Shown: positions 1 through 64,000 of the stretch, piece by piece
Layout: each line of letters begins with the position of its first letter
How positions within the stretch are numbered: position 1 is the first letter of the stretch
Translations under genes and position numbers: made by a program
NCBI GenBank assembly: GCA_965224705.1
Contig: OZ245056.1
Span: 800,001 to 864,000, forward strand
Source of the DNA: Spirochaetaceae bacterium
GTDB taxonomy: Bacteria > Spirochaetota > Spirochaetia > DSM-2461
Reading direction: 5' to 3'
Length of the DNA stretch: 64,000 nucleotides
The notes under the pieces: generated by a model
The model's input: the letters and a program-made list of their open reading frames with translations, nothing else
Databases searched by the model: none
What the model was told of the DNA's origin: nothing

Positions 1-2003
1 TCACGGTTTTTGATGGAATCCGTCACCCGGTTCATCAAATTTTTCCATGCAACTTCATCCAGGCGGGGAGAAGTATGCGCCAGATAGATGAGTTGGAAGA
101 GAGACTCCAGGTCTTCTTCAGTAGAATATCCCTGCATTCCCTCGAATTCCCTGTATAAACCGACCTGGAGTGAGACATCCTTACCGGTGAGGATTCTATG
201 AAGATCCGACGGTGAATGGTTTCCAAGTCCGCCCTCCTCAACGGCATCTGAAACAAACTGTGATGAGATGTATAGGTCATCTTCAACCAGAGAAGAACCG
301 CCGACACTGATGGATTCAAACAGGATTTCATCCTGTACAAAATCAGTGACTTTGTACAAAACTCTGGCGTTATTCGAGAGTATAAGAGTCACAATGTCTG
401 TTCCCGGAATGGTGCCTCGTGAAATAATGCGGCCGGATTTCGGTGGATTCTCCACCAGGGGGCCGGAAACGGTTTTTTCAGTCCAGGCCGCCAATTCCAT
501 GGATTCAACGTCCTGGAGAATCTGACGAAGGTCTTCCTCCTGAATACTGGTAACAGCCTCTGTTGATGGTCCTGTTACATAGACGACCCGGTTTGAGGGA
601 TTCAGGAGTACTCTGGTCCTTTCACCAACTTCTTCCAGAGTAATCAGGGGCAGGAAATCCTGTACGGATTTCCATTGCCAATCAATGGAGGGATAGGGAT
701 CTCCATACGTGAATGCTTCAATGTAACTGTTCACACGAAAGGCTGATTCACGATCGTTACGCTTCTTCCAGAAGTTTTCAGTCATGCTGAACATGTTTGT
801 TTTTGCTCTCTCCAGTTCAGAAGGGAGGAAGCCATATTTTCGTACACGTTCTACTTCCATAAGAAGTCCCTGAAACCCTTCCATTACCCCATCCTCATTA
901 ACAGAGGCACTCATCGAAGAAAATGTCGTATCTGCTGTGTAAGGATATGCAAATGCCCAGCCGCGAAGGAAGGGAGGATTCTCATTCCTGCTCACTTCCT
1001 CCAATCTCTGCTGCAGCATTGAGTAAAAGAGTTCTTCTATCAGATTCTCCTTAAAGTCTATTCGATTGATTGCGGGGATGGGATCATGCTTCACATGCAG
1101 GGTGACGTTGGTCTCTGTTTCCTCATCGTCATGAATCACTTTTATGAGTGTTTCCTCGTGGCGGGCTATTGGGTAGATCGGTCTTGGCCGGGGATTGGGT
1201 GTACCCGGCTGACGATTGAAGAGATTTTGTATTTTTTCGACTGTTTCATCGGCATCAAAATCACCGACAGCGATGACGGCCATCAAATCAGGTCTGTACC
1301 AATCCCTGTAATAACGTTTCAGGTCTGACAATGAGGCATTGAGCACCACATCCATGTCTCCAATCGGCAATCGTTCGGCATGTCTGGAACCCTTAAACAG
1401 GATGGGAAATATCTGATTACTTATCCTCGAATACGCACCACGGCTTCCCCTCCATTCTTCGTAAACAACAGCCCGTTCTTTTTCAAGCTCTTCTTCATCA
1501 AGCGTTGCATGGAAGGCCCATTCTTTGAGTACATCCAATCCACGGGTGAATACTTCCTCATCTTCAGTCGGTACGGACAGTCTATAGACAGTATTATCAA
1601 AGGATGTGTAGGCATTGAGATCAGGACCGAACTCCATACCAAGAGACTCAAGAAAATCAATCAACTCGTTGGCGGGATATTTCTCGGTTCCGTTAAAAAG
1701 CATGTGTTCCAGCAGATGAGCAAGTCCCAACTGAGTCTCATCCTCTAAAACCGACCCTGCTTTTATAACCAGCCGAAGTTCGGCTGTACCGGAGGGTTTG
1801 TCGTTGGAACAGACATAGTAGGTAAGGCCATTGTCCAGAGTTCCATAGCGTACATCCGGGTCATTTATAATGAGATCGGCATAATCAGCCAGATCGGATT
1901 TCTGTTCTGATTCGGGTTGTGCCCGGGCAGAACTCAATGCTGCCGCCAGGGTAAGTACGGCCAGTATTCCAAGAATACGGGGTAAAACAGCTGTAAAAGT
2001 CAT
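1..2003 (-). CDS. M16-family zinc peptidase (PqqL-like), 3' end runs off the window
   Basis: Absent from the ORF track, presumably because no stop falls inside the window. Manual translation from ATG 2003 gives a signal peptide (MTFTAVLPRILGILAVLTLAAALSSARA), then GTLDNGLTYYV...KAGSVLEDETQLGLAHLLEHMLFNGT with the inverted HxxEH zinc motif. Confidence 0.9.
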   Translation of the reverse strand, partial: MTFTAVLPRILGILAVLTLAAALSSARAQPESEQKSDLADYADLIINDPDVRYGTLDNGLTYYVCSNDKPSGTAELRLVIKAGSVLEDETQLGLAHLLEHMLFNGTEKYPANELIDFLESLGMEFGPDLNAYTSFDNTVYRLSVPTEDEEVFTRGLDVLKEWAFHATLDEEELEKERAVVYEEWRGSRGAYSRISNQIFPILFKGSRHAERLPIGDMDVVLNASLSDLKRYYRDWYRPDLMAVIAVGDFDADETVEKIQNLFNRQPGTPNPRPRPIYPIARHEETLIKVIHDDEETETNVTLHVKHDPIPAINRIDFKENLIEELFYSMLQQRLEEVSRNENPPFLRGWAFAYPYTADTTFSSMSASVNEDGVMEGFQGLLMEVERVRKYGFLPSELERAKTNMFSMTENFWKKRNDRESAFRVNSYIEAFTYGDPYPSIDWQWKSVQDFLPLITLEEVGERTRVLLNPSNRVVYVTGPSTEAVTSIQEEDLRQILQDVESMELAAWTEKTVSGPLVENPPKSGRIISRGTIPGTDIVTLILSNNARVLYKVTDFVQDEILFESISVGGSSLVEDDLYISSQFVSDAVEEGGLGNHSPSDLHRILTGKDVSLQVGLYREFEGMQGYSTEEDLESLFQLIYLAHTSPRLDEVAWKNLMNRVTDSIKNR

Positions 2004-2009
2004 GGAGGA

Positions 2010-2038
2010 ATACTAGTGCTGAATCATGCATTGATCAA
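2010..2038 (-). promoter_or_regulatory. Putative sigma70 promoter, leaderless-type, for the M16 peptidase
   Basis: Minus strand reads TTGATC-17 bp-TAGTAT-6 nt-ATG, with no Shine-Dalgarno. Confidence 0.5.
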
Positions 2039-3651
2039 GTATCAAGCACCGGGAAAAATGCCGTACGGAGGAGTTTTTGCGTGTAGGGATGCTGTGGACT
2101 GGTAAAAATGCGGCTTGCAGAACCAGTTTCCACAATTTTGCCATCTTTCATCACAGCAACGGTATGGCAGAGGCTGCGGACAACAGCCATGTCATGGCTT
2201 ATAAATATGTAGGTAAGTCCTTTACTTTCCTGGAGTTCCCTGAGCAGAGCCATCACCTGGAATTGTACGGTTCTATCCAGGGAGGAAGTTGGTTCATCCA
2301 GTATAAGAAGCTGTGGTTCCAGAACCAGAGCTCGAGCCAGGGCAATACGCTGCCGCTGACCGCCGGAAAACTGATTGGGGTAGCGATTACGGAGTTCAGG
2401 ATCCAGACCAACTTCTTCCATGGCTTTGATAATCATGGCCTCCCTGTCTGATTTATCGCCAATTCTGTGAATTCCCAATCCCTCGCCGATAATGCTCTCC
2501 GCTGTCATTCTTGGACTCAAGGAACCATAGGGATCCTGGAAGATAATCTGGATGTGCCGCCGGAGGGGTCGTAGGGCTCCAGGATCCAGATCCGATATGG
2601 CCGAGCCGTCAAAGATGATACTTCCTTCACTGTTTTCAAGCCTGAGAAGGGCCTTGCCCAGAGTTGTTTTTCCCGACCCGCTCTCGCCAACCACACCCAG
2701 GGTTTGCCCCTGCTGGACATGGGCACTCACACAATCAACGGCCTTCACAAAGCCGATGGTACGGCGGAAAAAGCCTCGCTGGATTGGGAAATGAACTTTG
2801 AGATTCCGGAACTCCATCAGAGAAGATGCTTTTTCATCGGATTCAGGAGATTGTTCTCCGGGTTCGGTTTCCAATAGAGTTTTTGTGTACTCATGGGCAG
2901 GGGAAGAAAATAGATCTTCCGTCAGCCCTTCTTCCACGATGTACCCATCCTTCATCACCGCCATCCGTTCCGCAAATCTTTTCACAATGCCTAAATCATG
3001 AGTAATAAAGAGAATGGCCATACCCGTTTCCTTCTGTAGTTTTTTGATCAGCAGGAGCACTTCCGCCTGGATGGTTACATCCAGTGCCGTGGTTGGTTCA
3101 TCGGCGATGAGAAGTTTCGGATGGTTTATCATGGCCAGAGCAATCATGACACGCTGGCGTTCTCCTCCGGAGAGTTGATGGGGATAGGCATTGAGACGTT
3201 TTTCCGCATCTCTCAAACCAACGTGTTTCAGCCAGTCCAGTGCAATGGGTGTGGCCTGGGCCGAATCAAGATTCTGGTGGAGAGCCAGAGGCTCGGTCAA
3301 CTGTTTTTTCATTGTATGAAGGGGGTTGAGGGATGTGAGGGGCTCCTGGAAGATTGTTCCAATGGCCGAACCTCGAAGAGATCGCAGATGGGATTCACTG
3401 GCATCCAGTATTGAGGTACCGTCAAAGTTGATGCTGCCGCCAGTATACCCAACTAATTCTTCTGGATACAGCCGGAGAACGGACAGAGCTGTTACGGTTT
3501 TGCCGCTTCCACTCTCACCCACCAGGGCCAGGGTTTTGCCGGAAGCAAGATTCAGGTTAACGCCATGGATAACTTCGTTTATTCTATCATCCTTGCGAAA
3601 TCCAGCACGAAGATCGCGGATCTCCAGTAGATCAGTTTTTTCAGAATTCAT
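2035..3651 (-). CDS. yejF: Peptide ABC transporter double-domain ATPase
   Basis: Two Walker A motifs (GESGSGKT) and LSGGE/FSGGQ signatures; in operon with yejABE. Confidence 0.85.
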   Translation of the reverse strand: MNSEKTDLLEIRDLRAGFRKDDRINEVIHGVNLNLASGKTLALVGESGSGKTVTALSVLRLYPEELVGYTGGSINFDGTSILDASESHLRSLRGSAIGTIFQEPLTSLNPLHTMKKQLTEPLALHQNLDSAQATPIALDWLKHVGLRDAEKRLNAYPHQLSGGERQRVMIALAMINHPKLLIADEPTTALDVTIQAEVLLLIKKLQKETGMAILFITHDLGIVKRFAERMAVMKDGYIVEEGLTEDLFSSPAHEYTKTLLETEPGEQSPESDEKASSLMEFRNLKVHFPIQRGFFRRTIGFVKAVDCVSAHVQQGQTLGVVGESGSGKTTLGKALLRLENSEGSIIFDGSAISDLDPGALRPLRRHIQIIFQDPYGSLSPRMTAESIIGEGLGIHRIGDKSDREAMIIKAMEEVGLDPELRNRYPNQFSGGQRQRIALARALVLEPQLLILDEPTSSLDRTVQFQVMALLRELQESKGLTYIFISHDMAVVRSLCHTVAVMKDGKIVETGSASRIFTSPQHPYTQKLLRTAFFPVLDT

Positions 3652-4667
3652 CAGGATGCCTTCCGGGGATCGAATGCATCCCGTACCGCTTCACCGGTGA
3701 ATACAAGCAGGGAAAGAATAAGGGCCAGTACGATGAAGGTCGATATACCAAGCCATGGTGCCTGAAGATTCGCCTTGGCCTGGGCCAGAAGGCCTCCAAG
3801 GGATGGTGACCCCGGAGGCAGGCCGAAACCAAGAAAATCAAGAGCCGTTATGGAAGTAATGGCTCTGCTCAGGGTAAAAGGGGCAAAGGTAAGTGTGGCG
3901 GCCATGGCATTGGGAAGTATGTGAAAATAGATAATTCTGCTGTCAGAGAGACCCATCGCTTTGGCCGCCAGAACATACTCAAAGTTTCGTACCCGGAGAA
4001 ATTCAGCCCTGACGACACCGACGAATCCCATCCAGCTGAAAAGAAGGAGTATGCCCAGCAGCCACCAGAAATTGGGCTGTACCACACTCGATAATATGAT
4101 GAGGATGAAGAGTGTGGGCAAACTCCCCCACACTTCAATAAAACGCTGGCCCAGAATGTCTATTTTTCCCCCATAGTATCCCATGACAGCCCCCACTGAT
4201 ACACCGGCTATGGCTGAAAATATAGTGAGGGTCAGTCCAAAAATGACGGAGAGACGGAAACTGTAAATGGTTTGGGCAAGTACATCCCGGCCTCTGTCGT
4301 CAGTGCCCAGGAGGTTTTCAGCTGTTGGAGGAGATGGAGCCGGACTGGGCAGGTTGTAGTTGATTGTATTGTAGCTGAACCGGATGGGCGGCCAGATCAT
4401 CCACCCATGAGAATTGATAAGGCTGGCAACAAAAGGATCACGATAGTCAGCAGAAGTCTCAAAGACTCCGCCAAAAGTAGTTTCAGGATAGTCAATAAAG
4501 ATGGGCAGATAAAACCGCCCCTGATACCTGAGAAGGATGGGGTTCTCATTGGCCAGAAATTCGGCAAACAGAGTGATAAAAAACAGAATTCCGAAAATTC
4601 TGGCTGAAACAGATCCAAGTTTGTTCCGTTTGAATCGCCTGAGACGTTCGGCCATGAGTGCATTCAT
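3651..4667 (-). CDS. yejE: Peptide ABC transporter permease
   Basis: YPETTFGG and LGTDDRGRDVLA motifs plus EAA loop. Start placed at MNALMAER (4667), just after the yejB stop. Confidence 0.85.
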   Translation of the reverse strand: MNALMAERLRRFKRNKLGSVSARIFGILFFITLFAEFLANENPILLRYQGRFYLPIFIDYPETTFGGVFETSADYRDPFVASLINSHGWMIWPPIRFSYNTINYNLPSPAPSPPTAENLLGTDDRGRDVLAQTIYSFRLSVIFGLTLTIFSAIAGVSVGAVMGYYGGKIDILGQRFIEVWGSLPTLFILIILSSVVQPNFWWLLGILLLFSWMGFVGVVRAEFLRVRNFEYVLAAKAMGLSDSRIIYFHILPNAMAATLTFAPFTLSRAITSITALDFLGFGLPPGSPSLGGLLAQAKANLQAPWLGISTFIVLALILSLLVFTGEAVRDAFDPRKAS

Positions 4668-4668
4668 T

Positions 4669-5769
4669 CTAAATGGACCTCCTCTCAAAATCGATTCTGG
4701 GATCCACAACCGTGTACATGAGATCGGAAACAAGGCCCATGACCAGGCCCAGCAGTGTCGAGATGTACAGGGTACCGAACATCACCGGGTAATCCCTCTG
4801 CATCACCGCTTCAAATCCAAGAAGTCCTATTCCATTGAGTGAGAATATAGTTTCGATAATGACAGATGAAGTAAACAGCATGGAGATGAAGGCCCCGGGA
4901 AATCCTGCAATGATGATGAGCATGGCATTTCGAAACACATGTCCAATCAATATCCCGTGCTCGGTTAACCCCTTGGATCGTGCGGTCATGACATACTGCT
5001 TGCCGATTTCATTCATAAATGAGTTCTTGGTGAGCAGGGTAAGGGATGCGAATCCGCCAATGAGCATGGCAGAGAGTGGAAGAACCAGATGCCGGAAGTA
5101 ATCAAGAATTTTCATCCCGAAGCTCAAATCTTTCCAGTTGGAGGAGACCAGTCCTCTGAGTGGAAAAATGGAGAGGAACGATCCGCCGGCAAAGAAAACA
5201 ATGAGAAGGATGGCAAACAGAAATGATGGTATGGCATTCCCGAAGATGACGATGGCACTGCTCCAGCGGTCAAACGGCGATCCGTCCCTGACAGCCTTGT
5301 ATATGCCCAGGGGAATTGAAATCAGATAGACAAGAAGAGTTGTCCATAGCCCCAGGGAAATGGATACCGGCATGCGTTCAAGTATGAGTCTGATCACTGA
5401 CTGTGCTTTGAAAAGGCTGTCTCCGAAATCAAAGCTGATGTAATCCCGAAGCATTTGAAAGTAACGGATGTGCAGAGGCTTATCAAAACCGTACTGCTTT
5501 TCAATGGCTGCGATGATCTCCGGGTCAAGTCCCCGTGCACCCCGGTATTGACTCATGGGCTGGGTTTCGCTGTCTGCCGTGCCGGATTCATTCTGCCCGA
5601 TGCCGGATATGCGTTCCATGGCCATGTTGGATGTTATTCCCTGGGCCTTTGCGATGGCCTGTTCCACAGGTCCGCCCGGGGCAACCTGGACGATGAAGAA
5701 ATTGATTGTAATAACAGCCCAGAGAGTGGGAACTATTAACAGCAGCCGACGAAGGATGTACGATCCCAA
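4669..5769 (-). CDS. yejB: Peptide ABC transporter permease
   Basis: [31 protein letters not shown] and [11 protein letters not shown] motifs. Confidence 0.88.
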
Positions 5770-5781
5770 ATCAGCTTCCTG

Positions 5782-7683
5782 TTATCGTGATGGAAGACGA
5801 GCTTCTTTTTCCTCATCTATCCACCAGGTGGAGAGTCCATTGCTGTACCGGGGTTTTACGGCGGGCCTGTCAAACATATCCCAGAAGGCAACTCTGGTGG
5901 TGGAGGAATACCATTGAAATATGCCGTAGTGATTCCACTGCAGCACTCGATCAAAGGCTCTGCCCCAATGGACAAGTGCAGCGTTATCATTTTGATGTTC
6001 AACAATGCCTTCAACCAGATAATCCACTGCGGAATCTGTTACACCGGAGTGATTGTAAGTGCTGTCAATATAATCGGAATGCCATCTGAGTTTCAGACTG
6101 GAGTCAGGAAAGAATTCCCCCGAGAACGGGAATGTAATCATATCGTAATCCAGATTATGCAGACGATTGAGATACTGAGTTGTATCCACAAGACGGAGTT
6201 GGAGATCCACACCAATCTTTTTAAGGTTTTCCTGATAAGTTACTGCAATGCGTTCGTTGGAGGGACTGTACACAAGGAATTCCAATGCAAGGGGCTCATC
6301 AGTCTCAGCATTCACCATTTTCTGATCTTTTATTATCCAGCCCGCATCGGCCAGTAAATCCAGGGCCCGGGCTATGTGACTGCGGATATTGCCTGATCCA
6401 TCCGTTTTGGGAGGCTGGTATTCCTGTGTAAACACCCTGGGGGGAATCGCATTCCGAATCGGTGAGAGGATTTCCACTTCTTCCGGTGATGGGGTGCCCA
6501 TGGCTTCAAAGGGAGTGTTCTGGAAGTAGCTGCGGGTTCGTGTGTATTGGCTGTAGAAGAGATTTTTGTTCAGCCACTCAAAGTCCATCATCAGCCCCAG
6601 AGCTTCACGAACCTGCCTGTCCTGCAGCTGCTCTTTTTGAATATTGAAAATGTATCGCCGGATGGTGGGGGGGGATTCATCAGACAACTCTTCTTTTTTG
6701 ATATACCCCGCATCGAAATTGGGCCCGGTGTATTGGGTGGCCCATTGCTTGGAGACGCCTTCCACCCGAAGGTCAATCTTACCTGCTTTCAATGCCTCGA
6801 GTTTGACCACGTCATCACGATACATGTCATAACGAATATAATCAAAGTTCTGTGTTCCTTTGATGGCTGGTATATTCATCGCCCAGTAATCCTTGAGCCG
6901 TTCATACACAACATACTGACCCATGGCATAATCGGACACGATGTAGGCTCCGCTGCCTGAAGGCGGTTCCCTGAGCGGCTCGGACAAATCTCTTCCTTCC
7001 CAGTAGCGGGGAGACAGAATTATCAGCTGTCCAAGGGAGATGAGCATTTCTTTGTCACCGCTGGTGAGTGTGAATTTCACTCGTAATTCATCCAGTGCCT
7101 CGACGGATGAAATATTGGCGTAGTAGGTTTTGAACTGGGGGACTCCTTCGTCCATGAATTTATTGAATGAGAAAACCACATCATCAGCCGTAATAGACTG
7201 ACCATCCTGATGTCTGGCTTCCTGTCGAATATGAAAAGTTATCCAGGAGTAATCCGGAGGATATTCCATCTTTTCCGCAATAAGCCCATAGTACACTTCC
7301 ACTTCATCCAGGCTCATTGTTGTTAAGGTGTCATAAAACAGGGAAGAACTGGGTGCCGACTCTCCCCGCTGGGCATAACGGTTGAAGCTGCCGAAGGTGC
7401 CGGTACCGGCCATCACAATAGTTCCGCCTTTGGGAGCTTCGGGATTAACATATTCAAAATGAGTAAAATCCGGCGGGTACTTTGGCTCACTTCTCTGTGA
7501 TATGGCATGGGTAACAACAACGCCGTCAGCGTTCAATTTCTCCACGGGATTGGGAGGAACCGTTCGATTGGATACATCCTCCACCGGGGAGGCATTTTCT
7601 ACTTCGGGACGGGCATTTTCGCCGGGGCCGCAGGAGGTCAGCAAAATCAGACTGATAAACAGGCTGAATAAACGGTATTTCAT
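5782..7683 (-). CDS. yejA: Peptide ABC transporter substrate-binding lipoprotein
   Basis: Lipobox LLTSC; PKYPPDFTHFEYVNPEAPKGG typical of YejA-like family-5 binding proteins. Confidence 0.85.
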   Translation of the reverse strand: MKYRLFSLFISLILLTSCGPGENARPEVENASPVEDVSNRTVPPNPVEKLNADGVVVTHAISQRSEPKYPPDFTHFEYVNPEAPKGGTIVMAGTGTFGSFNRYAQRGESAPSSSLFYDTLTTMSLDEVEVYYGLIAEKMEYPPDYSWITFHIRQEARHQDGQSITADDVVFSFNKFMDEGVPQFKTYYANISSVEALDELRVKFTLTSGDKEMLISLGQLIILSPRYWEGRDLSEPLREPPSGSGAYIVSDYAMGQYVVYERLKDYWAMNIPAIKGTQNFDYIRYDMYRDDVVKLEALKAGKIDLRVEGVSKQWATQYTGPNFDAGYIKKEELSDESPPTIRRYIFNIQKEQLQDRQVREALGLMMDFEWLNKNLFYSQYTRTRSYFQNTPFEAMGTPSPEEVEILSPIRNAIPPRVFTQEYQPPKTDGSGNIRSHIARALDLLADAGWIIKDQKMVNAETDEPLALEFLVYSPSNERIAVTYQENLKKIGVDLQLRLVDTTQYLNRLHNLDYDMITFPFSGEFFPDSSLKLRWHSDYIDSTYNHSGVTDSAVDYLVEGIVEHQNDNAALVHWGRAFDRVLQWNHYGIFQWYSSTTRVAFWDMFDRPAVKPRYSNGLSTWWIDEEKEARLPSR

Positions 7684-7698
7684 AAGACTCCTCAGGTT

Positions 7699-9621
7699 TT
7701 AAGGTGGACTGGCCATTGCAATTCCTGCTGCCGAGATAATTGATTCCACTATTTCGGGATTCAACAATGTACTTATATCGCCAAGATCGGACACATCTTT
7801 TTCGGCCACTTTCCTTAAGATTCTCCGCATGATTTTTCCAGACCGTGTTTTGGGTAATCCATCGACAACCAGTATAATATCCGGGCGCGCCAGGGGCCCA
7901 ATGATCTTGTTAATTGTTGAAACAACCGATTCCTTCATCTTCTCGACATCATGGCTCTCCGCATCACTTTCATAGACAACAAAGGCATAGATGCCCTGTC
8001 CCTTAATCTCATGAGGATAACCAACGACCGCAGATTCATTGACCAGGGGATGCTCATTGATCGCATTCTCAATTTCAGCCGTACCCAGACGGTGACCGGA
8101 AACATTGATTACATCATCCACCCGGCCCAGTATGCGGTAATAACCGTCTTCATCACGTCTGCATCCATCGCCTGTAAAATACAAATTCTTATACGAGGAG
8201 AAATATGTCTTACGGCATCTCTCATGGTCGCCATAGGTTGTACGCAATATACCGGGCCATGGATACTTGATGCAGAGGTTTCCTTCCACGCCGTTACCCT
8301 TTAGTTCGTTTCCGGCATCATCCACCAGCAGGGGCTGGATTCCTGGAAGCGGCATTGTTGCACAGGTGGGTTTTGTGGGTGTAATTCCAGGCAGGGGAGA
8401 AATCATAACACCCCCTGTTTCAGTTTGCCACCAGGTATCGACGATGGGACATTTGTTCTTACCCACATGATCGTGATACCAATGCCATGCTTCTTCATTG
8501 ATGGGTTCACCAACGGTTCCGATAACTCTCAGGGAGCTCAGATTACTTCTCTGGACATATTCCAGACCCCGGGCCTGCAATGCCCTGATAGCGGTGGGTG
8601 CTGTATAAAACTGATTGACCCCGTATTTCTCCACAACTTCCCAGAATCGGCCTGCATCGGGAAAGGTTGGTACCCCCTCAAACATCAGGGTGGTTGCCCC
8701 TGAAAGCAGCGGCCCATAGATAATGTAGCTGTGCCCTGTAATCCAGCCGATATCAGCCGTACACCAGAAAATATCTCCGGAATTGTACTGGAAGACGTTT
8801 CTGAATGTATATTGACTGTAGACCATGTAGCCGCCCGTTGTATGAACAACTCCCTTTGGTTTACCTGTTGAGCCACTTGTATAAAGGATGAACAGCAGAT
8901 CCTCGCTATCCATCACCTCTGCCTCATTTTCACTTGAGACACCGGCAATAACTTCATCCCACCAGACATCCCTTCCGGTCTTCATGGTGATCGAACAGCC
9001 AGTTCGCTTCAATACAATGCAGCGTTTCACACAGGGTGTTGTCTCAAGGGCTTCATCGACAATCTTTTTGATCTCCAGTATTTTGCTTCCTCTGTATCCT
9101 CCATCACTGGTGATGACTGTGCTTGCGTTCGCATCGTTGATTCTATCGGCCAGAGCTTTGGCGGAAAATCCCGCAAAGACAACGGAATGAACAGCTCCAA
9201 TCCTTGCACAGGCCAGCATGGCAATTGCAGACTCCGGCACCATTGGCATGTAGAGTACAACCCGGTCTCCCTTCCTGACACCCTGCTTCAACAATCCATT
9301 TGAAAATCGGCAGACTTCGTCAAATAATTCTTTGTATGTAAGCCTGCGGCCTTCTTCCCCGGGATCATTGGGTTCCCAGATAATGGCAGTCTGTTTCCCA
9401 AGTGTGAAGAGGTTGCGTTCAAAGATGTTCTCAGTGATGTTGAGTTTTCCATTCTTAAACCATTCCACTTCAGGCTTTTCAAAATCCCATTTCAGGACTT
9501 CATCCCATTTCTTCCTCCAGTGAAAATCCTCTGCTATAGCAGCCCAGAATGATTCCGGGTCAGCAATGCTTTTCTGATATTCATGGATGTATCCACCCAA
9601 ACTGCTTATTCTTGAAGCCAT
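7699..9621 (-). CDS. acs: Acetyl-CoA synthetase
   Basis: YTSGSTGKPKG, DTWWQTETGG and PKTRSGKIMRR motifs. Confidence 0.95.
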   Translation of the reverse strand: MASRISSLGGYIHEYQKSIADPESFWAAIAEDFHWRKKWDEVLKWDFEKPEVEWFKNGKLNITENIFERNLFTLGKQTAIIWEPNDPGEEGRRLTYKELFDEVCRFSNGLLKQGVRKGDRVVLYMPMVPESAIAMLACARIGAVHSVVFAGFSAKALADRINDANASTVITSDGGYRGSKILEIKKIVDEALETTPCVKRCIVLKRTGCSITMKTGRDVWWDEVIAGVSSENEAEVMDSEDLLFILYTSGSTGKPKGVVHTTGGYMVYSQYTFRNVFQYNSGDIFWCTADIGWITGHSYIIYGPLLSGATTLMFEGVPTFPDAGRFWEVVEKYGVNQFYTAPTAIRALQARGLEYVQRSNLSSLRVIGTVGEPINEEAWHWYHDHVGKNKCPIVDTWWQTETGGVMISPLPGITPTKPTCATMPLPGIQPLLVDDAGNELKGNGVEGNLCIKYPWPGILRTTYGDHERCRKTYFSSYKNLYFTGDGCRRDEDGYYRILGRVDDVINVSGHRLGTAEIENAINEHPLVNESAVVGYPHEIKGQGIYAFVVYESDAESHDVEKMKESVVSTINKIIGPLARPDIILVVDGLPKTRSGKIMRRILRKVAEKDVSDLGDISTLLNPEIVESIISAAGIAMASPP

Positions 9622-9785
9622 ATCTACTCCTTCGAACCTGTCTTTTTACAATTCAACTTCTGCTGAATCACTCTGCCTTTCCCAAGCAGAGTAATGGATA
9701 AAACAAATCCCATCAATAAAACTTATGATAAAAATTGGAATGTCCTCTATCGACCCAATCATGTATTGATCTGTTATGGTTTACA

Positions 9786-9899
9786 GAGTGTCAGAAAGCT
9801 TGTTAAATGGAAAAACATTTCTTTAGTACGACTGTTTTGATGACTTAGAACCCTGCAATTACCCGGAACAGTGGGAATTCAACAAGCTTTCTGACACTC
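9786..9899. mobile_element. 114-bp MITE sharing terminal inverted repeats with the IS at 12677-13933
   Basis: Perfect 19-bp inverted repeat: GAGTGTCAGAAAGCTTGTT (9786-9804) and AACAAGCTTTCTGACACTC (9881-9899). It matches the IS end at 13914-13933. Confidence 0.85.
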
Positions 9900-9925
9900 G
9901 CTAAGGCTAACAATCTGGTGCGCGG

Positions 9926-10759
9926 CTACCTGGCGGCAATACAGACAATACCCGTAATCGCCATAATAAATCCAGCCAGTCTCAACACTCCCATATTCTC
10001 GTGGAATACAATTTTTTGAAGCAAAACTGTTGGAGCCGGGTAAAGAGCAACAAGTGTTGATGCAACGATGAGCAGCCCTGATCGTGTTGCAAGCAGGAAG
10101 AGAATATTAGCCCCCATGTCGAGAATACCTGCCCCCAGAGTCGCAATCCTTGTTCCCGAAGCAAGTATCAAAGGTTGACGGCGAACTAATGCCAGTAATA
10201 GAAGAGCTGGCACTCCGGCTGTTCGAGCCGCGAGGAGCGGCAGAAGACCGGAATCGTCTCCGCTCCGGGAAATAAGAATGAAAAACCCTCCAAAACCCAG
10301 CCCGGAAATGAATCCGCTGCACAGGGAGTCTTTTACAGAATGACCAGAGTAGTCTCTTTCCATGGCAAGCAGTACTGTAGCAGGGACAGCCAGTCCCACT
10401 CCCATCCAATCCAATAAATCAGGACGTTCCCCGACGAAAACTCCAAACAGAACCGGTAAAATGGTTCCGATTACAGCAGAAACCGGAGAAACAATGGCCG
10501 CCAATCCTGTCGATAATCCATGGTAAAGAAATCCAATACCTGCCGATCCTGCCATACCCGCGGCCATTCCCCAGATCCAGGAATCCAGAGACAAATGAAA
10601 CGACCCCAGAAGTGGCTGAACAGCCAGAACCGTTACAGCACCCATGAACTGGGACCAGATTACAACAGAAAGAATGGGACTTCGCCGTGCTGCCAATCCT
10701 CCAGTAAAATCAGCACAGCCATAGAATAGCGAAGAAAGAACGGCAAAAACTACAGTCAC
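9926..10759 (-). CDS. DMT/EamA-family membrane transporter
   Basis: About 10 hydrophobic segments, YGCADFTGG and LYPAPTVLL motifs; GGAGG RBS before the GTG start. Confidence 0.8.
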   Translation of the reverse strand: MTVVFAVLSSLFYGCADFTGGLAARRSPILSVVIWSQFMGAVTVLAVQPLLGSFHLSLDSWIWGMAAGMAGSAGIGFLYHGLSTGLAAIVSPVSAVIGTILPVLFGVFVGERPDLLDWMGVGLAVPATVLLAMERDYSGHSVKDSLCSGFISGLGFGGFFILISRSGDDSGLLPLLAARTAGVPALLLLALVRRQPLILASGTRIATLGAGILDMGANILFLLATRSGLLIVASTLVALYPAPTVLLQKIVFHENMGVLRLAGFIMAITGIVCIAAR

Positions 10760-10941
10760 TCAAATCCTCCATGATGAACGCAGCTGAAAGACAGTACTAT
10801 GGTCACTTGTTTCACACAGTAGACAGATTCAAAGAACTGGACAGGGATGTATCTTCCGGACACGAACGAGTGCTCACGAATTAAGTTTGAGTCGGCGGCA
10901 TTCAATGCCGGTAACTGTCAATCTCTCAAACAGGAGACTAG

Positions 10942-11103
10942 GAGTCTGTCGGACTTTAAGGCTTCGAGGCGATTTTTGATGATTTTTTCCTGATGCAAGG
11001 CGACAAAAACTTAAGCGTAGCTGGGCTACGTGAGTATTTTGGCAACGCAGCAGCAGGGAAAAAGGGCAAAAATCGAGCCGTGAGGCGTAAGTCCGACAGA
11101 CTC
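10942..11103 (+). repeat. ~162-bp structured TIR repeat (MITE-like), copy 1
   Basis: 15-bp TIR GAGTCTGTCGGACTT/AAGTCCGACAGACTC, flanked on both sides by CTAG. The right CTAG contains the stop of 11104-12096. Confidence 0.92.
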
Positions 11104-12096
11104 CTAGATCTCTTCCCATTCCCCGCTGCCTCCAGAGCGGAATGCAGCGTCAATGATCTTCATATTTGCAATACTGTCGGAACCGGGAATCGAAGCAGTA
11201 CCACCGTTCCGGAATGATTCAGTGAAGTCTTCAAGCATCAGCCTGTACTGATCTGCCGGACCACAGTGCACCTCCCTCTGACTACTGCCATCATCGATAG
11301 CAAGAAGAAGCGGAACGTCGGGGTGAGCATTAAATGGCCGTATAACCTCCAGGGAACCCCTGCTTCCGAACACTGAAACCTTCTGACGAGGAGTCATTCT
11401 TGTAGAAACAGTAAATACAGTCTTTGAACTGCCAAAATCCATTATAGCCGAACAGAGGGTGTCAACATTGGTTACAGCATCGTACTTAATATCTGCGAGA
11501 ACCCGATCTGGTTCCTGGTTCAGGAGAAATCGTGCTGAAGAGATGGCATAACAGCCAATGTCATAAAGAGCGCCGCCGCCAAGATCCCTTTGATTACGAA
11601 TGTTCCGGGGATCATTGTTTGAAAAACTAAAAATTGTATGAATGGACATAATCTCACCGATTTCTCCCGCATTCAGTACTTCTCGAGCTTTTACCCACTG
11701 GGGGTGGAAGCGGTACATAAAGGCCTCCATGGCCAGAACACCTTTCTTTTCAGCGTATTCAAAAGCGTCAGCAGCTTCGACAGCATTCATCGTTATGGGT
11801 TTTTCGCAGAGTACAGCCTTTCCAGCATCAACACATCTCCTGATCCACTCAGCGTGGACACTGTTTGGGAGAGGAATGTATACGGCTTCCACATCCGGGT
11901 CATCAATAACTTCCTGATAGGAACCGTAAGCCCTCTTGAATCCCCATTTCTCAGCAGCTTTCTGAGCACGTACAAGCGTACGGGAACCAAGGGAGATGGG
12001 GTCTATCAGATATGAATCTGTAATTGATTTGTGCATGCGAAGACCATAATGGCCGGAAACTCCGAGGACACCAAGTTTTAAGGGCTGCATATTCAC
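11104..12096 (-). CDS. Gfo/Idh/MocA-family oxidoreductase
   Basis: YIPLPNSVH, VLCEKP, EAFMYRFHPQW and GGGALYDIGCY motifs. Confidence 0.9.
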   Translation of the reverse strand: MNMQPLKLGVLGVSGHYGLRMHKSITDSYLIDPISLGSRTLVRAQKAAEKWGFKRAYGSYQEVIDDPDVEAVYIPLPNSVHAEWIRRCVDAGKAVLCEKPITMNAVEAADAFEYAEKKGVLAMEAFMYRFHPQWVKAREVLNAGEIGEIMSIHTIFSFSNNDPRNIRNQRDLGGGALYDIGCYAISSARFLLNQEPDRVLADIKYDAVTNVDTLCSAIMDFGSSKTVFTVSTRMTPRQKVSVFGSRGSLEVIRPFNAHPDVPLLLAIDDGSSQREVHCGPADQYRLMLEDFTESFRNGGTASIPGSDSIANMKIIDAAFRSGGSGEWEEI

Positions 12097-12247
12097 TCCT
12101 TCCGGGAATCAGTCGTTCTCAATTCCCGATCAACGTTGATTGTAGCAGAGAAATAGAATCATAGATATGAACTTTGTGAAAGTCTTCTGGACAGGTTTTT
12201 CTGCATGAAGTCATGCATTCCTGCTGAATTGAAGCTGCTCTCACCCT

Positions 12248-12580
12248 TCAGTTATCCAGATTAATTCCGGCAAGTTCGGCCAGCATATTGACCGCTTCAT
12301 CTTTCATCTTCACTTTTGTTTTCTTGACAGCCTTGCGTATGACAGGGCCCCATTGCTTCTGTGGAATATCTTCTTTCAACTCTTCAAGAAGTACCAGAAT
12401 ATTCTCACTCATATTTATGTTGTAGATCTTTTCAGCATCATAAAAGAAGGCTTCATCAAGAAGGTTGATGAAGTCGCCTGCCGTTCGAGAATCCCGTTGA
12501 CTTTTACGTTCGAGAACCATCATCTTTTTTCTGGACTTTTTTATCTCACGATTTCTTCGTTCCAAATCTGTGCTTTTCAT
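12248..12580 (-). CDS. Small charged hypothetical protein
   Basis: Open frame with a GGGAGA RBS before MKSTDL (12580) and an upstream TTGAAA-17-TATCCT promoter-like layout. Confidence 0.65.
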   Translation of the reverse strand: MKSTDLERRNREIKKSRKKMMVLERKSQRDSRTAGDFINLLDEAFFYDAEKIYNINMSENILVLLEELKEDIPQKQWGPVIRKAVKKTKVKMKDEAVNMLAELAGINLDN

Positions 12581-12676
12581 AGCGGTTTCTCCCAATCGTT
12601 AGTAGTAAGGATACTTGACCAGGCATTCTTTTTTCAATGGGACGTCAGTAGTTGGAAGAAGTTTTATCCCCATAAG

Positions 12677-13933
12677 AGTGTCAGAAAGCCTGTAAAACCT
12701 CCTTCAACCCATTCCGGGAGTCCAATCTCCTCCTAAACCTTCACATACAGCGGATCATAACGGCCGGATTCCACTCCCGGATTACGCCACTCACACAGCC
12801 AGGTTTTCTTCTCTGCCACACCCAGATTGACCTTGCTCAAAAAGGCCCTCTTCAACCAGTACCTGTTCACTGCCTTGCGAAGTTTCTTCCTGGTGATCCC
12901 GGCCTTCTCAGCATGAGTTGTGTCCTTCTTCTTCCGGGCCTCCTTCACCCGCCATGGAATCATGCAGTTGTGGTAGTGACGATAAAGAACAAATCGTATC
13001 ATCATCGCAGCGGGAGATTTGGCAAACTTGACCGTCTCCCTGACATGATCTGAAATATCTTTTCTGATCTGACGGTCAATGTAGTTAATAGGAAACATCG
13101 GGTTATCCATGGTTCTGGCCGACCTTGAAGATGTCATGACCCGGATGAAGAAGTGGAGAAAATGCTCGGTTTTCGCAAAGGCCCGGGTGTATGCCCTGTG
13201 CATATCCGTGAAGAGAAGCTTATGCACAACCTTTTTCTTCATAAGGAATTGAATCAAATCTTCTGTCAGACTTCTCACCGATTTCTCAATGGCCCCGGGA
13301 TCCGCCCTGCCCCGGGCCTCCAGCTTTTTTCGGATCAATTTCTGACGGGAAGTCATTCTTCCTTTCCTCCTGAGATTGGCAAACCCGGTCTCATAGATGA
13401 ACTCGGACTCACTTCCGGCAAAGATGTTGATGTGGTTGGGATAGTATTGAGAGAAGGAAAAGGACTCCAGTCCATCGGCGGCCATGGATTCCCTCATGGG
13501 GAGTTTTTTCAACAGCCGGGCATGGATTGCCATGGCGGAACGGGCCAATCTTTCGCATCGGTTCTGTACCGTATCGGAAGAAACCTCCAGATGACGGCTG
13601 ATGTCATTCACACCGGAAGAGGTCACCAGATGTTGGAAAAGTTCCTCGTAGTCGATGACTTTTTTCGCATAGTAATCGATTGAAAAAGTCTGGGAGGAAA
13701 AGGTTCTTTTGCAGTCATTGCAAATGTAGCGCTGGACTGTTCCAAATGCTTCTGTGTGGTAGGAACTATGTATCGAAAACCAGTTTTTTTGCTTCGGGGC
13801 ACTGAAATGGATACATTTCGGGTTGGGGCAGTGGGGGAATAACATGGTCAAACTCCTTTATAAATTGTTTTCTTACTATGTTATAACGAGCCTGACAGGA
13901 GTTTTTTGCTGCATTAACAAGCTTTCTGACACT
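12677..13933 (-). mobile_element. Insertion sequence, ~1.26 kb, with an IS1/IS1595-like transposase architecture; family uncertain
   Basis: Imperfect 20-bp TIRs (18/20): AGTGTCAGAAAGCCTGTAAA at 12677 and the reverse complement of 13914-13933, AGTGTCAGAAAGCTTGTTAA. They enclose one ORF; no clear TSD. Confidence 0.8.
12733..13851 (-). CDS. Putative transposase (Zn ribbon + HTH + RNase H-like catalytic domain)
   Basis: CPNPKC...QRYICNDC ribbon; HTH-like GVNDISRHLEVSSDTVQNR; acidic motifs AADGLES, FTDMHRAY and NYIDRQIR; late YRHYHN; AAGGAG RBS; lies between TIRs. Confidence 0.75.
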   Translation of the reverse strand: MTMLFPHCPNPKCIHFSAPKQKNWFSIHSSYHTEAFGTVQRYICNDCKRTFSSQTFSIDYYAKKVIDYEELFQHLVTSSGVNDISRHLEVSSDTVQNRCERLARSAMAIHARLLKKLPMRESMAADGLESFSFSQYYPNHINIFAGSESEFIYETGFANLRRKGRMTSRQKLIRKKLEARGRADPGAIEKSVRSLTEDLIQFLMKKKVVHKLLFTDMHRAYTRAFAKTEHFLHFFIRVMTSSRSARTMDNPMFPINYIDRQIRKDISDHVRETVKFAKSPAAMMIRFVLYRHYHNCMIPWRVKEARKKKDTTHAEKAGITRKKLRKAVNRYWLKRAFLSKVNLGVAEKKTWLCEWRNPGVESGRYDPLYVKV

Positions 13934-13977
13934 GGTTAAGGGATAGGAAGAAACATGACATTATGGCACGATGAGTC

Positions 13978-14787
13978 ATGGTTGCTTTTCGCCGCCCGGG
14001 AATTATGGGTATTATAAACTGCACTCCAGACTCTTTTTATGCAGGCAGCAGATCAATGGAGCATTCAGAGATTCTTAAAACTGCCAAAAAGATGATTGAG
14101 GAGGGCGTGGATATCATTGATATTGGTGGTGAATCTACAAGACCGGGTGCCGTCAGTGTTGATGCGGAGGAACAGATTTCCCGTGTAATACCATCAATTC
14201 ACTCAATTCGAGATTGTTCATCCGCAGAAATCTCCATTGATACTCAAAGCTCTGTTGTGGCTGAAGCGGCATTGAATGCCGGTGCGACTATAATCAATGA
14301 TATTTCAGCGTTGCGGTCTGATCCCGGGATGACTGAACTGGCAGCGGAACGGGGCGTGAAGGTCGTTCTCATGCACATGCAGGGTTCTCCTGCGACGATG
14401 CAGGATCATCCCTACTATGATGATGTTGTTCTGGAAGTCAGAGATTTTTTTCTCAAAGCTGTCGACTATGGGATGTCCAGGGGAATCAGGGAAGACTGCA
14501 TCATTCTCGATCCAGGTATTGGGTTTGGCAAGAGGTTTGAAGACAATATGACCTTACTCCGTAAACTCCCGGATATAAGGGTTGACGCATTTCCAATTCT
14601 GGTGGGATTGAGCAGGAAGTCCTTCCTTGGAACCATTCTTGGAAATGATGCCGACAGACTGGCCGGTACTCTGGCTGCTCATGGATGGTGCCTCGCTCAG
14701 GGGGTTGATTTCGTAAGGGTTCATGATGTGAAAGAAACCAGAGATCTCATCAATGTTTGGGAGGCACTGGCATGCAGTTCCTCATAG
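13978..14787 (+). CDS. folP: Dihydropteroate synthase
   Basis: IMGIINCTPDSF, DIGGESTRPG, LDPGIGFGK, SRKSF and RVHDV motifs. Confidence 0.95.
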   Translation: MVAFRRPGIMGIINCTPDSFYAGSRSMEHSEILKTAKKMIEEGVDIIDIGGESTRPGAVSVDAEEQISRVIPSIHSIRDCSSAEISIDTQSSVVAEAALNAGATIINDISALRSDPGMTELAAERGVKVVLMHMQGSPATMQDHPYYDDVVLEVRDFFLKAVDYGMSRGIREDCIILDPGIGFGKRFEDNMTLLRKLPDIRVDAFPILVGLSRKSFLGTILGNDADRLAGTLAAHGWCLAQGVDFVRVHDVKETRDLINVWEALACSSS

Positions 14788-15566
14788 ATCTCCCTTTTTT
14801 CAACAACTTCTTGTTGCCAGTACTGGATATTTTTCTTCTGGCCTACCTCCTTTACAGATTATACATATTACTGGAGGAAACGCGGGCAATTCAACTCCTG
14901 CGCGGTGCTGTCATCCTGGCTTTTATCTATGCCGTAGCCTGGGGGTTTCAATTGTCTGCCCTGCTGTGGATTCTTGAACTAATAGCTCCGGGACTTTTTA
15001 TCGGTGTTGCCATTGTTTTTCAGCCGGAATTACGCAACATTGTTTCCAGAATTGGTCAGAGGGAGTTATTCAAAGGAAAGGTACGGCAGAAGCCATTACA
15101 GATTGATGCGGTTCTCAATGCTGCTGAATTACTGGCTGATAGAAAACGAGGAGCTCTTGTTGTATTTGGAAGGAAGGTAGGATTAAAGGGAATCATCGAT
15201 ACCGGAACCCTGTTGAATGCCGATTTATCATCGTATTTGATTCTTACGGTCTTTGGTCATGATGGACCCTTACATGATGGAGCTATGATTATACAGGGAG
15301 GCCGTGTTACGGCAGCAAGTTGTTTTCTGCCATTATCAAATCAGTCCGATATAAGGAGTTCCTTTGGAACCCGTCATCGTGCCGCATTAGGAATGGCCGA
15401 AGAAACTGATGCCCTGATTCTGGTGGTATCCGAAGAAAGTGGTGCCCTGTCACTTGCTTATGATGGCAATATTTTCTACAACCTGGGAAGTGATGAAATC
15501 CGGCAGCGTTTGAATTCATTGCTGGGCATGAATTTGACGGATAGAGTGAAGGATGATAAGAAATGA
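14772..15566 (+). CDS. cdaA: Diadenylate cyclase
   Basis: Three N-terminal TM helices; IVFQPELR, LHDGA, GTRHRAALG and VSEESG motifs. Confidence 0.93.
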   Translation: MQFLIDLPFFNNFLLPVLDIFLLAYLLYRLYILLEETRAIQLLRGAVILAFIYAVAWGFQLSALLWILELIAPGLFIGVAIVFQPELRNIVSRIGQRELFKGKVRQKPLQIDAVLNAAELLADRKRGALVVFGRKVGLKGIIDTGTLLNADLSSYLILTVFGHDGPLHDGAMIIQGGRVTAASCFLPLSNQSDIRSSFGTRHRAALGMAEETDALILVVSEESGALSLAYDGNIFYNLGSDEIRQRLNSLLGMNLTDRVKDDKK

Positions 15567-16648
15567 GAATGTCAATTCTTCGCCGTTTTGTCCTTCATCG
15601 ATGGTCAAGCAAAATAATCTGTGCCGGATTGGCAATCCTTCTATATCTTCTGTTCCGTGTTAATACTCAAACCGAACGTGAAATCACCATTCCCCTTGAA
15701 GTGATAACACCCAGGGGATTGATTGTCAGTTCTGATTATCCGCGGAGCATCAATATCACTCTGAGGGGTAATGAGAACGATGTGAAAGGTGTCCTTCCAG
15801 ATGATATTGAGGCTTTCATCAATCTTCTCCCCTATTCGGAGGAAGGGGAGTATCAGCGCCTTATCGAAATTCGTAAGAAGGGAACAGCCCTCCAGCCAGA
15901 AGCATTGGAACTGCGTTCTCGGCCAAGGGAATTATCTCTTACCATTGAGAAGCAAGTCATGCGCTCACTGGTTGTTCGGCCAGAGTTGTCTGGTATCCCG
16001 GCTCTGGGCTACAGCCTGACTCAGTCTTTTATATCACCTTCATCTGTAACGGTTGTGGGACCTCAAAGTCAGATGGCCAATTTAACGGAACTCACCACCG
16101 AGATGATCGATCTTTCAGGCCGTCTTAAGAATTTCACTGTAACGACTCGTATAGTCAGCCCCTCTCCTCAAATTGAACTGCCCGGTGGTAGAATCGTTGA
16201 ATTTCGCGGAGTTATTGATGAAGTTGTAATAATTCGGACAATTGAGGACCAGGAATTGATTGTTTTCGACCTTCCTGATGGTCTGAGAATTACAGAAGAA
16301 CTCCCCCGCGTGCGCTTAACTCTGCAGGGAAACCAGTTGGCTGTGGAGGGAGTAAGACCTCAGGATATGACCTTTTTTCTTGATGGTTCCCGTATCAGCA
16401 GTCCCGGGTCATATACACTTCCTCTTGCGATGGATATTCCTCCCGGTCTGGCTGTTCTGACGCTTGTCCCCCGTGAGGTTGAAATTCAAGTGGTACAGAC
16501 CCGGCCGGATGTTTCTGAGGAAAATGTCCCGGCATTGACGACGCCTCAGAATACCAGGCAGATTTCAGATACTGCGCAGCCCTTTGGAACAGCAGGACTG
16601 CCGGATTATGCACCAGCAATTGATGCAGCAGAAGGGAATGATCAATGA
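15563..16648 (+). CDS. cdaR: YbbR-domain CdaA regulator
   Basis: N-terminal TM anchor, YbbR-like repeats (PSSVTVVGP), directly after cdaA. Confidence 0.85.
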   Translation: MRMSILRRFVLHRWSSKIICAGLAILLYLLFRVNTQTEREITIPLEVITPRGLIVSSDYPRSINITLRGNENDVKGVLPDDIEAFINLLPYSEEGEYQRLIEIRKKGTALQPEALELRSRPRELSLTIEKQVMRSLVVRPELSGIPALGYSLTQSFISPSSVTVVGPQSQMANLTELTTEMIDLSGRLKNFTVTTRIVSPSPQIELPGGRIVEFRGVIDEVVIIRTIEDQELIVFDLPDGLRITEELPRVRLTLQGNQLAVEGVRPQDMTFFLDGSRISSPGSYTLPLAMDIPPGLAVLTLVPREVEIQVVQTRPDVSEENVPALTTPQNTRQISDTAQPFGTAGLPDYAPAIDAAEGNDQ

Positions 16649-17031
16649 TCGTGGGAATTGGATTGGACGTTGTAACAGTTTCAAGGATTGCCGGATGGCT
16701 GGATGTGCCGCCGCTTTGTGAACGCTACTTTCATGAAGATGAATTGAAGGCTGTGTATTCCCGGGGAGCCGATGCACCGGCCTCTCTGGCAGCAAGATTT
16801 GCCGCAAAGGAGGCATTTGCAAAAGCCCTTGGAACAGGATTTACTGGATTGCGATTACGTGATATTCGTGTAGTGAATGAGCAGTTTAACCGCCCGATTC
16901 TCGTCCTGAAAGGCAGCGCACGGGCTGGAATTGAGCGGCTGGGCGTCGATAACGTGCATGTATCTCTAACTCATGAGGAGAATCTGGCTGCTGCACAAGT
17001 AATACTGGAGGCAGTTAATGGACAATACTAA
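16645..17031 (+). CDS. acpS: Holo-ACP synthase
   Basis: GIGLDVV, AARFAAKEAFAKALGTG and VSLTHE motifs. Confidence 0.95.
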   Translation: MIVGIGLDVVTVSRIAGWLDVPPLCERYFHEDELKAVYSRGADAPASLAARFAAKEAFAKALGTGFTGLRLRDIRVVNEQFNRPILVLKGSARAGIERLGVDNVHVSLTHEENLAAAQVILEAVNGQY

Positions 17032-17860
17032 AGTATCGTTCAGGAAAAAAAATCCAACAATTTGTCCTGTCTGTAAAACTGAGAACTATAAGGAAGAGCT
17101 TCTCACTGGCGGCGGTCGGATGAATGCTGGTGAGCTTACGGATGAACTACATCGGAAATATAACCCAACTAAGAAGTTTGGTGCAGTCTATCCGCTTTTA
17201 TACCCCATAACAGTATGTCCCCGGTGTTGGTTTGCCTCATTTCCACGGCATTTTGAAGCATTGAGTCCGGATATTGTAGAAGAACTGGACAGGGGTCTGA
17301 GTGCAAGAAAAAACCTTATACGGCCTTTGTTTGAAGATGTTGATTTCAGCCGGAACAGAACCTTGAAAGATGGCATCTCATCCTACGTGCTGGCAGCGGC
17401 CTGCTATGATTCTTTCCCTAAATCAATCTCACCTTCAATTCTTCAGGGACTCTGCTTTCTCCGGGCTGCCTGGCTGTCAGATGAACTGCATGAACTGGAG
17501 CCTGATGCAAAGTATGATTATCTGACCAGGATTTTCTACCGGAAGGCTGTGTTTTCATACGGCGAAGCATTGAGAAATCAAGATAATAAATCCGAAAACT
17601 GGGAAGAAATACCCCACCTTGGTCCTGATCTGGATAATAATTATGGTTATGATGGCGTCTACTACCTTGTTGGTGTGCTGCAGTTGAAATATGGAGACCA
17701 GACGGATAGTGACAAGCGGGCAAACTGTTTGAATCTTGCCAGAACAGCTGTTTCGCGTATCGTGGGAATAGGTGAGACATCGAAGGCTAAACCTTCAGCT
17801 TTTCTCGACCTTGGAAGAGAACTGCATAAATCAATAAAAGAAGAGTTGAAGCATCTGTAA
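17018..17860 (+). CDS. DUF2225-like protein
   Basis: CPVC...YPITVCPRC and LRAAWL motifs; spirochaetal position between acpS and truA. Confidence 0.75.
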   Translation: MDNTKVSFRKKNPTICPVCKTENYKEELLTGGGRMNAGELTDELHRKYNPTKKFGAVYPLLYPITVCPRCWFASFPRHFEALSPDIVEELDRGLSARKNLIRPLFEDVDFSRNRTLKDGISSYVLAAACYDSFPKSISPSILQGLCFLRAAWLSDELHELEPDAKYDYLTRIFYRKAVFSYGEALRNQDNKSENWEEIPHLGPDLDNNYGYDGVYYLVGVLQLKYGDQTDSDKRANCLNLARTAVSRIVGIGETSKAKPSAFLDLGRELHKSIKEELKHL

Positions 17861-18622
17861 ATGCTCCGCAACATCGCACTTGTTATCTCCTATGATGGTA
17901 CTCAGTATGCTGGATGGCAGATTCAAGAAGGTCAACCCAGCGTGCAGGGAACAATAGAAAAAGCTCTTGAAGATTTACATGGGTTTTCAATTTCACTGAC
18001 GGGGGCTGGAAGAACAGATGCCGGTGTTCATGCAACAGGTCAGATGGGGAACTTTCTTACGGAGAAAGATACAATCCCTGACTGGCAGTTTCGAGATGCA
18101 TTGAATTCCCGGCTTCCCCGTGATATCCAGATTTTGAGAAGTCAACGTGTGGACAGGTCTTTTCATCCAAGAAGAAATGCCCTGGCCCGAGTCTATGAAT
18201 ACAGAATGGCTGAAGGACGTGCCTTTCCCGCCCATCTTACACGCTTTACCTGGCTGCTTCCCCGTATCCCTTCCCTGGTTATTCTTAACAGTATGGCAAG
18301 TATTATCTGCGGCAGGCATGATTTCACCGCATTCGCAGCAGCAGGAGATTCTTCTCCCAATAAAAACCGGGAGATATATCATGCGGTGTTTCTGTCTGAT
18401 GGCCCCCAAACCCTGTTCCGTATCGGCGGCAATGCTTTTCTATGGAAAATGGTGCGTTCTTTGCTGGGAACTATGATAGATACAGCATTACGGGGTGGTG
18501 ATAAATGTACAATAAAGGGCATACTTGAATCTGGAGATAGAAATACGGCTGGACCCACAGCTCCGGCCAGAGGATTATTCCTTACCAGGGTGGAATATGG
18601 ACAGGAATGGGGCCTTCAATAG
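17861..18622 (+). CDS. truA: tRNA pseudouridine(38-40) synthase
   Basis: YDGTQYAGWQ, AGRTDAGVHA, FLWKMVR and TAPARGLFL motifs. Confidence 0.95.
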   Translation: MLRNIALVISYDGTQYAGWQIQEGQPSVQGTIEKALEDLHGFSISLTGAGRTDAGVHATGQMGNFLTEKDTIPDWQFRDALNSRLPRDIQILRSQRVDRSFHPRRNALARVYEYRMAEGRAFPAHLTRFTWLLPRIPSLVILNSMASIICGRHDFTAFAAAGDSSPNKNREIYHAVFLSDGPQTLFRIGGNAFLWKMVRSLLGTMIDTALRGGDKCTIKGILESGDRNTAGPTAPARGLFLTRVEYGQEWGLQ

Positions 18623-19391
18623 ATATGCCTGCATACTGAAAGATGCTGAAAACTGGCTGACTGGCAGGTATCGATCAAGAGAGGCGAATGACACAATAGT
18701 TATCCCCGAAAATCAGGGAAGGGATTCGGCATTTCTTAACAGAAGCCCCGGATCGATTTCATTGAAGGATTCATCGGGATTTATCCCCTCTGTTCCTGTA
18801 GAAAATGGCCGGGCAGATGCAGCAGAACTGCAGGTCATCAACCGGGAAATCTGTACCTGTGAGAACTGTAACCTGTACTTGCTGAGAAGGTGTACTGTTC
18901 CAGGCAGGGGAACTGCCGGAGCAAGGCTTATGGTGGTAACCCCACCGCCTGTTGATGATGCCCGGGAGGACTCAATGCCCATGTCGATACAGGGAAATGA
19001 GTATCTGGCAAAATGGCTTACAGCCCTGGAACTTAATCTGGAGCAGGACATCTTCATTACACCGGCTGTGAAATGCCGAACACCTGGCGGAAGACCGCCT
19101 GAATCCAGTGAAGTGGAGGCCTGCAACGATTTCCTGCGGAGGCAATACCGGGCGGTGGCTCCCACTGCCGTACTGGCTCTGGGAGATGCGGCCTGTGGAG
19201 CCCTTTCCGGTAATCCGCGGGATTTTCCTGCCCTTGTTACCAAAAACTGGCGCTGGGGAGTAATTCCAGCCCTTGTTCTGTGGACGCCTGAAGAAGTTCT
19301 GGCTCATCCCGAACGCTTAAGAAGGCCGGTATGGGAAGCATTACTGCGATTCAAGGCGGCCTGGAATGTTCTACCTGGAACTGGTCTTTAA
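18597..19391 (+). CDS. Uracil-DNA glycosylase family-4-like protein with degenerate active site
   Basis: CENCNL...VKCRTP...EVEAC Fe-S cysteine pattern and VLALG are present, but the catalytic motifs are altered. Confidence 0.75.
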   Translation: MDRNGAFNRYACILKDAENWLTGRYRSREANDTIVIPENQGRDSAFLNRSPGSISLKDSSGFIPSVPVENGRADAAELQVINREICTCENCNLYLLRRCTVPGRGTAGARLMVVTPPPVDDAREDSMPMSIQGNEYLAKWLTALELNLEQDIFITPAVKCRTPGGRPPESSEVEACNDFLRRQYRAVAPTAVLALGDAACGALSGNPRDFPALVTKNWRWGVIPALVLWTPEEVLAHPERLRRPVWEALLRFKAAWNVLPGTGL

Positions 19392-21303
19392 TATTCCTGT
19401 TCAGCAGAGTTACACCTACCTGTCCGAACAGGAGGTTTCTGTTGGCTGCCGCGTAAAGGCAGAGTTGGGTTCCCGCCGTCTCATTGGCTGGGTTGTGGGG
19501 AGTCATGATAAACCTCCGCAGAAATTGAAAAAGGTTAAGAGTATTGAAAAAGTTGTGGATTCTCAGTCTCTTTTCGGTAAGGATACCCTGTCTCTGGCCC
19601 GGTGGATGTCAGCACTTACCCTTTGCAGTCTTGGCGAATCTCTGGCCTGCATGCTTCCTGGCGGACAGAGGGAAGGCCGGGGATTGTTGGATGATGACGG
19701 ATATCAGGCAGTCCGTATTGATGAACTTACCTCCGGGCAGTCCAGAGCTCTGGATGCTGTTCAAAAGAGTACTGATCAGTGGTTTTATCTCTATGGCGGA
19801 ACAGGGTCAGGTAAAACCGAAGTGTTTCTTCGTGTTGCTGAAAGAATGATTTCACAGGGCAGGGGGGTTATCTACCTTGTGCCGGAAATTGCTCTGAGTC
19901 ATCATCTGGCGGAGGGACTGGTAAAACGGTTTCCAGATAATCTTGCCGTGCTACATTCCAGTCTTACCCAATCTCAGCGTTTAACTCAGTGGCGGAAAAT
20001 CCAGAATGGTGAGGCCTTGTTTGTTCTTGGAGCCAGAAGTGCTGTATTTGCACCCGTCGATAATCTTGGATTGATTGTAATTGATGAGGAACATGAGGGT
20101 TCTTATAAATCCTCAAAGACGCCTCGTTATCACGCCCGGCAGCTGGCAATGAGGCGGTGTCGGCTGTCCGGAGCTACTCTGGTTATGGGGAGCGCAACTC
20201 CTTCGGTGGAGGCCTGGTCTCTGATGAATAACGGCCGATTGCAGAAACTGGAGTTGAAAGGTCGGCCAGCAGGTGGAGATTTACCTAAAATTTCTGTTGT
20301 CAATATGCAAAAAGTCAGCGGAGTTTTATCGCGGGATGTGCACATGGCTCTTACCCGTGTGTTGAACGAAGGCCGTCAAGCCCTCCTTTTTCTGAACAGG
20401 AGAGGGTTTTCCTATCATTATCAATGCCCGGACTGCGGAGAGGAGATTCTATGCCATCAATGCAGCGTCCCCCTCACCTATCACAAGAATCGAAATACAA
20501 TGATGTGCCATTACTGCGGTTATACAAAACTGCCTCCATCAATCTGTTCCAACTGCAATTCCCGGCAGATAAGGGCCCATGGCTTTGGTACGGAGAAAAT
20601 CGAAGACGAAATACAATCTCTGTATCCTGAAAAACGTATTGCCCGCCTTGATCGTGATACAACGGGGAGGAAGGGAGTTCTGGCATCGATACTGAAAGAT
20701 TTTAGAACTGGGAAAATTGACATTCTTCTGGGTACTCAGATGGTGGCCAAAGGGCTCAATGCACCTGGTGTCAAGCTGTCAGTCATTCTTGCCGCAGACA
20801 CAGCATTGAATCTGCCGGATTTCCGCTCTGCTGAACGGACATTTTCCCTCATTGTTCAGGTTGCCGGCCGAGCAGGACGTTTTCGCCCTGACGGAGAAGT
20901 TATAATACAAACCAACCGTCCTGAGTCCTTTCCGGTGAAATTCGCTGCTGAAAACAGAATTATTGAATTCTATGAGTATGAATTAAGTCAGAGAGCCATG
21001 CTGGGCTTTCCTCCCTACAGTCGTCTCTTTCGATTGGTTGTAAGGGGCAAAAAGGAGGAAAATGTAAGGAAATACCTGGATAAGCTGGCGGAGAATCTTT
21101 CTCAGGGCACGAAAAGCTGGGAGTTAATGGGGCCAGCCGAATGCCCGCTGGGTATGATTAATGGCCACTATCGGCGGCATGTAATTCTCAGAAGCCAGTT
21201 CTTTGACCAGACTCATGCAGCCGTAGCGTCGGCGGTCGCCAGCGTCAGGAAGATGGATGGCTTGAGGCTGGAGATTGACATGGATCCGGTAGATTTGTTA
21301 TAG
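19366..21303 (+). CDS. priA: Primosomal protein N' (replication-restart helicase)
   Basis: GGTGSGKTEV, DEEHE, SATP, a Cys-rich region, GTQMVAKG and QVAGRAGR. Confidence 0.96.
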   Translation: MFYLELVFNIPVQQSYTYLSEQEVSVGCRVKAELGSRRLIGWVVGSHDKPPQKLKKVKSIEKVVDSQSLFGKDTLSLARWMSALTLCSLGESLACMLPGGQREGRGLLDDDGYQAVRIDELTSGQSRALDAVQKSTDQWFYLYGGTGSGKTEVFLRVAERMISQGRGVIYLVPEIALSHHLAEGLVKRFPDNLAVLHSSLTQSQRLTQWRKIQNGEALFVLGARSAVFAPVDNLGLIVIDEEHEGSYKSSKTPRYHARQLAMRRCRLSGATLVMGSATPSVEAWSLMNNGRLQKLELKGRPAGGDLPKISVVNMQKVSGVLSRDVHMALTRVLNEGRQALLFLNRRGFSYHYQCPDCGEEILCHQCSVPLTYHKNRNTMMCHYCGYTKLPPSICSNCNSRQIRAHGFGTEKIEDEIQSLYPEKRIARLDRDTTGRKGVLASILKDFRTGKIDILLGTQMVAKGLNAPGVKLSVILAADTALNLPDFRSAERTFSLIVQVAGRAGRFRPDGEVIIQTNRPESFPVKFAAENRIIEFYEYELSQRAMLGFPPYSRLFRLVVRGKKEENVRKYLDKLAENLSQGTKSWELMGPAECPLGMINGHYRRHVILRSQFFDQTHAAVASAVASVRKMDGLRLEIDMDPVDLL

Positions 21304-21361
21304 AAACGCCCCGGAGCTGTTCCCATGACAAAACATTTTAATTGTATTATATTCAGGATGT

Positions 21362-21850
21362 ATGGAGATATACACTATCAGGGTTGAGAATCAGCTGCAT
21401 ATTCTGCGGCAGGTTGCCGCACCCATTCAGAAAATTGATACTGAGACCGCTGTTCTTGCCCGGCAAATGATTGATACGATGATAAGGGGGAATGGTATAG
21501 GTTTGGCCGGACCGCAGGTTGGACTGTTGCAGCGCATATTCGTTGTTAAACCAGGTGATGAGGAGCCCCTCGTTTTCATCAATCCAGAAATAACGGCCAC
21601 CAGTTCGGAATTATCGCGATATGAGGAAGGATGCTTGAGTATTCCCGGTCAATATGCCACCGTAAAACGCCCGGCGGAGATTCAGGTTCAGGCCTGGAAT
21701 CTCCGGGGACGTCCGTTCACCATGGGAGCAGGCGGCCTTTTGTCAACGGTCATTCAACATGAACTTGATCACCTCAATGGGATTCTCTTCATTGATCATT
21801 TGAGCCGCAGTAAGAAGAAAAAAATCCTTGACAGCCAGATAAGTGCCTGA
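21362..21850 (+). CDS. def: Peptide deformylase
   Basis: GIGLAGPQVG, EGCLSIP and QHELDHLNG motifs. Confidence 0.96.
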   Translation: MEIYTIRVENQLHILRQVAAPIQKIDTETAVLARQMIDTMIRGNGIGLAGPQVGLLQRIFVVKPGDEEPLVFINPEITATSSELSRYEEGCLSIPGQYATVKRPAEIQVQAWNLRGRPFTMGAGGLLSTVIQHELDHLNGILFIDHLSRSKKKKILDSQISA

Positions 21851-22804
21851 ATGAGAATACTTTTTGCAGGCTCTCCATATATCGCCGTCCCTTCACTGCG
21901 ATCCATAGCAAGTCAATTCACAGTGGCAGGAGTTCTTACTGCCCCGGATAAAACCTCCGGGCGAGGACGCAGACTTACGCCTCCTGCTGTCAAAACTGCA
22001 GCGAAAGAACTTGGTTTGCCCATTCTCCAGCCTGTCAGAGTGGATGAAGAGGCAAGGAATGCTGTATTGAAACTCAAACCTGATCTACTGGTTGTATTTG
22101 CGTATGGAAAAATCTTCGGACCGAAGTTTCTGGATATTTTTCCAATGGGAGGTATCAACATGCACCCCTCGGCTCTGCCTCGATTTCGCGGGCCCTCCCC
22201 CCTGACGGCCGCCATACTGGCTGGGGATGATGAGACAGCCCTGACCGTTCAGAGATTGGCATTGAAAATGGATTCAGGTGACATACTTCGGCAGACGCCC
22301 CTCAGATTGAGTCCGTCAGAAACAACAGGTTCATTGGAAGAAAAAGTAGCCCGACAGGCTGGAGATGAACTGTTGACGGTTCTCAAAAGTATTCAATCCG
22401 GCACTGTTGTGGGTTATGCACAAAAGCATGAATCAGCCACATATTGCCATTTGATTACAAAGGATTCCGGCCGTATTGACTGGAAACAAAACGCCGTCGA
22501 TATTGAGCGCATGGTTCGAGCGTATTATCCCTGGCCAAAAGCACGAACAAAATTCTCCGGCCGAAGTTTGGCCATACTGGAGTCCAATGTTGGATTCACA
22601 GGAGGCAGAGACGATTCTCCCACACCCGGTACAGTCTTGAGTGTGGATAAGAGTCATGGTATCCTGGTACAGACGGGTAATGGAATTCTTGGAGTGACAC
22701 GATTACAGGCAGAGTCAAGAAAACCGATGGAGTTCAACGCATTTCTTAATGGTGTGAAAAACAAGACTGGTATGCTGTGGGGGGATGGAAATGAAAAGAT
22801 CTGA
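21851..22804 (+). CDS. fmt: Methionyl-tRNA formyltransferase
   Basis: INMHPSALPRFRGPSP and MDSGD motifs; follows def. Confidence 0.95.
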   Translation: MRILFAGSPYIAVPSLRSIASQFTVAGVLTAPDKTSGRGRRLTPPAVKTAAKELGLPILQPVRVDEEARNAVLKLKPDLLVVFAYGKIFGPKFLDIFPMGGINMHPSALPRFRGPSPLTAAILAGDDETALTVQRLALKMDSGDILRQTPLRLSPSETTGSLEEKVARQAGDELLTVLKSIQSGTVVGYAQKHESATYCHLITKDSGRIDWKQNAVDIERMVRAYYPWPKARTKFSGRSLAILESNVGFTGGRDDSPTPGTVLSVDKSHGILVQTGNGILGVTRLQAESRKPMEFNAFLNGVKNKTGMLWGDGNEKI

Positions 22805-23867
22805 ACGATTGCGGGACAAACTGCCAAAATTCATTCCAGGTTCTCCTGACGCTGCTGATGATGCCATGTCTGACAGCACTGATGATCAAAAAAGTGCATC
22901 GTTTTTTCGACAATCCATTCTCATCATCGGCATTGCACTGTTCATAATGCTGTTCTTCTTTATTATAGCATTTTTCTTTGCGGTTCGTGGGGCTGAACGG
23001 ACAATCGTACCGAATATTGTCAGCCTGGAACTAACCGAAGCCATGGTGATGCTCCAGGAAAGAGAACTCTACCCCCGGCTGCAGCTGAAATATACCGGAA
23101 CTCCCGATGACAAGGGGCTGATTATTGACCAGAACCCGGAAGCAGGTCTCTATGTCAAAGCAGGTCGCCGGATAACGGTTACCGTAAGCAAAGGGGCTGT
23201 CATTGACAACGTCGAAAACTATGTTGGCAAAGATCTGGATGAGGTAAGGGGGAGATTGACTACTTTGTTCTCAACCTATGAACCTCTTTTGTATATCAGG
23301 GAACCTGTAACTTACGTCTATAACAGTGCTCCTCAGGGGATTGTACTTTCTCAATCTCCTGAAGCAGGAACTCCATTAGGAGAGCCGCGGGAACTGATAC
23401 TGATTGTCAGTCGTGGAAATAGCGACAGACAGCTGACACTGCCAGGCTGGATTGATTGGAATAGTAACGGTACATTGGATTCCCTGGCCTCTCTTCCATT
23501 CAGTTTTCGATTCATTCCGGACAATGTTCCGCCAGTGGGATCTGCTCCACGAGTGAGAAGGCAGTACCCGGTGGAAGGTACAAAGCTGAATCCGGGAAGT
23601 ATGGTCACATTGTATTACAGTATCCCGGATTACATCCCTGAAGACTCTCAATACGGCCTGTTTTCATACGAATTGCCAGTGTATCCAGTGCCGGTTCTTC
23701 TTGAGGTATTTGTTCTGGAACCTGGCAATGAAGAGAGAATGTTTTTTTCCATGCCCTATGTTGGCGGACCTGTTTCCTTTCCCTATGTCTTTCCAATCGG
23801 TACGGTTCTCTATCTCAGGGTGAATGGCGAAGAAATCCATCGGCAGGTTGTTGAGGCTCCAGGCTGA
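22785..23867 (+). CDS. PASTA-domain membrane protein
   Basis: Single TM helix, then PASTA repeats (IIDQNPEAG, VLSQSPEAG, VRRQYPVEG); no kinase domain. Confidence 0.85.
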   Translation: MEMKRSERLRDKLPKFIPGSPDAADDAMSDSTDDQKSASFFRQSILIIGIALFIMLFFFIIAFFFAVRGAERTIVPNIVSLELTEAMVMLQERELYPRLQLKYTGTPDDKGLIIDQNPEAGLYVKAGRRITVTVSKGAVIDNVENYVGKDLDEVRGRLTTLFSTYEPLLYIREPVTYVYNSAPQGIVLSQSPEAGTPLGEPRELILIVSRGNSDRQLTLPGWIDWNSNGTLDSLASLPFSFRFIPDNVPPVGSAPRVRRQYPVEGTKLNPGSMVTLYYSIPDYIPEDSQYGLFSYELPVYPVPVLLEVFVLEPGNEERMFFSMPYVGGPVSFPYVFPIGTVLYLRVNGEEIHRQVVEAPG

Positions 23868-24663
23868 TGAGGCTTTTCGCTGAATGCACCGTTCCGAGGG
23901 CATGGCTGTATTGATTCCAGAATTCCAACAATTTCTGCTGTGAATTGTCAAAAAACTCATTCTGCATTGCAGCAGCATCAACTCCTATCCATCGCCAGTG
24001 CCAGCTTTCCCATTGATAGCCCGTTGGATAATGAGTGGTTTCTTCTGGGTAGGAAAGACTCCATCCATAGTCTTTTGCATTTTGCATCAACCATTGACCG
24101 GCAGGTGTTTCTGCGAATTCGTTTGTTATACTCCCAAAGTCAACAGATGTTCCAAGCTGATGCTGGCTGTATCCTGGTGGAGCGGAAAACCTGACGGCTC
24201 TTGTGTATCCAAACCGTTTTACATAAGCTTCATGAGTTTTTTTCTGGTATTCACTGGAACGATATGCCGATGAAACGTGGAGCTGAATACCGGATTCCAA
24301 TGCCTTTTTCGTCATGGAAAACAGGGATTGACAGGCCTGGGAGTCGAGCTTCATACCATTTTTATTTACAAAGAAAGAATCGGGACTGAGGATTTTGAGA
24401 TTGTCCGGTTGATAATCAAGGGGCAGGGGGTGAGTTTTGTCAATAAGAATCAGATATTCCGGGGAGGTCTTCAGCATCTGGTGGGCAAGGGATAGAAATC
24501 GCTGAGCACTCTGCTTTGTTCCAAATGTTAAAGCCGGAATCAAACTCTCAAGTTCTGAAATTGAGAGATCAAAATTGGGATGAATCATTGAGTTCTCCAA
24601 TTCAGCAGGGAAGCATATTCCACTGAGTAGCAGAAAAACTAAGTAAAAAAGACAGTATTTCAT
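23815..24663 (-). CDS. M15B D-alanyl-D-alanine carboxypeptidase (VanY-like)
   Basis: SAYRS, SAPPGYSQHQLGTSVDF and WESWHWRW motifs; N-terminal signal/TM segment. Confidence 0.88.
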   Translation of the reverse strand: MKYCLFYLVFLLLSGICFPAELENSMIHPNFDLSISELESLIPALTFGTKQSAQRFLSLAHQMLKTSPEYLILIDKTHPLPLDYQPDNLKILSPDSFFVNKNGMKLDSQACQSLFSMTKKALESGIQLHVSSAYRSSEYQKKTHEAYVKRFGYTRAVRFSAPPGYSQHQLGTSVDFGSITNEFAETPAGQWLMQNAKDYGWSLSYPEETTHYPTGYQWESWHWRWIGVDAAAMQNEFFDNSQQKLLEFWNQYSHALGTVHSAKSLISLEPQQPADGFLRHSP

Positions 24664-24703
24664 CTCTGATCCAAGAATATACAATGTTCAGGGGTAATCC
24701 AAG

Positions 24704-26227
24704 ATGGTGACTCCTTACTATAATATGAGTGTGAGTACATTCAAAGAAGCCCACAGGGAGGCCCGGAACATGTTGGACCGGGGAGGTTTTAAAGATGCAT
24801 TTTCTCGCATCGCCAATGTCAAAGCAAGCCGTCCTGATCAGTTGTTCGATAAGATTGCGCTCATTGCCGATGCCGGCATAGCCCTCAGGAATATCAAAAT
24901 CCTTGAGTATGGTTTGTATTTACTGGAGCATAATGCCCGGGACACTCTTGCTGTACCGGCATGTGCTCCCTACCACTGGTTCAACCTGGGTAATCTGCAG
25001 GTCAATATACTATCATTGCTTGAGTATGAAGGCAGCAGCCGATGCTGGTATGACAGGCCATTAACGGTCAAGTCCCGGGAAGCCTACAAAAAAGCTGCTA
25101 ACAGTGTTGTGGATGATAATCATTTCAAATCTCAGATTCTTACAGCCCATGGCCGTCTCCTCTATGGTCTGGGGCGGGACAGGGAGGCTTTTGATCTATT
25201 TCACAAAGCAACTTTACTGAATCCGGATGAAGATGAGGCTGAACTGGGTAGAATTGAATCTCTGGCTGCAATCTCCGGTACGGCACCAGCTCTGGAAGAA
25301 AACCTGTTGAAGGAGGCTGGCGGCCGTTTAATCTCTCTGGAGAAAAGAAGTGAAAGTCATAAATGGAACAGCAACATTAAGGAACTCAAAGAACTGATAT
25401 CTGAACGTCTGGGAACCTCCGACATTGAAGAACCGGATTATCCGCGAAATACCATCGATATTGACAGTGAAAAAGGGTACACGATGGTAATGTACAACCT
25501 GAAGCATCACCTGTACCTGAGTCCATGTGCAGGTTGTTTGAAATGTGACAGGGCCATAGGTGATGCTGCTGTTATCGGTGCCAGACATGCTGTTTTTGGC
25601 GGGAAAGTTGCAGACCGCTACCGCCGTATGGCGATATTGATTGGGCGTCTTACTGAACGGCATCGCGCATTGCGGGCAGCTTTGTTTGACCATCATCAAA
25701 AAATTGAAGTTCCTGACGGCGCTGATTATCAGCCCCACATCCCGGCTGTTGACAGCTGGAAACCCATCCCCGCGGCAACAGTCTCACTCCTCAGCATTCT
25801 ATCAGGTTTAAGGGCAGTGATGGAGGGAATGGCCGCTTGTGCAGGTCTATACCTTGATCGAGAGATAAAATCTCCATTGAAAATGAATGACATACTTGGC
25901 ACCCCCACCTCTCCCAACACGGATTTGTACAAATTGAAGAATCCGGCTTTTCATGCCTTCTGGGATCTCTGGGCCGATGGTGAAGAGGATTTGATACCAG
26001 GAGTTAATCTAATTCGAGAATTTGGAGATAACCTTTCTTCCCGAAATGCAGAGAGTCTTTCACTCAATCATGACGATCTTACAGTACAGGCCATGTCCCT
26101 TACGGAATGGTCTGGAAAACTTATATTCTATCTCATTCGCATTGCGGACAGGGATGCCCGTGGGGATACGGAAGATCCTTCTGCCTGGCCCCTGAGGCCA
26201 TTTGTTATACCGGAAAGCATCCTCTAA
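24704..26227 (+). CDS. TPR-containing hypothetical protein, possibly a degenerate LA2681-like HEPN protein
   Basis: TPR-like helices (AHGRLLYGLGRDREAFDLFHKATLLNPD); C-terminal resemblance seen by eye only; start uncertain (24704/24725/24731). Confidence 0.55.
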   Translation: MVTPYYNMSVSTFKEAHREARNMLDRGGFKDAFSRIANVKASRPDQLFDKIALIADAGIALRNIKILEYGLYLLEHNARDTLAVPACAPYHWFNLGNLQVNILSLLEYEGSSRCWYDRPLTVKSREAYKKAANSVVDDNHFKSQILTAHGRLLYGLGRDREAFDLFHKATLLNPDEDEAELGRIESLAAISGTAPALEENLLKEAGGRLISLEKRSESHKWNSNIKELKELISERLGTSDIEEPDYPRNTIDIDSEKGYTMVMYNLKHHLYLSPCAGCLKCDRAIGDAAVIGARHAVFGGKVADRYRRMAILIGRLTERHRALRAALFDHHQKIEVPDGADYQPHIPAVDSWKPIPAATVSLLSILSGLRAVMEGMAACAGLYLDREIKSPLKMNDILGTPTSPNTDLYKLKNPAFHAFWDLWADGEEDLIPGVNLIREFGDNLSSRNAESLSLNHDDLTVQAMSLTEWSGKLIFYLIRIADRDARGDTEDPSAWPLRPFVIPESIL

Positions 26228-26238
26228 CGAACACCTCG

Positions 26239-26400
26239 GAGTCTGTCGGACTTTAAGGCTTCGAGGCGATTTTTGATGATTTTTCCTGATGCAAGGCAAC
26301 AAAAACTTAAGCGTAGCTGGGCTACGTGAGTATTTTGGCAACGCGGTAGCGGGGAAAAAAGGGCAAAAATCGAGCCGTGAGGCGTAAGTCCGACAGACTC
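26239..26400 (+). repeat. ~162-bp structured TIR repeat, copy 2
   Basis: Same TIRs and core as copy 1; flanked by a perfect 4-bp direct repeat CTCG (26235-26238, 26401-26404). Confidence 0.92.
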
Positions 26401-26491
26401 CTCGGAGGGAGTGAAATTTGCCTATTGGCAGCAGGGTGAAGATTGCTGACAGGATCAGAAGTTTTCAAGTATTGGTTTTTCAGGATTCTAC

Positions 26492-26519
26492 TTGACAGCA
26501 GGATATTTTCTAATATACT
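26492..26519 (+). promoter_or_regulatory. Putative sigma70 promoter
   Basis: TTGACA-16 bp-TATACT upstream of the lipoprotein gene. Confidence 0.5.
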
Positions 26520-26546
26520 TTATACTTAGGAAGACAGGGGGTTAAT

Positions 26547-27449
26547 ATGAAATATATTAAAATAACAACTGTTCTTATGCTCATCTTATTGGGAATTTCC
26601 TGTAAGGGCAACATTTTTACAGGTAATCTGTTTAGTGCGTTGGATCCATATAAACCACCCTCGGAGAATGAACTGACGACAACCGAAGCAATCATGGATG
26701 AAGTAACGGATGGGCGTTTCCTGGATTATCTGGGTCAATCCCCGGAACTGGCTGAAAAAATCCTGGGAATACTGGAGGCTGAAAAGGATGACATTGTTGA
26801 CAAACTTAACGCTGGTGAAACTATCACCGATGACGAAAAACAATCACTCCTTGCTCTGTCACAGGTTGAATTTGCCGCCAGTGAAGCAGATGAATCACTG
26901 GCAAAAACGAATGATTTGATCGAGGACGTTGCTCAAGGTGAATCTGTATTGAGCTCAACAGCGGATCTATTAAAAAAGATTATAGTCATTGAAGATGGTC
27001 TGACAGAGAATGAGAAAAAAGAAAGTGTTAGAATGCAGATTGATGCTATGGTGAACAGTGCTGAGTATCTAAGGTTGTATCAGGATATTAATACAGACAA
27101 AGATGGAAACTACCTCCCGCCGGAAAGTACTGATTACCCTGAATCAGAAACAGCCTTTGATGCACTGTATTCGGGTGTTGTCTCATATATCACATCCAAT
27201 ATTATAGTAACTCAAGAAATAAAAGATGACTATCCTGGTACCACCGATGACGATGAGCTGCGTAAACTTGCCTTAACTGATGCCTTAGTTGCAGAAGTGA
27301 CCATTCCTAAGTATGAGAAACCAGCTGGTCTTGGTACAGATCCCGAAATGAAGGAACTGACTGAAGCCATTCTGGAGGAACAGGGAGTCGACAAAATAGT
27401 CGATCGTGGCCTGGGACTCGATACTGTTCTGGAAAAACTGGTTGGTTAA
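26547..27449 (+). CDS. Acidic lipoprotein of unknown function
   Basis: Lipoprotein signal MKYIKITTVLMLILLGISC; very Asp/Glu-rich body. Confidence 0.75.
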   Translation: MKYIKITTVLMLILLGISCKGNIFTGNLFSALDPYKPPSENELTTTEAIMDEVTDGRFLDYLGQSPELAEKILGILEAEKDDIVDKLNAGETITDDEKQSLLALSQVEFAASEADESLAKTNDLIEDVAQGESVLSSTADLLKKIIVIEDGLTENEKKESVRMQIDAMVNSAEYLRLYQDINTDKDGNYLPPESTDYPESETAFDALYSGVVSYITSNIIVTQEIKDDYPGTTDDDELRKLALTDALVAEVTIPKYEKPAGLGTDPEMKELTEAILEEQGVDKIVDRGLGLDTVLEKLVG

Positions 27450-27453
27450 TTCT

Positions 27454-28740
27454 GTGAAGAAAACGATACTGCCTTTATTTCTTTTAGTGCTCGGATTTAA
27501 TTCTTTAGATGCCGAACCGCGTTACAGGTTTGATCGGCCATTTGCCTGGACAAGTCCTGAAATTATGGCTCAGGGAGGTTCCTACACGGCAATTGCCAGT
27601 GGTTTTAACAGTCTGATGACAAACCCTGCTGGCTTTGCCTTCAACCACAATCGTAAAAAAATGAAGTCCAGGAGCCACACAAATCAGATTTATACAACGA
27701 TTCAGGGTGATACAATAGTTGTCCTTGAGGAAGAAGCAACTGAAAGAACTGTGTATCAGGAGAGGGGAGAAGTGACCATATTGGGACTTCAACCCATAAT
27801 AACTGCAAATCCCTTTACATTGCTGGGAGATCCGTCAGCTTTTTCGAATACTCAATCTATGATACCCGTGTTGTTTGATCAATTGAAGAACAATGGTCTG
27901 GGAGCCGCAGTGCAAGCCGGTGGAGGCTATGTCGGCCATGGTCTCGGCTTTGGTCTTATTGCTTATCTTGATGGAATGTTTCCTGGAACTCGTTATATTA
28001 CTTCCGTCAATGGCAGTATGACTCTAACCGTATCACTTGTTGGAGGATATGCACACAAGTTTCACTTTGGTCCTGTTGATCTGGCGATTGGAGCTGATGT
28101 TCGACCTATGTGGCGTCTTAAAATAAAAGACCTGGGGTTCAATACGGTACTGGACCAATTAGGTGGTGAAGGATTCTCACCGGAGGATCTTCTGGCCAAC
28201 AGTGATACATTGACAGGATGGGCAATTGGTTTTGATGCTGGAGTACTTGCCAAGTGGCGATTTCTTTCAATGGGATTCTCTTTGCGGGATATTGCCCATA
28301 CCCGATATCAATACAAAACCACCAACTTAATTACTGGCAGCTTAAACCCTTTTACGGGGAAAAATTACTCAGGTATACCATATATCTCACCAATGACTCT
28401 CAATATAGGTATTGGGGTGCAGCCTGATTTTGGCAGGTTGAACAAGTTTCTGGCATTCAAGGCTCATGCGGAGTTTAAAATCCCGTTGATTAACGCAGAT
28501 GAAGTCGCTGATTTTGTTGAGAAGAGTTTCTGGTCCATTCTACATCTTGGAACTGAAGTTAAGTTTTTTGACATTCTCTCTCTTCGCGGCGGCTTCTCTT
28601 CAGGGTATTTAACCGCAGGATTTGGACTTGATCTGTGGATCGTCGAATTGAATGCGGCAATTTACTCCCAGGAAGTTGGAAGACAGGCCGGAGATGATCA
28701 GCAGATGGGCGTCAATATGGAACTGGTTTTTCGCTTTTAG
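27454..28740 (+). CDS. Outer-membrane beta-barrel protein (TraF/FadL/PorV-like)
   Basis: Signal peptide, MAQGGSYTA...SLMTNPAGF hatch-like motif, amphipathic strands, C-terminal Phe (MELVFRF). Confidence 0.7.
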   Translation: MKKTILPLFLLVLGFNSLDAEPRYRFDRPFAWTSPEIMAQGGSYTAIASGFNSLMTNPAGFAFNHNRKKMKSRSHTNQIYTTIQGDTIVVLEEEATERTVYQERGEVTILGLQPIITANPFTLLGDPSAFSNTQSMIPVLFDQLKNNGLGAAVQAGGGYVGHGLGFGLIAYLDGMFPGTRYITSVNGSMTLTVSLVGGYAHKFHFGPVDLAIGADVRPMWRLKIKDLGFNTVLDQLGGEGFSPEDLLANSDTLTGWAIGFDAGVLAKWRFLSMGFSLRDIAHTRYQYKTTNLITGSLNPFTGKNYSGIPYISPMTLNIGIGVQPDFGRLNKFLAFKAHAEFKIPLINADEVADFVEKSFWSILHLGTEVKFFDILSLRGGFSSGYLTAGFGLDLWIVELNAAIYSQEVGRQAGDDQQMGVNMELVFRF

Positions 28741-28793
28741 GAGTCTGTCGGATTTACGCCTCACGGCTCGAAGCCTTAAAATCCGACAGACTC
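28741..28793 (-). repeat. 53-bp internally deleted copy of the structured repeat (copy 3); likely hairpin between convergent genes
   Basis: The two ends of the repeat are joined at a shared CTCGA; TIR GAGTCTGTCGGATTT/AAATCCGACAGACTC. Confidence 0.85.
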
Positions 28794-28893
28794 CTGGGAG
28801 CCTATAAAACTGTAAAAGGTTGTTTGCTCCGGGACTTTATGCCGTATTTCATTTTGTTTTTTCGAGAGTCAGTCCTGGATTCACCAGAATGCT

Positions 28894-29598
28894 TCAGTCC
28901 GTTGAACTGTGAGAATTGGAACTCTCCCGGGCAAACATCTTGAAACTCCAATATGCCAAACTCAAAAATGTACCAAACAGCAAAGTGAACTCCCAGGTTT
29001 CACGATGGGTAAGCGGATCTGCCACCCGAATTACGATGTCGGTTAGAACCTGACTCATTTTATCCACCAGATTCCAGCTGTTCCACCGCAGGAATCTTCC
29101 AAGGTAGACACCGAAACATGCGATATAAATGAGTACTACCGGCACCAAAGTCGACCAAATTCGGGAGAAAGCTGCAAAAAATCGAGTCTCAAGCAGGTGA
29201 AGGCTCACAAACCCATAAAACATCCCGGTAAACCCAAAACTGAGGATGAGTATCATATCAAACCATAGCGGGACTCCAGGATTGCCGCACAGATGTACCA
29301 GATCCGTCAGAATATATGGTGCATTGGGAAATAATACGACCCAGCAAATGAGTAGAATCGTGAGAATCCATCTGCTTCGGAACTGTCGAACTTTCACCAG
29401 AGTCGCAATTGACCATGGGATGATGGCCAGAAAGAGATTCCACCAAAGGAATAGAAACATTGAGCTGTTCGTCACTATGACACGAATCAGTGTTAGCGAA
29501 ATGGAAAACAAGGAGAGGGATAGAAGTGCCATCGTCGATCGAATGGCGAAAATGTCCCTGATATATCTTTTTAGCAAAATGACCTCCGCATTTCTCAA
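28894..29598 (-). CDS. DUF1361-family membrane protein
   Basis: WNLFLAIIP, FPNAPYILTDLVHL and GVYLGRFLRWNSW motifs; start uncertain. Confidence 0.85.
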   Translation of the reverse strand: MRNAEVILLKRYIRDIFAIRSTMALLSLSLFSISLTLIRVIVTNSSMFLFLWWNLFLAIIPWSIATLVKVRQFRSRWILTILLICWVVLFPNAPYILTDLVHLCGNPGVPLWFDMILILSFGFTGMFYGFVSLHLLETRFFAAFSRIWSTLVPVVLIYIACFGVYLGRFLRWNSWNLVDKMSQVLTDIVIRVADPLTHRETWEFTLLFGTFLSLAYWSFKMFARESSNSHSSTD

Positions 29599-29815
29599 GA
29601 TACAATGGATGCCTGCGAATTAACATAGTATTCTCAGTAATTACAGTTTCACCCGAAAAACACCTCAATACAGGAGCTTGATATAATTCCGAAAAAGTTA
29701 TATATTGTATGAAACCTGTTTCGAAACTTGTCTTTGCCAGCAGTACTCATCCCGCAGTCCTGTCTGAAAAGCCTCTTTTGAGGCAGGCGTTCAATATACC
29801 CGTTGGAGGATAATA

Positions 29816-30142
29816 ATGACTGAATTGCTCAATATCACAGATAAAGCACGAATACAACTCAAAAAGCTGGAAGTTAGCCAATCCAACTTCCTTCGCCTGT
29901 ACGTGGGAGATGGCGGCTGTTCCGGAATGTCGTATCAGGCCGTAATTGATGACAATGCAACTCCTCTGGATGTGCTGCTTTACAATGATGAAGAGATCAA
30001 AGTAGTGACTGACCAGTCAAGTCGGCAATACCTTGAAGGCATAACCATCGACTATGAAGATGACCTGGTGAAATCCGGATTCCGTTTCATCAATCCCAAT
30101 GCCGTTAAAACCTGCGGCTGCGGCGGTAGTTTTCAGGCTTGA
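29816..30142 (+). CDS. A-type Fe-S carrier (IscA/SufA/ErpA, HesB family)
   Basis: GGCSGMSY and NPNAVKTCGCGGSF motifs; GGAGG RBS. Confidence 0.93.
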   Translation: MTELLNITDKARIQLKKLEVSQSNFLRLYVGDGGCSGMSYQAVIDDNATPLDVLLYNDEEIKVVTDQSSRQYLEGITIDYEDDLVKSGFRFINPNAVKTCGCGGSFQA

Positions 30143-30363
30143 CGATGAGTGTACTGGACATCCAGGAACAACTCACCGGCGGTGAGTCTGTTTACTGCAT
30201 CAATCAGGCTCAAATGCGCCGCACACGCAGCATCATTGCTTCGGATGATGCCAGTGGTGAGAAAGTTCGCCGGACTGTTGAGGAAATGGAGAAAACTCTT
30301 TCGAGGAATGAACAGGCTGCGGTTGCGTTCAGCATTATTGAACGACTGAATACTCATCCGTAA
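30139..30363 (+). CDS. Small hypothetical protein
   Basis: 72-74-aa ORF overlapping or abutting the A-type carrier stop; protein-like composition. Confidence 0.55.
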   Translation: MTMSVLDIQEQLTGGESVYCINQAQMRRTRSIIASDDASGEKVRRTVEEMEKTLSRNEQAAVAFSIIERLNTHP

Positions 30364-30467
30364 ATTTATCCATCAATTGTATATGCGCTACATTTTTCAA
30401 GTAATAACTCATGAATTAAGTCTGCCAGTGTATTCAAGTTCCTGAAAACCATTATACTCGAAGAACC

Positions 30468-31490
30468 ATGAATGCAACTATTACGAAAAAACAAGTATTG
30501 GCCGCTCTGGCTACCGTAGAAGATCCTGATCTACATAAAGATCTTGTATCTCTTGGGTTCATAGAGGATCTAAAAATATCGGGCAATGAGGTATCATTCT
30601 CCGTCATCCTCACGACACCGGCCTGCCCCCTGAAGGATAAGATTCGTATGGATTGTCTTGATGCCCTGCACCGTGACATTCCAGGTATTGGTAAAATCAA
30701 TTTGACTTTCGGATCCAGAGTCCGAAGTGATACCAGGCTGGCTGATAAGCAGAACTGCCCCTTTAAGAATGTTATAGCTGTTGGAGCCGGTAAGGGTGGA
30801 GTTGGTAAATCCACAGTTGCCGTCAATCTTGCCGTGTCCCTTGCTGCCTCTGGTGCATCGGTTGGCCTGCTTGATGCTGATATCTACGGACCAAACATCC
30901 CTGCTCTGCTGAGAATTGATGAACCGCCCCGTCAAAACGGAGAGATGATCATCCCCGTCGAGAAGCATGGGTTGAAAATAATGAGCATGGGATTTCTAAT
31001 CCCTCGGGATCAGGCCCTTGTCTGGCGGGGCCCCATGATTAACGGTGCAATCAATCAGCTTTTAACCCAGGTTGCCTGGGGGGAATTGGACTATCTCGTT
31101 GTTGATCTTCCTCCGGGTACCGGGGATGCCCAGTTGAGTCTTGCTCAACAGCTTCCCATCACTGGGGCTGTTGTTGTCACAACTCCGCAAACTGTTTCTG
31201 TTGATGACACACGCCGGGGAATTGATGCTTTCAGGAAGCTTGATGTTCCCATATTGGGAGTTGTTGAGAATATGACTGGCCCTGTATTCGGATCGGGAGG
31301 AGGTGAGGCAGTAGCCAGAGAGATGGAAGTTGGCTTCCTTGGGCGTCTGCCTCTTGATACCTCTGTTTCCAGAGCCGGTGAAGCGGGTGTACCGTTTTTG
31401 CTGGATCATGCCGAAGATACAGTTCTCAATGCCTTTCGGAAAGTCGTCGGGAACGCTGCGTCGGCTGTGAGCATTCTAACCGCAGTATAG
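30468..31490 (+). CDS. apbC: Mrp/ApbC/NBP35 Fe-S carrier ATPase
   Basis: N-terminal DUF59 (EDPDL...LTTPACP), then GKGGVGKST, DADIYGP, WRGPM, DLPPGTGD and VVENM. Confidence 0.92.
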   Translation: MNATITKKQVLAALATVEDPDLHKDLVSLGFIEDLKISGNEVSFSVILTTPACPLKDKIRMDCLDALHRDIPGIGKINLTFGSRVRSDTRLADKQNCPFKNVIAVGAGKGGVGKSTVAVNLAVSLAASGASVGLLDADIYGPNIPALLRIDEPPRQNGEMIIPVEKHGLKIMSMGFLIPRDQALVWRGPMINGAINQLLTQVAWGELDYLVVDLPPGTGDAQLSLAQQLPITGAVVVTTPQTVSVDDTRRGIDAFRKLDVPILGVVENMTGPVFGSGGGEAVAREMEVGFLGRLPLDTSVSRAGEAGVPFLLDHAEDTVLNAFRKVVGNAASAVSILTAV

Positions 31491-31613
31491 AAAGAATTGA
31501 ACTATCCAGCCGCCGTATACATCCATTCTTTGTTTTTTAGGTCATGACAGTTTAACCCTGAGACTACTTGACTGGAAATATATTATCTGGCATCTTGATT
31601 CAATAAAATGAAA

Positions 31614-31662
31614 CTACTGTACTATTACAGTAGAACAATACGAATGTCTGATGTATCATCAG
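31614..31662. promoter_or_regulatory. Two palindromes upstream of the RND operon (candidate operators)
   Basis: CTACTGTA-ctat-TACAGTAG (31614-31633) and CTGATG-tat-CATCAG (31648-31662). Confidence 0.4.
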
Positions 31663-31695
31663 TAGCATAAATGCTGTTGGAATCGCAGCGGAATT

Positions 31696-31802
31696 CAAGG
31701 CGGCAAAAGCGGAGCGTAGCTGGGCTACGTGAGTATTCTGGCAACGCGGTAGCGGGAAAAAAGGGCAAAAATCGAGCCGTGAGGTGTAAGTCCGACAGGC
31801 TC
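31696..31802 (+). repeat. 5'-truncated copy of the structured repeat (copy 4)
   Basis: Runs from CAAGGCG through the central hairpin to the right TIR variant AAGTCCGACAGGCTC; left arm absent. Confidence 0.85.
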
Positions 31803-31818
31803 CAAGGAGTAAGGAATC

Positions 31819-32865
31819 ATGAAGAAATATATAGCTCTGACCTATATGGGCATTATTCTAATAGCAGGGTTGACCGGGTGTAATCGCTCAAACGATACAG
31901 GATTATCGGAGGAAGGAAGCTCTGAGCGAGTCTATGCAGTCAGTGTAATGACAGTAACTCCCGATACTTTTGTGGAATACGGGGAGTATATCGGTGAGGC
32001 CCGCGGCATAGCAGAGGTGAGTTTAACTGCTGGCGGCAAGGGTCGTGTAGAGAGCGTCTTTGCAGCCGAAGGTGACTCCGTCGCAAAGGGGCAGTCCCTG
32101 GCTGAAATTGATCCTGAGCAGGCAAGGGTGATGCACCAGACGGCCATTCTTAACGAAAACCTCGCCGAAAATACCTATGAGCGGGAGAAGAGTTTCCTCG
32201 AACAGGGAAACTCATTCCAGATTAAGGTCGATCAGGCCCATATCGCATGGATGCAGGCACGTACGGCATTACTGGATGCTGAACGTTTCCGGGAGGCATC
32301 GTTCGCAATAACACCAATTTCCGGAATTGTTGTACGCCGCTACATTGAACCCCATATCGAACTTGAAAGTGGCGACCCGACATTTGATGTTGCAGATCTC
32401 AGCCGTATCAGGATTACGGTCAATGTTCCTGAAACGGATATCACAGGAGTTCGGAAACTTGAAAAAGCCGAAGTTGTATTTCTGTCCTTCCCGGATCAGG
32501 TCTTTTCCGGCACTCCCACCGGATTTGCCCGCGCACGTTCTGATCAATCGCTGAGCTACGAAGTGCATGTGGTACTCAATAATCCTGATAATATGATTCT
32601 GTCGGGACAGACAGCACAGGTACGCCTGGCACTTCGCCAACTGCAGAATTCAATTACTGTGCCATCCCGGGTTTTGATAATACGGGAGAATGCTACTTAT
32701 GTCTTCGTTGTCCGTGATGGAACTGCCCATGAGGTTCAGGTATACACCGGAGTTACCAGCAATACCGAAACGGTTATTACAGCGGGGCTTTCTGACGGTG
32801 ATCAGATCGTAACCGAGGGATTAAACCGCCTTGCCGATGGTGCGTCGGTTGTGGTCAGCAATTAA
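31819..32865 (+). CDS. RND efflux periplasmic adaptor (MFP), lipoprotein
   Basis: Lipobox LTGC; lipoyl-like halves (EGDSVAKGQSL, ITPISGIV); GLSDGDQIVTEG. Confidence 0.9.
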   Translation: MKKYIALTYMGIILIAGLTGCNRSNDTGLSEEGSSERVYAVSVMTVTPDTFVEYGEYIGEARGIAEVSLTAGGKGRVESVFAAEGDSVAKGQSLAEIDPEQARVMHQTAILNENLAENTYEREKSFLEQGNSFQIKVDQAHIAWMQARTALLDAERFREASFAITPISGIVVRRYIEPHIELESGDPTFDVADLSRIRITVNVPETDITGVRKLEKAEVVFLSFPDQVFSGTPTGFARARSDQSLSYEVHVVLNNPDNMILSGQTAQVRLALRQLQNSITVPSRVLIIRENATYVFVVRDGTAHEVQVYTGVTSNTETVITAGLSDGDQIVTEGLNRLADGASVVVSN

Positions 32866-32878
32866 AAAGGATTTTTGT

Positions 32879-35800
32879 ATGGAACGTATGATACGGCTTT
32901 TTATTAATAAGCATATGGCGATATTTTCACTTTCAGTATTAATTGTAATTCTCGGAGTTATTTCCTATGTCACTCTTCCCCGGGAATCAACACCGGATAT
33001 TAAAATCCCCTACATCTATATTTCTACGGTTTACACAGGAGTGTCGGCAAGTGATATTGAATCACTCATCACAGAACCCATTGAAAACGAACTGGATGGT
33101 ATTGATGGACTGACAGCACTGACCAGCGAAAGTCGTCAGAATTTCTCATTCATCACAGCAGAGTTTTCTTCCGAAGTGAGCACGGAGGAGGCACTTCGCC
33201 GCACCAAGGACAGGGTGGATATTGCAAAGGCATCTCTTCCGAGTGATGCCGAAGAACCCAATGTCAGGGAAGTCAGTATTTCCGACTGGCCAGTGCTCAC
33301 GGTGGTTATTTCCCACTCCAGCGATGTTGGGGTGATCAGTTCAGCCGCAGAGCATATCAAAGATGAGCTCAAACATTTACCCGGTGTTCTTGAAGTGACC
33401 ATAGCCGGTAAACCTGACCGGGAACTGGCCATCGAACTCGATCCGTACAAGATGGCCTCGTATGGAATTTCTATTGATAACGTAAGAAATGCTGTCAGGA
33501 ATGAACATGTCACCATCCCCGGCGGAGTTCTCGATAATCAGGAAAGAAACTATTCGATAGCAGTAACAGGAGAAATAACCGAAGCATATCGATTTGGCGA
33601 CATCATGGTGGAGGGCAGAAATGGGGTCAGTGTTCCATTGAACAAAATTGCCCAGGTTACATTCCAGGAGGCCAAACGAAAGACCCGCTCACGTCTAAAC
33701 GGTGAAGCTGCAATCACCCTGGGAGTGAAGAAACGTATTGGCTCCAACATCCTTGACCTGGTGGATACTGCACGGACAAAACTTGCAGAAATGGAACCGA
33801 CATTACCAGTTGGGACAAAGGTTATTGTTACGTATGATGCCAGTCAATCCATCCGTGAAATGCTCGCTGATCTTGAGAATAATATGTTCTCAGGGTTTCT
33901 CTTTGTACTTATCGTCACTATTTTCTTCCTGGGATTTCGTAACAGTCTTTTTGTATCCATGGCAATTCCATTTTCAATGCTTCTTTCATTTTTCGTCCTT
34001 CAGATAATGGGGATCACCCTGAACATGATTGTCCTGTTCAGTCTGATCCTGGCCCTTGGGATGCTGGTTGACAATGGAATAGTGATCGTCGAGAACATCT
34101 ATCGTCACCAGACAATGGGCAAAACCCGCATTCAAGCTGCAATAGATGGAACTGGAGAGGTTGCCGCCCCCATTGCTGCAAGTACCCTTACAACACTTCT
34201 CGCCTTTTTTCCGATAAGTTTCATGCCGGGGATAATGGGCGAGTTTATGAGTTATCTCCCAAAAACAGTCATTGTTGTGCTGGCATCATCCCTCCTTGTT
34301 GCGCTGACCATCAACCCAACCTACTGTGCAAGTTTTTTGAAGGTCAGTAAGAAAGGTATAGAGGGAGGGGCCGTCTTTGCCCGTATTGAGAACTGGTATA
34401 CCCGGGTACTCACACGGGCAACCGCCCATGGCGGAAGGACTGTTTTGATTATTACCGGTATTGTAATAGCAGGTTTTGTAACATATGGGATGTTTTCCGC
34501 TGAGGTTATTTTCTTCCCTGAAATTGACCCGGAACGTGTACGCATTGATCTGGAGACGCCTCAGGGTACTCCTGTTGAAAGAACAAATAGGATTGTTCGC
34601 CAGGTGGAGGAGGCTATACCTGAAATCGAAATGTCGCTGGAGAATTTCACGGGAACGGCAGGTCAATCGGGTAGTGGTGATGTTGAAAGTCATCAGGGTG
34701 AAGTCACTATCAATTTCACCCCATTCGCAGAGCGTGAAATTCCTGGAGCAACAGCATTGAAGCGTATTCAGACATCAATGAACAAATTGGTGACCGGAGC
34801 CGTTTTCCAGGTCAGGTCAAGCGATTCAGGGCCATCCTCGGGAGATGATGTCTCGTACGAAATTCAAGGCGATGATTATAAGACTATAGGTGATATTACT
34901 GGTCGGATGATGGATGTCCTTCTGCCCCATGAAGCAGCATTCAAGATCATCGAGAATGACTACGAGGCAAATCTCCCCGAAATCCTTGTGAATATAGACC
35001 GGCAGCTGGCAGCACATTACGGGTTGAGTACCGCATCGGTTGCCAGTACTGTAAGGACAGCGATTACCGGTTCAAAGATAGGTGTGTTCCGATACGACGA
35101 TGAGGAATATGATATATCACTCAGGTACAGGGACAAAACAAGGGATTCGCTTCAAATGCTCCGCAACATAAAAATTGCTGCACCCGATGGACGGCTTGTT
35201 CCCCTCAGTCTTATTGCAGAAATCAATCCTCAATCAAGCGTCAGTGTTATTAAACGGCGTAATCTCAATAGAGCAGTCAGTGTTTCGGCTAATTTTCATC
35301 CCGGGAACAAAGAACGAAGCAATATCCTGGCAGCAATTGATGCGGAAGTAACAGCCCTGAAATCGGAGCTTCCCCCTGGGTACTCCATTGGCTCAGGAGC
35401 GGGATCCGATGTCCGCAGCGAATCCACTACATTTCTAATCCAGGCATTTGTTGTGGCTGTTTTTTTGATTTTTATCGTTTTAATCGCACAGTTTAACTCC
35501 CTGGCGGATGCATTCATTGTTATCTACGCTGTTTTTCTGAGTCTTGGCGGAGTCATGTGGGGTTTCGCTTTCGGGGGTGTCATTTCAAATCAGAATTTCA
35601 CCATCATCATGTCCGGGATCGGCTCCATTGCACTTGCAGGAGTGGCGGTCAATAACTGTATAGTCCTGGTCGATTACACCCATAAGCTTATACGCAGAGA
35701 AACATCATGGCGTGAAGCCGTGGTTCTTGCTGGCAAAACACGTCTCCGTCCGGTCATACTGACGGCTCTTACAACTATTCTGGCCCTGGTTCCAATGGCG

Positions 35801-35998
35801 GTGGGCGTGAGCTTTGATGTCCGTTCATTCAAAATCGTTGTCGGAAGCGAATCCTCCGAATTCTGGAAGTCATTTGCGTGGACAATGCTCTATGGACTGG
35901 CATTTGCAACGGTGACGACACTTATAGTTGTGCCTTCAATGCTGAGCATCAAGTATAGATTTCTGGAACGCAGGAAGGGTGTTGCGGCGGTTCACTAA
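32879..35998 (+). CDS. RND efflux permease (AcrB/AcrD/AcrF family)
   Basis: ~1040 aa; GMLVDNGIVIVENI and RLRPVILT motifs; two large periplasmic loops. Confidence 0.93.
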   Translation: MERMIRLFINKHMAIFSLSVLIVILGVISYVTLPRESTPDIKIPYIYISTVYTGVSASDIESLITEPIENELDGIDGLTALTSESRQNFSFITAEFSSEVSTEEALRRTKDRVDIAKASLPSDAEEPNVREVSISDWPVLTVVISHSSDVGVISSAAEHIKDELKHLPGVLEVTIAGKPDRELAIELDPYKMASYGISIDNVRNAVRNEHVTIPGGVLDNQERNYSIAVTGEITEAYRFGDIMVEGRNGVSVPLNKIAQVTFQEAKRKTRSRLNGEAAITLGVKKRIGSNILDLVDTARTKLAEMEPTLPVGTKVIVTYDASQSIREMLADLENNMFSGFLFVLIVTIFFLGFRNSLFVSMAIPFSMLLSFFVLQIMGITLNMIVLFSLILALGMLVDNGIVIVENIYRHQTMGKTRIQAAIDGTGEVAAPIAASTLTTLLAFFPISFMPGIMGEFMSYLPKTVIVVLASSLLVALTINPTYCASFLKVSKKGIEGGAVFARIENWYTRVLTRATAHGGRTVLIITGIVIAGFVTYGMFSAEVIFFPEIDPERVRIDLETPQGTPVERTNRIVRQVEEAIPEIEMSLENFTGTAGQSGSGDVESHQGEVTINFTPFAEREIPGATALKRIQTSMNKLVTGAVFQVRSSDSGPSSGDDVSYEIQGDDYKTIGDITGRMMDVLLPHEAAFKIIENDYEANLPEILVNIDRQLAAHYGLSTASVASTVRTAITGSKIGVFRYDDEEYDISLRYRDKTRDSLQMLRNIKIAAPDGRLVPLSLIAEINPQSSVSVIKRRNLNRAVSVSANFHPGNKERSNILAAIDAEVTALKSELPPGYSIGSGAGSDVRSESTTFLIQAFVVAVFLIFIVLIAQFNSLADAFIVIYAVFLSLGGVMWGFAFGGVISNQNFTIIMSGIGSIALAGVAVNNCIVLVDYTHKLIRRETSWREAVVLAGKTRLRPVILTALTTILALVPMAVGVSFDVRSFKIVVGSESSEFWKSFAWTMLYGLAFATVTTLIVVPSMLSIKYRFLERRKGVAAVH

Positions 35999-36002
35999 CC
36001 AG

Positions 36003-36163
36003 GAGTCTGTCGGACTTTGAGACTTCGAGGCGATTTCTGATGATTTTTTTCCGATACAAGGCGGCAAAAGCGGAGCGTAGCTGGGCTACGTGAGCATTTT
36101 GACAACGCAGTAGCGGGAAAAAAGGGCAGAAATCGAGCCGTGAGGCGTAAGTCCGACAGGCTC
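36003..36163 (+). repeat. ~161-bp structured TIR repeat, copy 5
   Basis: Full-length copy between the convergent RND and hisS genes; flanks CCAG/CTAG; the right flank contains the hisS stop. Confidence 0.92.
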
Positions 36164-37489
36164 CTAGGGAGTCTGGCGTAGAAGCTCAATTGCTTTCCCG
36201 GCAGCATCCATCAAACTCAGTCCATTGAAACTCACCCTATTATGCAGATCCTTGAGGTTCATAGTGTTCCCTTCTGCTTCATCAGGGCCTGCAATTATGG
36301 CAAGGGGGATGCCTTTGGCTTCGGCATATTTGAACTGAGCGGTGATTTTCTTAGCTTCGGGATAAACTTCAGCAGAAAGACCGGCCGCTCTGAAATCTCG
36401 TGCATAGCTCTGATACCTGGCAAGAAGGGATTCATCCAGCATTAGAATCAGAACATCCGTAACAGAGGTGCGTTTTTTTAGTTTTCCCAATTCATCCATC
36501 CCGGCCATAAGCCTGTCCAGACCAATGGAAGCCCCAACTCCACCAAGAGGTTCTTTCATGAAGAGTCCTGTGAGATTGTTGTACCGACCACCAGAACAGA
36601 CCGAACCAAGGCCGGGTAATTCGTTGAGGAAGGTTTCAAATACGATGCCGGTGTAGTAATCAAGGCCCCGGGTGATGGATGGGTCCAGGGTAAGGATGTG
36701 CTGCATTTGAAGCTCATCCACTGCGTTTAATATGGTGAGCATTCTACTATGGTCCTGATCGTTTTCAGTACTGGATAAAGCAGCCATTTTCTCAAGAGTT
36801 TCCCGGTTGCTTCCTGTCGGTGTGATGAAGTCCAGAAGGATATCAATATCCCTGGAGTTCATGAGATCTGTCAGCAGAATTCTCACTTCATTCCGCCCGA
36901 TTTTTGCCATCTTGTCAACGATGCGGAGTATTTCAGTACATTCGTTCTTTAAGCCCAGTCTGACTAAAAGTTTATTGAACAGTCCCCTGTGGCTGAACCG
37001 GATATGGGCAGTTCCAGCACCTGCGGCATGAATTCCATCGGCCATCATCAACATAATTTCCAGGTCTGCTGATGGGCTGTCTGTTCCCACGATGTCGAAG
37101 TCGCATTGGATGAATTCCCTGTATCGGCCCCGTTGTGTGTTTTCTCCCCGCCAGACCTTACCTATGTGATAGCGCTTGAAGGGCATGACCAGATCGGATC
37201 TATGGCTGGCAACATAGCGGGCGAAGGGAACTGTCAAATCAAAACGGAGGGCGACATCCCTGCCTCCATGGTCCGTGAACCGATAAGTCTGTTTGTCTGT
37301 TTCGCCGCCGCTCTTGGAGAGCAAAATCTCAGTATATTCCAGTGCGGGAGTATCGATTGGAGTATAACCGAAGGAAGTGAAATGCTTCTGCAGGAGTCCT
37401 ATAAGCTCCTGCCTGGGGATCTCAGCATCAGGCAGAAAATCTCTAAATCCCTTGAGAACTCTGGGTTGTATTATATCAGACATTTTCAT
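36164..37489 (-). CDS. hisS: Histidyl-tRNA synthetase
   Basis: KGFRDFLP, LRFDLTVPFAR, GRYREFIQCDFD, RGLDYYTG and GGRYNNL motifs. Confidence 0.97.
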   Translation of the reverse strand: MKMSDIIQPRVLKGFRDFLPDAEIPRQELIGLLQKHFTSFGYTPIDTPALEYTEILLSKSGGETDKQTYRFTDHGGRDVALRFDLTVPFARYVASHRSDLVMPFKRYHIGKVWRGENTQRGRYREFIQCDFDIVGTDSPSADLEIMLMMADGIHAAGAGTAHIRFSHRGLFNKLLVRLGLKNECTEILRIVDKMAKIGRNEVRILLTDLMNSRDIDILLDFITPTGSNRETLEKMAALSSTENDQDHSRMLTILNAVDELQMQHILTLDPSITRGLDYYTGIVFETFLNELPGLGSVCSGGRYNNLTGLFMKEPLGGVGASIGLDRLMAGMDELGKLKKRTSVTDVLILMLDESLLARYQSYARDFRAAGLSAEVYPEAKKITAQFKYAEAKGIPLAIIAGPDEAEGNTMNLKDLHNRVSFNGLSLMDAAGKAIELLRQTP

Positions 37490-37506
37490 TCCATATTATG
37501 GATCGA

Positions 37507-40359
37507 TCAGTAAAGAGGCAATCCCTGAAGTGTTATATCAAATGCCAGAGACCGGGTTTGCCACAGCCAGTTGAGGTCCAATCCAAGACTTGTTCCTGAA
37601 AAGCTGTTGAATGACGATAAGTCAATGTTCAGAGCAATGCCCGTTGACCACTGAGGGACGAGCGGACCGTTGGTTACAAGTGCATTGGAGTCTCCAGTCC
37701 ACTTAAAATCCGAATGTAGGCCAAGGCGCAAACGCTGAATGTAGACCAGAGCACCAAGCGGCTGGTCGAGATTGATGAGAGAGAACTCATAATCAACGCT
37801 GCCAAGAAGAGTTAGGCCTGCATATTGGCTGGCATATCCTCGTGCCCCACCCAATCGTGACGTGAAATTGGCTGTCATACGTTCTAAACCAAAGCGTAAT
37901 TGCAGGAAGGTATTGCGAAAACCGCCAGGGAGGTGGAGTATCAGTTCTCCTGTCAGAGATTCTGCCTTGTAAGAATGCAGTGGAATATGGGAATAAGTGC
38001 CTTTCACCTTCCATCCAAAATCAGGCTTAAAGGCCTGCTTTGATCCGGTTAAATAGCGGAACCACTCCGTTGTGTAAGTGAGTAGAGGATATACTGGGTC
38101 TTGTCCAAACCATATGAAGCCCCCGGAAACATTGAATATGAGAATATGTTCCCAGAGTCCATTTCTGGCGAGATTAGCAGCATAGAAGGCCCCGATCCTT
38201 GAGGAGATATAGTGACTTGGATTACTGGTGTTTATATTGCGGTATTTCCAGGTATTGAAGAGGTAAAAAACAGGCCTGATTCCTGTGTAAAGCAGTGACA
38301 GGTAGGCTCCCGGAGAAATCTCAGCGGTATCGTATGATGCACCGAGTTCCCATTCAAAGGTTTTAAGAATGTCACTGGACTTCACACCGAGCAGGAGATT
38401 TGAGGGATTATTTTTATCAACGGAGATACCCCATGAATGGATATTGAAAGCATGGGAGGTCAATCTATAGGGGGTTTCTGGATGCTCTGTATTGCCTCTG
38501 GCAATCACTTCGGCACTATTCTCAGGACTGCGAAGGGCCAGGTCCGGGACTGTTGGGGCTGGATCCTCAGAGATGTCATTGGGTGGACGTATGGATGAAC
38601 TCCGTCTTGAGTATTGAACTCTTGCAATGCGTTCTCCCTTACTGGATGAGTATTCAACAAAGTAAATCCACTGTCCATTGGAAGATGGTACTGGTAATGA
38701 TGCAGAATACCATCGCTGAGCAACATGATAGACTTCCTGAGTTTCGATGGAGACCGACCACAGGGATTCAATTCCGCCGGCATTACTCGAATAGATAACC
38801 TCCCGGCCATCAGCCGAATACACTGGATTTTTAACGGTTTCCCAGGACAGGGGTGTGAGCCAGTGCAGTTGAGGTGTATCAATCTCCCACTCGGCAATAC
38901 GCCTGCCGGAGTTACTGCGGACGGTGAAGACAATCCTATCTCCAGAAGGTGACCATGATGGGAAGGCCGCACTTGACTGCTCAAGGGAAAGTTCTTTTAG
39001 AATGGTTCCACTTCCCGCATCCAGAATGACGAGTCGATTTTTATTTCCACGGCCTGTTTCCGCTGCTGCAATTAATTGACCATCAGGAGAAAGTCCAGGG
39101 TAGAGATATCGGGAACCGGTAACCGGATAAGTTCGTTTGAGGATTCGGCCCTTTTTGCTCAAATCAACAACGGTGATATCACTGACACTGATGTCTGAAT
39201 TGCGGGGATTGAATCTGAGAGAGTTCCATGCCAGCCGGTAGCCGGACCGGTATGGTATCATGCTTATCCGTCCCTTTGAAGGAAAACGCATCCACTCGTC
39301 TTCAGTGCCGTCGGAGGACAGGCGAACCAGTTTCGGAGGATCCTTCAATGTTATGCGGCGGGCAAAGACGACATCACCCTCAGGACTTCCCGGGTCAACA
39401 AGAAGAGTATCGTAACGGGTGAAGCCTGTGTTTGGCTGACTGACTGTTTCGGCTGGTGTAAAAGAAGTTGATTCTTTAAGCTTACGGGTTTCAGCGGCGA
39501 GGCTCTGGAACATTTCCTTGAAGATTTCCCTGGGATGCTTGCCTGTCGCCTTTACCATCCCTATGTCAATAGCCAGGGCTGGGAGTCCAATTCTGGCTGA
39601 ATACCTGTAGATCGTGCTGATTGCTTCATCTCCGTATTTCTGACGAATCCACGCAGAGAGTTCATAGCCAAGGTGGTAGGCACTGGGATGATGCTCCTTG
39701 AAGGATTTATTGGCTATTTTGTGATAGCTGATCTCAGGATCGTCGGCAGCAATGAGGGCCATCTCCTGGGTGAACAGGGGATCCCGCCCCCGGCCTTCAC
39801 GGGACAGTTCTGTCTCCATGTAGGTGGAATCCCCCTCAAGCAGCCAATGGGGATGCCCCAGAACAATACCGGCTCCCCAGCCAAGGTCACCAAACAGAAC
39901 CCGCAAAAATCTGGTAAAGCCCTGGTCGGCAGCATCAAAGTGAGCAAGGTGGAGGCCTTCATGCCGTGCCAGGAGCATCCACCAGTCTGAAACGGCTGTA
40001 AATTCTTCTCCGGGAGTGGAATACCAGACACTTCTCCGCGGCATCAGGCTGACATAACCGTTGGCTGCTGCACTGAGATCTGTAAGAACAAGAGGCCATT
40101 TCTTCTTGCGGTGCTTTGGGGGTATATCACTGGAGACGGACTTGAGGACTTCATCCAGAACCATTGACAGGGCAGCGGCATCATCGGAAAGCGTGTCCGG
40201 GTAAATAATGTGAAAATGCTCCGTTTCTCTTTGCTTCCATTGGGATCCCGGGATGTATTGTGCGGAGAGGTCTATCAAGCATGTTGATGTGGTTAATATG
40301 CTCAAAAGGACCAGCAGTCGAAGTCTGGTTCGTAAGCAATGGTGCGAAGCTGGCAACAT
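37507..40359 (-). CDS. Secreted/outer-membrane protein: HExxH metallopeptidase-like domain + TolB-like propeller + C-terminal beta-barrel-like region
   Basis: ETEHFHIIYP, RHEGLH and WLLEGDS; PD40-like repeats (LSPDG, PSWSPSG, PVYSADG); aromatic amphipathic C-terminus. Confidence 0.7.
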   Translation of the reverse strand: MLPASHHCLRTRLRLLVLLSILTTSTCLIDLSAQYIPGSQWKQRETEHFHIIYPDTLSDDAAALSMVLDEVLKSVSSDIPPKHRKKKWPLVLTDLSAAANGYVSLMPRRSVWYSTPGEEFTAVSDWWMLLARHEGLHLAHFDAADQGFTRFLRVLFGDLGWGAGIVLGHPHWLLEGDSTYMETELSREGRGRDPLFTQEMALIAADDPEISYHKIANKSFKEHHPSAYHLGYELSAWIRQKYGDEAISTIYRYSARIGLPALAIDIGMVKATGKHPREIFKEMFQSLAAETRKLKESTSFTPAETVSQPNTGFTRYDTLLVDPGSPEGDVVFARRITLKDPPKLVRLSSDGTEDEWMRFPSKGRISMIPYRSGYRLAWNSLRFNPRNSDISVSDITVVDLSKKGRILKRTYPVTGSRYLYPGLSPDGQLIAAAETGRGNKNRLVILDAGSGTILKELSLEQSSAAFPSWSPSGDRIVFTVRSNSGRRIAEWEIDTPQLHWLTPLSWETVKNPVYSADGREVIYSSNAGGIESLWSVSIETQEVYHVAQRWYSASLPVPSSNGQWIYFVEYSSSKGERIARVQYSRRSSSIRPPNDISEDPAPTVPDLALRSPENSAEVIARGNTEHPETPYRLTSHAFNIHSWGISVDKNNPSNLLLGVKSSDILKTFEWELGASYDTAEISPGAYLSLLYTGIRPVFYLFNTWKYRNINTSNPSHYISSRIGAFYAANLARNGLWEHILIFNVSGGFIWFGQDPVYPLLTYTTEWFRYLTGSKQAFKPDFGWKVKGTYSHIPLHSYKAESLTGELILHLPGGFRNTFLQLRFGLERMTANFTSRLGGARGYASQYAGLTLLGSVDYEFSLINLDQPLGALVYIQRLRLGLHSDFKWTGDSNALVTNGPLVPQWSTGIALNIDLSSFNSFSGTSLGLDLNWLWQTRSLAFDITLQGLPLY

Positions 40360-40485
40360 ATAACCAGAAGTATATCATTCAAATCCGGTTTTGTCATTGA
40401 TTTTTTATTTCTCCTTCTCAGGAGATCATGTGTGAAGGATGACATTGCGAGTTTTCCGGCTGTTGAAATTGCTGTTTCACAGGGC

Positions 40486-40721
40486 AATCCTTATCTTTCT
40501 CAGGACAAACGACTGGAACTGTTGAATGCAACTGAAAATAAATTATGGGCCATCCAGAAAGCCGCAAGAAGGGAAAAAAGCTTTACGGAACAAAGTGAAA
40601 ATTGCCGAACGATATGGGCGAATTATTGAAAAGTATATAGTGGACAAACACTTCAAGTAGAGATTAGGGACGATGACTTTTTGTTTCCCGTAACGAAGAA
40701 TCCATCGGACAGGAAGAGGCA
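40486..40721 (+). pseudogene. Frameshifted fragment of an IS1634-family transposase
   Basis: Joining the frames gives NPYLSQDKRLELLNATENKLWAIQKAARR / LRNKVKIAERYGRIIEKYIVDKHF / VEIRDDDFLF / RNEESIGQEEA. This resembles the IS1634 segment that precedes the conserved DG.Y...T motif. Confidence 0.65.
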
Positions 40722-40927
40722 AAGTTCACCTGTCAGGAAGGCCTTGCGTTCACCTCATGGCAATCACAAAACAACCTGAAGAGCTAAAAATACAGTACAA
40801 TCCCATGTAAACAGTAAATAACATAGAATTTACTTGTAAATCTTTTTTTGATAGCGAATTACTAGCTTTTTTAGCTAAAAAATTCGGCTTAAAATGGGTG
40901 TTGTTCTTAGAATGAACAATTCAACAC

Positions 40928-40960
40928 TTGTATTTTTTTCCATGATATATTATCATATCA
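40928..40960 (+). promoter_or_regulatory. Putative promoter with overlapping palindromic operator for the BCCT gene
   Basis: TTGTAT-17-TATCAT; palindrome ATGATA-tat-TATCAT (40942-40956); GAGGAG RBS at 40980. Confidence 0.45.
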
Positions 40961-40991
40961 ATCAGCTTACAAATCAAACGAGGAGAAATGT

Positions 40992-42518
40992 ATGGACACA
41001 GGCAATGATACGCATGAATCTACAAATACCGATAAGTTGTCTTTGATTATCAGCGTCGGTTTTATGTTGTTATTTGTCATTTTTTATTTCATTAACAGTG
41101 AAGCATTAGGAAATGCAGTAAACACAGGTTTTGCGTGGTCGATTAAGTACTTCGGCGCATATTGGCAGGTGCTGCTTTTAGCAACATTTCTCATAGGCCT
41201 GGGGATCGCAATCAGCAGAAACGGAAGTTCAAAGCTGGGAGGATTAGAGAAGCCTGAGTTTATCACTCCTTCATGGATAGCGATTATAATGTGTACCTTG
41301 CTTGCGGGCGGAGGCGTTTTTTGGGCTGCTGCAGAACCCATTGCTCATTTTGTGAGTCCACCTCCAACATTTGCTGCGAGTGACAATCCATTTCAAATAG
41401 GAATCAATGCCCTCTCTCAGTCTTTTATGCATTGGGGTTTTTTGGCGTGGGCAATTTTAGGATCCCTTACGACGATAGTACTTTCCTATTTGCATTATGA
41501 CAAAGGCCTCCCATTGAAACCGAGAACATTGCTTTATCCACTCTTCAAAGAAAAAATTCACGGACCTATTGGTTCAGTCATCGATGCTTGTTGTCTCATT
41601 GCAGTTGCAGCAGGAACCATTGGACCCATTGGATTTTTAGGGCTTCAAGTGAGCTACATTTTGAATGACCTCTTCAATGTCCCAGATGCATTTATTACTC
41701 AACTCCTTGTCATCGCCGTTGCCACTTCCGTATATGTCACATCAGCTTTAACGGGTATCTATAAAGGCATACGAATTTTGAGTAAATACAATGTCAGCCT
41801 GGCAGTGCTCCTGATGCTCTATATTTTGATATTTGGGAGAACAGGATTTATCGTCGATGCTTATTTGCAAGGTGTCGGCAACCTTATTTCTAACTTTTTT
41901 GAAATGGCTGCCTTTCGGAGCGATACGGGTTGGCTTGGTTGGTGGACGGTATTTTTCTGGGGCTGGTTTCTGGGCTATGGTCCTGTCATGGCGATCTTCA
42001 TCGCTCGCATTTCACGAGGCAGAAGTATTCGTCAGATGATATTGACTATTAGCATCATCGCTCCTCTGGTAACGATGTTTTGGTTCACCATTGTTGGCGG
42101 AAGCGGCATTGCCCATGAAATTACAAGCGCAGGAGCGGTAAGCAAGGGGTTTGAAGGGTTCAATCTTCCGGGTGCCCTGTTGGCAATTACCAGTACCCTG
42201 CCATTGTCGACCTTGATATCGGTGTTGTTCCTGATTCTTACGATTACATTCATTGTCACAACAGGCGATTCTATTACATACACGATGAGCGTCATTAGCT
42301 CTTCATCGACGAAGCCTCCTCCAATGATGCGTGCCGTATGGGGTGTTGCAATGGGAATCGTAGCCATCATACTCATTTCAATTGGTTCAAGCGGTATTTC
42401 GGCATTGCAATCCTTCATTGTCATCACGGCAGTTCCAGTATCCTTGATATTGCTGCCGTCATTGTGGGATGCGCCGAAGATCGCAAAAAAGATGTCCGAA
42501 GAACAAGAAATAAAATAA
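40992..42518 (+). CDS. BCCT-family (betaine/carnitine/choline) transporter
   Basis: FWAAAEP, FMHWGFLAWA and WWTVFFWGWFLGYGPVMAIFIARISRGRSIRQ (BCCT signature). Confidence 0.93.
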   Translation: MDTGNDTHESTNTDKLSLIISVGFMLLFVIFYFINSEALGNAVNTGFAWSIKYFGAYWQVLLLATFLIGLGIAISRNGSSKLGGLEKPEFITPSWIAIIMCTLLAGGGVFWAAAEPIAHFVSPPPTFAASDNPFQIGINALSQSFMHWGFLAWAILGSLTTIVLSYLHYDKGLPLKPRTLLYPLFKEKIHGPIGSVIDACCLIAVAAGTIGPIGFLGLQVSYILNDLFNVPDAFITQLLVIAVATSVYVTSALTGIYKGIRILSKYNVSLAVLLMLYILIFGRTGFIVDAYLQGVGNLISNFFEMAAFRSDTGWLGWWTVFFWGWFLGYGPVMAIFIARISRGRSIRQMILTISIIAPLVTMFWFTIVGGSGIAHEITSAGAVSKGFEGFNLPGALLAITSTLPLSTLISVLFLILTITFIVTTGDSITYTMSVISSSSTKPPPMMRAVWGVAMGIVAIILISIGSSGISALQSFIVITAVPVSLILLPSLWDAPKIAKKMSEEQEIK

Positions 42519-42521
42519 ATT

Positions 42522-44888
42522 ATGAAGTCCCTATTACGCTCGCCAAATGATGTCATGAAAATCGAGCGCATAGGTGCAATGCACCAGAGCAGATTTAGTT
42601 TTGCAAGAATATTTATCAAAAACGCAAATAAGAATTCCTGGAAAATCTCTCTGGAAAAATGGGATTTAGACGAAAAGGGCTTCGGCAATGTTATATATTC
42701 TGTTAACACACCGAAGCGGCTTTATCATCTAGTCATATTTAGCAATGAACTTGAAGATAGTGAGCGTAATGACAGGGTTATCGCCGATAAATGGGATGTC
42801 GCCTGTGCGCTGGTGCAAGGAAAAGTTTCAGACGAACTATTAATTGACCTATGGCAGAATGTACCTTTACAAGAGAAAGGAAGATACAACGAAAAAGTAT
42901 TAACAATTAGCAGGGCAAATAAGAGCGTTCGCCTCTTTGATCATATCATAGAAGCCCTCTCATCGGGCAGACAGCCGAATATCGCCATGTTGGAAAAGGT
43001 GGGTTATATAATACGAACGACTGCTGTCTATGGAAATGGGAAGTTTGGAATGCTTGACTATGATGGACTTCAGGATAACGAAGATTTCAATATTCCATTT
43101 CTCACACAAATGTGTGTCGTATACATCTTGCGCTCATTTAGTATTGATTGGATTAACTTTTTGGCGAAGCAAAAAAATCCCGAAAAAGCCGTGAAGTTCA
43201 ATGATACCCTTTCAAGATTTTTGGGTGTCGGAAATGCCACAGGTCTTGGAATGACACTTTTCTTATTGAGACATCCAAAAATTGTTGATAATTGGTTGTA
43301 TCAAAGAGAATGCGCATTGAATGAAATCATGGCGGAAGTTCCATCGTCGAAGCATATCGCAAAGATGCTTACCCTACTCGATAGAGCAAGCAAGCATCTA
43401 AAAACTGTAGTGACAATAGATGAAAAGCAGAAAAAGCTAAATCGAATCGCATCGAAAGAAATTCAAGATGTTATTCAGCATATTCAAAGCATTGTGAAGG
43501 ACGACAATATATGGAAGAACATCATTCGCTCAAATAAAAAGTTGAGCTATGAGGCGCAAGAAACCTTTTTATCCTGTTTGCTTGAAATATATCCAGAAAT
43601 TGTGGAACCATACGAACGAAAGATGAACAGCGATGAAAACGAGCTTACTCTCGATAATGTAACGATCGCCGATTTATTGCACATCATCAAAGCAAAGTAC
43701 CAATGGGCAATTAATATTGATTTTGAGAAACCAGATGCGAATTTTTATTTCTGGTATATCTCCGAAGAGAAAGAAGAACCGAGGCTTGGTTTAAGAAACG
43801 AAGACGACGGTGCTGAAAAGGAGTTGCCTCTTGATGTGGCTCGGCAGGCACGCTATCTATATTCGGCTATCAAGGGTTTGGATCCTTGTATGCTGTTGAG
43901 CGAGTTTTTACTCATGCATCCTCAGTTTTCAAGTATTGCGAGACGCATTTATACTATGTCTGCCTGTCCGCTTGGGGAGATACAGACCAATATATTGGAT
44001 AAAAACTTCTTCCCGATGTATCTCCTCAGAGGAAAACTATCTTTTCTTGGAGCGACGAAGTTTGACCCACGATCTGACAAATGGGTGCAGGTTACTTTTT
44101 TTCAGAATGCTCCATTGATAGATGAATTGGATAAGGATGATTGGCTCTTTCCCCTCCTGGATAAAGAGGAGGTTACCACGCAGCCAATCAATAGAAAAAG
44201 AATATCCCTCAATGAGATTTACACAATATCATCGAAAGCCTTTTTGGCTTTGAAGAGTGAAGTTGGAGAGGCTGAAAATACTGCGAAGTGTTTAATGAAT
44301 ATGCATAAAATTGATTTTGACGGAATCTCTCTATTTGTTGAGGCATCAAAGAATCTGCCGAAGAGACTAAGATCAAGGCAGGTAGAGTTTCAAGAAGACA
44401 GGGTTGTTGTTGACTTGCAAAATCAAAGCCTCCTGTACTTCGCTCCGATGGTAATTGATTACGCTCTCAGTCAGGTGACTTTGAATAAGGAGTTCAAAAT
44501 CATTTTCAAGCACTGCACTCATGAATGGTCCATCATAGGTTTTTTAATGTCAATGTCTCTTGAAAATGTGCACACGATGACCAGGTGGAATGAAGGTAAT
44601 AAGTGTGTATGCGCTATTTTTTCCCCCGACAATCCATGGGCGAATATCACCACGTGTGCGCCCTCCAATTCAAATAATGAATTGACAATGCTGCTGAGTT
44701 CAAAGAGTTTATCGCATAAGAAAAGACATCACGCATTATACTCTTCAAGGGAGCTTCAAAATCGCGCGTTGCGCTCTATGAAAAAGGGAGTGATGGTTGA
44801 AGGTGATACACTGAAAGAATTTACCTCCCTTTATAAGGGTTTGCTCGTAGAAGCAACAATAGATTCAAGAAAGGGCGCAGGGGCATAA
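42522..44888 (+). CDS. 788-aa uncharacterised protein: conserved ~550-aa domain fused to a DUF3726-like C-terminal domain
   Basis: Conserved-looking motifs DRVIA, SRANKSVRLF, GYIIRTTAVYGNGKFG, GVGNATGLGM, EEPRLG and KFDPRSDKW. The C-terminal part runs ISLNEI...KAF...GEAE to EATIDSRKGAGA. Confidence 0.75.
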   Translation: MKSLLRSPNDVMKIERIGAMHQSRFSFARIFIKNANKNSWKISLEKWDLDEKGFGNVIYSVNTPKRLYHLVIFSNELEDSERNDRVIADKWDVACALVQGKVSDELLIDLWQNVPLQEKGRYNEKVLTISRANKSVRLFDHIIEALSSGRQPNIAMLEKVGYIIRTTAVYGNGKFGMLDYDGLQDNEDFNIPFLTQMCVVYILRSFSIDWINFLAKQKNPEKAVKFNDTLSRFLGVGNATGLGMTLFLLRHPKIVDNWLYQRECALNEIMAEVPSSKHIAKMLTLLDRASKHLKTVVTIDEKQKKLNRIASKEIQDVIQHIQSIVKDDNIWKNIIRSNKKLSYEAQETFLSCLLEIYPEIVEPYERKMNSDENELTLDNVTIADLLHIIKAKYQWAINIDFEKPDANFYFWYISEEKEEPRLGLRNEDDGAEKELPLDVARQARYLYSAIKGLDPCMLLSEFLLMHPQFSSIARRIYTMSACPLGEIQTNILDKNFFPMYLLRGKLSFLGATKFDPRSDKWVQVTFFQNAPLIDELDKDDWLFPLLDKEEVTTQPINRKRISLNEIYTISSKAFLALKSEVGEAENTAKCLMNMHKIDFDGISLFVEASKNLPKRLRSRQVEFQEDRVVVDLQNQSLLYFAPMVIDYALSQVTLNKEFKIIFKHCTHEWSIIGFLMSMSLENVHTMTRWNEGNKCVCAIFSPDNPWANITTCAPSNSNNELTMLLSSKSLSHKKRHHALYSSRELQNRALRSMKKGVMVEGDTLKEFTSLYKGLLVEATIDSRKGAGA

Positions 44889-45049
44889 GAGTCTGTCGGA
44901 CTTACGCCTCACGGCTCGATTTTTGCCCTTTTTTCCCGCTACCGCGTTGCCAAAATGCTCACGTAGCCCAGCTACGCTCCGCTTTTGCCGCCTTGTATCG
45001 GAAAAAAATCATCAAAAATCGCCTCGAAGCCTTAAAGTCCGACAGACTC
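44889..45049 (-). repeat. ~161-bp structured TIR repeat, copy 6 (reverse orientation)
   Basis: Full-length reverse-complement copy starting immediately after the TAA at 44886-44888; flanks ATAA/ATAG. Confidence 0.92.
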
Positions 45050-45153
45050 ATAGAGCCTCGCAAAAATGATATATAATCTTTTTTGTGCGGGAAAAACATT
45101 GAAACCGGCAATCTCTTTATGTAACATAACATTCAAGTGAGGGCAAAATAAAC

Positions 45154-45531
45154 GTGAAAAAGGCTATTAAGACAAATCTATTTCAATCGAAAGCACCATT
45201 GGAATGGGCGATTGTTTCTGAAAACACGCTCTACACAGCGCAAATACCTATTGATGCCAACGGTGACTTAATAAATGGTGGTATTGACGAGCAGACGACA
45301 CAGTGCTTTGAGAATTTGAAGCACACCCTTGAGTGTGCAAATACCACATTGGATAATGTTTTGCAAGTGCTTATATATGTCACAGACAGATCATACTTGC
45401 AGCGGGTGAATGCAATCTATGCAACCTATTTCAACCCTCCCTATCCCAACAGGGCAGCCTTTGTTGTGAGTTCTTTGGCAAGAGAAGGGATGCTTGTTGA
45501 GTTTGTTGTGTATGCACATACCGAAGCATAA
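45154..45531 (+). CDS. RidA/YjgF-family protein
   Basis: LYTAQIP, YPNRAA (conserved Arg) and LVEFVVYA motifs. Confidence 0.88.
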   Translation: MKKAIKTNLFQSKAPLEWAIVSENTLYTAQIPIDANGDLINGGIDEQTTQCFENLKHTLECANTTLDNVLQVLIYVTDRSYLQRVNAIYATYFNPPYPNRAAFVVSSLAREGMLVEFVVYAHTEA

Positions 45532-45566
45532 ATGTATCAGGACAAAATCAAAATTATGGGGGTTTT

Positions 45567-47006
45567 ATGAGAATACAACATAGTTATATCAATGGGAAAT
45601 GGAAGCAGGGCGATCAGTCTATTTCCAACATCAACCCCTCTGATATTTCAGATAAGTTAGATGAGTTTTCACAAGCGAATGCAGCGCAGGTGAATGAGGC
45701 AATTTCGTCAGCCAAAGAAGCGCACAAAAATTGGTCAAAAACTCCACTAGAGCAGAGACAAAACATTTTGAAGAATATTGGTAGAGAGCTGATGAATCGA
45801 TCTGAAGAACTTGGGAAAATACTGAGTTTGGAAGAGGGAAAGAGCTTCGCCGAAGGCAAGGGAGAGGTGTTTCGTTCGGGACAGTTTTTCGACTATTTTG
45901 CAGGCGAAGTGTTACGGCAAATGGGCGAGACTGCCCAATCTGTACGACCCGATATTGATGTTGAGATAACGAGAGAAGCACTTGGAGTAGTGGGGATCAT
46001 TTCACCATGGAATTTTCCTATGGCAACAGCTGCATGGAAAATTGCGCCCGCTTTAGCATTCGGGAATTGCGTCGTTTGGAAACCCGCAAATCTTACTCCT
46101 GCAAGCGCAGTCGCATTGACCGAAATCATAGACAGGCAAAACCTCTCTGCAGGAGTGTTCAATCTCGTTTTGGGAAAAGGATCGGTTGCAGGTGATGCCT
46201 TGATAAATAATGAAGATATCGATGGTGTCACGTTTACGGGGTCAGTTTCGACTGGAAGAAGAATTGCCCAGGCAACATCGAAAAACTTCATCAAATGTCA
46301 ATTGGAAATGGGAAGCAAGAATGCTCTCGTCATTGCGGACGATGCAGATATGGAAACAGCCGTATCATCGGCAATTACCGGAGCATTTTCCGGCACAGGG
46401 CAGAAATGCACAGCATCTTCGAGAATCATCGTTGTAAAAAAGATATATGATGAATTCGTAGAAAAAATGATAGAGGCTGTAAAAACACTCAAAGTAGGAC
46501 ATGCACTACAAGAGGGTATTTTTATGGGACCTGTGGCAAGCCATGAACAATTGGAATCGAATATGAATTGGGTGAAAAAGATCAAAGATCACGGCGGAGT
46601 TTTAGCATGCGGCGGCAGCCTGCTTTCGCTCGAACATGAAGGTTACTATATGGCACCGACTCTCTTCATCGACACGAAAAATGAGTGGGAGGCAAATCAA
46701 GAAGAGATTTTTGCTCCTCTCGCCTGTGTGATAAAGGCGAATGACTTCGAGCATGCCGTTTCACTCGCAAACGATACACGATTTGGTCTCACCTCTGGTA
46801 TCGTTACACAGAGCCTAAAAAAGGCTACATTGTTTAAAAAACAGGCGCAATCGGGATGTGTAATGGTCAACCTTCCAACAGCCGGCACCGATTATCACGT
46901 GCCCTTCGGAGGTAGAAAAGAATCAAGTTATGGCCCAAGAGAGCAGGGGCAATATGCGAAAGAGTTTTATACAATTGTGAAAACTACGTATCAGAAACCT
47001 TCATGA
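45567..47006 (+). CDS. Aldehyde dehydrogenase, alpha-ketoglutarate semialdehyde dehydrogenase-like
   Basis: PWNFP, FTGS, LEMGSKN, GQKCTA, EEIFAP and NLPTAGTDYHVPFGGRKESSYGPREQG. Confidence 0.9.
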   Translation: MRIQHSYINGKWKQGDQSISNINPSDISDKLDEFSQANAAQVNEAISSAKEAHKNWSKTPLEQRQNILKNIGRELMNRSEELGKILSLEEGKSFAEGKGEVFRSGQFFDYFAGEVLRQMGETAQSVRPDIDVEITREALGVVGIISPWNFPMATAAWKIAPALAFGNCVVWKPANLTPASAVALTEIIDRQNLSAGVFNLVLGKGSVAGDALINNEDIDGVTFTGSVSTGRRIAQATSKNFIKCQLEMGSKNALVIADDADMETAVSSAITGAFSGTGQKCTASSRIIVVKKIYDEFVEKMIEAVKTLKVGHALQEGIFMGPVASHEQLESNMNWVKKIKDHGGVLACGGSLLSLEHEGYYMAPTLFIDTKNEWEANQEEIFAPLACVIKANDFEHAVSLANDTRFGLTSGIVTQSLKKATLFKKQAQSGCVMVNLPTAGTDYHVPFGGRKESSYGPREQGQYAKEFYTIVKTTYQKPS

Positions 47007-48001
47007 CGTATCACGAATCTATTGTTATTGATGGTTTACAATACTGCAAATGGGATGAAGAGTACTTCAGGTACTTAACAGAAAGCGGCATTACCGCAGT
47101 ACATGTGACACTTGTCTATCATGAGTTGGCGAAAGACACAATAAGGAATTTCATTCGATGGAACCGCTTCTTCGAGGAATATGCCCATTCGATTATCCAC
47201 ATCAAAAGTGCCAACGATATTTTGAATGCCAAAAAGGAAAAAAAAGTAGGTGTTTTTTTCGGTGCTCAAAACTGTTCCAGCATAGAAGATGATATTGGGC
47301 TCATTAAAGTATTCAGGCAATTAGGACTTCTCATCATGCAACTCACTTACAACAATCAAAGTTTGCTCGCAACTGGTTGTTTTGAAGAGAACGATACAGG
47401 CATTACCAGATTTGGGAGGCAGGTCATCAAGGAGATGAATCGAGCAGGAATGATTGTCGATATGTCTCATAGTGCCCAGCAGTCAACCCTGCAAGCCATT
47501 GATATTTCTTCAAGACCTATTTGCATCAGCCATGCGAACCCGTTGTTCGTACATACTTCGAAACGAAATAAATCCAGGGAAGTCATTCAGGCGCTCATCA
47601 GTAGAAAAGGGATTCTTGGGTTTAGCCTCTATCCATTTCACCTGCCAGATGGAGAGTCATGCACGATTGAACAATTCTGCGGCATGATTGCCAAAACTGC
47701 CGAATTGATAGGCGGGGTGGATGGACTCGCAATAGGCAGCGATCTATGTGCCAATCAACCGCAAGAGGTGCTTGATTGGATGCGTCGCGGCAGATGGTCA
47801 AATGAATTGGAATATGGCGAAGGCTCTTCTGCGAACATAGGATGGCCCAAACCACTTCCATGGTTTTGCGATGAGAAAGGAATGGAGAACATTTTTCAAG
47901 CACTTCTTAAACATGGGTTCCGTGATGATGATGTAAAAAAAATCATCGGAGAGAACTGGCTGAACTTCCTGGATGAATCTCTTGTGCCAATTTCGGGTTG
48001 A
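47003..48001 (+). CDS. Membrane-dipeptidase (M19)-like amidohydrolase
   Basis: QLTYN, VDMSH, ISHAN, IGSD and GENWL motifs; no signal peptide. Confidence 0.88.
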   Translation: MTYHESIVIDGLQYCKWDEEYFRYLTESGITAVHVTLVYHELAKDTIRNFIRWNRFFEEYAHSIIHIKSANDILNAKKEKKVGVFFGAQNCSSIEDDIGLIKVFRQLGLLIMQLTYNNQSLLATGCFEENDTGITRFGRQVIKEMNRAGMIVDMSHSAQQSTLQAIDISSRPICISHANPLFVHTSKRNKSREVIQALISRKGILGFSLYPFHLPDGESCTIEQFCGMIAKTAELIGGVDGLAIGSDLCANQPQEVLDWMRRGRWSNELEYGEGSSANIGWPKPLPWFCDEKGMENIFQALLKHGFRDDDVKKIIGENWLNFLDESLVPISG

Positions 48002-48155
48002 AATGACTATCCTCTGAAAGAAGACGGGACCATGAACCCGGAATGCCGCCAGGAAAGAAAATTCTGGGCAAAGTAATACGATTGCCCTGCGTTTTTTCAG
48101 GCATTGAGTGTATTACTCTTTGCTTATATGATAACTTAAGAGATCTCAATTCATC

Positions 48156-49310
48156 ATGCGTACCAGATACTTCCATCTAAACGGCGATAACACCAGTATC
48201 AAGGCTCTTATATATGAACAGCCCGATCATGGAATCTCAAAAAACGCCATAGAAATTGATGCCAGGAAGATATGCAATCGCCTGAAATCCCAGGGTCATG
48301 AAGCCTACATCGTGGGCGGAGCCATTAGAGATCTACTGTTGAAACATGAACCCAAGGATTTTGATATTGCAACTGATGCTCCCCCCGATCGAGTGAGGCG
48401 GCTATTCAGAAATTCCCGAATTATCGGTAAACGATTCCGTCTGATTCATGTTTATTATCCAGGTGGTAAAGTCCATGAAGTGGCTACTTTCCGATCTCTG
48501 GAATCAGCCAGTCACAGCCATATCTATGGAACACTCAATGAAGATGTCATGCGGCGAGATTTCACTCTGAATGCTCTTTATTTCGATACAGAAGAGGAGA
48601 CTGTGATAGATTTCGTAGGAGGAGTCAAGGATATCCGAAACAAAGTGGTGAAAAGCGTCCTTCCCTTAGAAACATCTTTTACTGATGATCCAGTACGCAT
48701 GCTCAGAGCCGTAAAGTATGCTGCCATGTCCGGATTTCGAATTGCGCCCTCAGTGGGCAGGAGAATAAAGCAGCAGTCTTCACTTTTATCAATGGCTTCA
48801 AACTCACGGCTTTCTGAAGAACTGTATAAAATTATAAAAAGTAGAAATGCTGAAATTATCTTCAGGCTGATGGATCGATATAAACTGATCCAGTACATGC
48901 TTCCTCATTTTGACATGGCATTTCGCCGCAATACAGGACGATCCAGATTACTGAAGGAAAACTTCTTCCTCAGCCTTGCAAAACTGGATCAGAAACTGAT
49001 ACAGAATGAAATCAGCCGGGGGACCATGATCCGATTCTTAACAGAAGAGATCCTGGTGTCTGCCGATGCTTTTGTAGAAAATGATAATTCACCGCCTCAG
49101 TTTTCTGAAGTTGTTCAGGCCCTCAAGATGCTGCTTCGACCTGTAATTCAGCCAAACAGGGATGTGGAGGAAGCCGTTCGTCTGATGTTTACCGAGCGAA
49201 ATCTGAAGCTGCCCAGGAAACGTCCCCGGCATTCCGACTCCCGTGCTGGAGGGCGGCAGCGTTACAGGGGGCGTCATCGGAAGGGATATCCTGCCGACAA
49301 ACCCAATTAA
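48156..49310 (+). CDS. pcnB: Poly(A) polymerase I
   Basis: VGGAIRD, DFDIAT, RRDFT and DDPVRMLR, plus the PAP-diagnostic IIGKRFRLIHV. Confidence 0.88.
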   Translation: MRTRYFHLNGDNTSIKALIYEQPDHGISKNAIEIDARKICNRLKSQGHEAYIVGGAIRDLLLKHEPKDFDIATDAPPDRVRRLFRNSRIIGKRFRLIHVYYPGGKVHEVATFRSLESASHSHIYGTLNEDVMRRDFTLNALYFDTEEETVIDFVGGVKDIRNKVVKSVLPLETSFTDDPVRMLRAVKYAAMSGFRIAPSVGRRIKQQSSLLSMASNSRLSEELYKIIKSRNAEIIFRLMDRYKLIQYMLPHFDMAFRRNTGRSRLLKENFFLSLAKLDQKLIQNEISRGTMIRFLTEEILVSADAFVENDNSPPQFSEVVQALKMLLRPVIQPNRDVEEAVRLMFTERNLKLPRKRPRHSDSRAGGRQRYRGRHRKGYPADKPN

Positions 49311-49312
49311 TT

Positions 49313-50269
49313 CTAATTCTGGATCTCGGGGTTTTCATGCTCGTCTGACACCCATTCCTTACCTCGCCTGGTAACCCCCGCAACAACCAGATCCAATTCC
49401 CCAATCATTATACCTGTAAACTTTTCAATCCGGTTTACGGTGTATTTTTGCAGTGCGTGGAGGCTGCCAGTCAGTTCATTGTCATAAGGTATTTCGATCT
49501 CAGCACGCACATTGTAAACACCTTTATGAGGACGAATCCTTATCTTTTTGACTGTGAGTTCTTCATTGAATTCATCCGCACAGTGAGCGATCAACTGCCC
49601 TATTGCCTGCTCACTTATAGAGATTTTTCCTCTTGACTCATTATGAAAGGACGGTTGCACAACTGCCTTTTCATAGATCTTTTGAGAGGTTTTCCTGTGA
49701 CTGCCGAATCCTCTGCCCATCTTGAAGAGTATTCTGATGGATTTTGAAAGGAGCTGTGGATAATCTCTTTCCACCTGTATCAAGGGTACAGGGATTACAT
49801 GTTTGCCTTCTTCATTTCGTGAACGCAGGGCCTTTTCAATGTCTTCTGTCGTGGATATTTCTTCAATTTGGATGACTCTTACTGGAGGTGGAAGTTGAAG
49901 GCGTTCCGCTGTTCGGGCAATCATGCGCTCTGATGTACCAAGCAGGAGAATTTTTTTTATCTTCCTTGATTGAATAGCTTTAATCATTTCATGTCTGTGC
50001 AGGGGATCATCAAAGAGAGCTGTTCGAATCGCACTCATATATACTTTTTCACGTTTTGCCGACTTGCCTGCGACAATATTGTTCTCGTGAATCATCAATC
50101 CATCGTCAATGATGTAGTCAATTTTGAATTTCTCAGCGATGAGCTTGGCCCGAAAACTCTTGCCTGTACCGCTCTTACCAACTAAGGCATAGACACGAAT
50201 TCCTCCCATAAGGGTTTTCAGTCTGTCCCAAAGGTGTGCTCGACGGCGAATCCTTATGTCATTGCCCAT
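49313..50269 (-). CDS. P-loop protein with a C-terminal Asp23/Gls24-like domain
   Basis: LVGKSGTGKSFRA, IIDDG and GKHVIPVP; C-terminal LQKYTVNRIEKFTGIMI; GGAGAGG RBS before 50269. Confidence 0.7.
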   Translation of the reverse strand: MGNDIRIRRRAHLWDRLKTLMGGIRVYALVGKSGTGKSFRAKLIAEKFKIDYIIDDGLMIHENNIVAGKSAKREKVYMSAIRTALFDDPLHRHEMIKAIQSRKIKKILLLGTSERMIARTAERLQLPPPVRVIQIEEISTTEDIEKALRSRNEEGKHVIPVPLIQVERDYPQLLSKSIRILFKMGRGFGSHRKTSQKIYEKAVVQPSFHNESRGKISISEQAIGQLIAHCADEFNEELTVKKIRIRPHKGVYNVRAEIEIPYDNELTGSLHALQKYTVNRIEKFTGIMIGELDLVVAGVTRRGKEWVSDEHENPEIQN

Positions 50270-50376
50270 TTCTGACCTCTCCATATTCTGACGCATTGCT
50301 TGACAAGGTTCCATCCCCTGGTAAGAATACCGATGTGCCAGCAGTGAGATTCCCAACTATCAAGCACAAAAAAAGC

Positions 50377-51876
50377 ATGATCAGGCTTTCATTACTCTCT
50401 ATTGTTATAATCATAACAGTGTGTACAGGAGTGGTACTCCACAGTCATTCCCAAAGATCCCAGTATTGGCCGGGATGGTATATCTTGCGTGTGCCATCAG
50501 AAGTCGATGAAAAAAAGGTTATTGAAACACTGGAAATGCATGACATCGACAATTTCAAAGCCCCTTCCACAACGACTATCCAATACATGGCCATTCCCGA
50601 TATGCAATCCATAACAGTTAATCAGATTGACAATGTACTGGTTAAGGGGGATCCCCGCCGGGATCCCTTTCTGCAAAATGTTGAGAATCTTTTCCTTTCC
50701 GGTGATTCCTACATCATCTATCTCCCGGCCTCCCGAAGCATTACCACGTATCGGAAGATCATCAGAGAATCACCCATACTTGAAAACACAGTTCTGCTGG
50801 ATGATGTAAGACGCCGCAATTTCCTTGTTTTGTGGTTATTTCTATTCCTCATTGGGGGGCTTGGCTGCATGCTGCCATGCAATCCCGCAGCCTTTCTCAC
50901 TTCATCTCTTCCCATGGGTTTAATCGTCCTTGTCAGTGGTTTAACCTCCGTTTTCATCTGCCTTTCTTTATGCAGTTTCGCAGTGTGTCGATATGTTTTT
51001 GGCCGATTATCGGCTGTCATTTCTGTGACTGGCAGCCTGATTGTGATTTATACAGCCTGGGTTCAGTTCCCTCTGTGGGTTTTTTTGGTTTTGATCATTG
51101 CCGCATCCGGCACTGAAATCCTGTCATTTGGATTACACAGATCTCAGGACGCCGTGCCAGATCATGAAAAATCGACTCCCGGAATCACTCAGCGCTATAA
51201 AAGAAGAGATCACCAACTGTTTGAACCAGTATTTTTGACACAGCGGCCAGACCCTCCCCGCTTACCAAAAAGGTGGAGAACCACGATTATAAACAATCTC
51301 TCAGTTGTGTTGATTCTTCCATTTACAATAATGGTGTATCAATCCAGAAGTCATGAACCTGTGCCTGCTGCCTACAATCCTTCCGGTAACTATGAATCCA
51401 TATCGGCCCTTCATGCCCTGAATACCGGAACCAAACCTGACAACCTGCCTGATATCTCAGATCTTATTTCATCCATTGCCTATCAGGAGGGATTGATGAA
51501 TGGCGCACAATTCAAATTGCCCATTCCGGGAACCAGACTCCAGAAGAATCAATACCGCCAGGAAGGCAGGAAAATCATCTCCCAGCCAATTTCGGTCGTG
51601 AATTATGATGCCCGGTGGTATCGCCAGACAATACTCCAGGCTTTTTCTCAGGGCATTGGAACTCTATATTCTACCCATAGTGGTCCATCCCGGATAATTC
51701 ATGCTGTTCAGCCAATGGATGCAATCACGATGCCTCCATTCCTTCTCCAGGTACTGATCGTGCTGATGCTGCTTTGCACTTTGAATTTCTCCAGTTTCCG
51801 GTATGAGGGGCTGCTGAAACTTGGAAACAGATTTCTCCTGATTAGAAATATCAATAAGAAAGCTGAGGCAGCATGA
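50377..51876 (+). CDS. Membrane protein of unknown function, coupled to rnfC
   Basis: Several TM segments; the stop overlaps the rnfC ATG (ATGA). Confidence 0.65.
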   Translation: MIRLSLLSIVIIITVCTGVVLHSHSQRSQYWPGWYILRVPSEVDEKKVIETLEMHDIDNFKAPSTTTIQYMAIPDMQSITVNQIDNVLVKGDPRRDPFLQNVENLFLSGDSYIIYLPASRSITTYRKIIRESPILENTVLLDDVRRRNFLVLWLFLFLIGGLGCMLPCNPAAFLTSSLPMGLIVLVSGLTSVFICLSLCSFAVCRYVFGRLSAVISVTGSLIVIYTAWVQFPLWVFLVLIIAASGTEILSFGLHRSQDAVPDHEKSTPGITQRYKRRDHQLFEPVFLTQRPDPPRLPKRWRTTIINNLSVVLILPFTIMVYQSRSHEPVPAAYNPSGNYESISALHALNTGTKPDNLPDISDLISSIAYQEGLMNGAQFKLPIPGTRLQKNQYRQEGRKIISQPISVVNYDARWYRQTILQAFSQGIGTLYSTHSGPSRIIHAVQPMDAITMPPFLLQVLIVLMLLCTLNFSSFRYEGLLKLGNRFLLIRNINKKAEAA

Positions 51877-53204
51877 GTAAATTGCGATCATTCAGTCGTG
51901 GTGGTATACATCCTTCCGTATCGAGAAATATCACTGCTGGTAAAGCAATTAAAAATGCACCCTTCCCGGCAACAGCCATCGTTCCCCTCTCCCAGCATGT
52001 AGGAAGCCCATCCAGGCTTCTTGTTTCCGTTGGTGACAGAGTACAGGAAACCCAGATCATTGGTGAGCCGACAGGATTCATGTCTGCGGCAATTCATTCT
52101 CCTATCCCGGGAGAAGTTAAAGAAATCCGAACAATTTACCTGCCCAGCGGTGTGAAAACTCAGGCCGTTGTAATTGAACTTGGCGGTGAGTTCTCATTAT
52201 TCAACGGAGATAATGTAACGAGGAATTGGGCGAGTCTTGCCCGTAATGAAATCCTGGAGATTCTCAAAAATAAAGGTGTCGTAGGACAGGGAGGTGCAAC
52301 CTTTCCTGCTCATGTTAAATTTACCATCCCCAAAAGTCGCAAAGTGGAAGCTTTTCTTGTGAATGCTTCTGAATGCGAGCCCTATCTTACAGCTGATTAC
52401 AGAGTGATGCTTGAGCATATGGACGATCTTATTGAAGGCCTTGGTATTGCTCGTAAAATTCTGGATCCAGGCCGCATTGTGGTGGGAATAGAAGCCGATA
52501 AAATGGATGCTCTGAAAGTTTTCACGGATGCAAGCAGGGATCATGATATCGAAGTTGTTCCTCTCAAGACAAAGTATCCACAAGGAGCCGAGAAGAATCT
52601 AATCGAATCCCTGCTTGGAATTGAGGTACCTTCAGGAAAATTGCCCATTGAAGTGGGCGTTATAAATGCCAATGTAGGCACTCTGATTTCAATTTGCAGA
52701 GCTGTTCGGAATGATGAACCTGTAATCAGCAGGGTGTTGACCGTTGCGGGAGGGGGGATCAAAAACCCGGGGAACTTCTTTACCCGTATTGGAACTCCTG
52801 TCAAAGATCTCATCGATGAATGCGGTGGACTTGTCAATAACCCAATCAAGCTCATCTGCGGTGGACCCATGATGGGGTTTGCGTTCACCGATCTCAATAC
52901 TCCGGTTACCAAGGGAACAAACGGTATACTGGCTCTCACGGCTGAAGAAGTGAAGTACTATGCTCAAACAGCCTGTTTATCCTGTGGGAAATGCATTGAG
53001 GCCTGTCCCATGGGGCTTTCTCCAACGTTTCTGTATAAGAATACTGACAGCCAGCGACTTGAGGAAGCCGCGAATTTCGGTCTTGCCGATTGTATTTTAT
53101 GCGGTGCATGTGCCTATGTCTGTCCAGCCCATATACCTCTTGTTTCTGCTTTTCGGGCAGCACGCGGACGGCAGCGGCGATTAAGTACCAGGAAGAAGAG
53201 ATAG
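51873..53204 (+). CDS. rnfC: Rnf complex subunit C
   Basis: GGIHP, GQGGATFP, ECEPYLTAD, KYPQGAEK, GGPMMG and two CxxCxxCxxxCP motifs. Confidence 0.95.
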   Translation: MSKLRSFSRGGIHPSVSRNITAGKAIKNAPFPATAIVPLSQHVGSPSRLLVSVGDRVQETQIIGEPTGFMSAAIHSPIPGEVKEIRTIYLPSGVKTQAVVIELGGEFSLFNGDNVTRNWASLARNEILEILKNKGVVGQGGATFPAHVKFTIPKSRKVEAFLVNASECEPYLTADYRVMLEHMDDLIEGLGIARKILDPGRIVVGIEADKMDALKVFTDASRDHDIEVVPLKTKYPQGAEKNLIESLLGIEVPSGKLPIEVGVINANVGTLISICRAVRNDEPVISRVLTVAGGGIKNPGNFFTRIGTPVKDLIDECGGLVNNPIKLICGGPMMGFAFTDLNTPVTKGTNGILALTAEEVKYYAQTACLSCGKCIEACPMGLSPTFLYKNTDSQRLEEAANFGLADCILCGACAYVCPAHIPLVSAFRAARGRQRRLSTRKKR

Positions 53205-53205
53205 A

Positions 53206-54219
53206 ATGGATTCCAGACTCATAGTATCAAGTTCACCGCAGATTCATTCTCGGGGATCAACGACTGCGATAATGGCCTGGGTACTGATAGCCCTTGTCCC
53301 GGCTGGTGTCTGGAGCATTGTTCTGTTTGGATTGCGGTCTGTCATTGTGATACTTGTTTCTTCTGGTGCGGCTGTGCTTACTGAGTACTTGATGAACCGT
53401 TTTTTCAAGAGGGAGAATACACTGAGAGACTTGAGTGCACTTGTGACCGGGGTTCTGGTTGGCTTCAACATGCCTCCTCATGTGCCATTATTCATGCCGA
53501 TCATTGCCTCCATGTTTGCCATAGCCGTAGTAAAGTGGAGTTTTGGCGGTTTGGGGGCCAATTGGATGAATCCTGCTCTTGCAGGAAGGGTTTTTGTTTT
53601 TTTCTCATGGGATTCATCCATGACTCAGTGGACATTGCCTGGACGAGCCGGTGGTCTGGATGCCTTGAGTGGGGCCACTCCGCTGGGAAGTGTCAAAGTG
53701 GCTCTTAACGAATTGACAACTGGTATCAGCGGCCCCCTGGATGTTTTGAAATCAATTGGAACTCCAATAACTTATCTTGACCTTTTCCTTGGCCATATTC
53801 CCGGCTCTCTGGGAGAGATGTCAGCATTGCTTCTGATTCTTGGAGGGACTCTCCTCATAATGCTCCGTATTGTCAATTGGGAAATACCTCTGGTCTATCT
53901 CACTACTTTTGCACTGCTCATATGGATGTTTGACGGTACTCAGTACGGGAGTGGGCTTTTTACCGGGGATGCCTTATTTCATCTCCTCAGCGGAGGGGTG
54001 ATGCTTGGTGCCTTTTTTATGGCGAGCGATCTTGTAACCTCCCCATTGATTTTCAAGGGCAGGGTAATATTCGCTGCAGGGTGCGGTCTCCTCACGTTTC
54101 TTATTCGGAGTTATGGGAGTTTGCCAGAGGGAGCGAGTCTTGCCATCATTTTTATGAATATCCTTACGCCCCTCATCGATAAGTATGTTGTTCCCAATCG
54201 ATACGGGGTGGACTCATGA
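53206..54219 (+). CDS. rnfD: Rnf complex subunit D
   Basis: SSSPQIH, FGGLGANWMNPAL and the SGATPL FMN-attachment motif. Confidence 0.95.
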   Translation: MDSRLIVSSSPQIHSRGSTTAIMAWVLIALVPAGVWSIVLFGLRSVIVILVSSGAAVLTEYLMNRFFKRENTLRDLSALVTGVLVGFNMPPHVPLFMPIIASMFAIAVVKWSFGGLGANWMNPALAGRVFVFFSWDSSMTQWTLPGRAGGLDALSGATPLGSVKVALNELTTGISGPLDVLKSIGTPITYLDLFLGHIPGSLGEMSALLLILGGTLLIMLRIVNWEIPLVYLTTFALLIWMFDGTQYGSGLFTGDALFHLLSGGVMLGAFFMASDLVTSPLIFKGRVIFAAGCGLLTFLIRSYGSLPEGASLAIIFMNILTPLIDKYVVPNRYGVDS

Positions 54220-54755
54220 GTCCTCTGGTCAGTAAATCTATTAAACTTGGAATTATAGGCGGTATTGCAGCCTTATTGCTTTCCGTTGCCAATTACTTTA
54301 CCGAACCGGCCATTGCCAGTTTACGGCAGATGGAAATCCAGACGATGCTCAATCTTTTATCTGGTGATTACACTCCAGGGGACAGGGAAGATATTCAGGT
54401 TAAAAATGTGATCAGCAGATGGCCTGTTAATCCCGATAAGGGTTGGATATTGGAACTTACAGGTATAGGCTATGGGGGGGAGATGACGATTATGACCGCT
54501 TATGACAGAGATGGAAGTGTAAAAGCCGCAAGACTCCTGAACAATAATGAAACAGTCGGGATTGGGAAAAAGGCCGAGACGGCAGACTATATGAATATAT
54601 TCATCGGTAAAGGGGGTGCAATTCCCATCCCGCGAACCAAGAACCAGCTGGAAGAACATGTTGATATGGTATCCGGAGCAACTATCACTTTTTCAGGAAT
54701 TGCCCGGACCATAGCTCAGGGATCGGATCTGGTTAAAGAATGGGGGGCTCAATGA
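54216..54755 (+). CDS. rnfG: Rnf complex subunit G
   Basis: GYGG, ETVGIG and the VSGATIT FMN motif. Confidence 0.9.
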   Translation: MSPLVSKSIKLGIIGGIAALLLSVANYFTEPAIASLRQMEIQTMLNLLSGDYTPGDREDIQVKNVISRWPVNPDKGWILELTGIGYGGEMTIMTAYDRDGSVKAARLLNNNETVGIGKKAETADYMNIFIGKGGAIPIPRTKNQLEEHVDMVSGATITFSGIARTIAQGSDLVKEWGAQ

Positions 54756-55396
54756 AGAAACTATCTGGTGGTCTTATACTTGAAAATCCCATATTGATGA
54801 TGGGATTGGGACTGTGTCCATCGCTGGCGGTGTCAACAACAGTGAGCAATGCACTGGGCATGAGTATTGCAACATTTTTAGTACTGCTGGGTTCAAATAC
54901 GGTCATAAGCAGTCTGAGAAAGCATATTCCTGATGACATTCATATTCCTGCTTATATTGTTATAATTGCAACCTTCGTTTCACTGATTGATATGCTTCTG
55001 CAGGCCTATCAGCCGGAGCTTTCAAAATCTCTTGGGATTTTCATTCCCCTCATTGTGGTAAACTGTATTATTCTGGGAAGAGCAGAAGCCTTTGCACGAA
55101 AAAACACCATCAAATCCTCTATTATTGATGCGGTTATCATGGGTTCGGGATTTGCGTTCGGTTTAACACTGATCGCACTGATCCGGGAGATTCTGGGGGC
55201 TGGAACGATTACAATCCTTCCTGACGGAAAATCGTTTCACATTCCCGGTTTGTCCAACTTTCCTGCCCGTGTTTTTGGCTATCCGGCTGGAGCGCTTATA
55301 GTTGTCGGATTTCTACAAGCATTCTTTCGATGGTTGGGGAGAAATCCTTCCCCGTCAAAGGGTAATGACAGACAGGGTGAGGAAAGACAGGGATGA
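54752..55396 (+). CDS. rnfE: Rnf complex subunit E
   Basis: LGLCPSLAV and IPLIVVNCIILGRAEAFA motifs. Confidence 0.95.
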   Translation: MKKLSGGLILENPILMMGLGLCPSLAVSTTVSNALGMSIATFLVLLGSNTVISSLRKHIPDDIHIPAYIVIIATFVSLIDMLLQAYQPELSKSLGIFIPLIVVNCIILGRAEAFARKNTIKSSIIDAVIMGSGFAFGLTLIALIREILGAGTITILPDGKSFHIPGLSNFPARVFGYPAGALIVVGFLQAFFRWLGRNPSPSKGNDRQGEERQG

Positions 55397-55986
55397 CATA
55401 CATTGGAATCATTTTTACTTATGTCTTTGTCAGCAACCTTGTGCTGACTCAGTTCCTTGGATTATGTCCATTTATAGGAGTCTCCAATAAAACAGAAAAT
55501 GCTGCAGGCATGGGCTTTGCTGTAATATTCGTCATGTCCACTGCCACACTGATTACATGGGCCTTCCATAATTTTGTTTTAAAGCCTTTGAGCATTGAAT
55601 ATCTACAGACTGTAATTTTTATTCTTGTCATTGCATCGCTGGTTCAACTTGTTGAAATCGTTGTACGAAAGACTTCTCCGCCACTATACCAGGCCCTGGG
55701 GATTTACTTACCTCTAATCACCACAAACTGTGGTGTGTTGGGTATTGCACTGATCAGTGTCCGGGAAGAATACAATGCCATTGAGAGTCTCTCCGCCGGA
55801 TTTTCAGCTGGTGTAGGATTTTTTCTTGCTCTTTTTCTCATGTCCGCTATTCGTGAACGACTGGATACGGAGAAAGTTCCCCAATATCTTAGAGGCACTC
55901 CCATAGCTTTTATCTCCGGCGGTTTGATGGCACTGGCTTTTATGGCTTTCGACCGTGCTCTGTTGGTCAATATGATTGGAGGTTAG
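55393..55986 (+). CDS. rnfA: Rnf complex subunit A
   Basis: FLGLCPFIGVS and LPLITTNCGVLG motifs. Confidence 0.95.
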   Translation: MTYIGIIFTYVFVSNLVLTQFLGLCPFIGVSNKTENAAGMGFAVIFVMSTATLITWAFHNFVLKPLSIEYLQTVIFILVIASLVQLVEIVVRKTSPPLYQALGIYLPLITTNCGVLGIALISVREEYNAIESLSAGFSAGVGFFLALFLMSAIRERLDTEKVPQYLRGTPIAFISGGLMALAFMAFDRALLVNMIGG

Positions 55987-55987
55987 G

Positions 55988-56806
55988 GTGGATAGTCTTC
56001 TCCGGATATTGAGCGCAATCCTCTCTACATCAATTTTTGCGTCTTTACTTGGAGTCGGGCTTGCAGTTGCTTCCAGAAAATTCAGTGTCAGTAGAAGTCC
56101 TGTCCTGGAAAAACTTATCTCTGTTTTACCGGGATTAAACTGCGGGGGCTGCGGATATTCAGGCTGTGAGGCATATGCGGCAGCTCTGGCAGAAGAGAGA
56201 GATACGGAACCCGGGAGATGCTGCCCTGGTGGTCCCGAAGTTTCAAATGCACTTTCTCAAATACTGGGAATTGAATCAGTGGAGAATTCAAAACGCATGG
56301 TGGCACATCTGGCCTGTCAGGGGGGGGATGGCATCGCTGTTCGAGATTTTCTCTATCATGGATATGCTGATTGCGAAGCTGTCAAGGTCCATTTTGAAGG
56401 GGATAAGGGATGTAAGTATGGTTGTCTTGGTCTGGGCAGTTGTGTAAAATCCTGTCCCGCCGATGCCATATCATACCTGGATAATGGGTTGGTCGATGTT
56501 GATCAATCTCGTTGCATAGCCTGTAGAAATTGTGTTACAATATGTCCATCAGGGGTTATGAAGATGATCCCGGCAGATGCGCAGTGGTTTGTTGCCTGTA
56601 ATTCATTGGATACGGCAAAGACAACCAGATCTCTGTGTCGTCTTGGATGCATCGGTTGTCGTATCTGTGAGCGAAAAGCCCCTGATGCAGGCTTCTCCTT
56701 TACAGACAATCTTGCAAGCCTGACTTATGAAAAAAACGGTACGGCCGGGAGTGATGAAGCTGCGGAAGCCTGTCCGTCAAAATGTATAATTAGAATCAAT
56801 AACTGA
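55988..56806 (+). CDS. rnfB: Rnf complex subunit B
   Basis: LPGLNCGGCGYSGC, CKYGCLGLGSC and ferredoxin motifs. Confidence 0.93.
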   Translation: MDSLLRILSAILSTSIFASLLGVGLAVASRKFSVSRSPVLEKLISVLPGLNCGGCGYSGCEAYAAALAEERDTEPGRCCPGGPEVSNALSQILGIESVENSKRMVAHLACQGGDGIAVRDFLYHGYADCEAVKVHFEGDKGCKYGCLGLGSCVKSCPADAISYLDNGLVDVDQSRCIACRNCVTICPSGVMKMIPADAQWFVACNSLDTAKTTRSLCRLGCIGCRICERKAPDAGFSFTDNLASLTYEKNGTAGSDEAAEACPSKCIIRINN

Positions 56807-56867
56807 GGGGATGAGTTGCAGTTTATTGCCATGGGGGGGGAATGGCGATGAATCATGGAATACTTGG

Positions 56868-58844
56868 ATGAGTAAGGTGAAACTAATTTTCGGTACACAA
56901 AATGCAGTCCCTGCTGCTGAACCCCATGACTTTTATGAGAAGACCTATGCCAGGGCTTTGAAGCCATTCCTTACAACAATATACAATCATTCAGATATCT
57001 GTACTACACTTTTTTACTCCGGGTCATTGCTGGAATGGATCAATAAACATCATCCGGAATTCATAGATGTTCTTGCAGAATTAATGAGCAATAAGTCAAT
57101 TGAAATCCTCAGCGGAGCGTATTGGGAGCCAATGCTTTCATTAATCCCATCATCCGATCGAACCAGTCAAATTGAGTTGATGACTACTTATTTAAGGCAG
57201 AAATTCAGTAAACGCTCAATGGGAAGCTGGGTCTCCGGTCAGGTGTGGGAGTCATATCTTGCTTCATCCCTGCGCTCAACCGGTATGGATTATGCCTTTC
57301 TTACCGAACGAGCTTTTCCATGGTGTCAGAGAAAGATTCAACCACCGGTTATTGCGGAAGATCAGGGAAAAACAATTGTACTTTTTCCCGTCATGGATAG
57401 GCTGACAGATGAATTCCTGAAAGTACCGCCAGAACGAATAATTGAATCTCTATATGAGCTCAATTCAGTAGATGAGAAGGAATCTGTTGTTACACTGATT
57501 CTTGATGGTCAGAGATTTGGAAGTGGAAGCAGTTTCGGGATTTGTTATGATAATAAATGGCTTGAACGGTTTTTCAAGGCTATTGCCGATTCTCATTCAT
57601 GGCTTGAATGTATTCATCCCAGACAGTATCTCCGTGATTCCAGCAGAATCATGGAAAGAGTTTACATGTCCGGCCCATCATACAACTCATTGATGACCTG
57701 GTCCTCAACAGATGCGGAAGGTTCATTGAGCAAGCCTCAGAATCAAACATCAACAGATTATCGAGTACTTGAGTCCTATCGAAAGTTTTTTACAAAGTAT
57801 CGTGAAAGCAATCTCCTCTACGCCAAGATGATCCACATTGTCGCTCTCTCCAACCAGATACGGGGGGATAAGGAACGCAAAAAAAACGCAAAAGAGGCAT
57901 TATGGCGAGGTCAGGAGCATTATGCGTATTGGCATGGTCCTTCAGGTGGCATTTACAGGAGTCATTTACGGTATCATGCATACAGTGCATTAATTGAAGC
58001 TGAGAAAATCACCCGGGAAAGAGGGGTCTTCAAAGCCGCACTGACTTCGATGGATTTCGATATGGATGGCGAATTGGAATTCCTGTACCATGGCAGTAAT
58101 TTAAATGCCTATGTTCATAAGACAGGTGGTGTTTTATTTGAATTGGACTACCTGCCCATGGCTCATAATTACCTGGCAACTTTTTCAAGATACAGGGAGA
58201 ACTATCATTCGCCGATAATTGTCAGCAAAGGTTATGATACCTACCCTCGCCATGCCTTTATTGATCATATTTATTCATCTGGAGATGAATTCATTCGGCA
58301 GGAAAGCCCCTTCCCCTATATACAATATACAAAGGAAGAATTAGTCAGGGATCAATCAAGAATAATGCTTCGTGCTATAGGACCGGCGAATAATATCGGT
58401 AATGCATTACAGCTTGACAAAACATATCTCTTCCACCGAAATTCAATGGAAGTTGAATACAGATTTACCAACTTAACTCATAAGACGCTGAAGTTTTCAT
58501 GGGGTTCCGAAATAAACCTGGCTCTTGCAAGCGATCCCGATTTACGGAAAGTTTTTCTTAACATGGATTATCCTGGTCAGGAAGCCTCTGAAGACAGTGG
58601 TTTGGATTCCGATGTAAAAAGCTGGATCATTCTGGATGAAGAAAGAACTGTATTATTACAATTCAATCTTTCCGAGCCATCCAGGTTATTAAGAAAGCCG
58701 GTGTTTGCCGATTTTCGTGATGACGGAGAGTTCTACCACGGTTATCAGGGGAGTTTTTTCATGCCAATAAAAGAATTTGAGCTTTCGCCCGTCACTCCGC
58801 AGATATTCAAGATCTCTCTGCAGATAATACGGTCTAAGAAGTGA
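56868..58844 (+). CDS. GH57/DUF1925-DUF1926 alpha-amylase/4-alpha-glucanotransferase-like protein with degenerate catalytic motifs
   Basis: YSGSLLEWI, GAYWEPMLSLIP, FFTKYRESN, YWHGPSGGIY and DFDMDG. Confidence 0.82.
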   Translation: MSKVKLIFGTQNAVPAAEPHDFYEKTYARALKPFLTTIYNHSDICTTLFYSGSLLEWINKHHPEFIDVLAELMSNKSIEILSGAYWEPMLSLIPSSDRTSQIELMTTYLRQKFSKRSMGSWVSGQVWESYLASSLRSTGMDYAFLTERAFPWCQRKIQPPVIAEDQGKTIVLFPVMDRLTDEFLKVPPERIIESLYELNSVDEKESVVTLILDGQRFGSGSSFGICYDNKWLERFFKAIADSHSWLECIHPRQYLRDSSRIMERVYMSGPSYNSLMTWSSTDAEGSLSKPQNQTSTDYRVLESYRKFFTKYRESNLLYAKMIHIVALSNQIRGDKERKKNAKEALWRGQEHYAYWHGPSGGIYRSHLRYHAYSALIEAEKITRERGVFKAALTSMDFDMDGELEFLYHGSNLNAYVHKTGGVLFELDYLPMAHNYLATFSRYRENYHSPIIVSKGYDTYPRHAFIDHIYSSGDEFIRQESPFPYIQYTKEELVRDQSRIMLRAIGPANNIGNALQLDKTYLFHRNSMEVEYRFTNLTHKTLKFSWGSEINLALASDPDLRKVFLNMDYPGQEASEDSGLDSDVKSWIILDEERTVLLQFNLSEPSRLLRKPVFADFRDDGEFYHGYQGSFFMPIKEFELSPVTPQIFKISLQIIRSKK

Positions 58845-60042
58845 AGTTCATTCTTTCGTAGATTGATATTATCCATCTCCGGGATTCGTTATAGTAATCT
58901 GCTGATGCCAGGGAAAAAGAGGATATGGCTTTGCGGAAATCTTTCCTGTAATAGTATGTCTGTCCCAGATAGTAATGAATTCTACTTCTCATCTTCATAT
59001 CTATCCCATTGGAAGATGAGAGTGAGAACAACTCTTCTGATGACTTTTCCCAATCCTTCTGAGCAAATGAGCCTTCTAAAACAATTTTTCGCAATGCTTC
59101 CTGTCTCCTGTTTTGAGAGGAACCATGATCGACAGGCAACACATGAGGAATCAATAACTCTGGCGCATCCATCTTGATTGATTTGATAATTGACTGGATG
59201 ATGTACTCTGTTTCAGTACTGACTGGCTGGTGCGGCGGCATGGATACACTGACTTCAGGTATGAATGATCCATCCGGCATTTTTCCTGAAAGCCTGAGCT
59301 GCGGCAGAGGAGTTGAACGAAGTGCCGGGGGGTTCCCGTCTTCATCATAGGTAGTAACGATGGCTGGAGATAATGCGGCATAGTCCAGCATTTGTGCATA
59401 GGCGTAATCAAAGAGTTCCGCATCAACTGCCGCATAGTAGAATGGAACTCCCGGAACTGGCTTGTCGATGTAAGTAACAGATGTATCCGTTGATCGGCCA
59501 ATGATTCCTGCATGATCAAGGATTTCCGGTTTGCTGATGAACCGAAGACTGCGAAAGACAATAATCTCCCGATCCTCTTTATCGACTGTATATTTTATTT
59601 CAACACCTGAATCCTTCTGTTTTACTTCAAAATTCAGAAATTCGGCGATGTCAGTATTCATATCACTTCTTGATTGAACAACGACTGGAAGAGGGAAGTA
59701 ATTTCGCCATTCCTGAAATGTGTTGAAGGGCTTGCTGTCAATCACAGAGATTACAGCATACCACCACTCCCTTCCACCTGGAGGATTATCAGTATAGGTC
59801 TCTATACCGGGTGAAATCACTTTGAGAACTCTGGCTTTTGATTGATTACTCTGCGATATTCTATCATGATGACGAATAATTTTATATTTGACTCCTGAAC
59901 TCTCAGAATGATCACGCCAGGTGAGTATTACTTCCGATCCATTGCTTTTTACATCGATATCAGAAACTGAATAAGAGTTTTGACCGAACAATGCCGCTGT
60001 AAGGAACAAAAACAAGGCGCATGAGATTCCTGTATGTTTCAT
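58834..60042 (-). CDS. Exported hypothetical protein (Fn3-like N-terminus, TPR-like C-terminus)
   Basis: Signal peptide MKHTGISCALFLFLTAALFG; VILTW and YYAAV repeats; HYYLGQTYY. Confidence 0.6.
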   Translation of the reverse strand: MKHTGISCALFLFLTAALFGQNSYSVSDIDVKSNGSEVILTWRDHSESSGVKYKIIRHHDRISQSNQSKARVLKVISPGIETYTDNPPGGREWWYAVISVIDSKPFNTFQEWRNYFPLPVVVQSRSDMNTDIAEFLNFEVKQKDSGVEIKYTVDKEDREIIVFRSLRFISKPEILDHAGIIGRSTDTSVTYIDKPVPGVPFYYAAVDAELFDYAYAQMLDYAALSPAIVTTYDEDGNPPALRSTPLPQLRLSGKMPDGSFIPEVSVSMPPHQPVSTETEYIIQSIIKSIKMDAPELLIPHVLPVDHGSSQNRRQEALRKIVLEGSFAQKDWEKSSEELFSLSSSNGIDMKMRSRIHYYLGQTYYYRKDFRKAISSFSLASADYYNESRRWIISIYERMNFTS

Positions 60043-60097
60043 CTTTCTTATTATCGGCAAAGTTTACTGATCCTGCAATTTCATGTTAAATTAGGAT

Positions 60098-61189
60098 ATG
60101 AGTGCGATTAAAAGTTCCATGGATCTCTACAAACTTGCTTCCAGTCTCCAGAAAAATACCGAACCGGGGACTGAAAATCTTATCAAAGTTACAAGAGAAG
60201 AAATCAGCAATAAAGCAGCCAAGTTCCTGATACTGTCAGGCGCAGATGAAGCTGCAAAAATCATTGCCAGACTGAAACCGGAAGAAATTGAAGAGATTAC
60301 CAGTCAAATAATCAAGATTCGCCGAGTCGATACCAGCGAGGCGAAAACCATCATCAATGAAGTCGGTCAGTATTTTGGTGATATTGAGGTTAAAAAGGTT
60401 ACAGGGGGTGTTGATGCTGCCAGGAGTATACTGTCGAGAGCTTTCGGGGATGCCAGAGCTGAGAAACTTCTTGAAAAATCGCTGCCCGACGACCAGAAAA
60501 AACCATTCTACTTCCTGAACGATCTTACTGCTTCTCAGCTGATTGGTTTGCTTCAGAAGGAAAACCCGAGAACTCTGGCTCTGGTATCTGCCTATATCGA
60601 GCCACTGATGGCATCCCGCTTACTCAGATCTTTGCCGGATAAAGAACGAGTTGAAATCATTCTTCGAATGGCACGGACAGAACAGGTATCCCGGGAAGTT
60701 GTTTTAACGGTAGAAGAGACTCTCAGAGAAAAGCTGAGGGTGATTGGAACTGACGATAGTGAAGCTGTTGATGGTCAATCAGTATTGGTCGACATTCTTC
60801 GATGTATGAATAAAGATGATGAGAAACGTCTCTTAGAGGAACTCAATCAGGCTGATTGTAAACTTGCTGAACAGATCAAGAGTAAATTGTATACAATGGA
60901 TCTGATTCTGGACATGCGGGATACAGATCTCCAGGATCTGGTACGGGAATTTACAGACAGAGACATTGCCAGAATGCTCAAAGGACAAACTCAGGATATC
61001 AAAGACAGAATGATGGGTGCCCTCAGTGTGAGACGCCGCTTATTGGTGGACGATGAAACCGATCTGTCCGGCCCTGTTCCTGAAAAGGAAGTCGATGGAA
61101 TCAGTCAGGAATTTCTTAAAAAAATGCGTCAGGGAGAGGAAGAGGGAAAATACTTGATTGATAGGGGTGACGAAGAATTCATTGATTGA
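60098..61189 (+). CDS. fliG: Flagellar motor switch protein FliG paralogue (FliG1-like)
   Basis: KAAKFLI, GGVDAARSIL, PFYFL, ENPRTLALV and VDGQSVL; stands alone outside any flagellar operon. Confidence 0.8.
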   Translation: MSAIKSSMDLYKLASSLQKNTEPGTENLIKVTREEISNKAAKFLILSGADEAAKIIARLKPEEIEEITSQIIKIRRVDTSEAKTIINEVGQYFGDIEVKKVTGGVDAARSILSRAFGDARAEKLLEKSLPDDQKKPFYFLNDLTASQLIGLLQKENPRTLALVSAYIEPLMASRLLRSLPDKERVEIILRMARTEQVSREVVLTVEETLREKLRVIGTDDSEAVDGQSVLVDILRCMNKDDEKRLLEELNQADCKLAEQIKSKLYTMDLILDMRDTDLQDLVREFTDRDIARMLKGQTQDIKDRMMGALSVRRRLLVDDETDLSGPVPEKEVDGISQEFLKKMRQGEEEGKYLIDRGDEEFID

Positions 61190-61220
61190 CAAATCTGAAA
61201 ATTCTCAAATAATAGACAGA

Positions 61221-63035
61221 ATGACTGCTCACGAATTACGCCGTAAGTACATAGATTTCTTCATTTCCAAGAATCATGTGGAAATTTCAGGTAAGTCGCT
61301 CATACCTGAAAACGATCCAACTGTACTTTTTACAACGGCTGGCATGCATCCCCTGGTTCCCTATCTTCTCGGCCAGGAACATCCGGCCGGTAACAGACTG
61401 GTCGATGTGCAGAAGTGTATTCGCACCGGCGATATTGAATCCGTAGGAGATGCCTCTCATCTGACATTTTTCGAAATGCTGGGCAATTGGTCCTTACGTG
61501 ACTATTTCAAAAAGGAAGCCCTCACCTGGAGCCTTGAATTTCTCACATCACCAGAGTATCTGGGTCTGGATGTGAACAGAATCTCCGTTACTGTTTTCGA
61601 GGGCGACGAAAATGCACCATTCGACCAGGAATGCTATGATACCTGGATCAATCTTGGAATTCCTGCTGAACGAATCCATGCCCTGCCCAAAGAGGATAAC
61701 TGGTGGGGGCCGGCAGGACAGACTGGCCCATGCGGACCTGATTCAGAAATGTTTTACGATACCTGCATTGAAGCCTGTGGTCCTGATTGCCGCCCCGGTT
61801 GTTCCTGTGGGAAATACTTTGAGGTATGGAACGATGTGTTCATTCAATATGACAAACAGGCAGATGGCAGCTATAAACTTCTGCCCAAGCCCTGTGTTGA
61901 TACTGGAATGGGTGTCGAACGGACACTGACCATGCTTCTTGGGCAGAAGAATGTCTACGAAACCGAGATTTTCATATCTTTACTTGATGCTATTGCCGAT
62001 GTCAGTGGACGGTCGTATCAGGAAAATAATGATACAATCACCTCCTTCCGCATAATTGCTGATCATATAAAAACGTCTGTCATGATACTTGGAGATGACA
62101 ATGGTGTTAAACCATCCAACCTGGGACAGGGCTACATACTTCGGCGTTTGATCCGCCGGGCCGTTCGCCATGGGCTGAAGCTTGGTATACAGGATAATTT
62201 TCTTGGCATCCTTGCCGATTCTGTTCTGGAGATTTACGCAGAGATTTACGATGAACTCACGGACAGACGGGACATCATTATCAGTGAATTAGCCCTGGAG
62301 GAAACACAGTTCCGCAAAACACTGGAGCATGGACACAGGGAGTTTGATAAACTTCTCCCGGAACTGCAGAATAATCCCGACAGGATTATTCCCGGACAGG
62401 CCGCCTTCCATCTCTATGATACGTACGGTTTCCCCATAGAACTCACCGAGGAACTGGCCGCTGAACACGGTATGACAGTGGACAGGGATGGATTTGAGAG
62501 AGCCTTCAAAATGCACCAGAAAACATCCAGAAAAGGGGCAGATAAAACATTTAAGGGTGGTCTGGCTGACAATTCAGTTATGTCTACCCGGTATCATACG
62601 GCCACCCATCTGCTCCATGAAGCTCTGAGAGCCACCCTGGGTGACCATGTGGCTCAAAAAGGATCAAACATCACGACAGAACGCCTTCGTTTCGACTTTG
62701 TCCATCCCCAGCCCATGACTTCTGAAGAAAAGGCCAGAGTAGAAACGCTGGTCAATAAAAAAATTTCCGAGAACCTCAGTGTGACAATGGATACCATGAC
62801 TCTGCAGGAAGCTCGTGATTTGAATGCTCGAGCACTCTTTGAAGGGAAATACGATGAACAGGTGAAGGTTTATCGTATCGGAGATTTCTCAATGGAAGTC
62901 TGTGGGGGGCCTCATGTTAAATCAATTGGTGAATTGGGAGTTTTCAAAATTGTCAAGGAGCAATCCATCTCACGGGGAGTCAGACGAATCCGGGGAATTC
63001 TCACTGAGCAGCAGGAGATTTCGAAAAGCGGCTGA
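61221..63035 (+). CDS. alaS: Alanyl-tRNA synthetase, short form lacking the C-Ala domain
   Basis: LFTTAGMHP, HLTFFEMLGNWS, DTGMGVER, HTATHLLH and EVCGGPH; ends shortly after GVRRI. Confidence 0.96.
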   Translation: MTAHELRRKYIDFFISKNHVEISGKSLIPENDPTVLFTTAGMHPLVPYLLGQEHPAGNRLVDVQKCIRTGDIESVGDASHLTFFEMLGNWSLRDYFKKEALTWSLEFLTSPEYLGLDVNRISVTVFEGDENAPFDQECYDTWINLGIPAERIHALPKEDNWWGPAGQTGPCGPDSEMFYDTCIEACGPDCRPGCSCGKYFEVWNDVFIQYDKQADGSYKLLPKPCVDTGMGVERTLTMLLGQKNVYETEIFISLLDAIADVSGRSYQENNDTITSFRIIADHIKTSVMILGDDNGVKPSNLGQGYILRRLIRRAVRHGLKLGIQDNFLGILADSVLEIYAEIYDELTDRRDIIISELALEETQFRKTLEHGHREFDKLLPELQNNPDRIIPGQAAFHLYDTYGFPIELTEELAAEHGMTVDRDGFERAFKMHQKTSRKGADKTFKGGLADNSVMSTRYHTATHLLHEALRATLGDHVAQKGSNITTERLRFDFVHPQPMTSEEKARVETLVNKKISENLSVTMDTMTLQEARDLNARALFEGKYDEQVKVYRIGDFSMEVCGGPHVKSIGELGVFKIVKEQSISRGVRRIRGILTEQQEISKSG

Positions 63036-63129
63036 GAGAGCTCCTCTGAAAATCCCTTCGTCAATTTCTTGAGGACTTTTTGGACCCCCCTGGGAATAAC
63101 AGATGGGAATCATATAAACTGTCAGGAAC

Positions 63130-63147
63130 TCCATCTTTGCAGATGGA
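63130..63147. terminator. Hairpin between the convergent alaS and PBP genes
   Basis: TCCATCT-ttgc-AGATGGA; no clear U-tract. Confidence 0.3.
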
Positions 63148-63168
63148 CTGGAGTCCTCAGAGCCTCAA

Positions 63169-64000
63169 TCAATCCAGAAGACTGGATATCAACTCTTCGG
63201 ACTCAATATCGGATGATGATTCCCTGCCAGACTCACCCAAATCATTGCTGAGATACAGGGGATCAATACCAAGTTCTTCCAGGAGATCCTGAGTGGTTTT
63301 CTCGGACAAGTGCTGATCTTCCAGATTCAGACTGGACGAATCAACGGCCACTCTGATGGCCTGTAACTCTTCCCTTTCCTGTTCAAATGTCATTCTTGCG
63401 CTGGTTGACCTTGGTTGAGTTCCCGCAATGAAAACCTCATGCAGAAAGAACTCCTCAGGTGTATCTTCTGTTGGAAGCATTCCTGTTCGTCTATCAATTC
63501 TAACATCCACAATACCGGACTCAGGCCTTGGGAAGTCAATTCGGGGCAATCCTTCATGAATGGTTTTCATATACCTTGCCCACACTGGCCCTGTTGATGT
63601 GGCTCCTGTCTGGTTCTGGCCCAGCGAATTACCACGCTTATCAAAACCTATCCATACAGCCGTTGTGTAATAGGGACTGTAGCCTATTGTCCAGGCATCG
63701 GTCCAATTCTGGGTTGTACCGGTTTTACCGGCAATGGGCATGTTGTCGAATCCATCAACACTCCTCCTGGCATAGGAGAGAGTCCCGTTTCTAACAGTCG
63801 ACTGGAGCAGATTCGTCATCAGCCAGGCGGCCTGTGGCGAAAGAACCTGAAGGTTTTCATGTTCCTGATCCTGCCGAAGATCGCGTTCTGGATTGATGAT
63901 AACATTGCCGTCACGATCTTCAATGTAGCGAATTGCAAAAGGAGTGACCGCACGCCCGCGATTAGCCATGGTGGCATAGGCTCTTGCCAGGCTCACAGGG
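63169..64000 (-). CDS. Class A penicillin-binding protein (PBP1A), C-terminal part; 5' end outside the window
   Basis: ARAYATMANRG, AGKTGTTQNWTDAWTIGY and AVWIGFD motifs. Confidence 0.92.
   Translation of the reverse strand, partial: PVSLARAYATMANRGRAVTPFAIRYIEDRDGNVIINPERDLRQDQEHENLQVLSPQAAWLMTNLLQSTVRNGTLSYARRSVDGFDNMPIAGKTGTTQNWTDAWTIGYSPYYTTAVWIGFDKRGNSLGQNQTGATSTGPVWARYMKTIHEGLPRIDFPRPESGIVDVRIDRRTGMLPTEDTPEEFFLHEVFIAGTQPRSTSARMTFEQEREELQAIRVAVDSSSLNLEDQHLSEKTTQDLLEELGIDPLYLSNDLGESGRESSSDIESEELISSLLD

Follow-up and report, generated by a model that had tools for sequence, protein, structure and literature searches.

The interior of a bacterial MITE is usually regarded as lineage-specific debris. 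Type II MITEs are short, non-coding elements that share their terminal inverted repeats (TIRs) with an autonomous insertion sequence (IS) and are mobilised in trans (PMC10969869, in part). MITEPsy1 of Pseudomonas syringae has a 4-bp duplication, CTAG or YTAA, and folds into a long stem-loop (PMC3189936, in part). The window analysed here, a stretch of 64,000 nucleotides, contains six copies of a repeat that is almost certainly a gene-less type II MITE with IS1182-type ends, carrying a portable core of ~80-100 nt, and not something other than a MITE, as the initial annotation had it. Like the type II MITEs, it is short and non-coding and has its TIRs in common with an IS, and it shares with MITEPsy1 the CTAG-like duplication and the long fold. 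It differs from MITEPsy1 in its TIR and its IS family, and from all of these in that a module common to unrelated shells, and not IS debris, makes up its interior.

Copy 1 (10942..11103, plus strand) is a full-length, 162-bp element whose better-folding strand, called here the motif strand, is the plus strand. Its 15-bp TIRs (10942..10956, plus; 11089..11103, minus) are flanked by CTAG duplications at 10938..10941 and 11104..11107. The conserved core (10984..11063, plus) scores 43.2 bits with a model that excludes the copies of this genome, and consists of an outer helix, an AAGGC/AACGC internal loop, an A/U helix, a GGA/GA loop and an apical hairpin. Copy 1 is predicted to fold into a single rod (-80.6 kcal/mol, z -9.8; complement -62.5, z -8.2). 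An oxidoreductase ORF on the minus strand (11104-12096) has its stop codon in the right CTAG, and the motif strand is therefore antisense to this ORF. No sigma-70 promoter-like site was found around the copy.

The count of six ~162-bp copies holds for copies 1, 2, 5 and 6, which are full length, but not for copies 3 and 4. Copy 2 (26239..26400, plus) has an exact CTCG duplication and a core at 26280-26359 (34.7 bits). Copy 3 (28741..28793, minus) is a 53-bp core-less form adjoining the stop codon of a plus-strand ORF (27406-28740), to which it is antisense. A contig of one RNA run (X7) skips this copy, a weak hint of an empty allele. Copy 4 (31696..31802, plus) is truncated at its 5′ end: without the left TIR and left arm, it comprises only the core (32.6 bits) and the right end. 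Copy 5 (36003..36163, plus; core 36045-36123, 60 bits) lies between convergent AcrB-family and hisS genes with flanks CCAG and CTAG, the right one containing the hisS stop. Copy 6 (44889..45049, minus; core 44929-45007, 56.7 bits) adjoins the stop codon of a plus-strand ORF (42522-44888) and is antisense to it. The annotated 15-bp TIR and nested helices are correct letter for letter. So are the differences listed between copies: CGATTTCTG/CAGAAATCG in copy 5; CTGATGC/GCAGCAG as opposed to CCGATAC/GTAGCGG, with a mixture of the two in copy 2; AC/GT as opposed to GC/GC, where copy 4 has G-T; and the TIR variant GACAGGCTC.

Across this genome (G000), 154 TIR-bounded copies are dispersed and lack coding capacity. 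The 15-bp TIR also bounds an IS1182 element in the genome (G000:C1:1526965-1528569), which has CTAG on both sides and encloses a transposase matching NF033551 (324 bits; NCBIfam cut-off 270). The IS1182 elements of two relatives have near-identical TIRs and also CTAG. A 4-bp CTAG-like duplication, overlooked in the initial annotation, is exact in 63 of 130 elements and has one mismatch in 39 more (8.3% between copies); in the same set, exact duplications of 3, 5 and 6 bp number 0, 1 and 0. It is also exact in 6 of 16 core-less 53-bp copies. One site is occupied in a sister genome (G009) and empty, with a single CTAG, in this one. In three sister genomes, the hisS site is either filled or decayed, and in none is it empty. 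The genome's IS1182 transposase is the likely mover of the MITE in trans. Among 150 other genomes of the class, 2 contain an IS1182 relative; a metagenome scan gave no further relatives, and no plasmid match to copy 5 was found. The core matches the genome's IS1182 with just 12 bits (E 0.87), at the IS 3′ end. We rejected a derivation of the core from this end given that E value; by inspection, the core is absent from two related IS1182 ends.

As evidence of covariation, the six copies in the window are weak, since they represent essentially one subfamily split plus mosaics. Copy 1 and copies 5 and 6 belong to two haplotype subfamilies, and non-pairing control columns (54-62, 54-68, 48-54) are linked as tightly as the pairs, so that the differences between these copies count as about one event. 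Copy 2, which had been read as a G-U intermediate, takes its left arm from one subfamily and its right arm from the other. It is better read as a mosaic, because 147 of 231 common-site pairs among the genome copies are four-gamete positive. For structure analysis of the genome copies, we excluded three with swapped interiors, along with six homopolymer columns. RNAalifold returned a gappy structure for 93 copies, and the consensus MFE was used in its place. Of the variants found in at least 5 copies, 11 of 14 preserve pairing, compared with 16 of 55 rare ones (p 0.0014). The claim that wobbles fit only one strand found no support within the genome, where the skew is not significant (G-U:A-C of 13:21 for rare and 6:2 for common variants; Fisher p 0.11), but did find support across phyla, as described below. 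A proposed GCC-GTGA-GGC hairpin is absent from the MFE rod and falls outside the conserved core; a GCCGTGAGAC-type change breaks it in 21 of 96 copies.

The core is far more widespread than the element. We estimate ~6,500 GTDB stretches with it, in six or more phyla and with many TIR types; the core pattern also occurs in 4 viral stretches. Of 127 core matches in this genome, 108 are in the IS1182-type shell, two are in a third shell and others are in a GGGCACCTCTAAAAA shell, which also carries the core in three sister genomes. Thus, the whole 162-bp rod is not the conserved unit, as had been supposed: only the inner core is conserved, and the shell is exchangeable. The interior of the element is under selection for its fold on one strand, and this part of the initial annotation was borne out by the cross-phylum alignment. 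There, 11 pairs covary beyond a tree-based null, 92.9% of alignment cells are paired (0 of 500 shuffles), and wobbles on the motif strand are G-U in 70 cases and A-C in 27 (42 and 32 in a swapped-partner control). Because the core keeps both its sequence and its one-strand fold in at least six phyla while the ends are swapped, something reads it. We found no recurring partner gene beside the core; 130 flanking ORF fragments included one IS110 transposase and one integrase.

We propose that the core is a folded single-stranded DNA signal that would favour the element's own copying or survival, a role to which we give slightly less than an even chance. Selection would then act on the element rather than on host genes, and the folded strand would be DNA that replication or transposition leaves exposed. 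The invariant loops, AAGGC/AACGC and GGA/GA, might be read by a widely conserved protein, of the host or of a mobile element, with the helix sequence left free. There are some hints at the DNA level. In the complete Pokkaliibacter chromosome (G277), the motif strand is the lagging-strand sequence in 53 of 65 copies (p 3e-7); the IS5 and IS1182 families show little replication-strand bias (PMC3971601, in part). Mostly, the mRNA corresponds to the complement of the motif strand. Moreover, of the seven 3′ junctions in this genome of a group II intron with a 421-aa reverse transcriptase, three lie at one core position, on the motif strand. Against the proposal, Marinilabilia (G278) has no replication bias (27 leading, 19 lagging, p 0.30), duplication occurs without the core, and copies at stop codons are biased to antisense. 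Also, the intron junction is found in this genome only (none in 4 sister genomes, in viral stretches or in 401 genomes from another order), which led us to reject general intron targeting of the core. Copies in this genome are split 62 to 52 by replication strand, with a genome skew too weak to assign replichores.

A tentative alternative, to which we attach a rather low probability, is that the core works as RNA. The transcribed motif strand would form a rod that is recognised by a conserved RNase or RNA-binding protein and that harms or alters host mRNA, so that copies right after stop codons would survive mainly in antisense, comparable to the orientation effects of ERIC in Yersinia. The motif strand in this genome is antisense to codirectional genes in 50 cases and sense in 26; the ratio is 17 to 2 for copies with a stop codon in the target site, 12 to 1 at symmetric CTAG and, across phyla, 23 to 6. 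That the bias within the genome is strongest at stop codons points to an effect at the RNA level. Core-less 53-bp copies also lean antisense (8 versus 2, p 0.11). The energy gap between strands is 15 kcal/mol as RNA and 7 with DNA parameters. G-U or G-T wobbles and tandem G-A pairs, on the other hand, are stable in RNA and DNA alike and so do not choose between the two. For ERIC, orientation is crucial to RNase E effects (reviews PMC2229807 and PMC3184786, in part), and in PMC2759123, where ERIC is fused to the 3′ ends of genes, the fused strand is complementary to the motif strand. However, transcription bias is absent in Pokkaliibacter (20 sense, 16 antisense) and Marinilabilia (20 sense, 12 antisense), and purging from mRNAs alone would leave the conservation of structure unexplained. 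Nor could a discrete RNA be demonstrated: the stretch is present in four RNA runs of one study as contigs, with depth summed over all copies, and these do not reveal the strand, the start or end, or a circular joint. With such uninformative contigs and a favoured strand mostly antisense to neighbouring genes, an RNA role in host mRNA was not upheld.

Two further readings dispense with a folded strand. In one, which is unlikely and already weakened, nothing selects for the fold: template switching or gene conversion would maintain the palindrome, and the core would be inert filler spread by horizontal transfer and shell recombination. Such rewriting is visible in the copy at 1746383 of this genome, in which the internal loop of the right arm has come to complement the left arm perfectly. 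The TIR shows double changes as well (pair 13/149, 12 observed versus 2.1 expected), mosaicism among the genome copies is strong, and rare variants lack a G-U bias. Yet template switching yields Watson-Crick pairs and not the cross-phylum G-U excess on one strand. It would also erase the unpaired AAGGC/AACGC loop; of 80 elements, 69 and 68 match its two sides exactly, outside the searched pattern. In the other reading, which we regard as improbable, the core is a double-stranded binding site, either a palindromic operator or one for an architectural protein, and helps the two ends to synapse. Invariant, quasi-palindromic letters do flank a variable spacer. But ten base pairs of free sequence stay complementary, families differ in helix length by some nine pairs, and the bias among wobbles is strand-specific, none of which follows from duplex recognition.

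The core, which the initial annotation could not assign to a named RNA family, corresponds to no Rfam entry: no family of Rfam 15, self-cleaving ribozymes included, reached the gathering threshold in the window, a 286-bp form of the element, six loci of other genomes, an ERIC locus or E. coli repeat copies. Our literature search, conducted without subscription papers, ISfinder and supplementary motif lists, returned no paper describing the shared core. The standard kink-turn consensus has a three-nucleotide bulge before tandem G-A pairs; the core has the tandem GA, but one extra base (two in a variant), and was rejected as a standard kink-turn. REP/REPIN elements have an invariant GTAG tag and a RAYT partner. 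The GTAG in the apical stem of this genome's copies is not conserved across phyla.

YPAL/RU-2 of Yersinia is a palindromic intergenic repeat found near stop codons, as is the element here, and its GCGCC-loop-GGCGC hairpin resembles the extra module of the 286-bp form (PMC2759123 Table 1b and PMC2229807, in part). By these sources, it has a variable-length duplication and no TIR, and its printed sequence in Table 1b is without the core, so we rejected it as a core carrier. In E. coli ATCC 8739, the only hits of core model R2 are four copies of a ~150-bp repeat (E 1e-6 to 2e-4), which may be RSA/BEE95. That name occurs only in a reference title (PMC3751351, in part). This repeat is present in all 5426 of 5426 E. 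coli genomes, at a median of 5 places per genome. Its ATCC 8739 copies have the A/U helix, GGAG, apical hairpin and UGAG like the core, but different ends, and the AAGGC/AACGC loop is not kept.

ERIC (IRU, RU-1; consensus in PMC2759123 Table 1a) is likewise a rod-shaped MITE. Its better-folding strand has AAGGCGACAA, GGAG-hairpin-UGA and AACGCAG in the same order as the core. It has other ends, lacks the A/U helix and duplicates TA, in contrast to the 4-bp CTAG-like duplication here; having neither ERIC ends nor the TA duplication, the present element is not an ERIC/IRU. Judged by sequence, kinship between ERIC and the core is only suggestive, because ERIC scores 13.6-16.5 bits with the core model (13.9 bits with E 0.26 against 74 kb, and 16.5 bits with E 0.0025 against a hand-picked 4.4 kb) and is absent from the model's hits in the E. 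coli genome. It is possible, if doubtful, that the core is an ancient, transposase-independent module of structured nucleic acid that is read by a host factor conserved across bacteria and boosts the spread of the unrelated MITEs that captured it, with the RSA-like repeat of E. coli and ERIC as diverged descendants. A defined motif that is supported by covariation and present in laboratory E. coli offers a handle on the role and multiplication of ERIC-like repeats. If the core is indeed such an ancient module, one motif would explain several long-known repeat families of unknown function.

The repeat is a MITE, a vehicle of an already known kind. In the window's genome (G000, a single 3.0-Mb contig), its 15-bp TIRs bound 154 elements of up to 300 bp, which fall into three main size classes (157-163 bp, 96 elements; 284-288 bp, 18; 53 bp, 16) and a remainder of odd sizes. 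The four flanking bases are the same left and right in 63 of the 130 copies in these classes (versus 8.3% between different copies); a flanking repeat of 5 bases occurs once, and one of 3 or 6 bases never. Targets follow the consensus C(T/C/A)AG. G000 also has a 1,605-bp element that shares this TIR, lies between two CTAG copies and carries the gene for an IS1182 transposase, which would mobilise the MITE in trans. For one of five loci tried, an empty G000 site with a single CTAG is filled in the sister genome G009. The 162-bp query matched 9/13 genomes of the genus, 0/23 of the family's other genera and 2/24 of other families. Exact duplications flank 6 of the 16 core-less, 53-bp copies; the core, a folded interior of roughly 80-100 nt, is no strict requirement for having the duplication. 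Elements with the core nevertheless outnumber those without it about sevenfold.

Half of the G000 duplications are imperfect, and their mismatches follow a pattern (CCAG/CTAG 10, CTAG/CTGG 5, CCAG/CTGG 4; the junction reads CCAGG), for example at window positions 35999-36002 and 36164-36167, or in locus L019 versus G000:647248. Biased T-G repair acts at CCWGG sites, and either such repair or recombination between copies could explain this pattern. Decayed IS1182 pieces lie at G000:C1:2205955-2207981, 874000 and 2963400-2971400.

The initial annotation described six copies of about 162 bp, whose covarying rod it read as a structured RNA or ssDNA element. All the letter differences that it listed between copies are present in the window, and no Rfam family matched anywhere in the window. 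Four copies are full length (10942, 26239, 36003 and 44889); the copy at 28741 is 53 bp long and has no interior, while that at 31696 lacks its left end. The first is predicted to fold into a single rod (-80.6 kcal/mol, z -9.8), and its complement more weakly (-62.5 kcal/mol, z -8.2).

The covariation seen inside the window is weak evidence for this fold. Among 93 G000 copies (three with a swapped interior were dropped), the compensatory pairs 50/113, 54/109 and 68/93 split the copies into two subfamilies, linkage between non-pairing columns is equally tight, and mosaicism is evident from all four gametes at 147 of 231 common-site pairs. Distinct variants give G-U:A-C ratios of 13:21 when rare and 6:2 when common (p 0.11). 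Within-genome covariation is thus weak evidence, and its single surviving signal is that common variants keep pairs: pairing is kept by 11/14 variants found in at least five copies versus 16/55 rare ones (p 0.0014). One arm of one copy was rewritten as the other arm's perfect complement, as template switching would do.

The core sits in exchangeable shells. Of 127 apical-motif matches in G000, 108 lie in the IS1182-type shell, and the others in a second shell with GGGCACCTCTAAAAA ends and in fragments. The second shell has the same core and a 4-bp AT-rich duplication (G000:C1:1750300-1750490, 526745-526908, 964130-964292 and others); no transposase was seen between such ends in G000. Three sister genomes also carry it, and a Spirochaeta MAG (L156) has both this shell and the core in common with G000, which suggests that G000 comes from a spirochaete. 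A third G000 shell holds two further cores with a longer helix.

An exact degenerate core pattern, searched in 2/64 parts of GTDB, gave 124 loci, for an estimated total of ~6,500 in the whole. By name, they belong to Gamma-, Beta-, Alpha- and Zetaproteobacteria, Bacteroidota, deltaproteobacteria, Clostridia, Spirochaeta and Acidobacteriota, and they bear many differing terminal repeats. Five named genomes have 2 to 65 copies each, and a reversed control pattern has none in the same five. Within the window's phylum the core is patchy (6/100 other genomes). Some genomes carry core-bearing units in head-to-tail tandem arrays (loci L060 401-710, L061 379-741 and L086).

The alignment of these cores shows a structural constraint on one strand. 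Sufficient flank was available for 116 of the 125 matches, and dropping those more than 75% alike left 80. Beyond the letters of the search pattern itself, AGGC lies upstream in 69/80 and AAC(G/A) downstream in 68/80. For covariation we used the 27 elements of commonest spacing, aligned by offset only, with a tree-based null of 60 replicates rather than R-scape. E was ≤0.05 in 11 of 3,916 column pairs, all on hairpin diagonals and nine outside the pattern. Cells are paired in 92.9% of cases versus 72.1% when shuffled (reached by 0/500 shuffles) and 32-42% when slid, and RNAalifold, unaided, recovers the same core structure. When the arms are aligned in a strand-neutral way, 70 isolated mismatches are G-U and 27 are A-C (p 1.5e-5; 37 versus 14 elements), although part of this skew is composition because partners swapped between elements give 42:32. 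With a model built from the 27 elements, five window copies score 33-60 bits and the 53-bp copy is not found; about nine pairs of the middle helix are absent from the window family. Selection on one folded strand, as the annotation had proposed, is supported by cross-phylum covariation and the G-U skew, and not by the window's own six copies.

The better-folding (motif) strand is antisense in 50/76 codirectional contexts in G000 (p 0.008), in 17/19 G000 copies with a stop codon inside the target, and in 4/6 window copies, at a target holding a stop codon. A cross-phylum set of 64 de-duplicated loci with sufficient flank has it antisense in 23 and sense in 6, and the other 35 give no information. 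For Pokkaliibacter (G277), GC skew places the origin and terminus; there the motif strand is the lagging-strand sequence in 53/65 copies (p 3e-7), with no transcription bias (20:16). Marinilabilia (G278) has neither a replication (27:19) nor a transcription bias (20:12). The orientation pattern thus depends on host or shell. In G000 the GC skew is too weak to give the replication direction of the copies; it is also irregular, perhaps from rearrangement via the ~150 repeats.

Since host mRNAs mostly lack the motif strand, whose orientation clearly tracks replication in one genome, we rank first, tentatively, that the core works as a folded ssDNA signal. That it works as RNA seems rather less likely; we rank this second because stop codons are where the antisense bias of G000 is strongest. 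Mechanical maintenance of the palindrome and a duplex site are both improbable, given their poor fit to the G-U skew and the kept loops. Under the preferred ssDNA reading, a conserved factor would recognise the folded strand, and selection may act at the level of the element.

A group II intron of G000 (three full copies of ~2,035 nt, 421-aa RT) also enters the core. Its 3' ends lie at G000:C1:1534287, 1943455 and 2472355 (loci L227-L229), 1652440 (L184), 331775, 1071337 and ~1242863. Three of these seven junctions are at an identical core base, across three host subtypes (P 3e-5 to 4e-3, depending on the assumed target motif), and one intron-core junction is flanked by both core halves. The intron inserts at CG(A/G)A|G, each time at a structured repeat: three insertions are in the core, one is in the extra module of the 286-bp form, two precede attC-like ends and one is in another hairpin repeat. 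No such junction in the core was found outside G000, in a search of four sister genomes, 401 genomes of another order and viral stretches. Judging by its length, the intron would lack an endonuclease domain; PMC7923331 states that such introns need replication for insertion.

The 284-288-bp form (18 G000 copies, such as L185) has a 125-bp extra module with three hairpins and no Rfam match. One hairpin, whose CA-CGGA-TG loop matches the CsrA site consensus, is similar to a hairpin of YPAL/RU-2 as printed. The window also holds a small inverted-repeat family with AGTGTCAGAAAGC ends (9781-9904, 12665-12696 and 13914-13945), probably another MITE, and two oppositely oriented copies of a 34-base, GACTCCAGTCCATC-like repeat (13461-13494 and 63124-63157).

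We found no literature description of the shared core; the supplements of PMC2229807, PMC3189936 and PMC2267715 may print sequences of core-bearing families. With a broader core model (107 matches), E. coli ATCC 8739 has four hits (E 1e-6 to 2e-4), each of them a copy of one ~150-bp intergenic repeat found in 5,426/5,426 genomes at a median of 5 places each. We take this repeat to be RSA/BEE95. That name occurs in a reference title in PMC3751351. Rfam has nothing for this repeat or for ERIC, which gave no genome-wide hit for the core model in E. coli. Located by its primer and compared with the consensus given in PMC2759123, ERIC has its motif order in common with the core, but scores just 13.6-16.5 bits.
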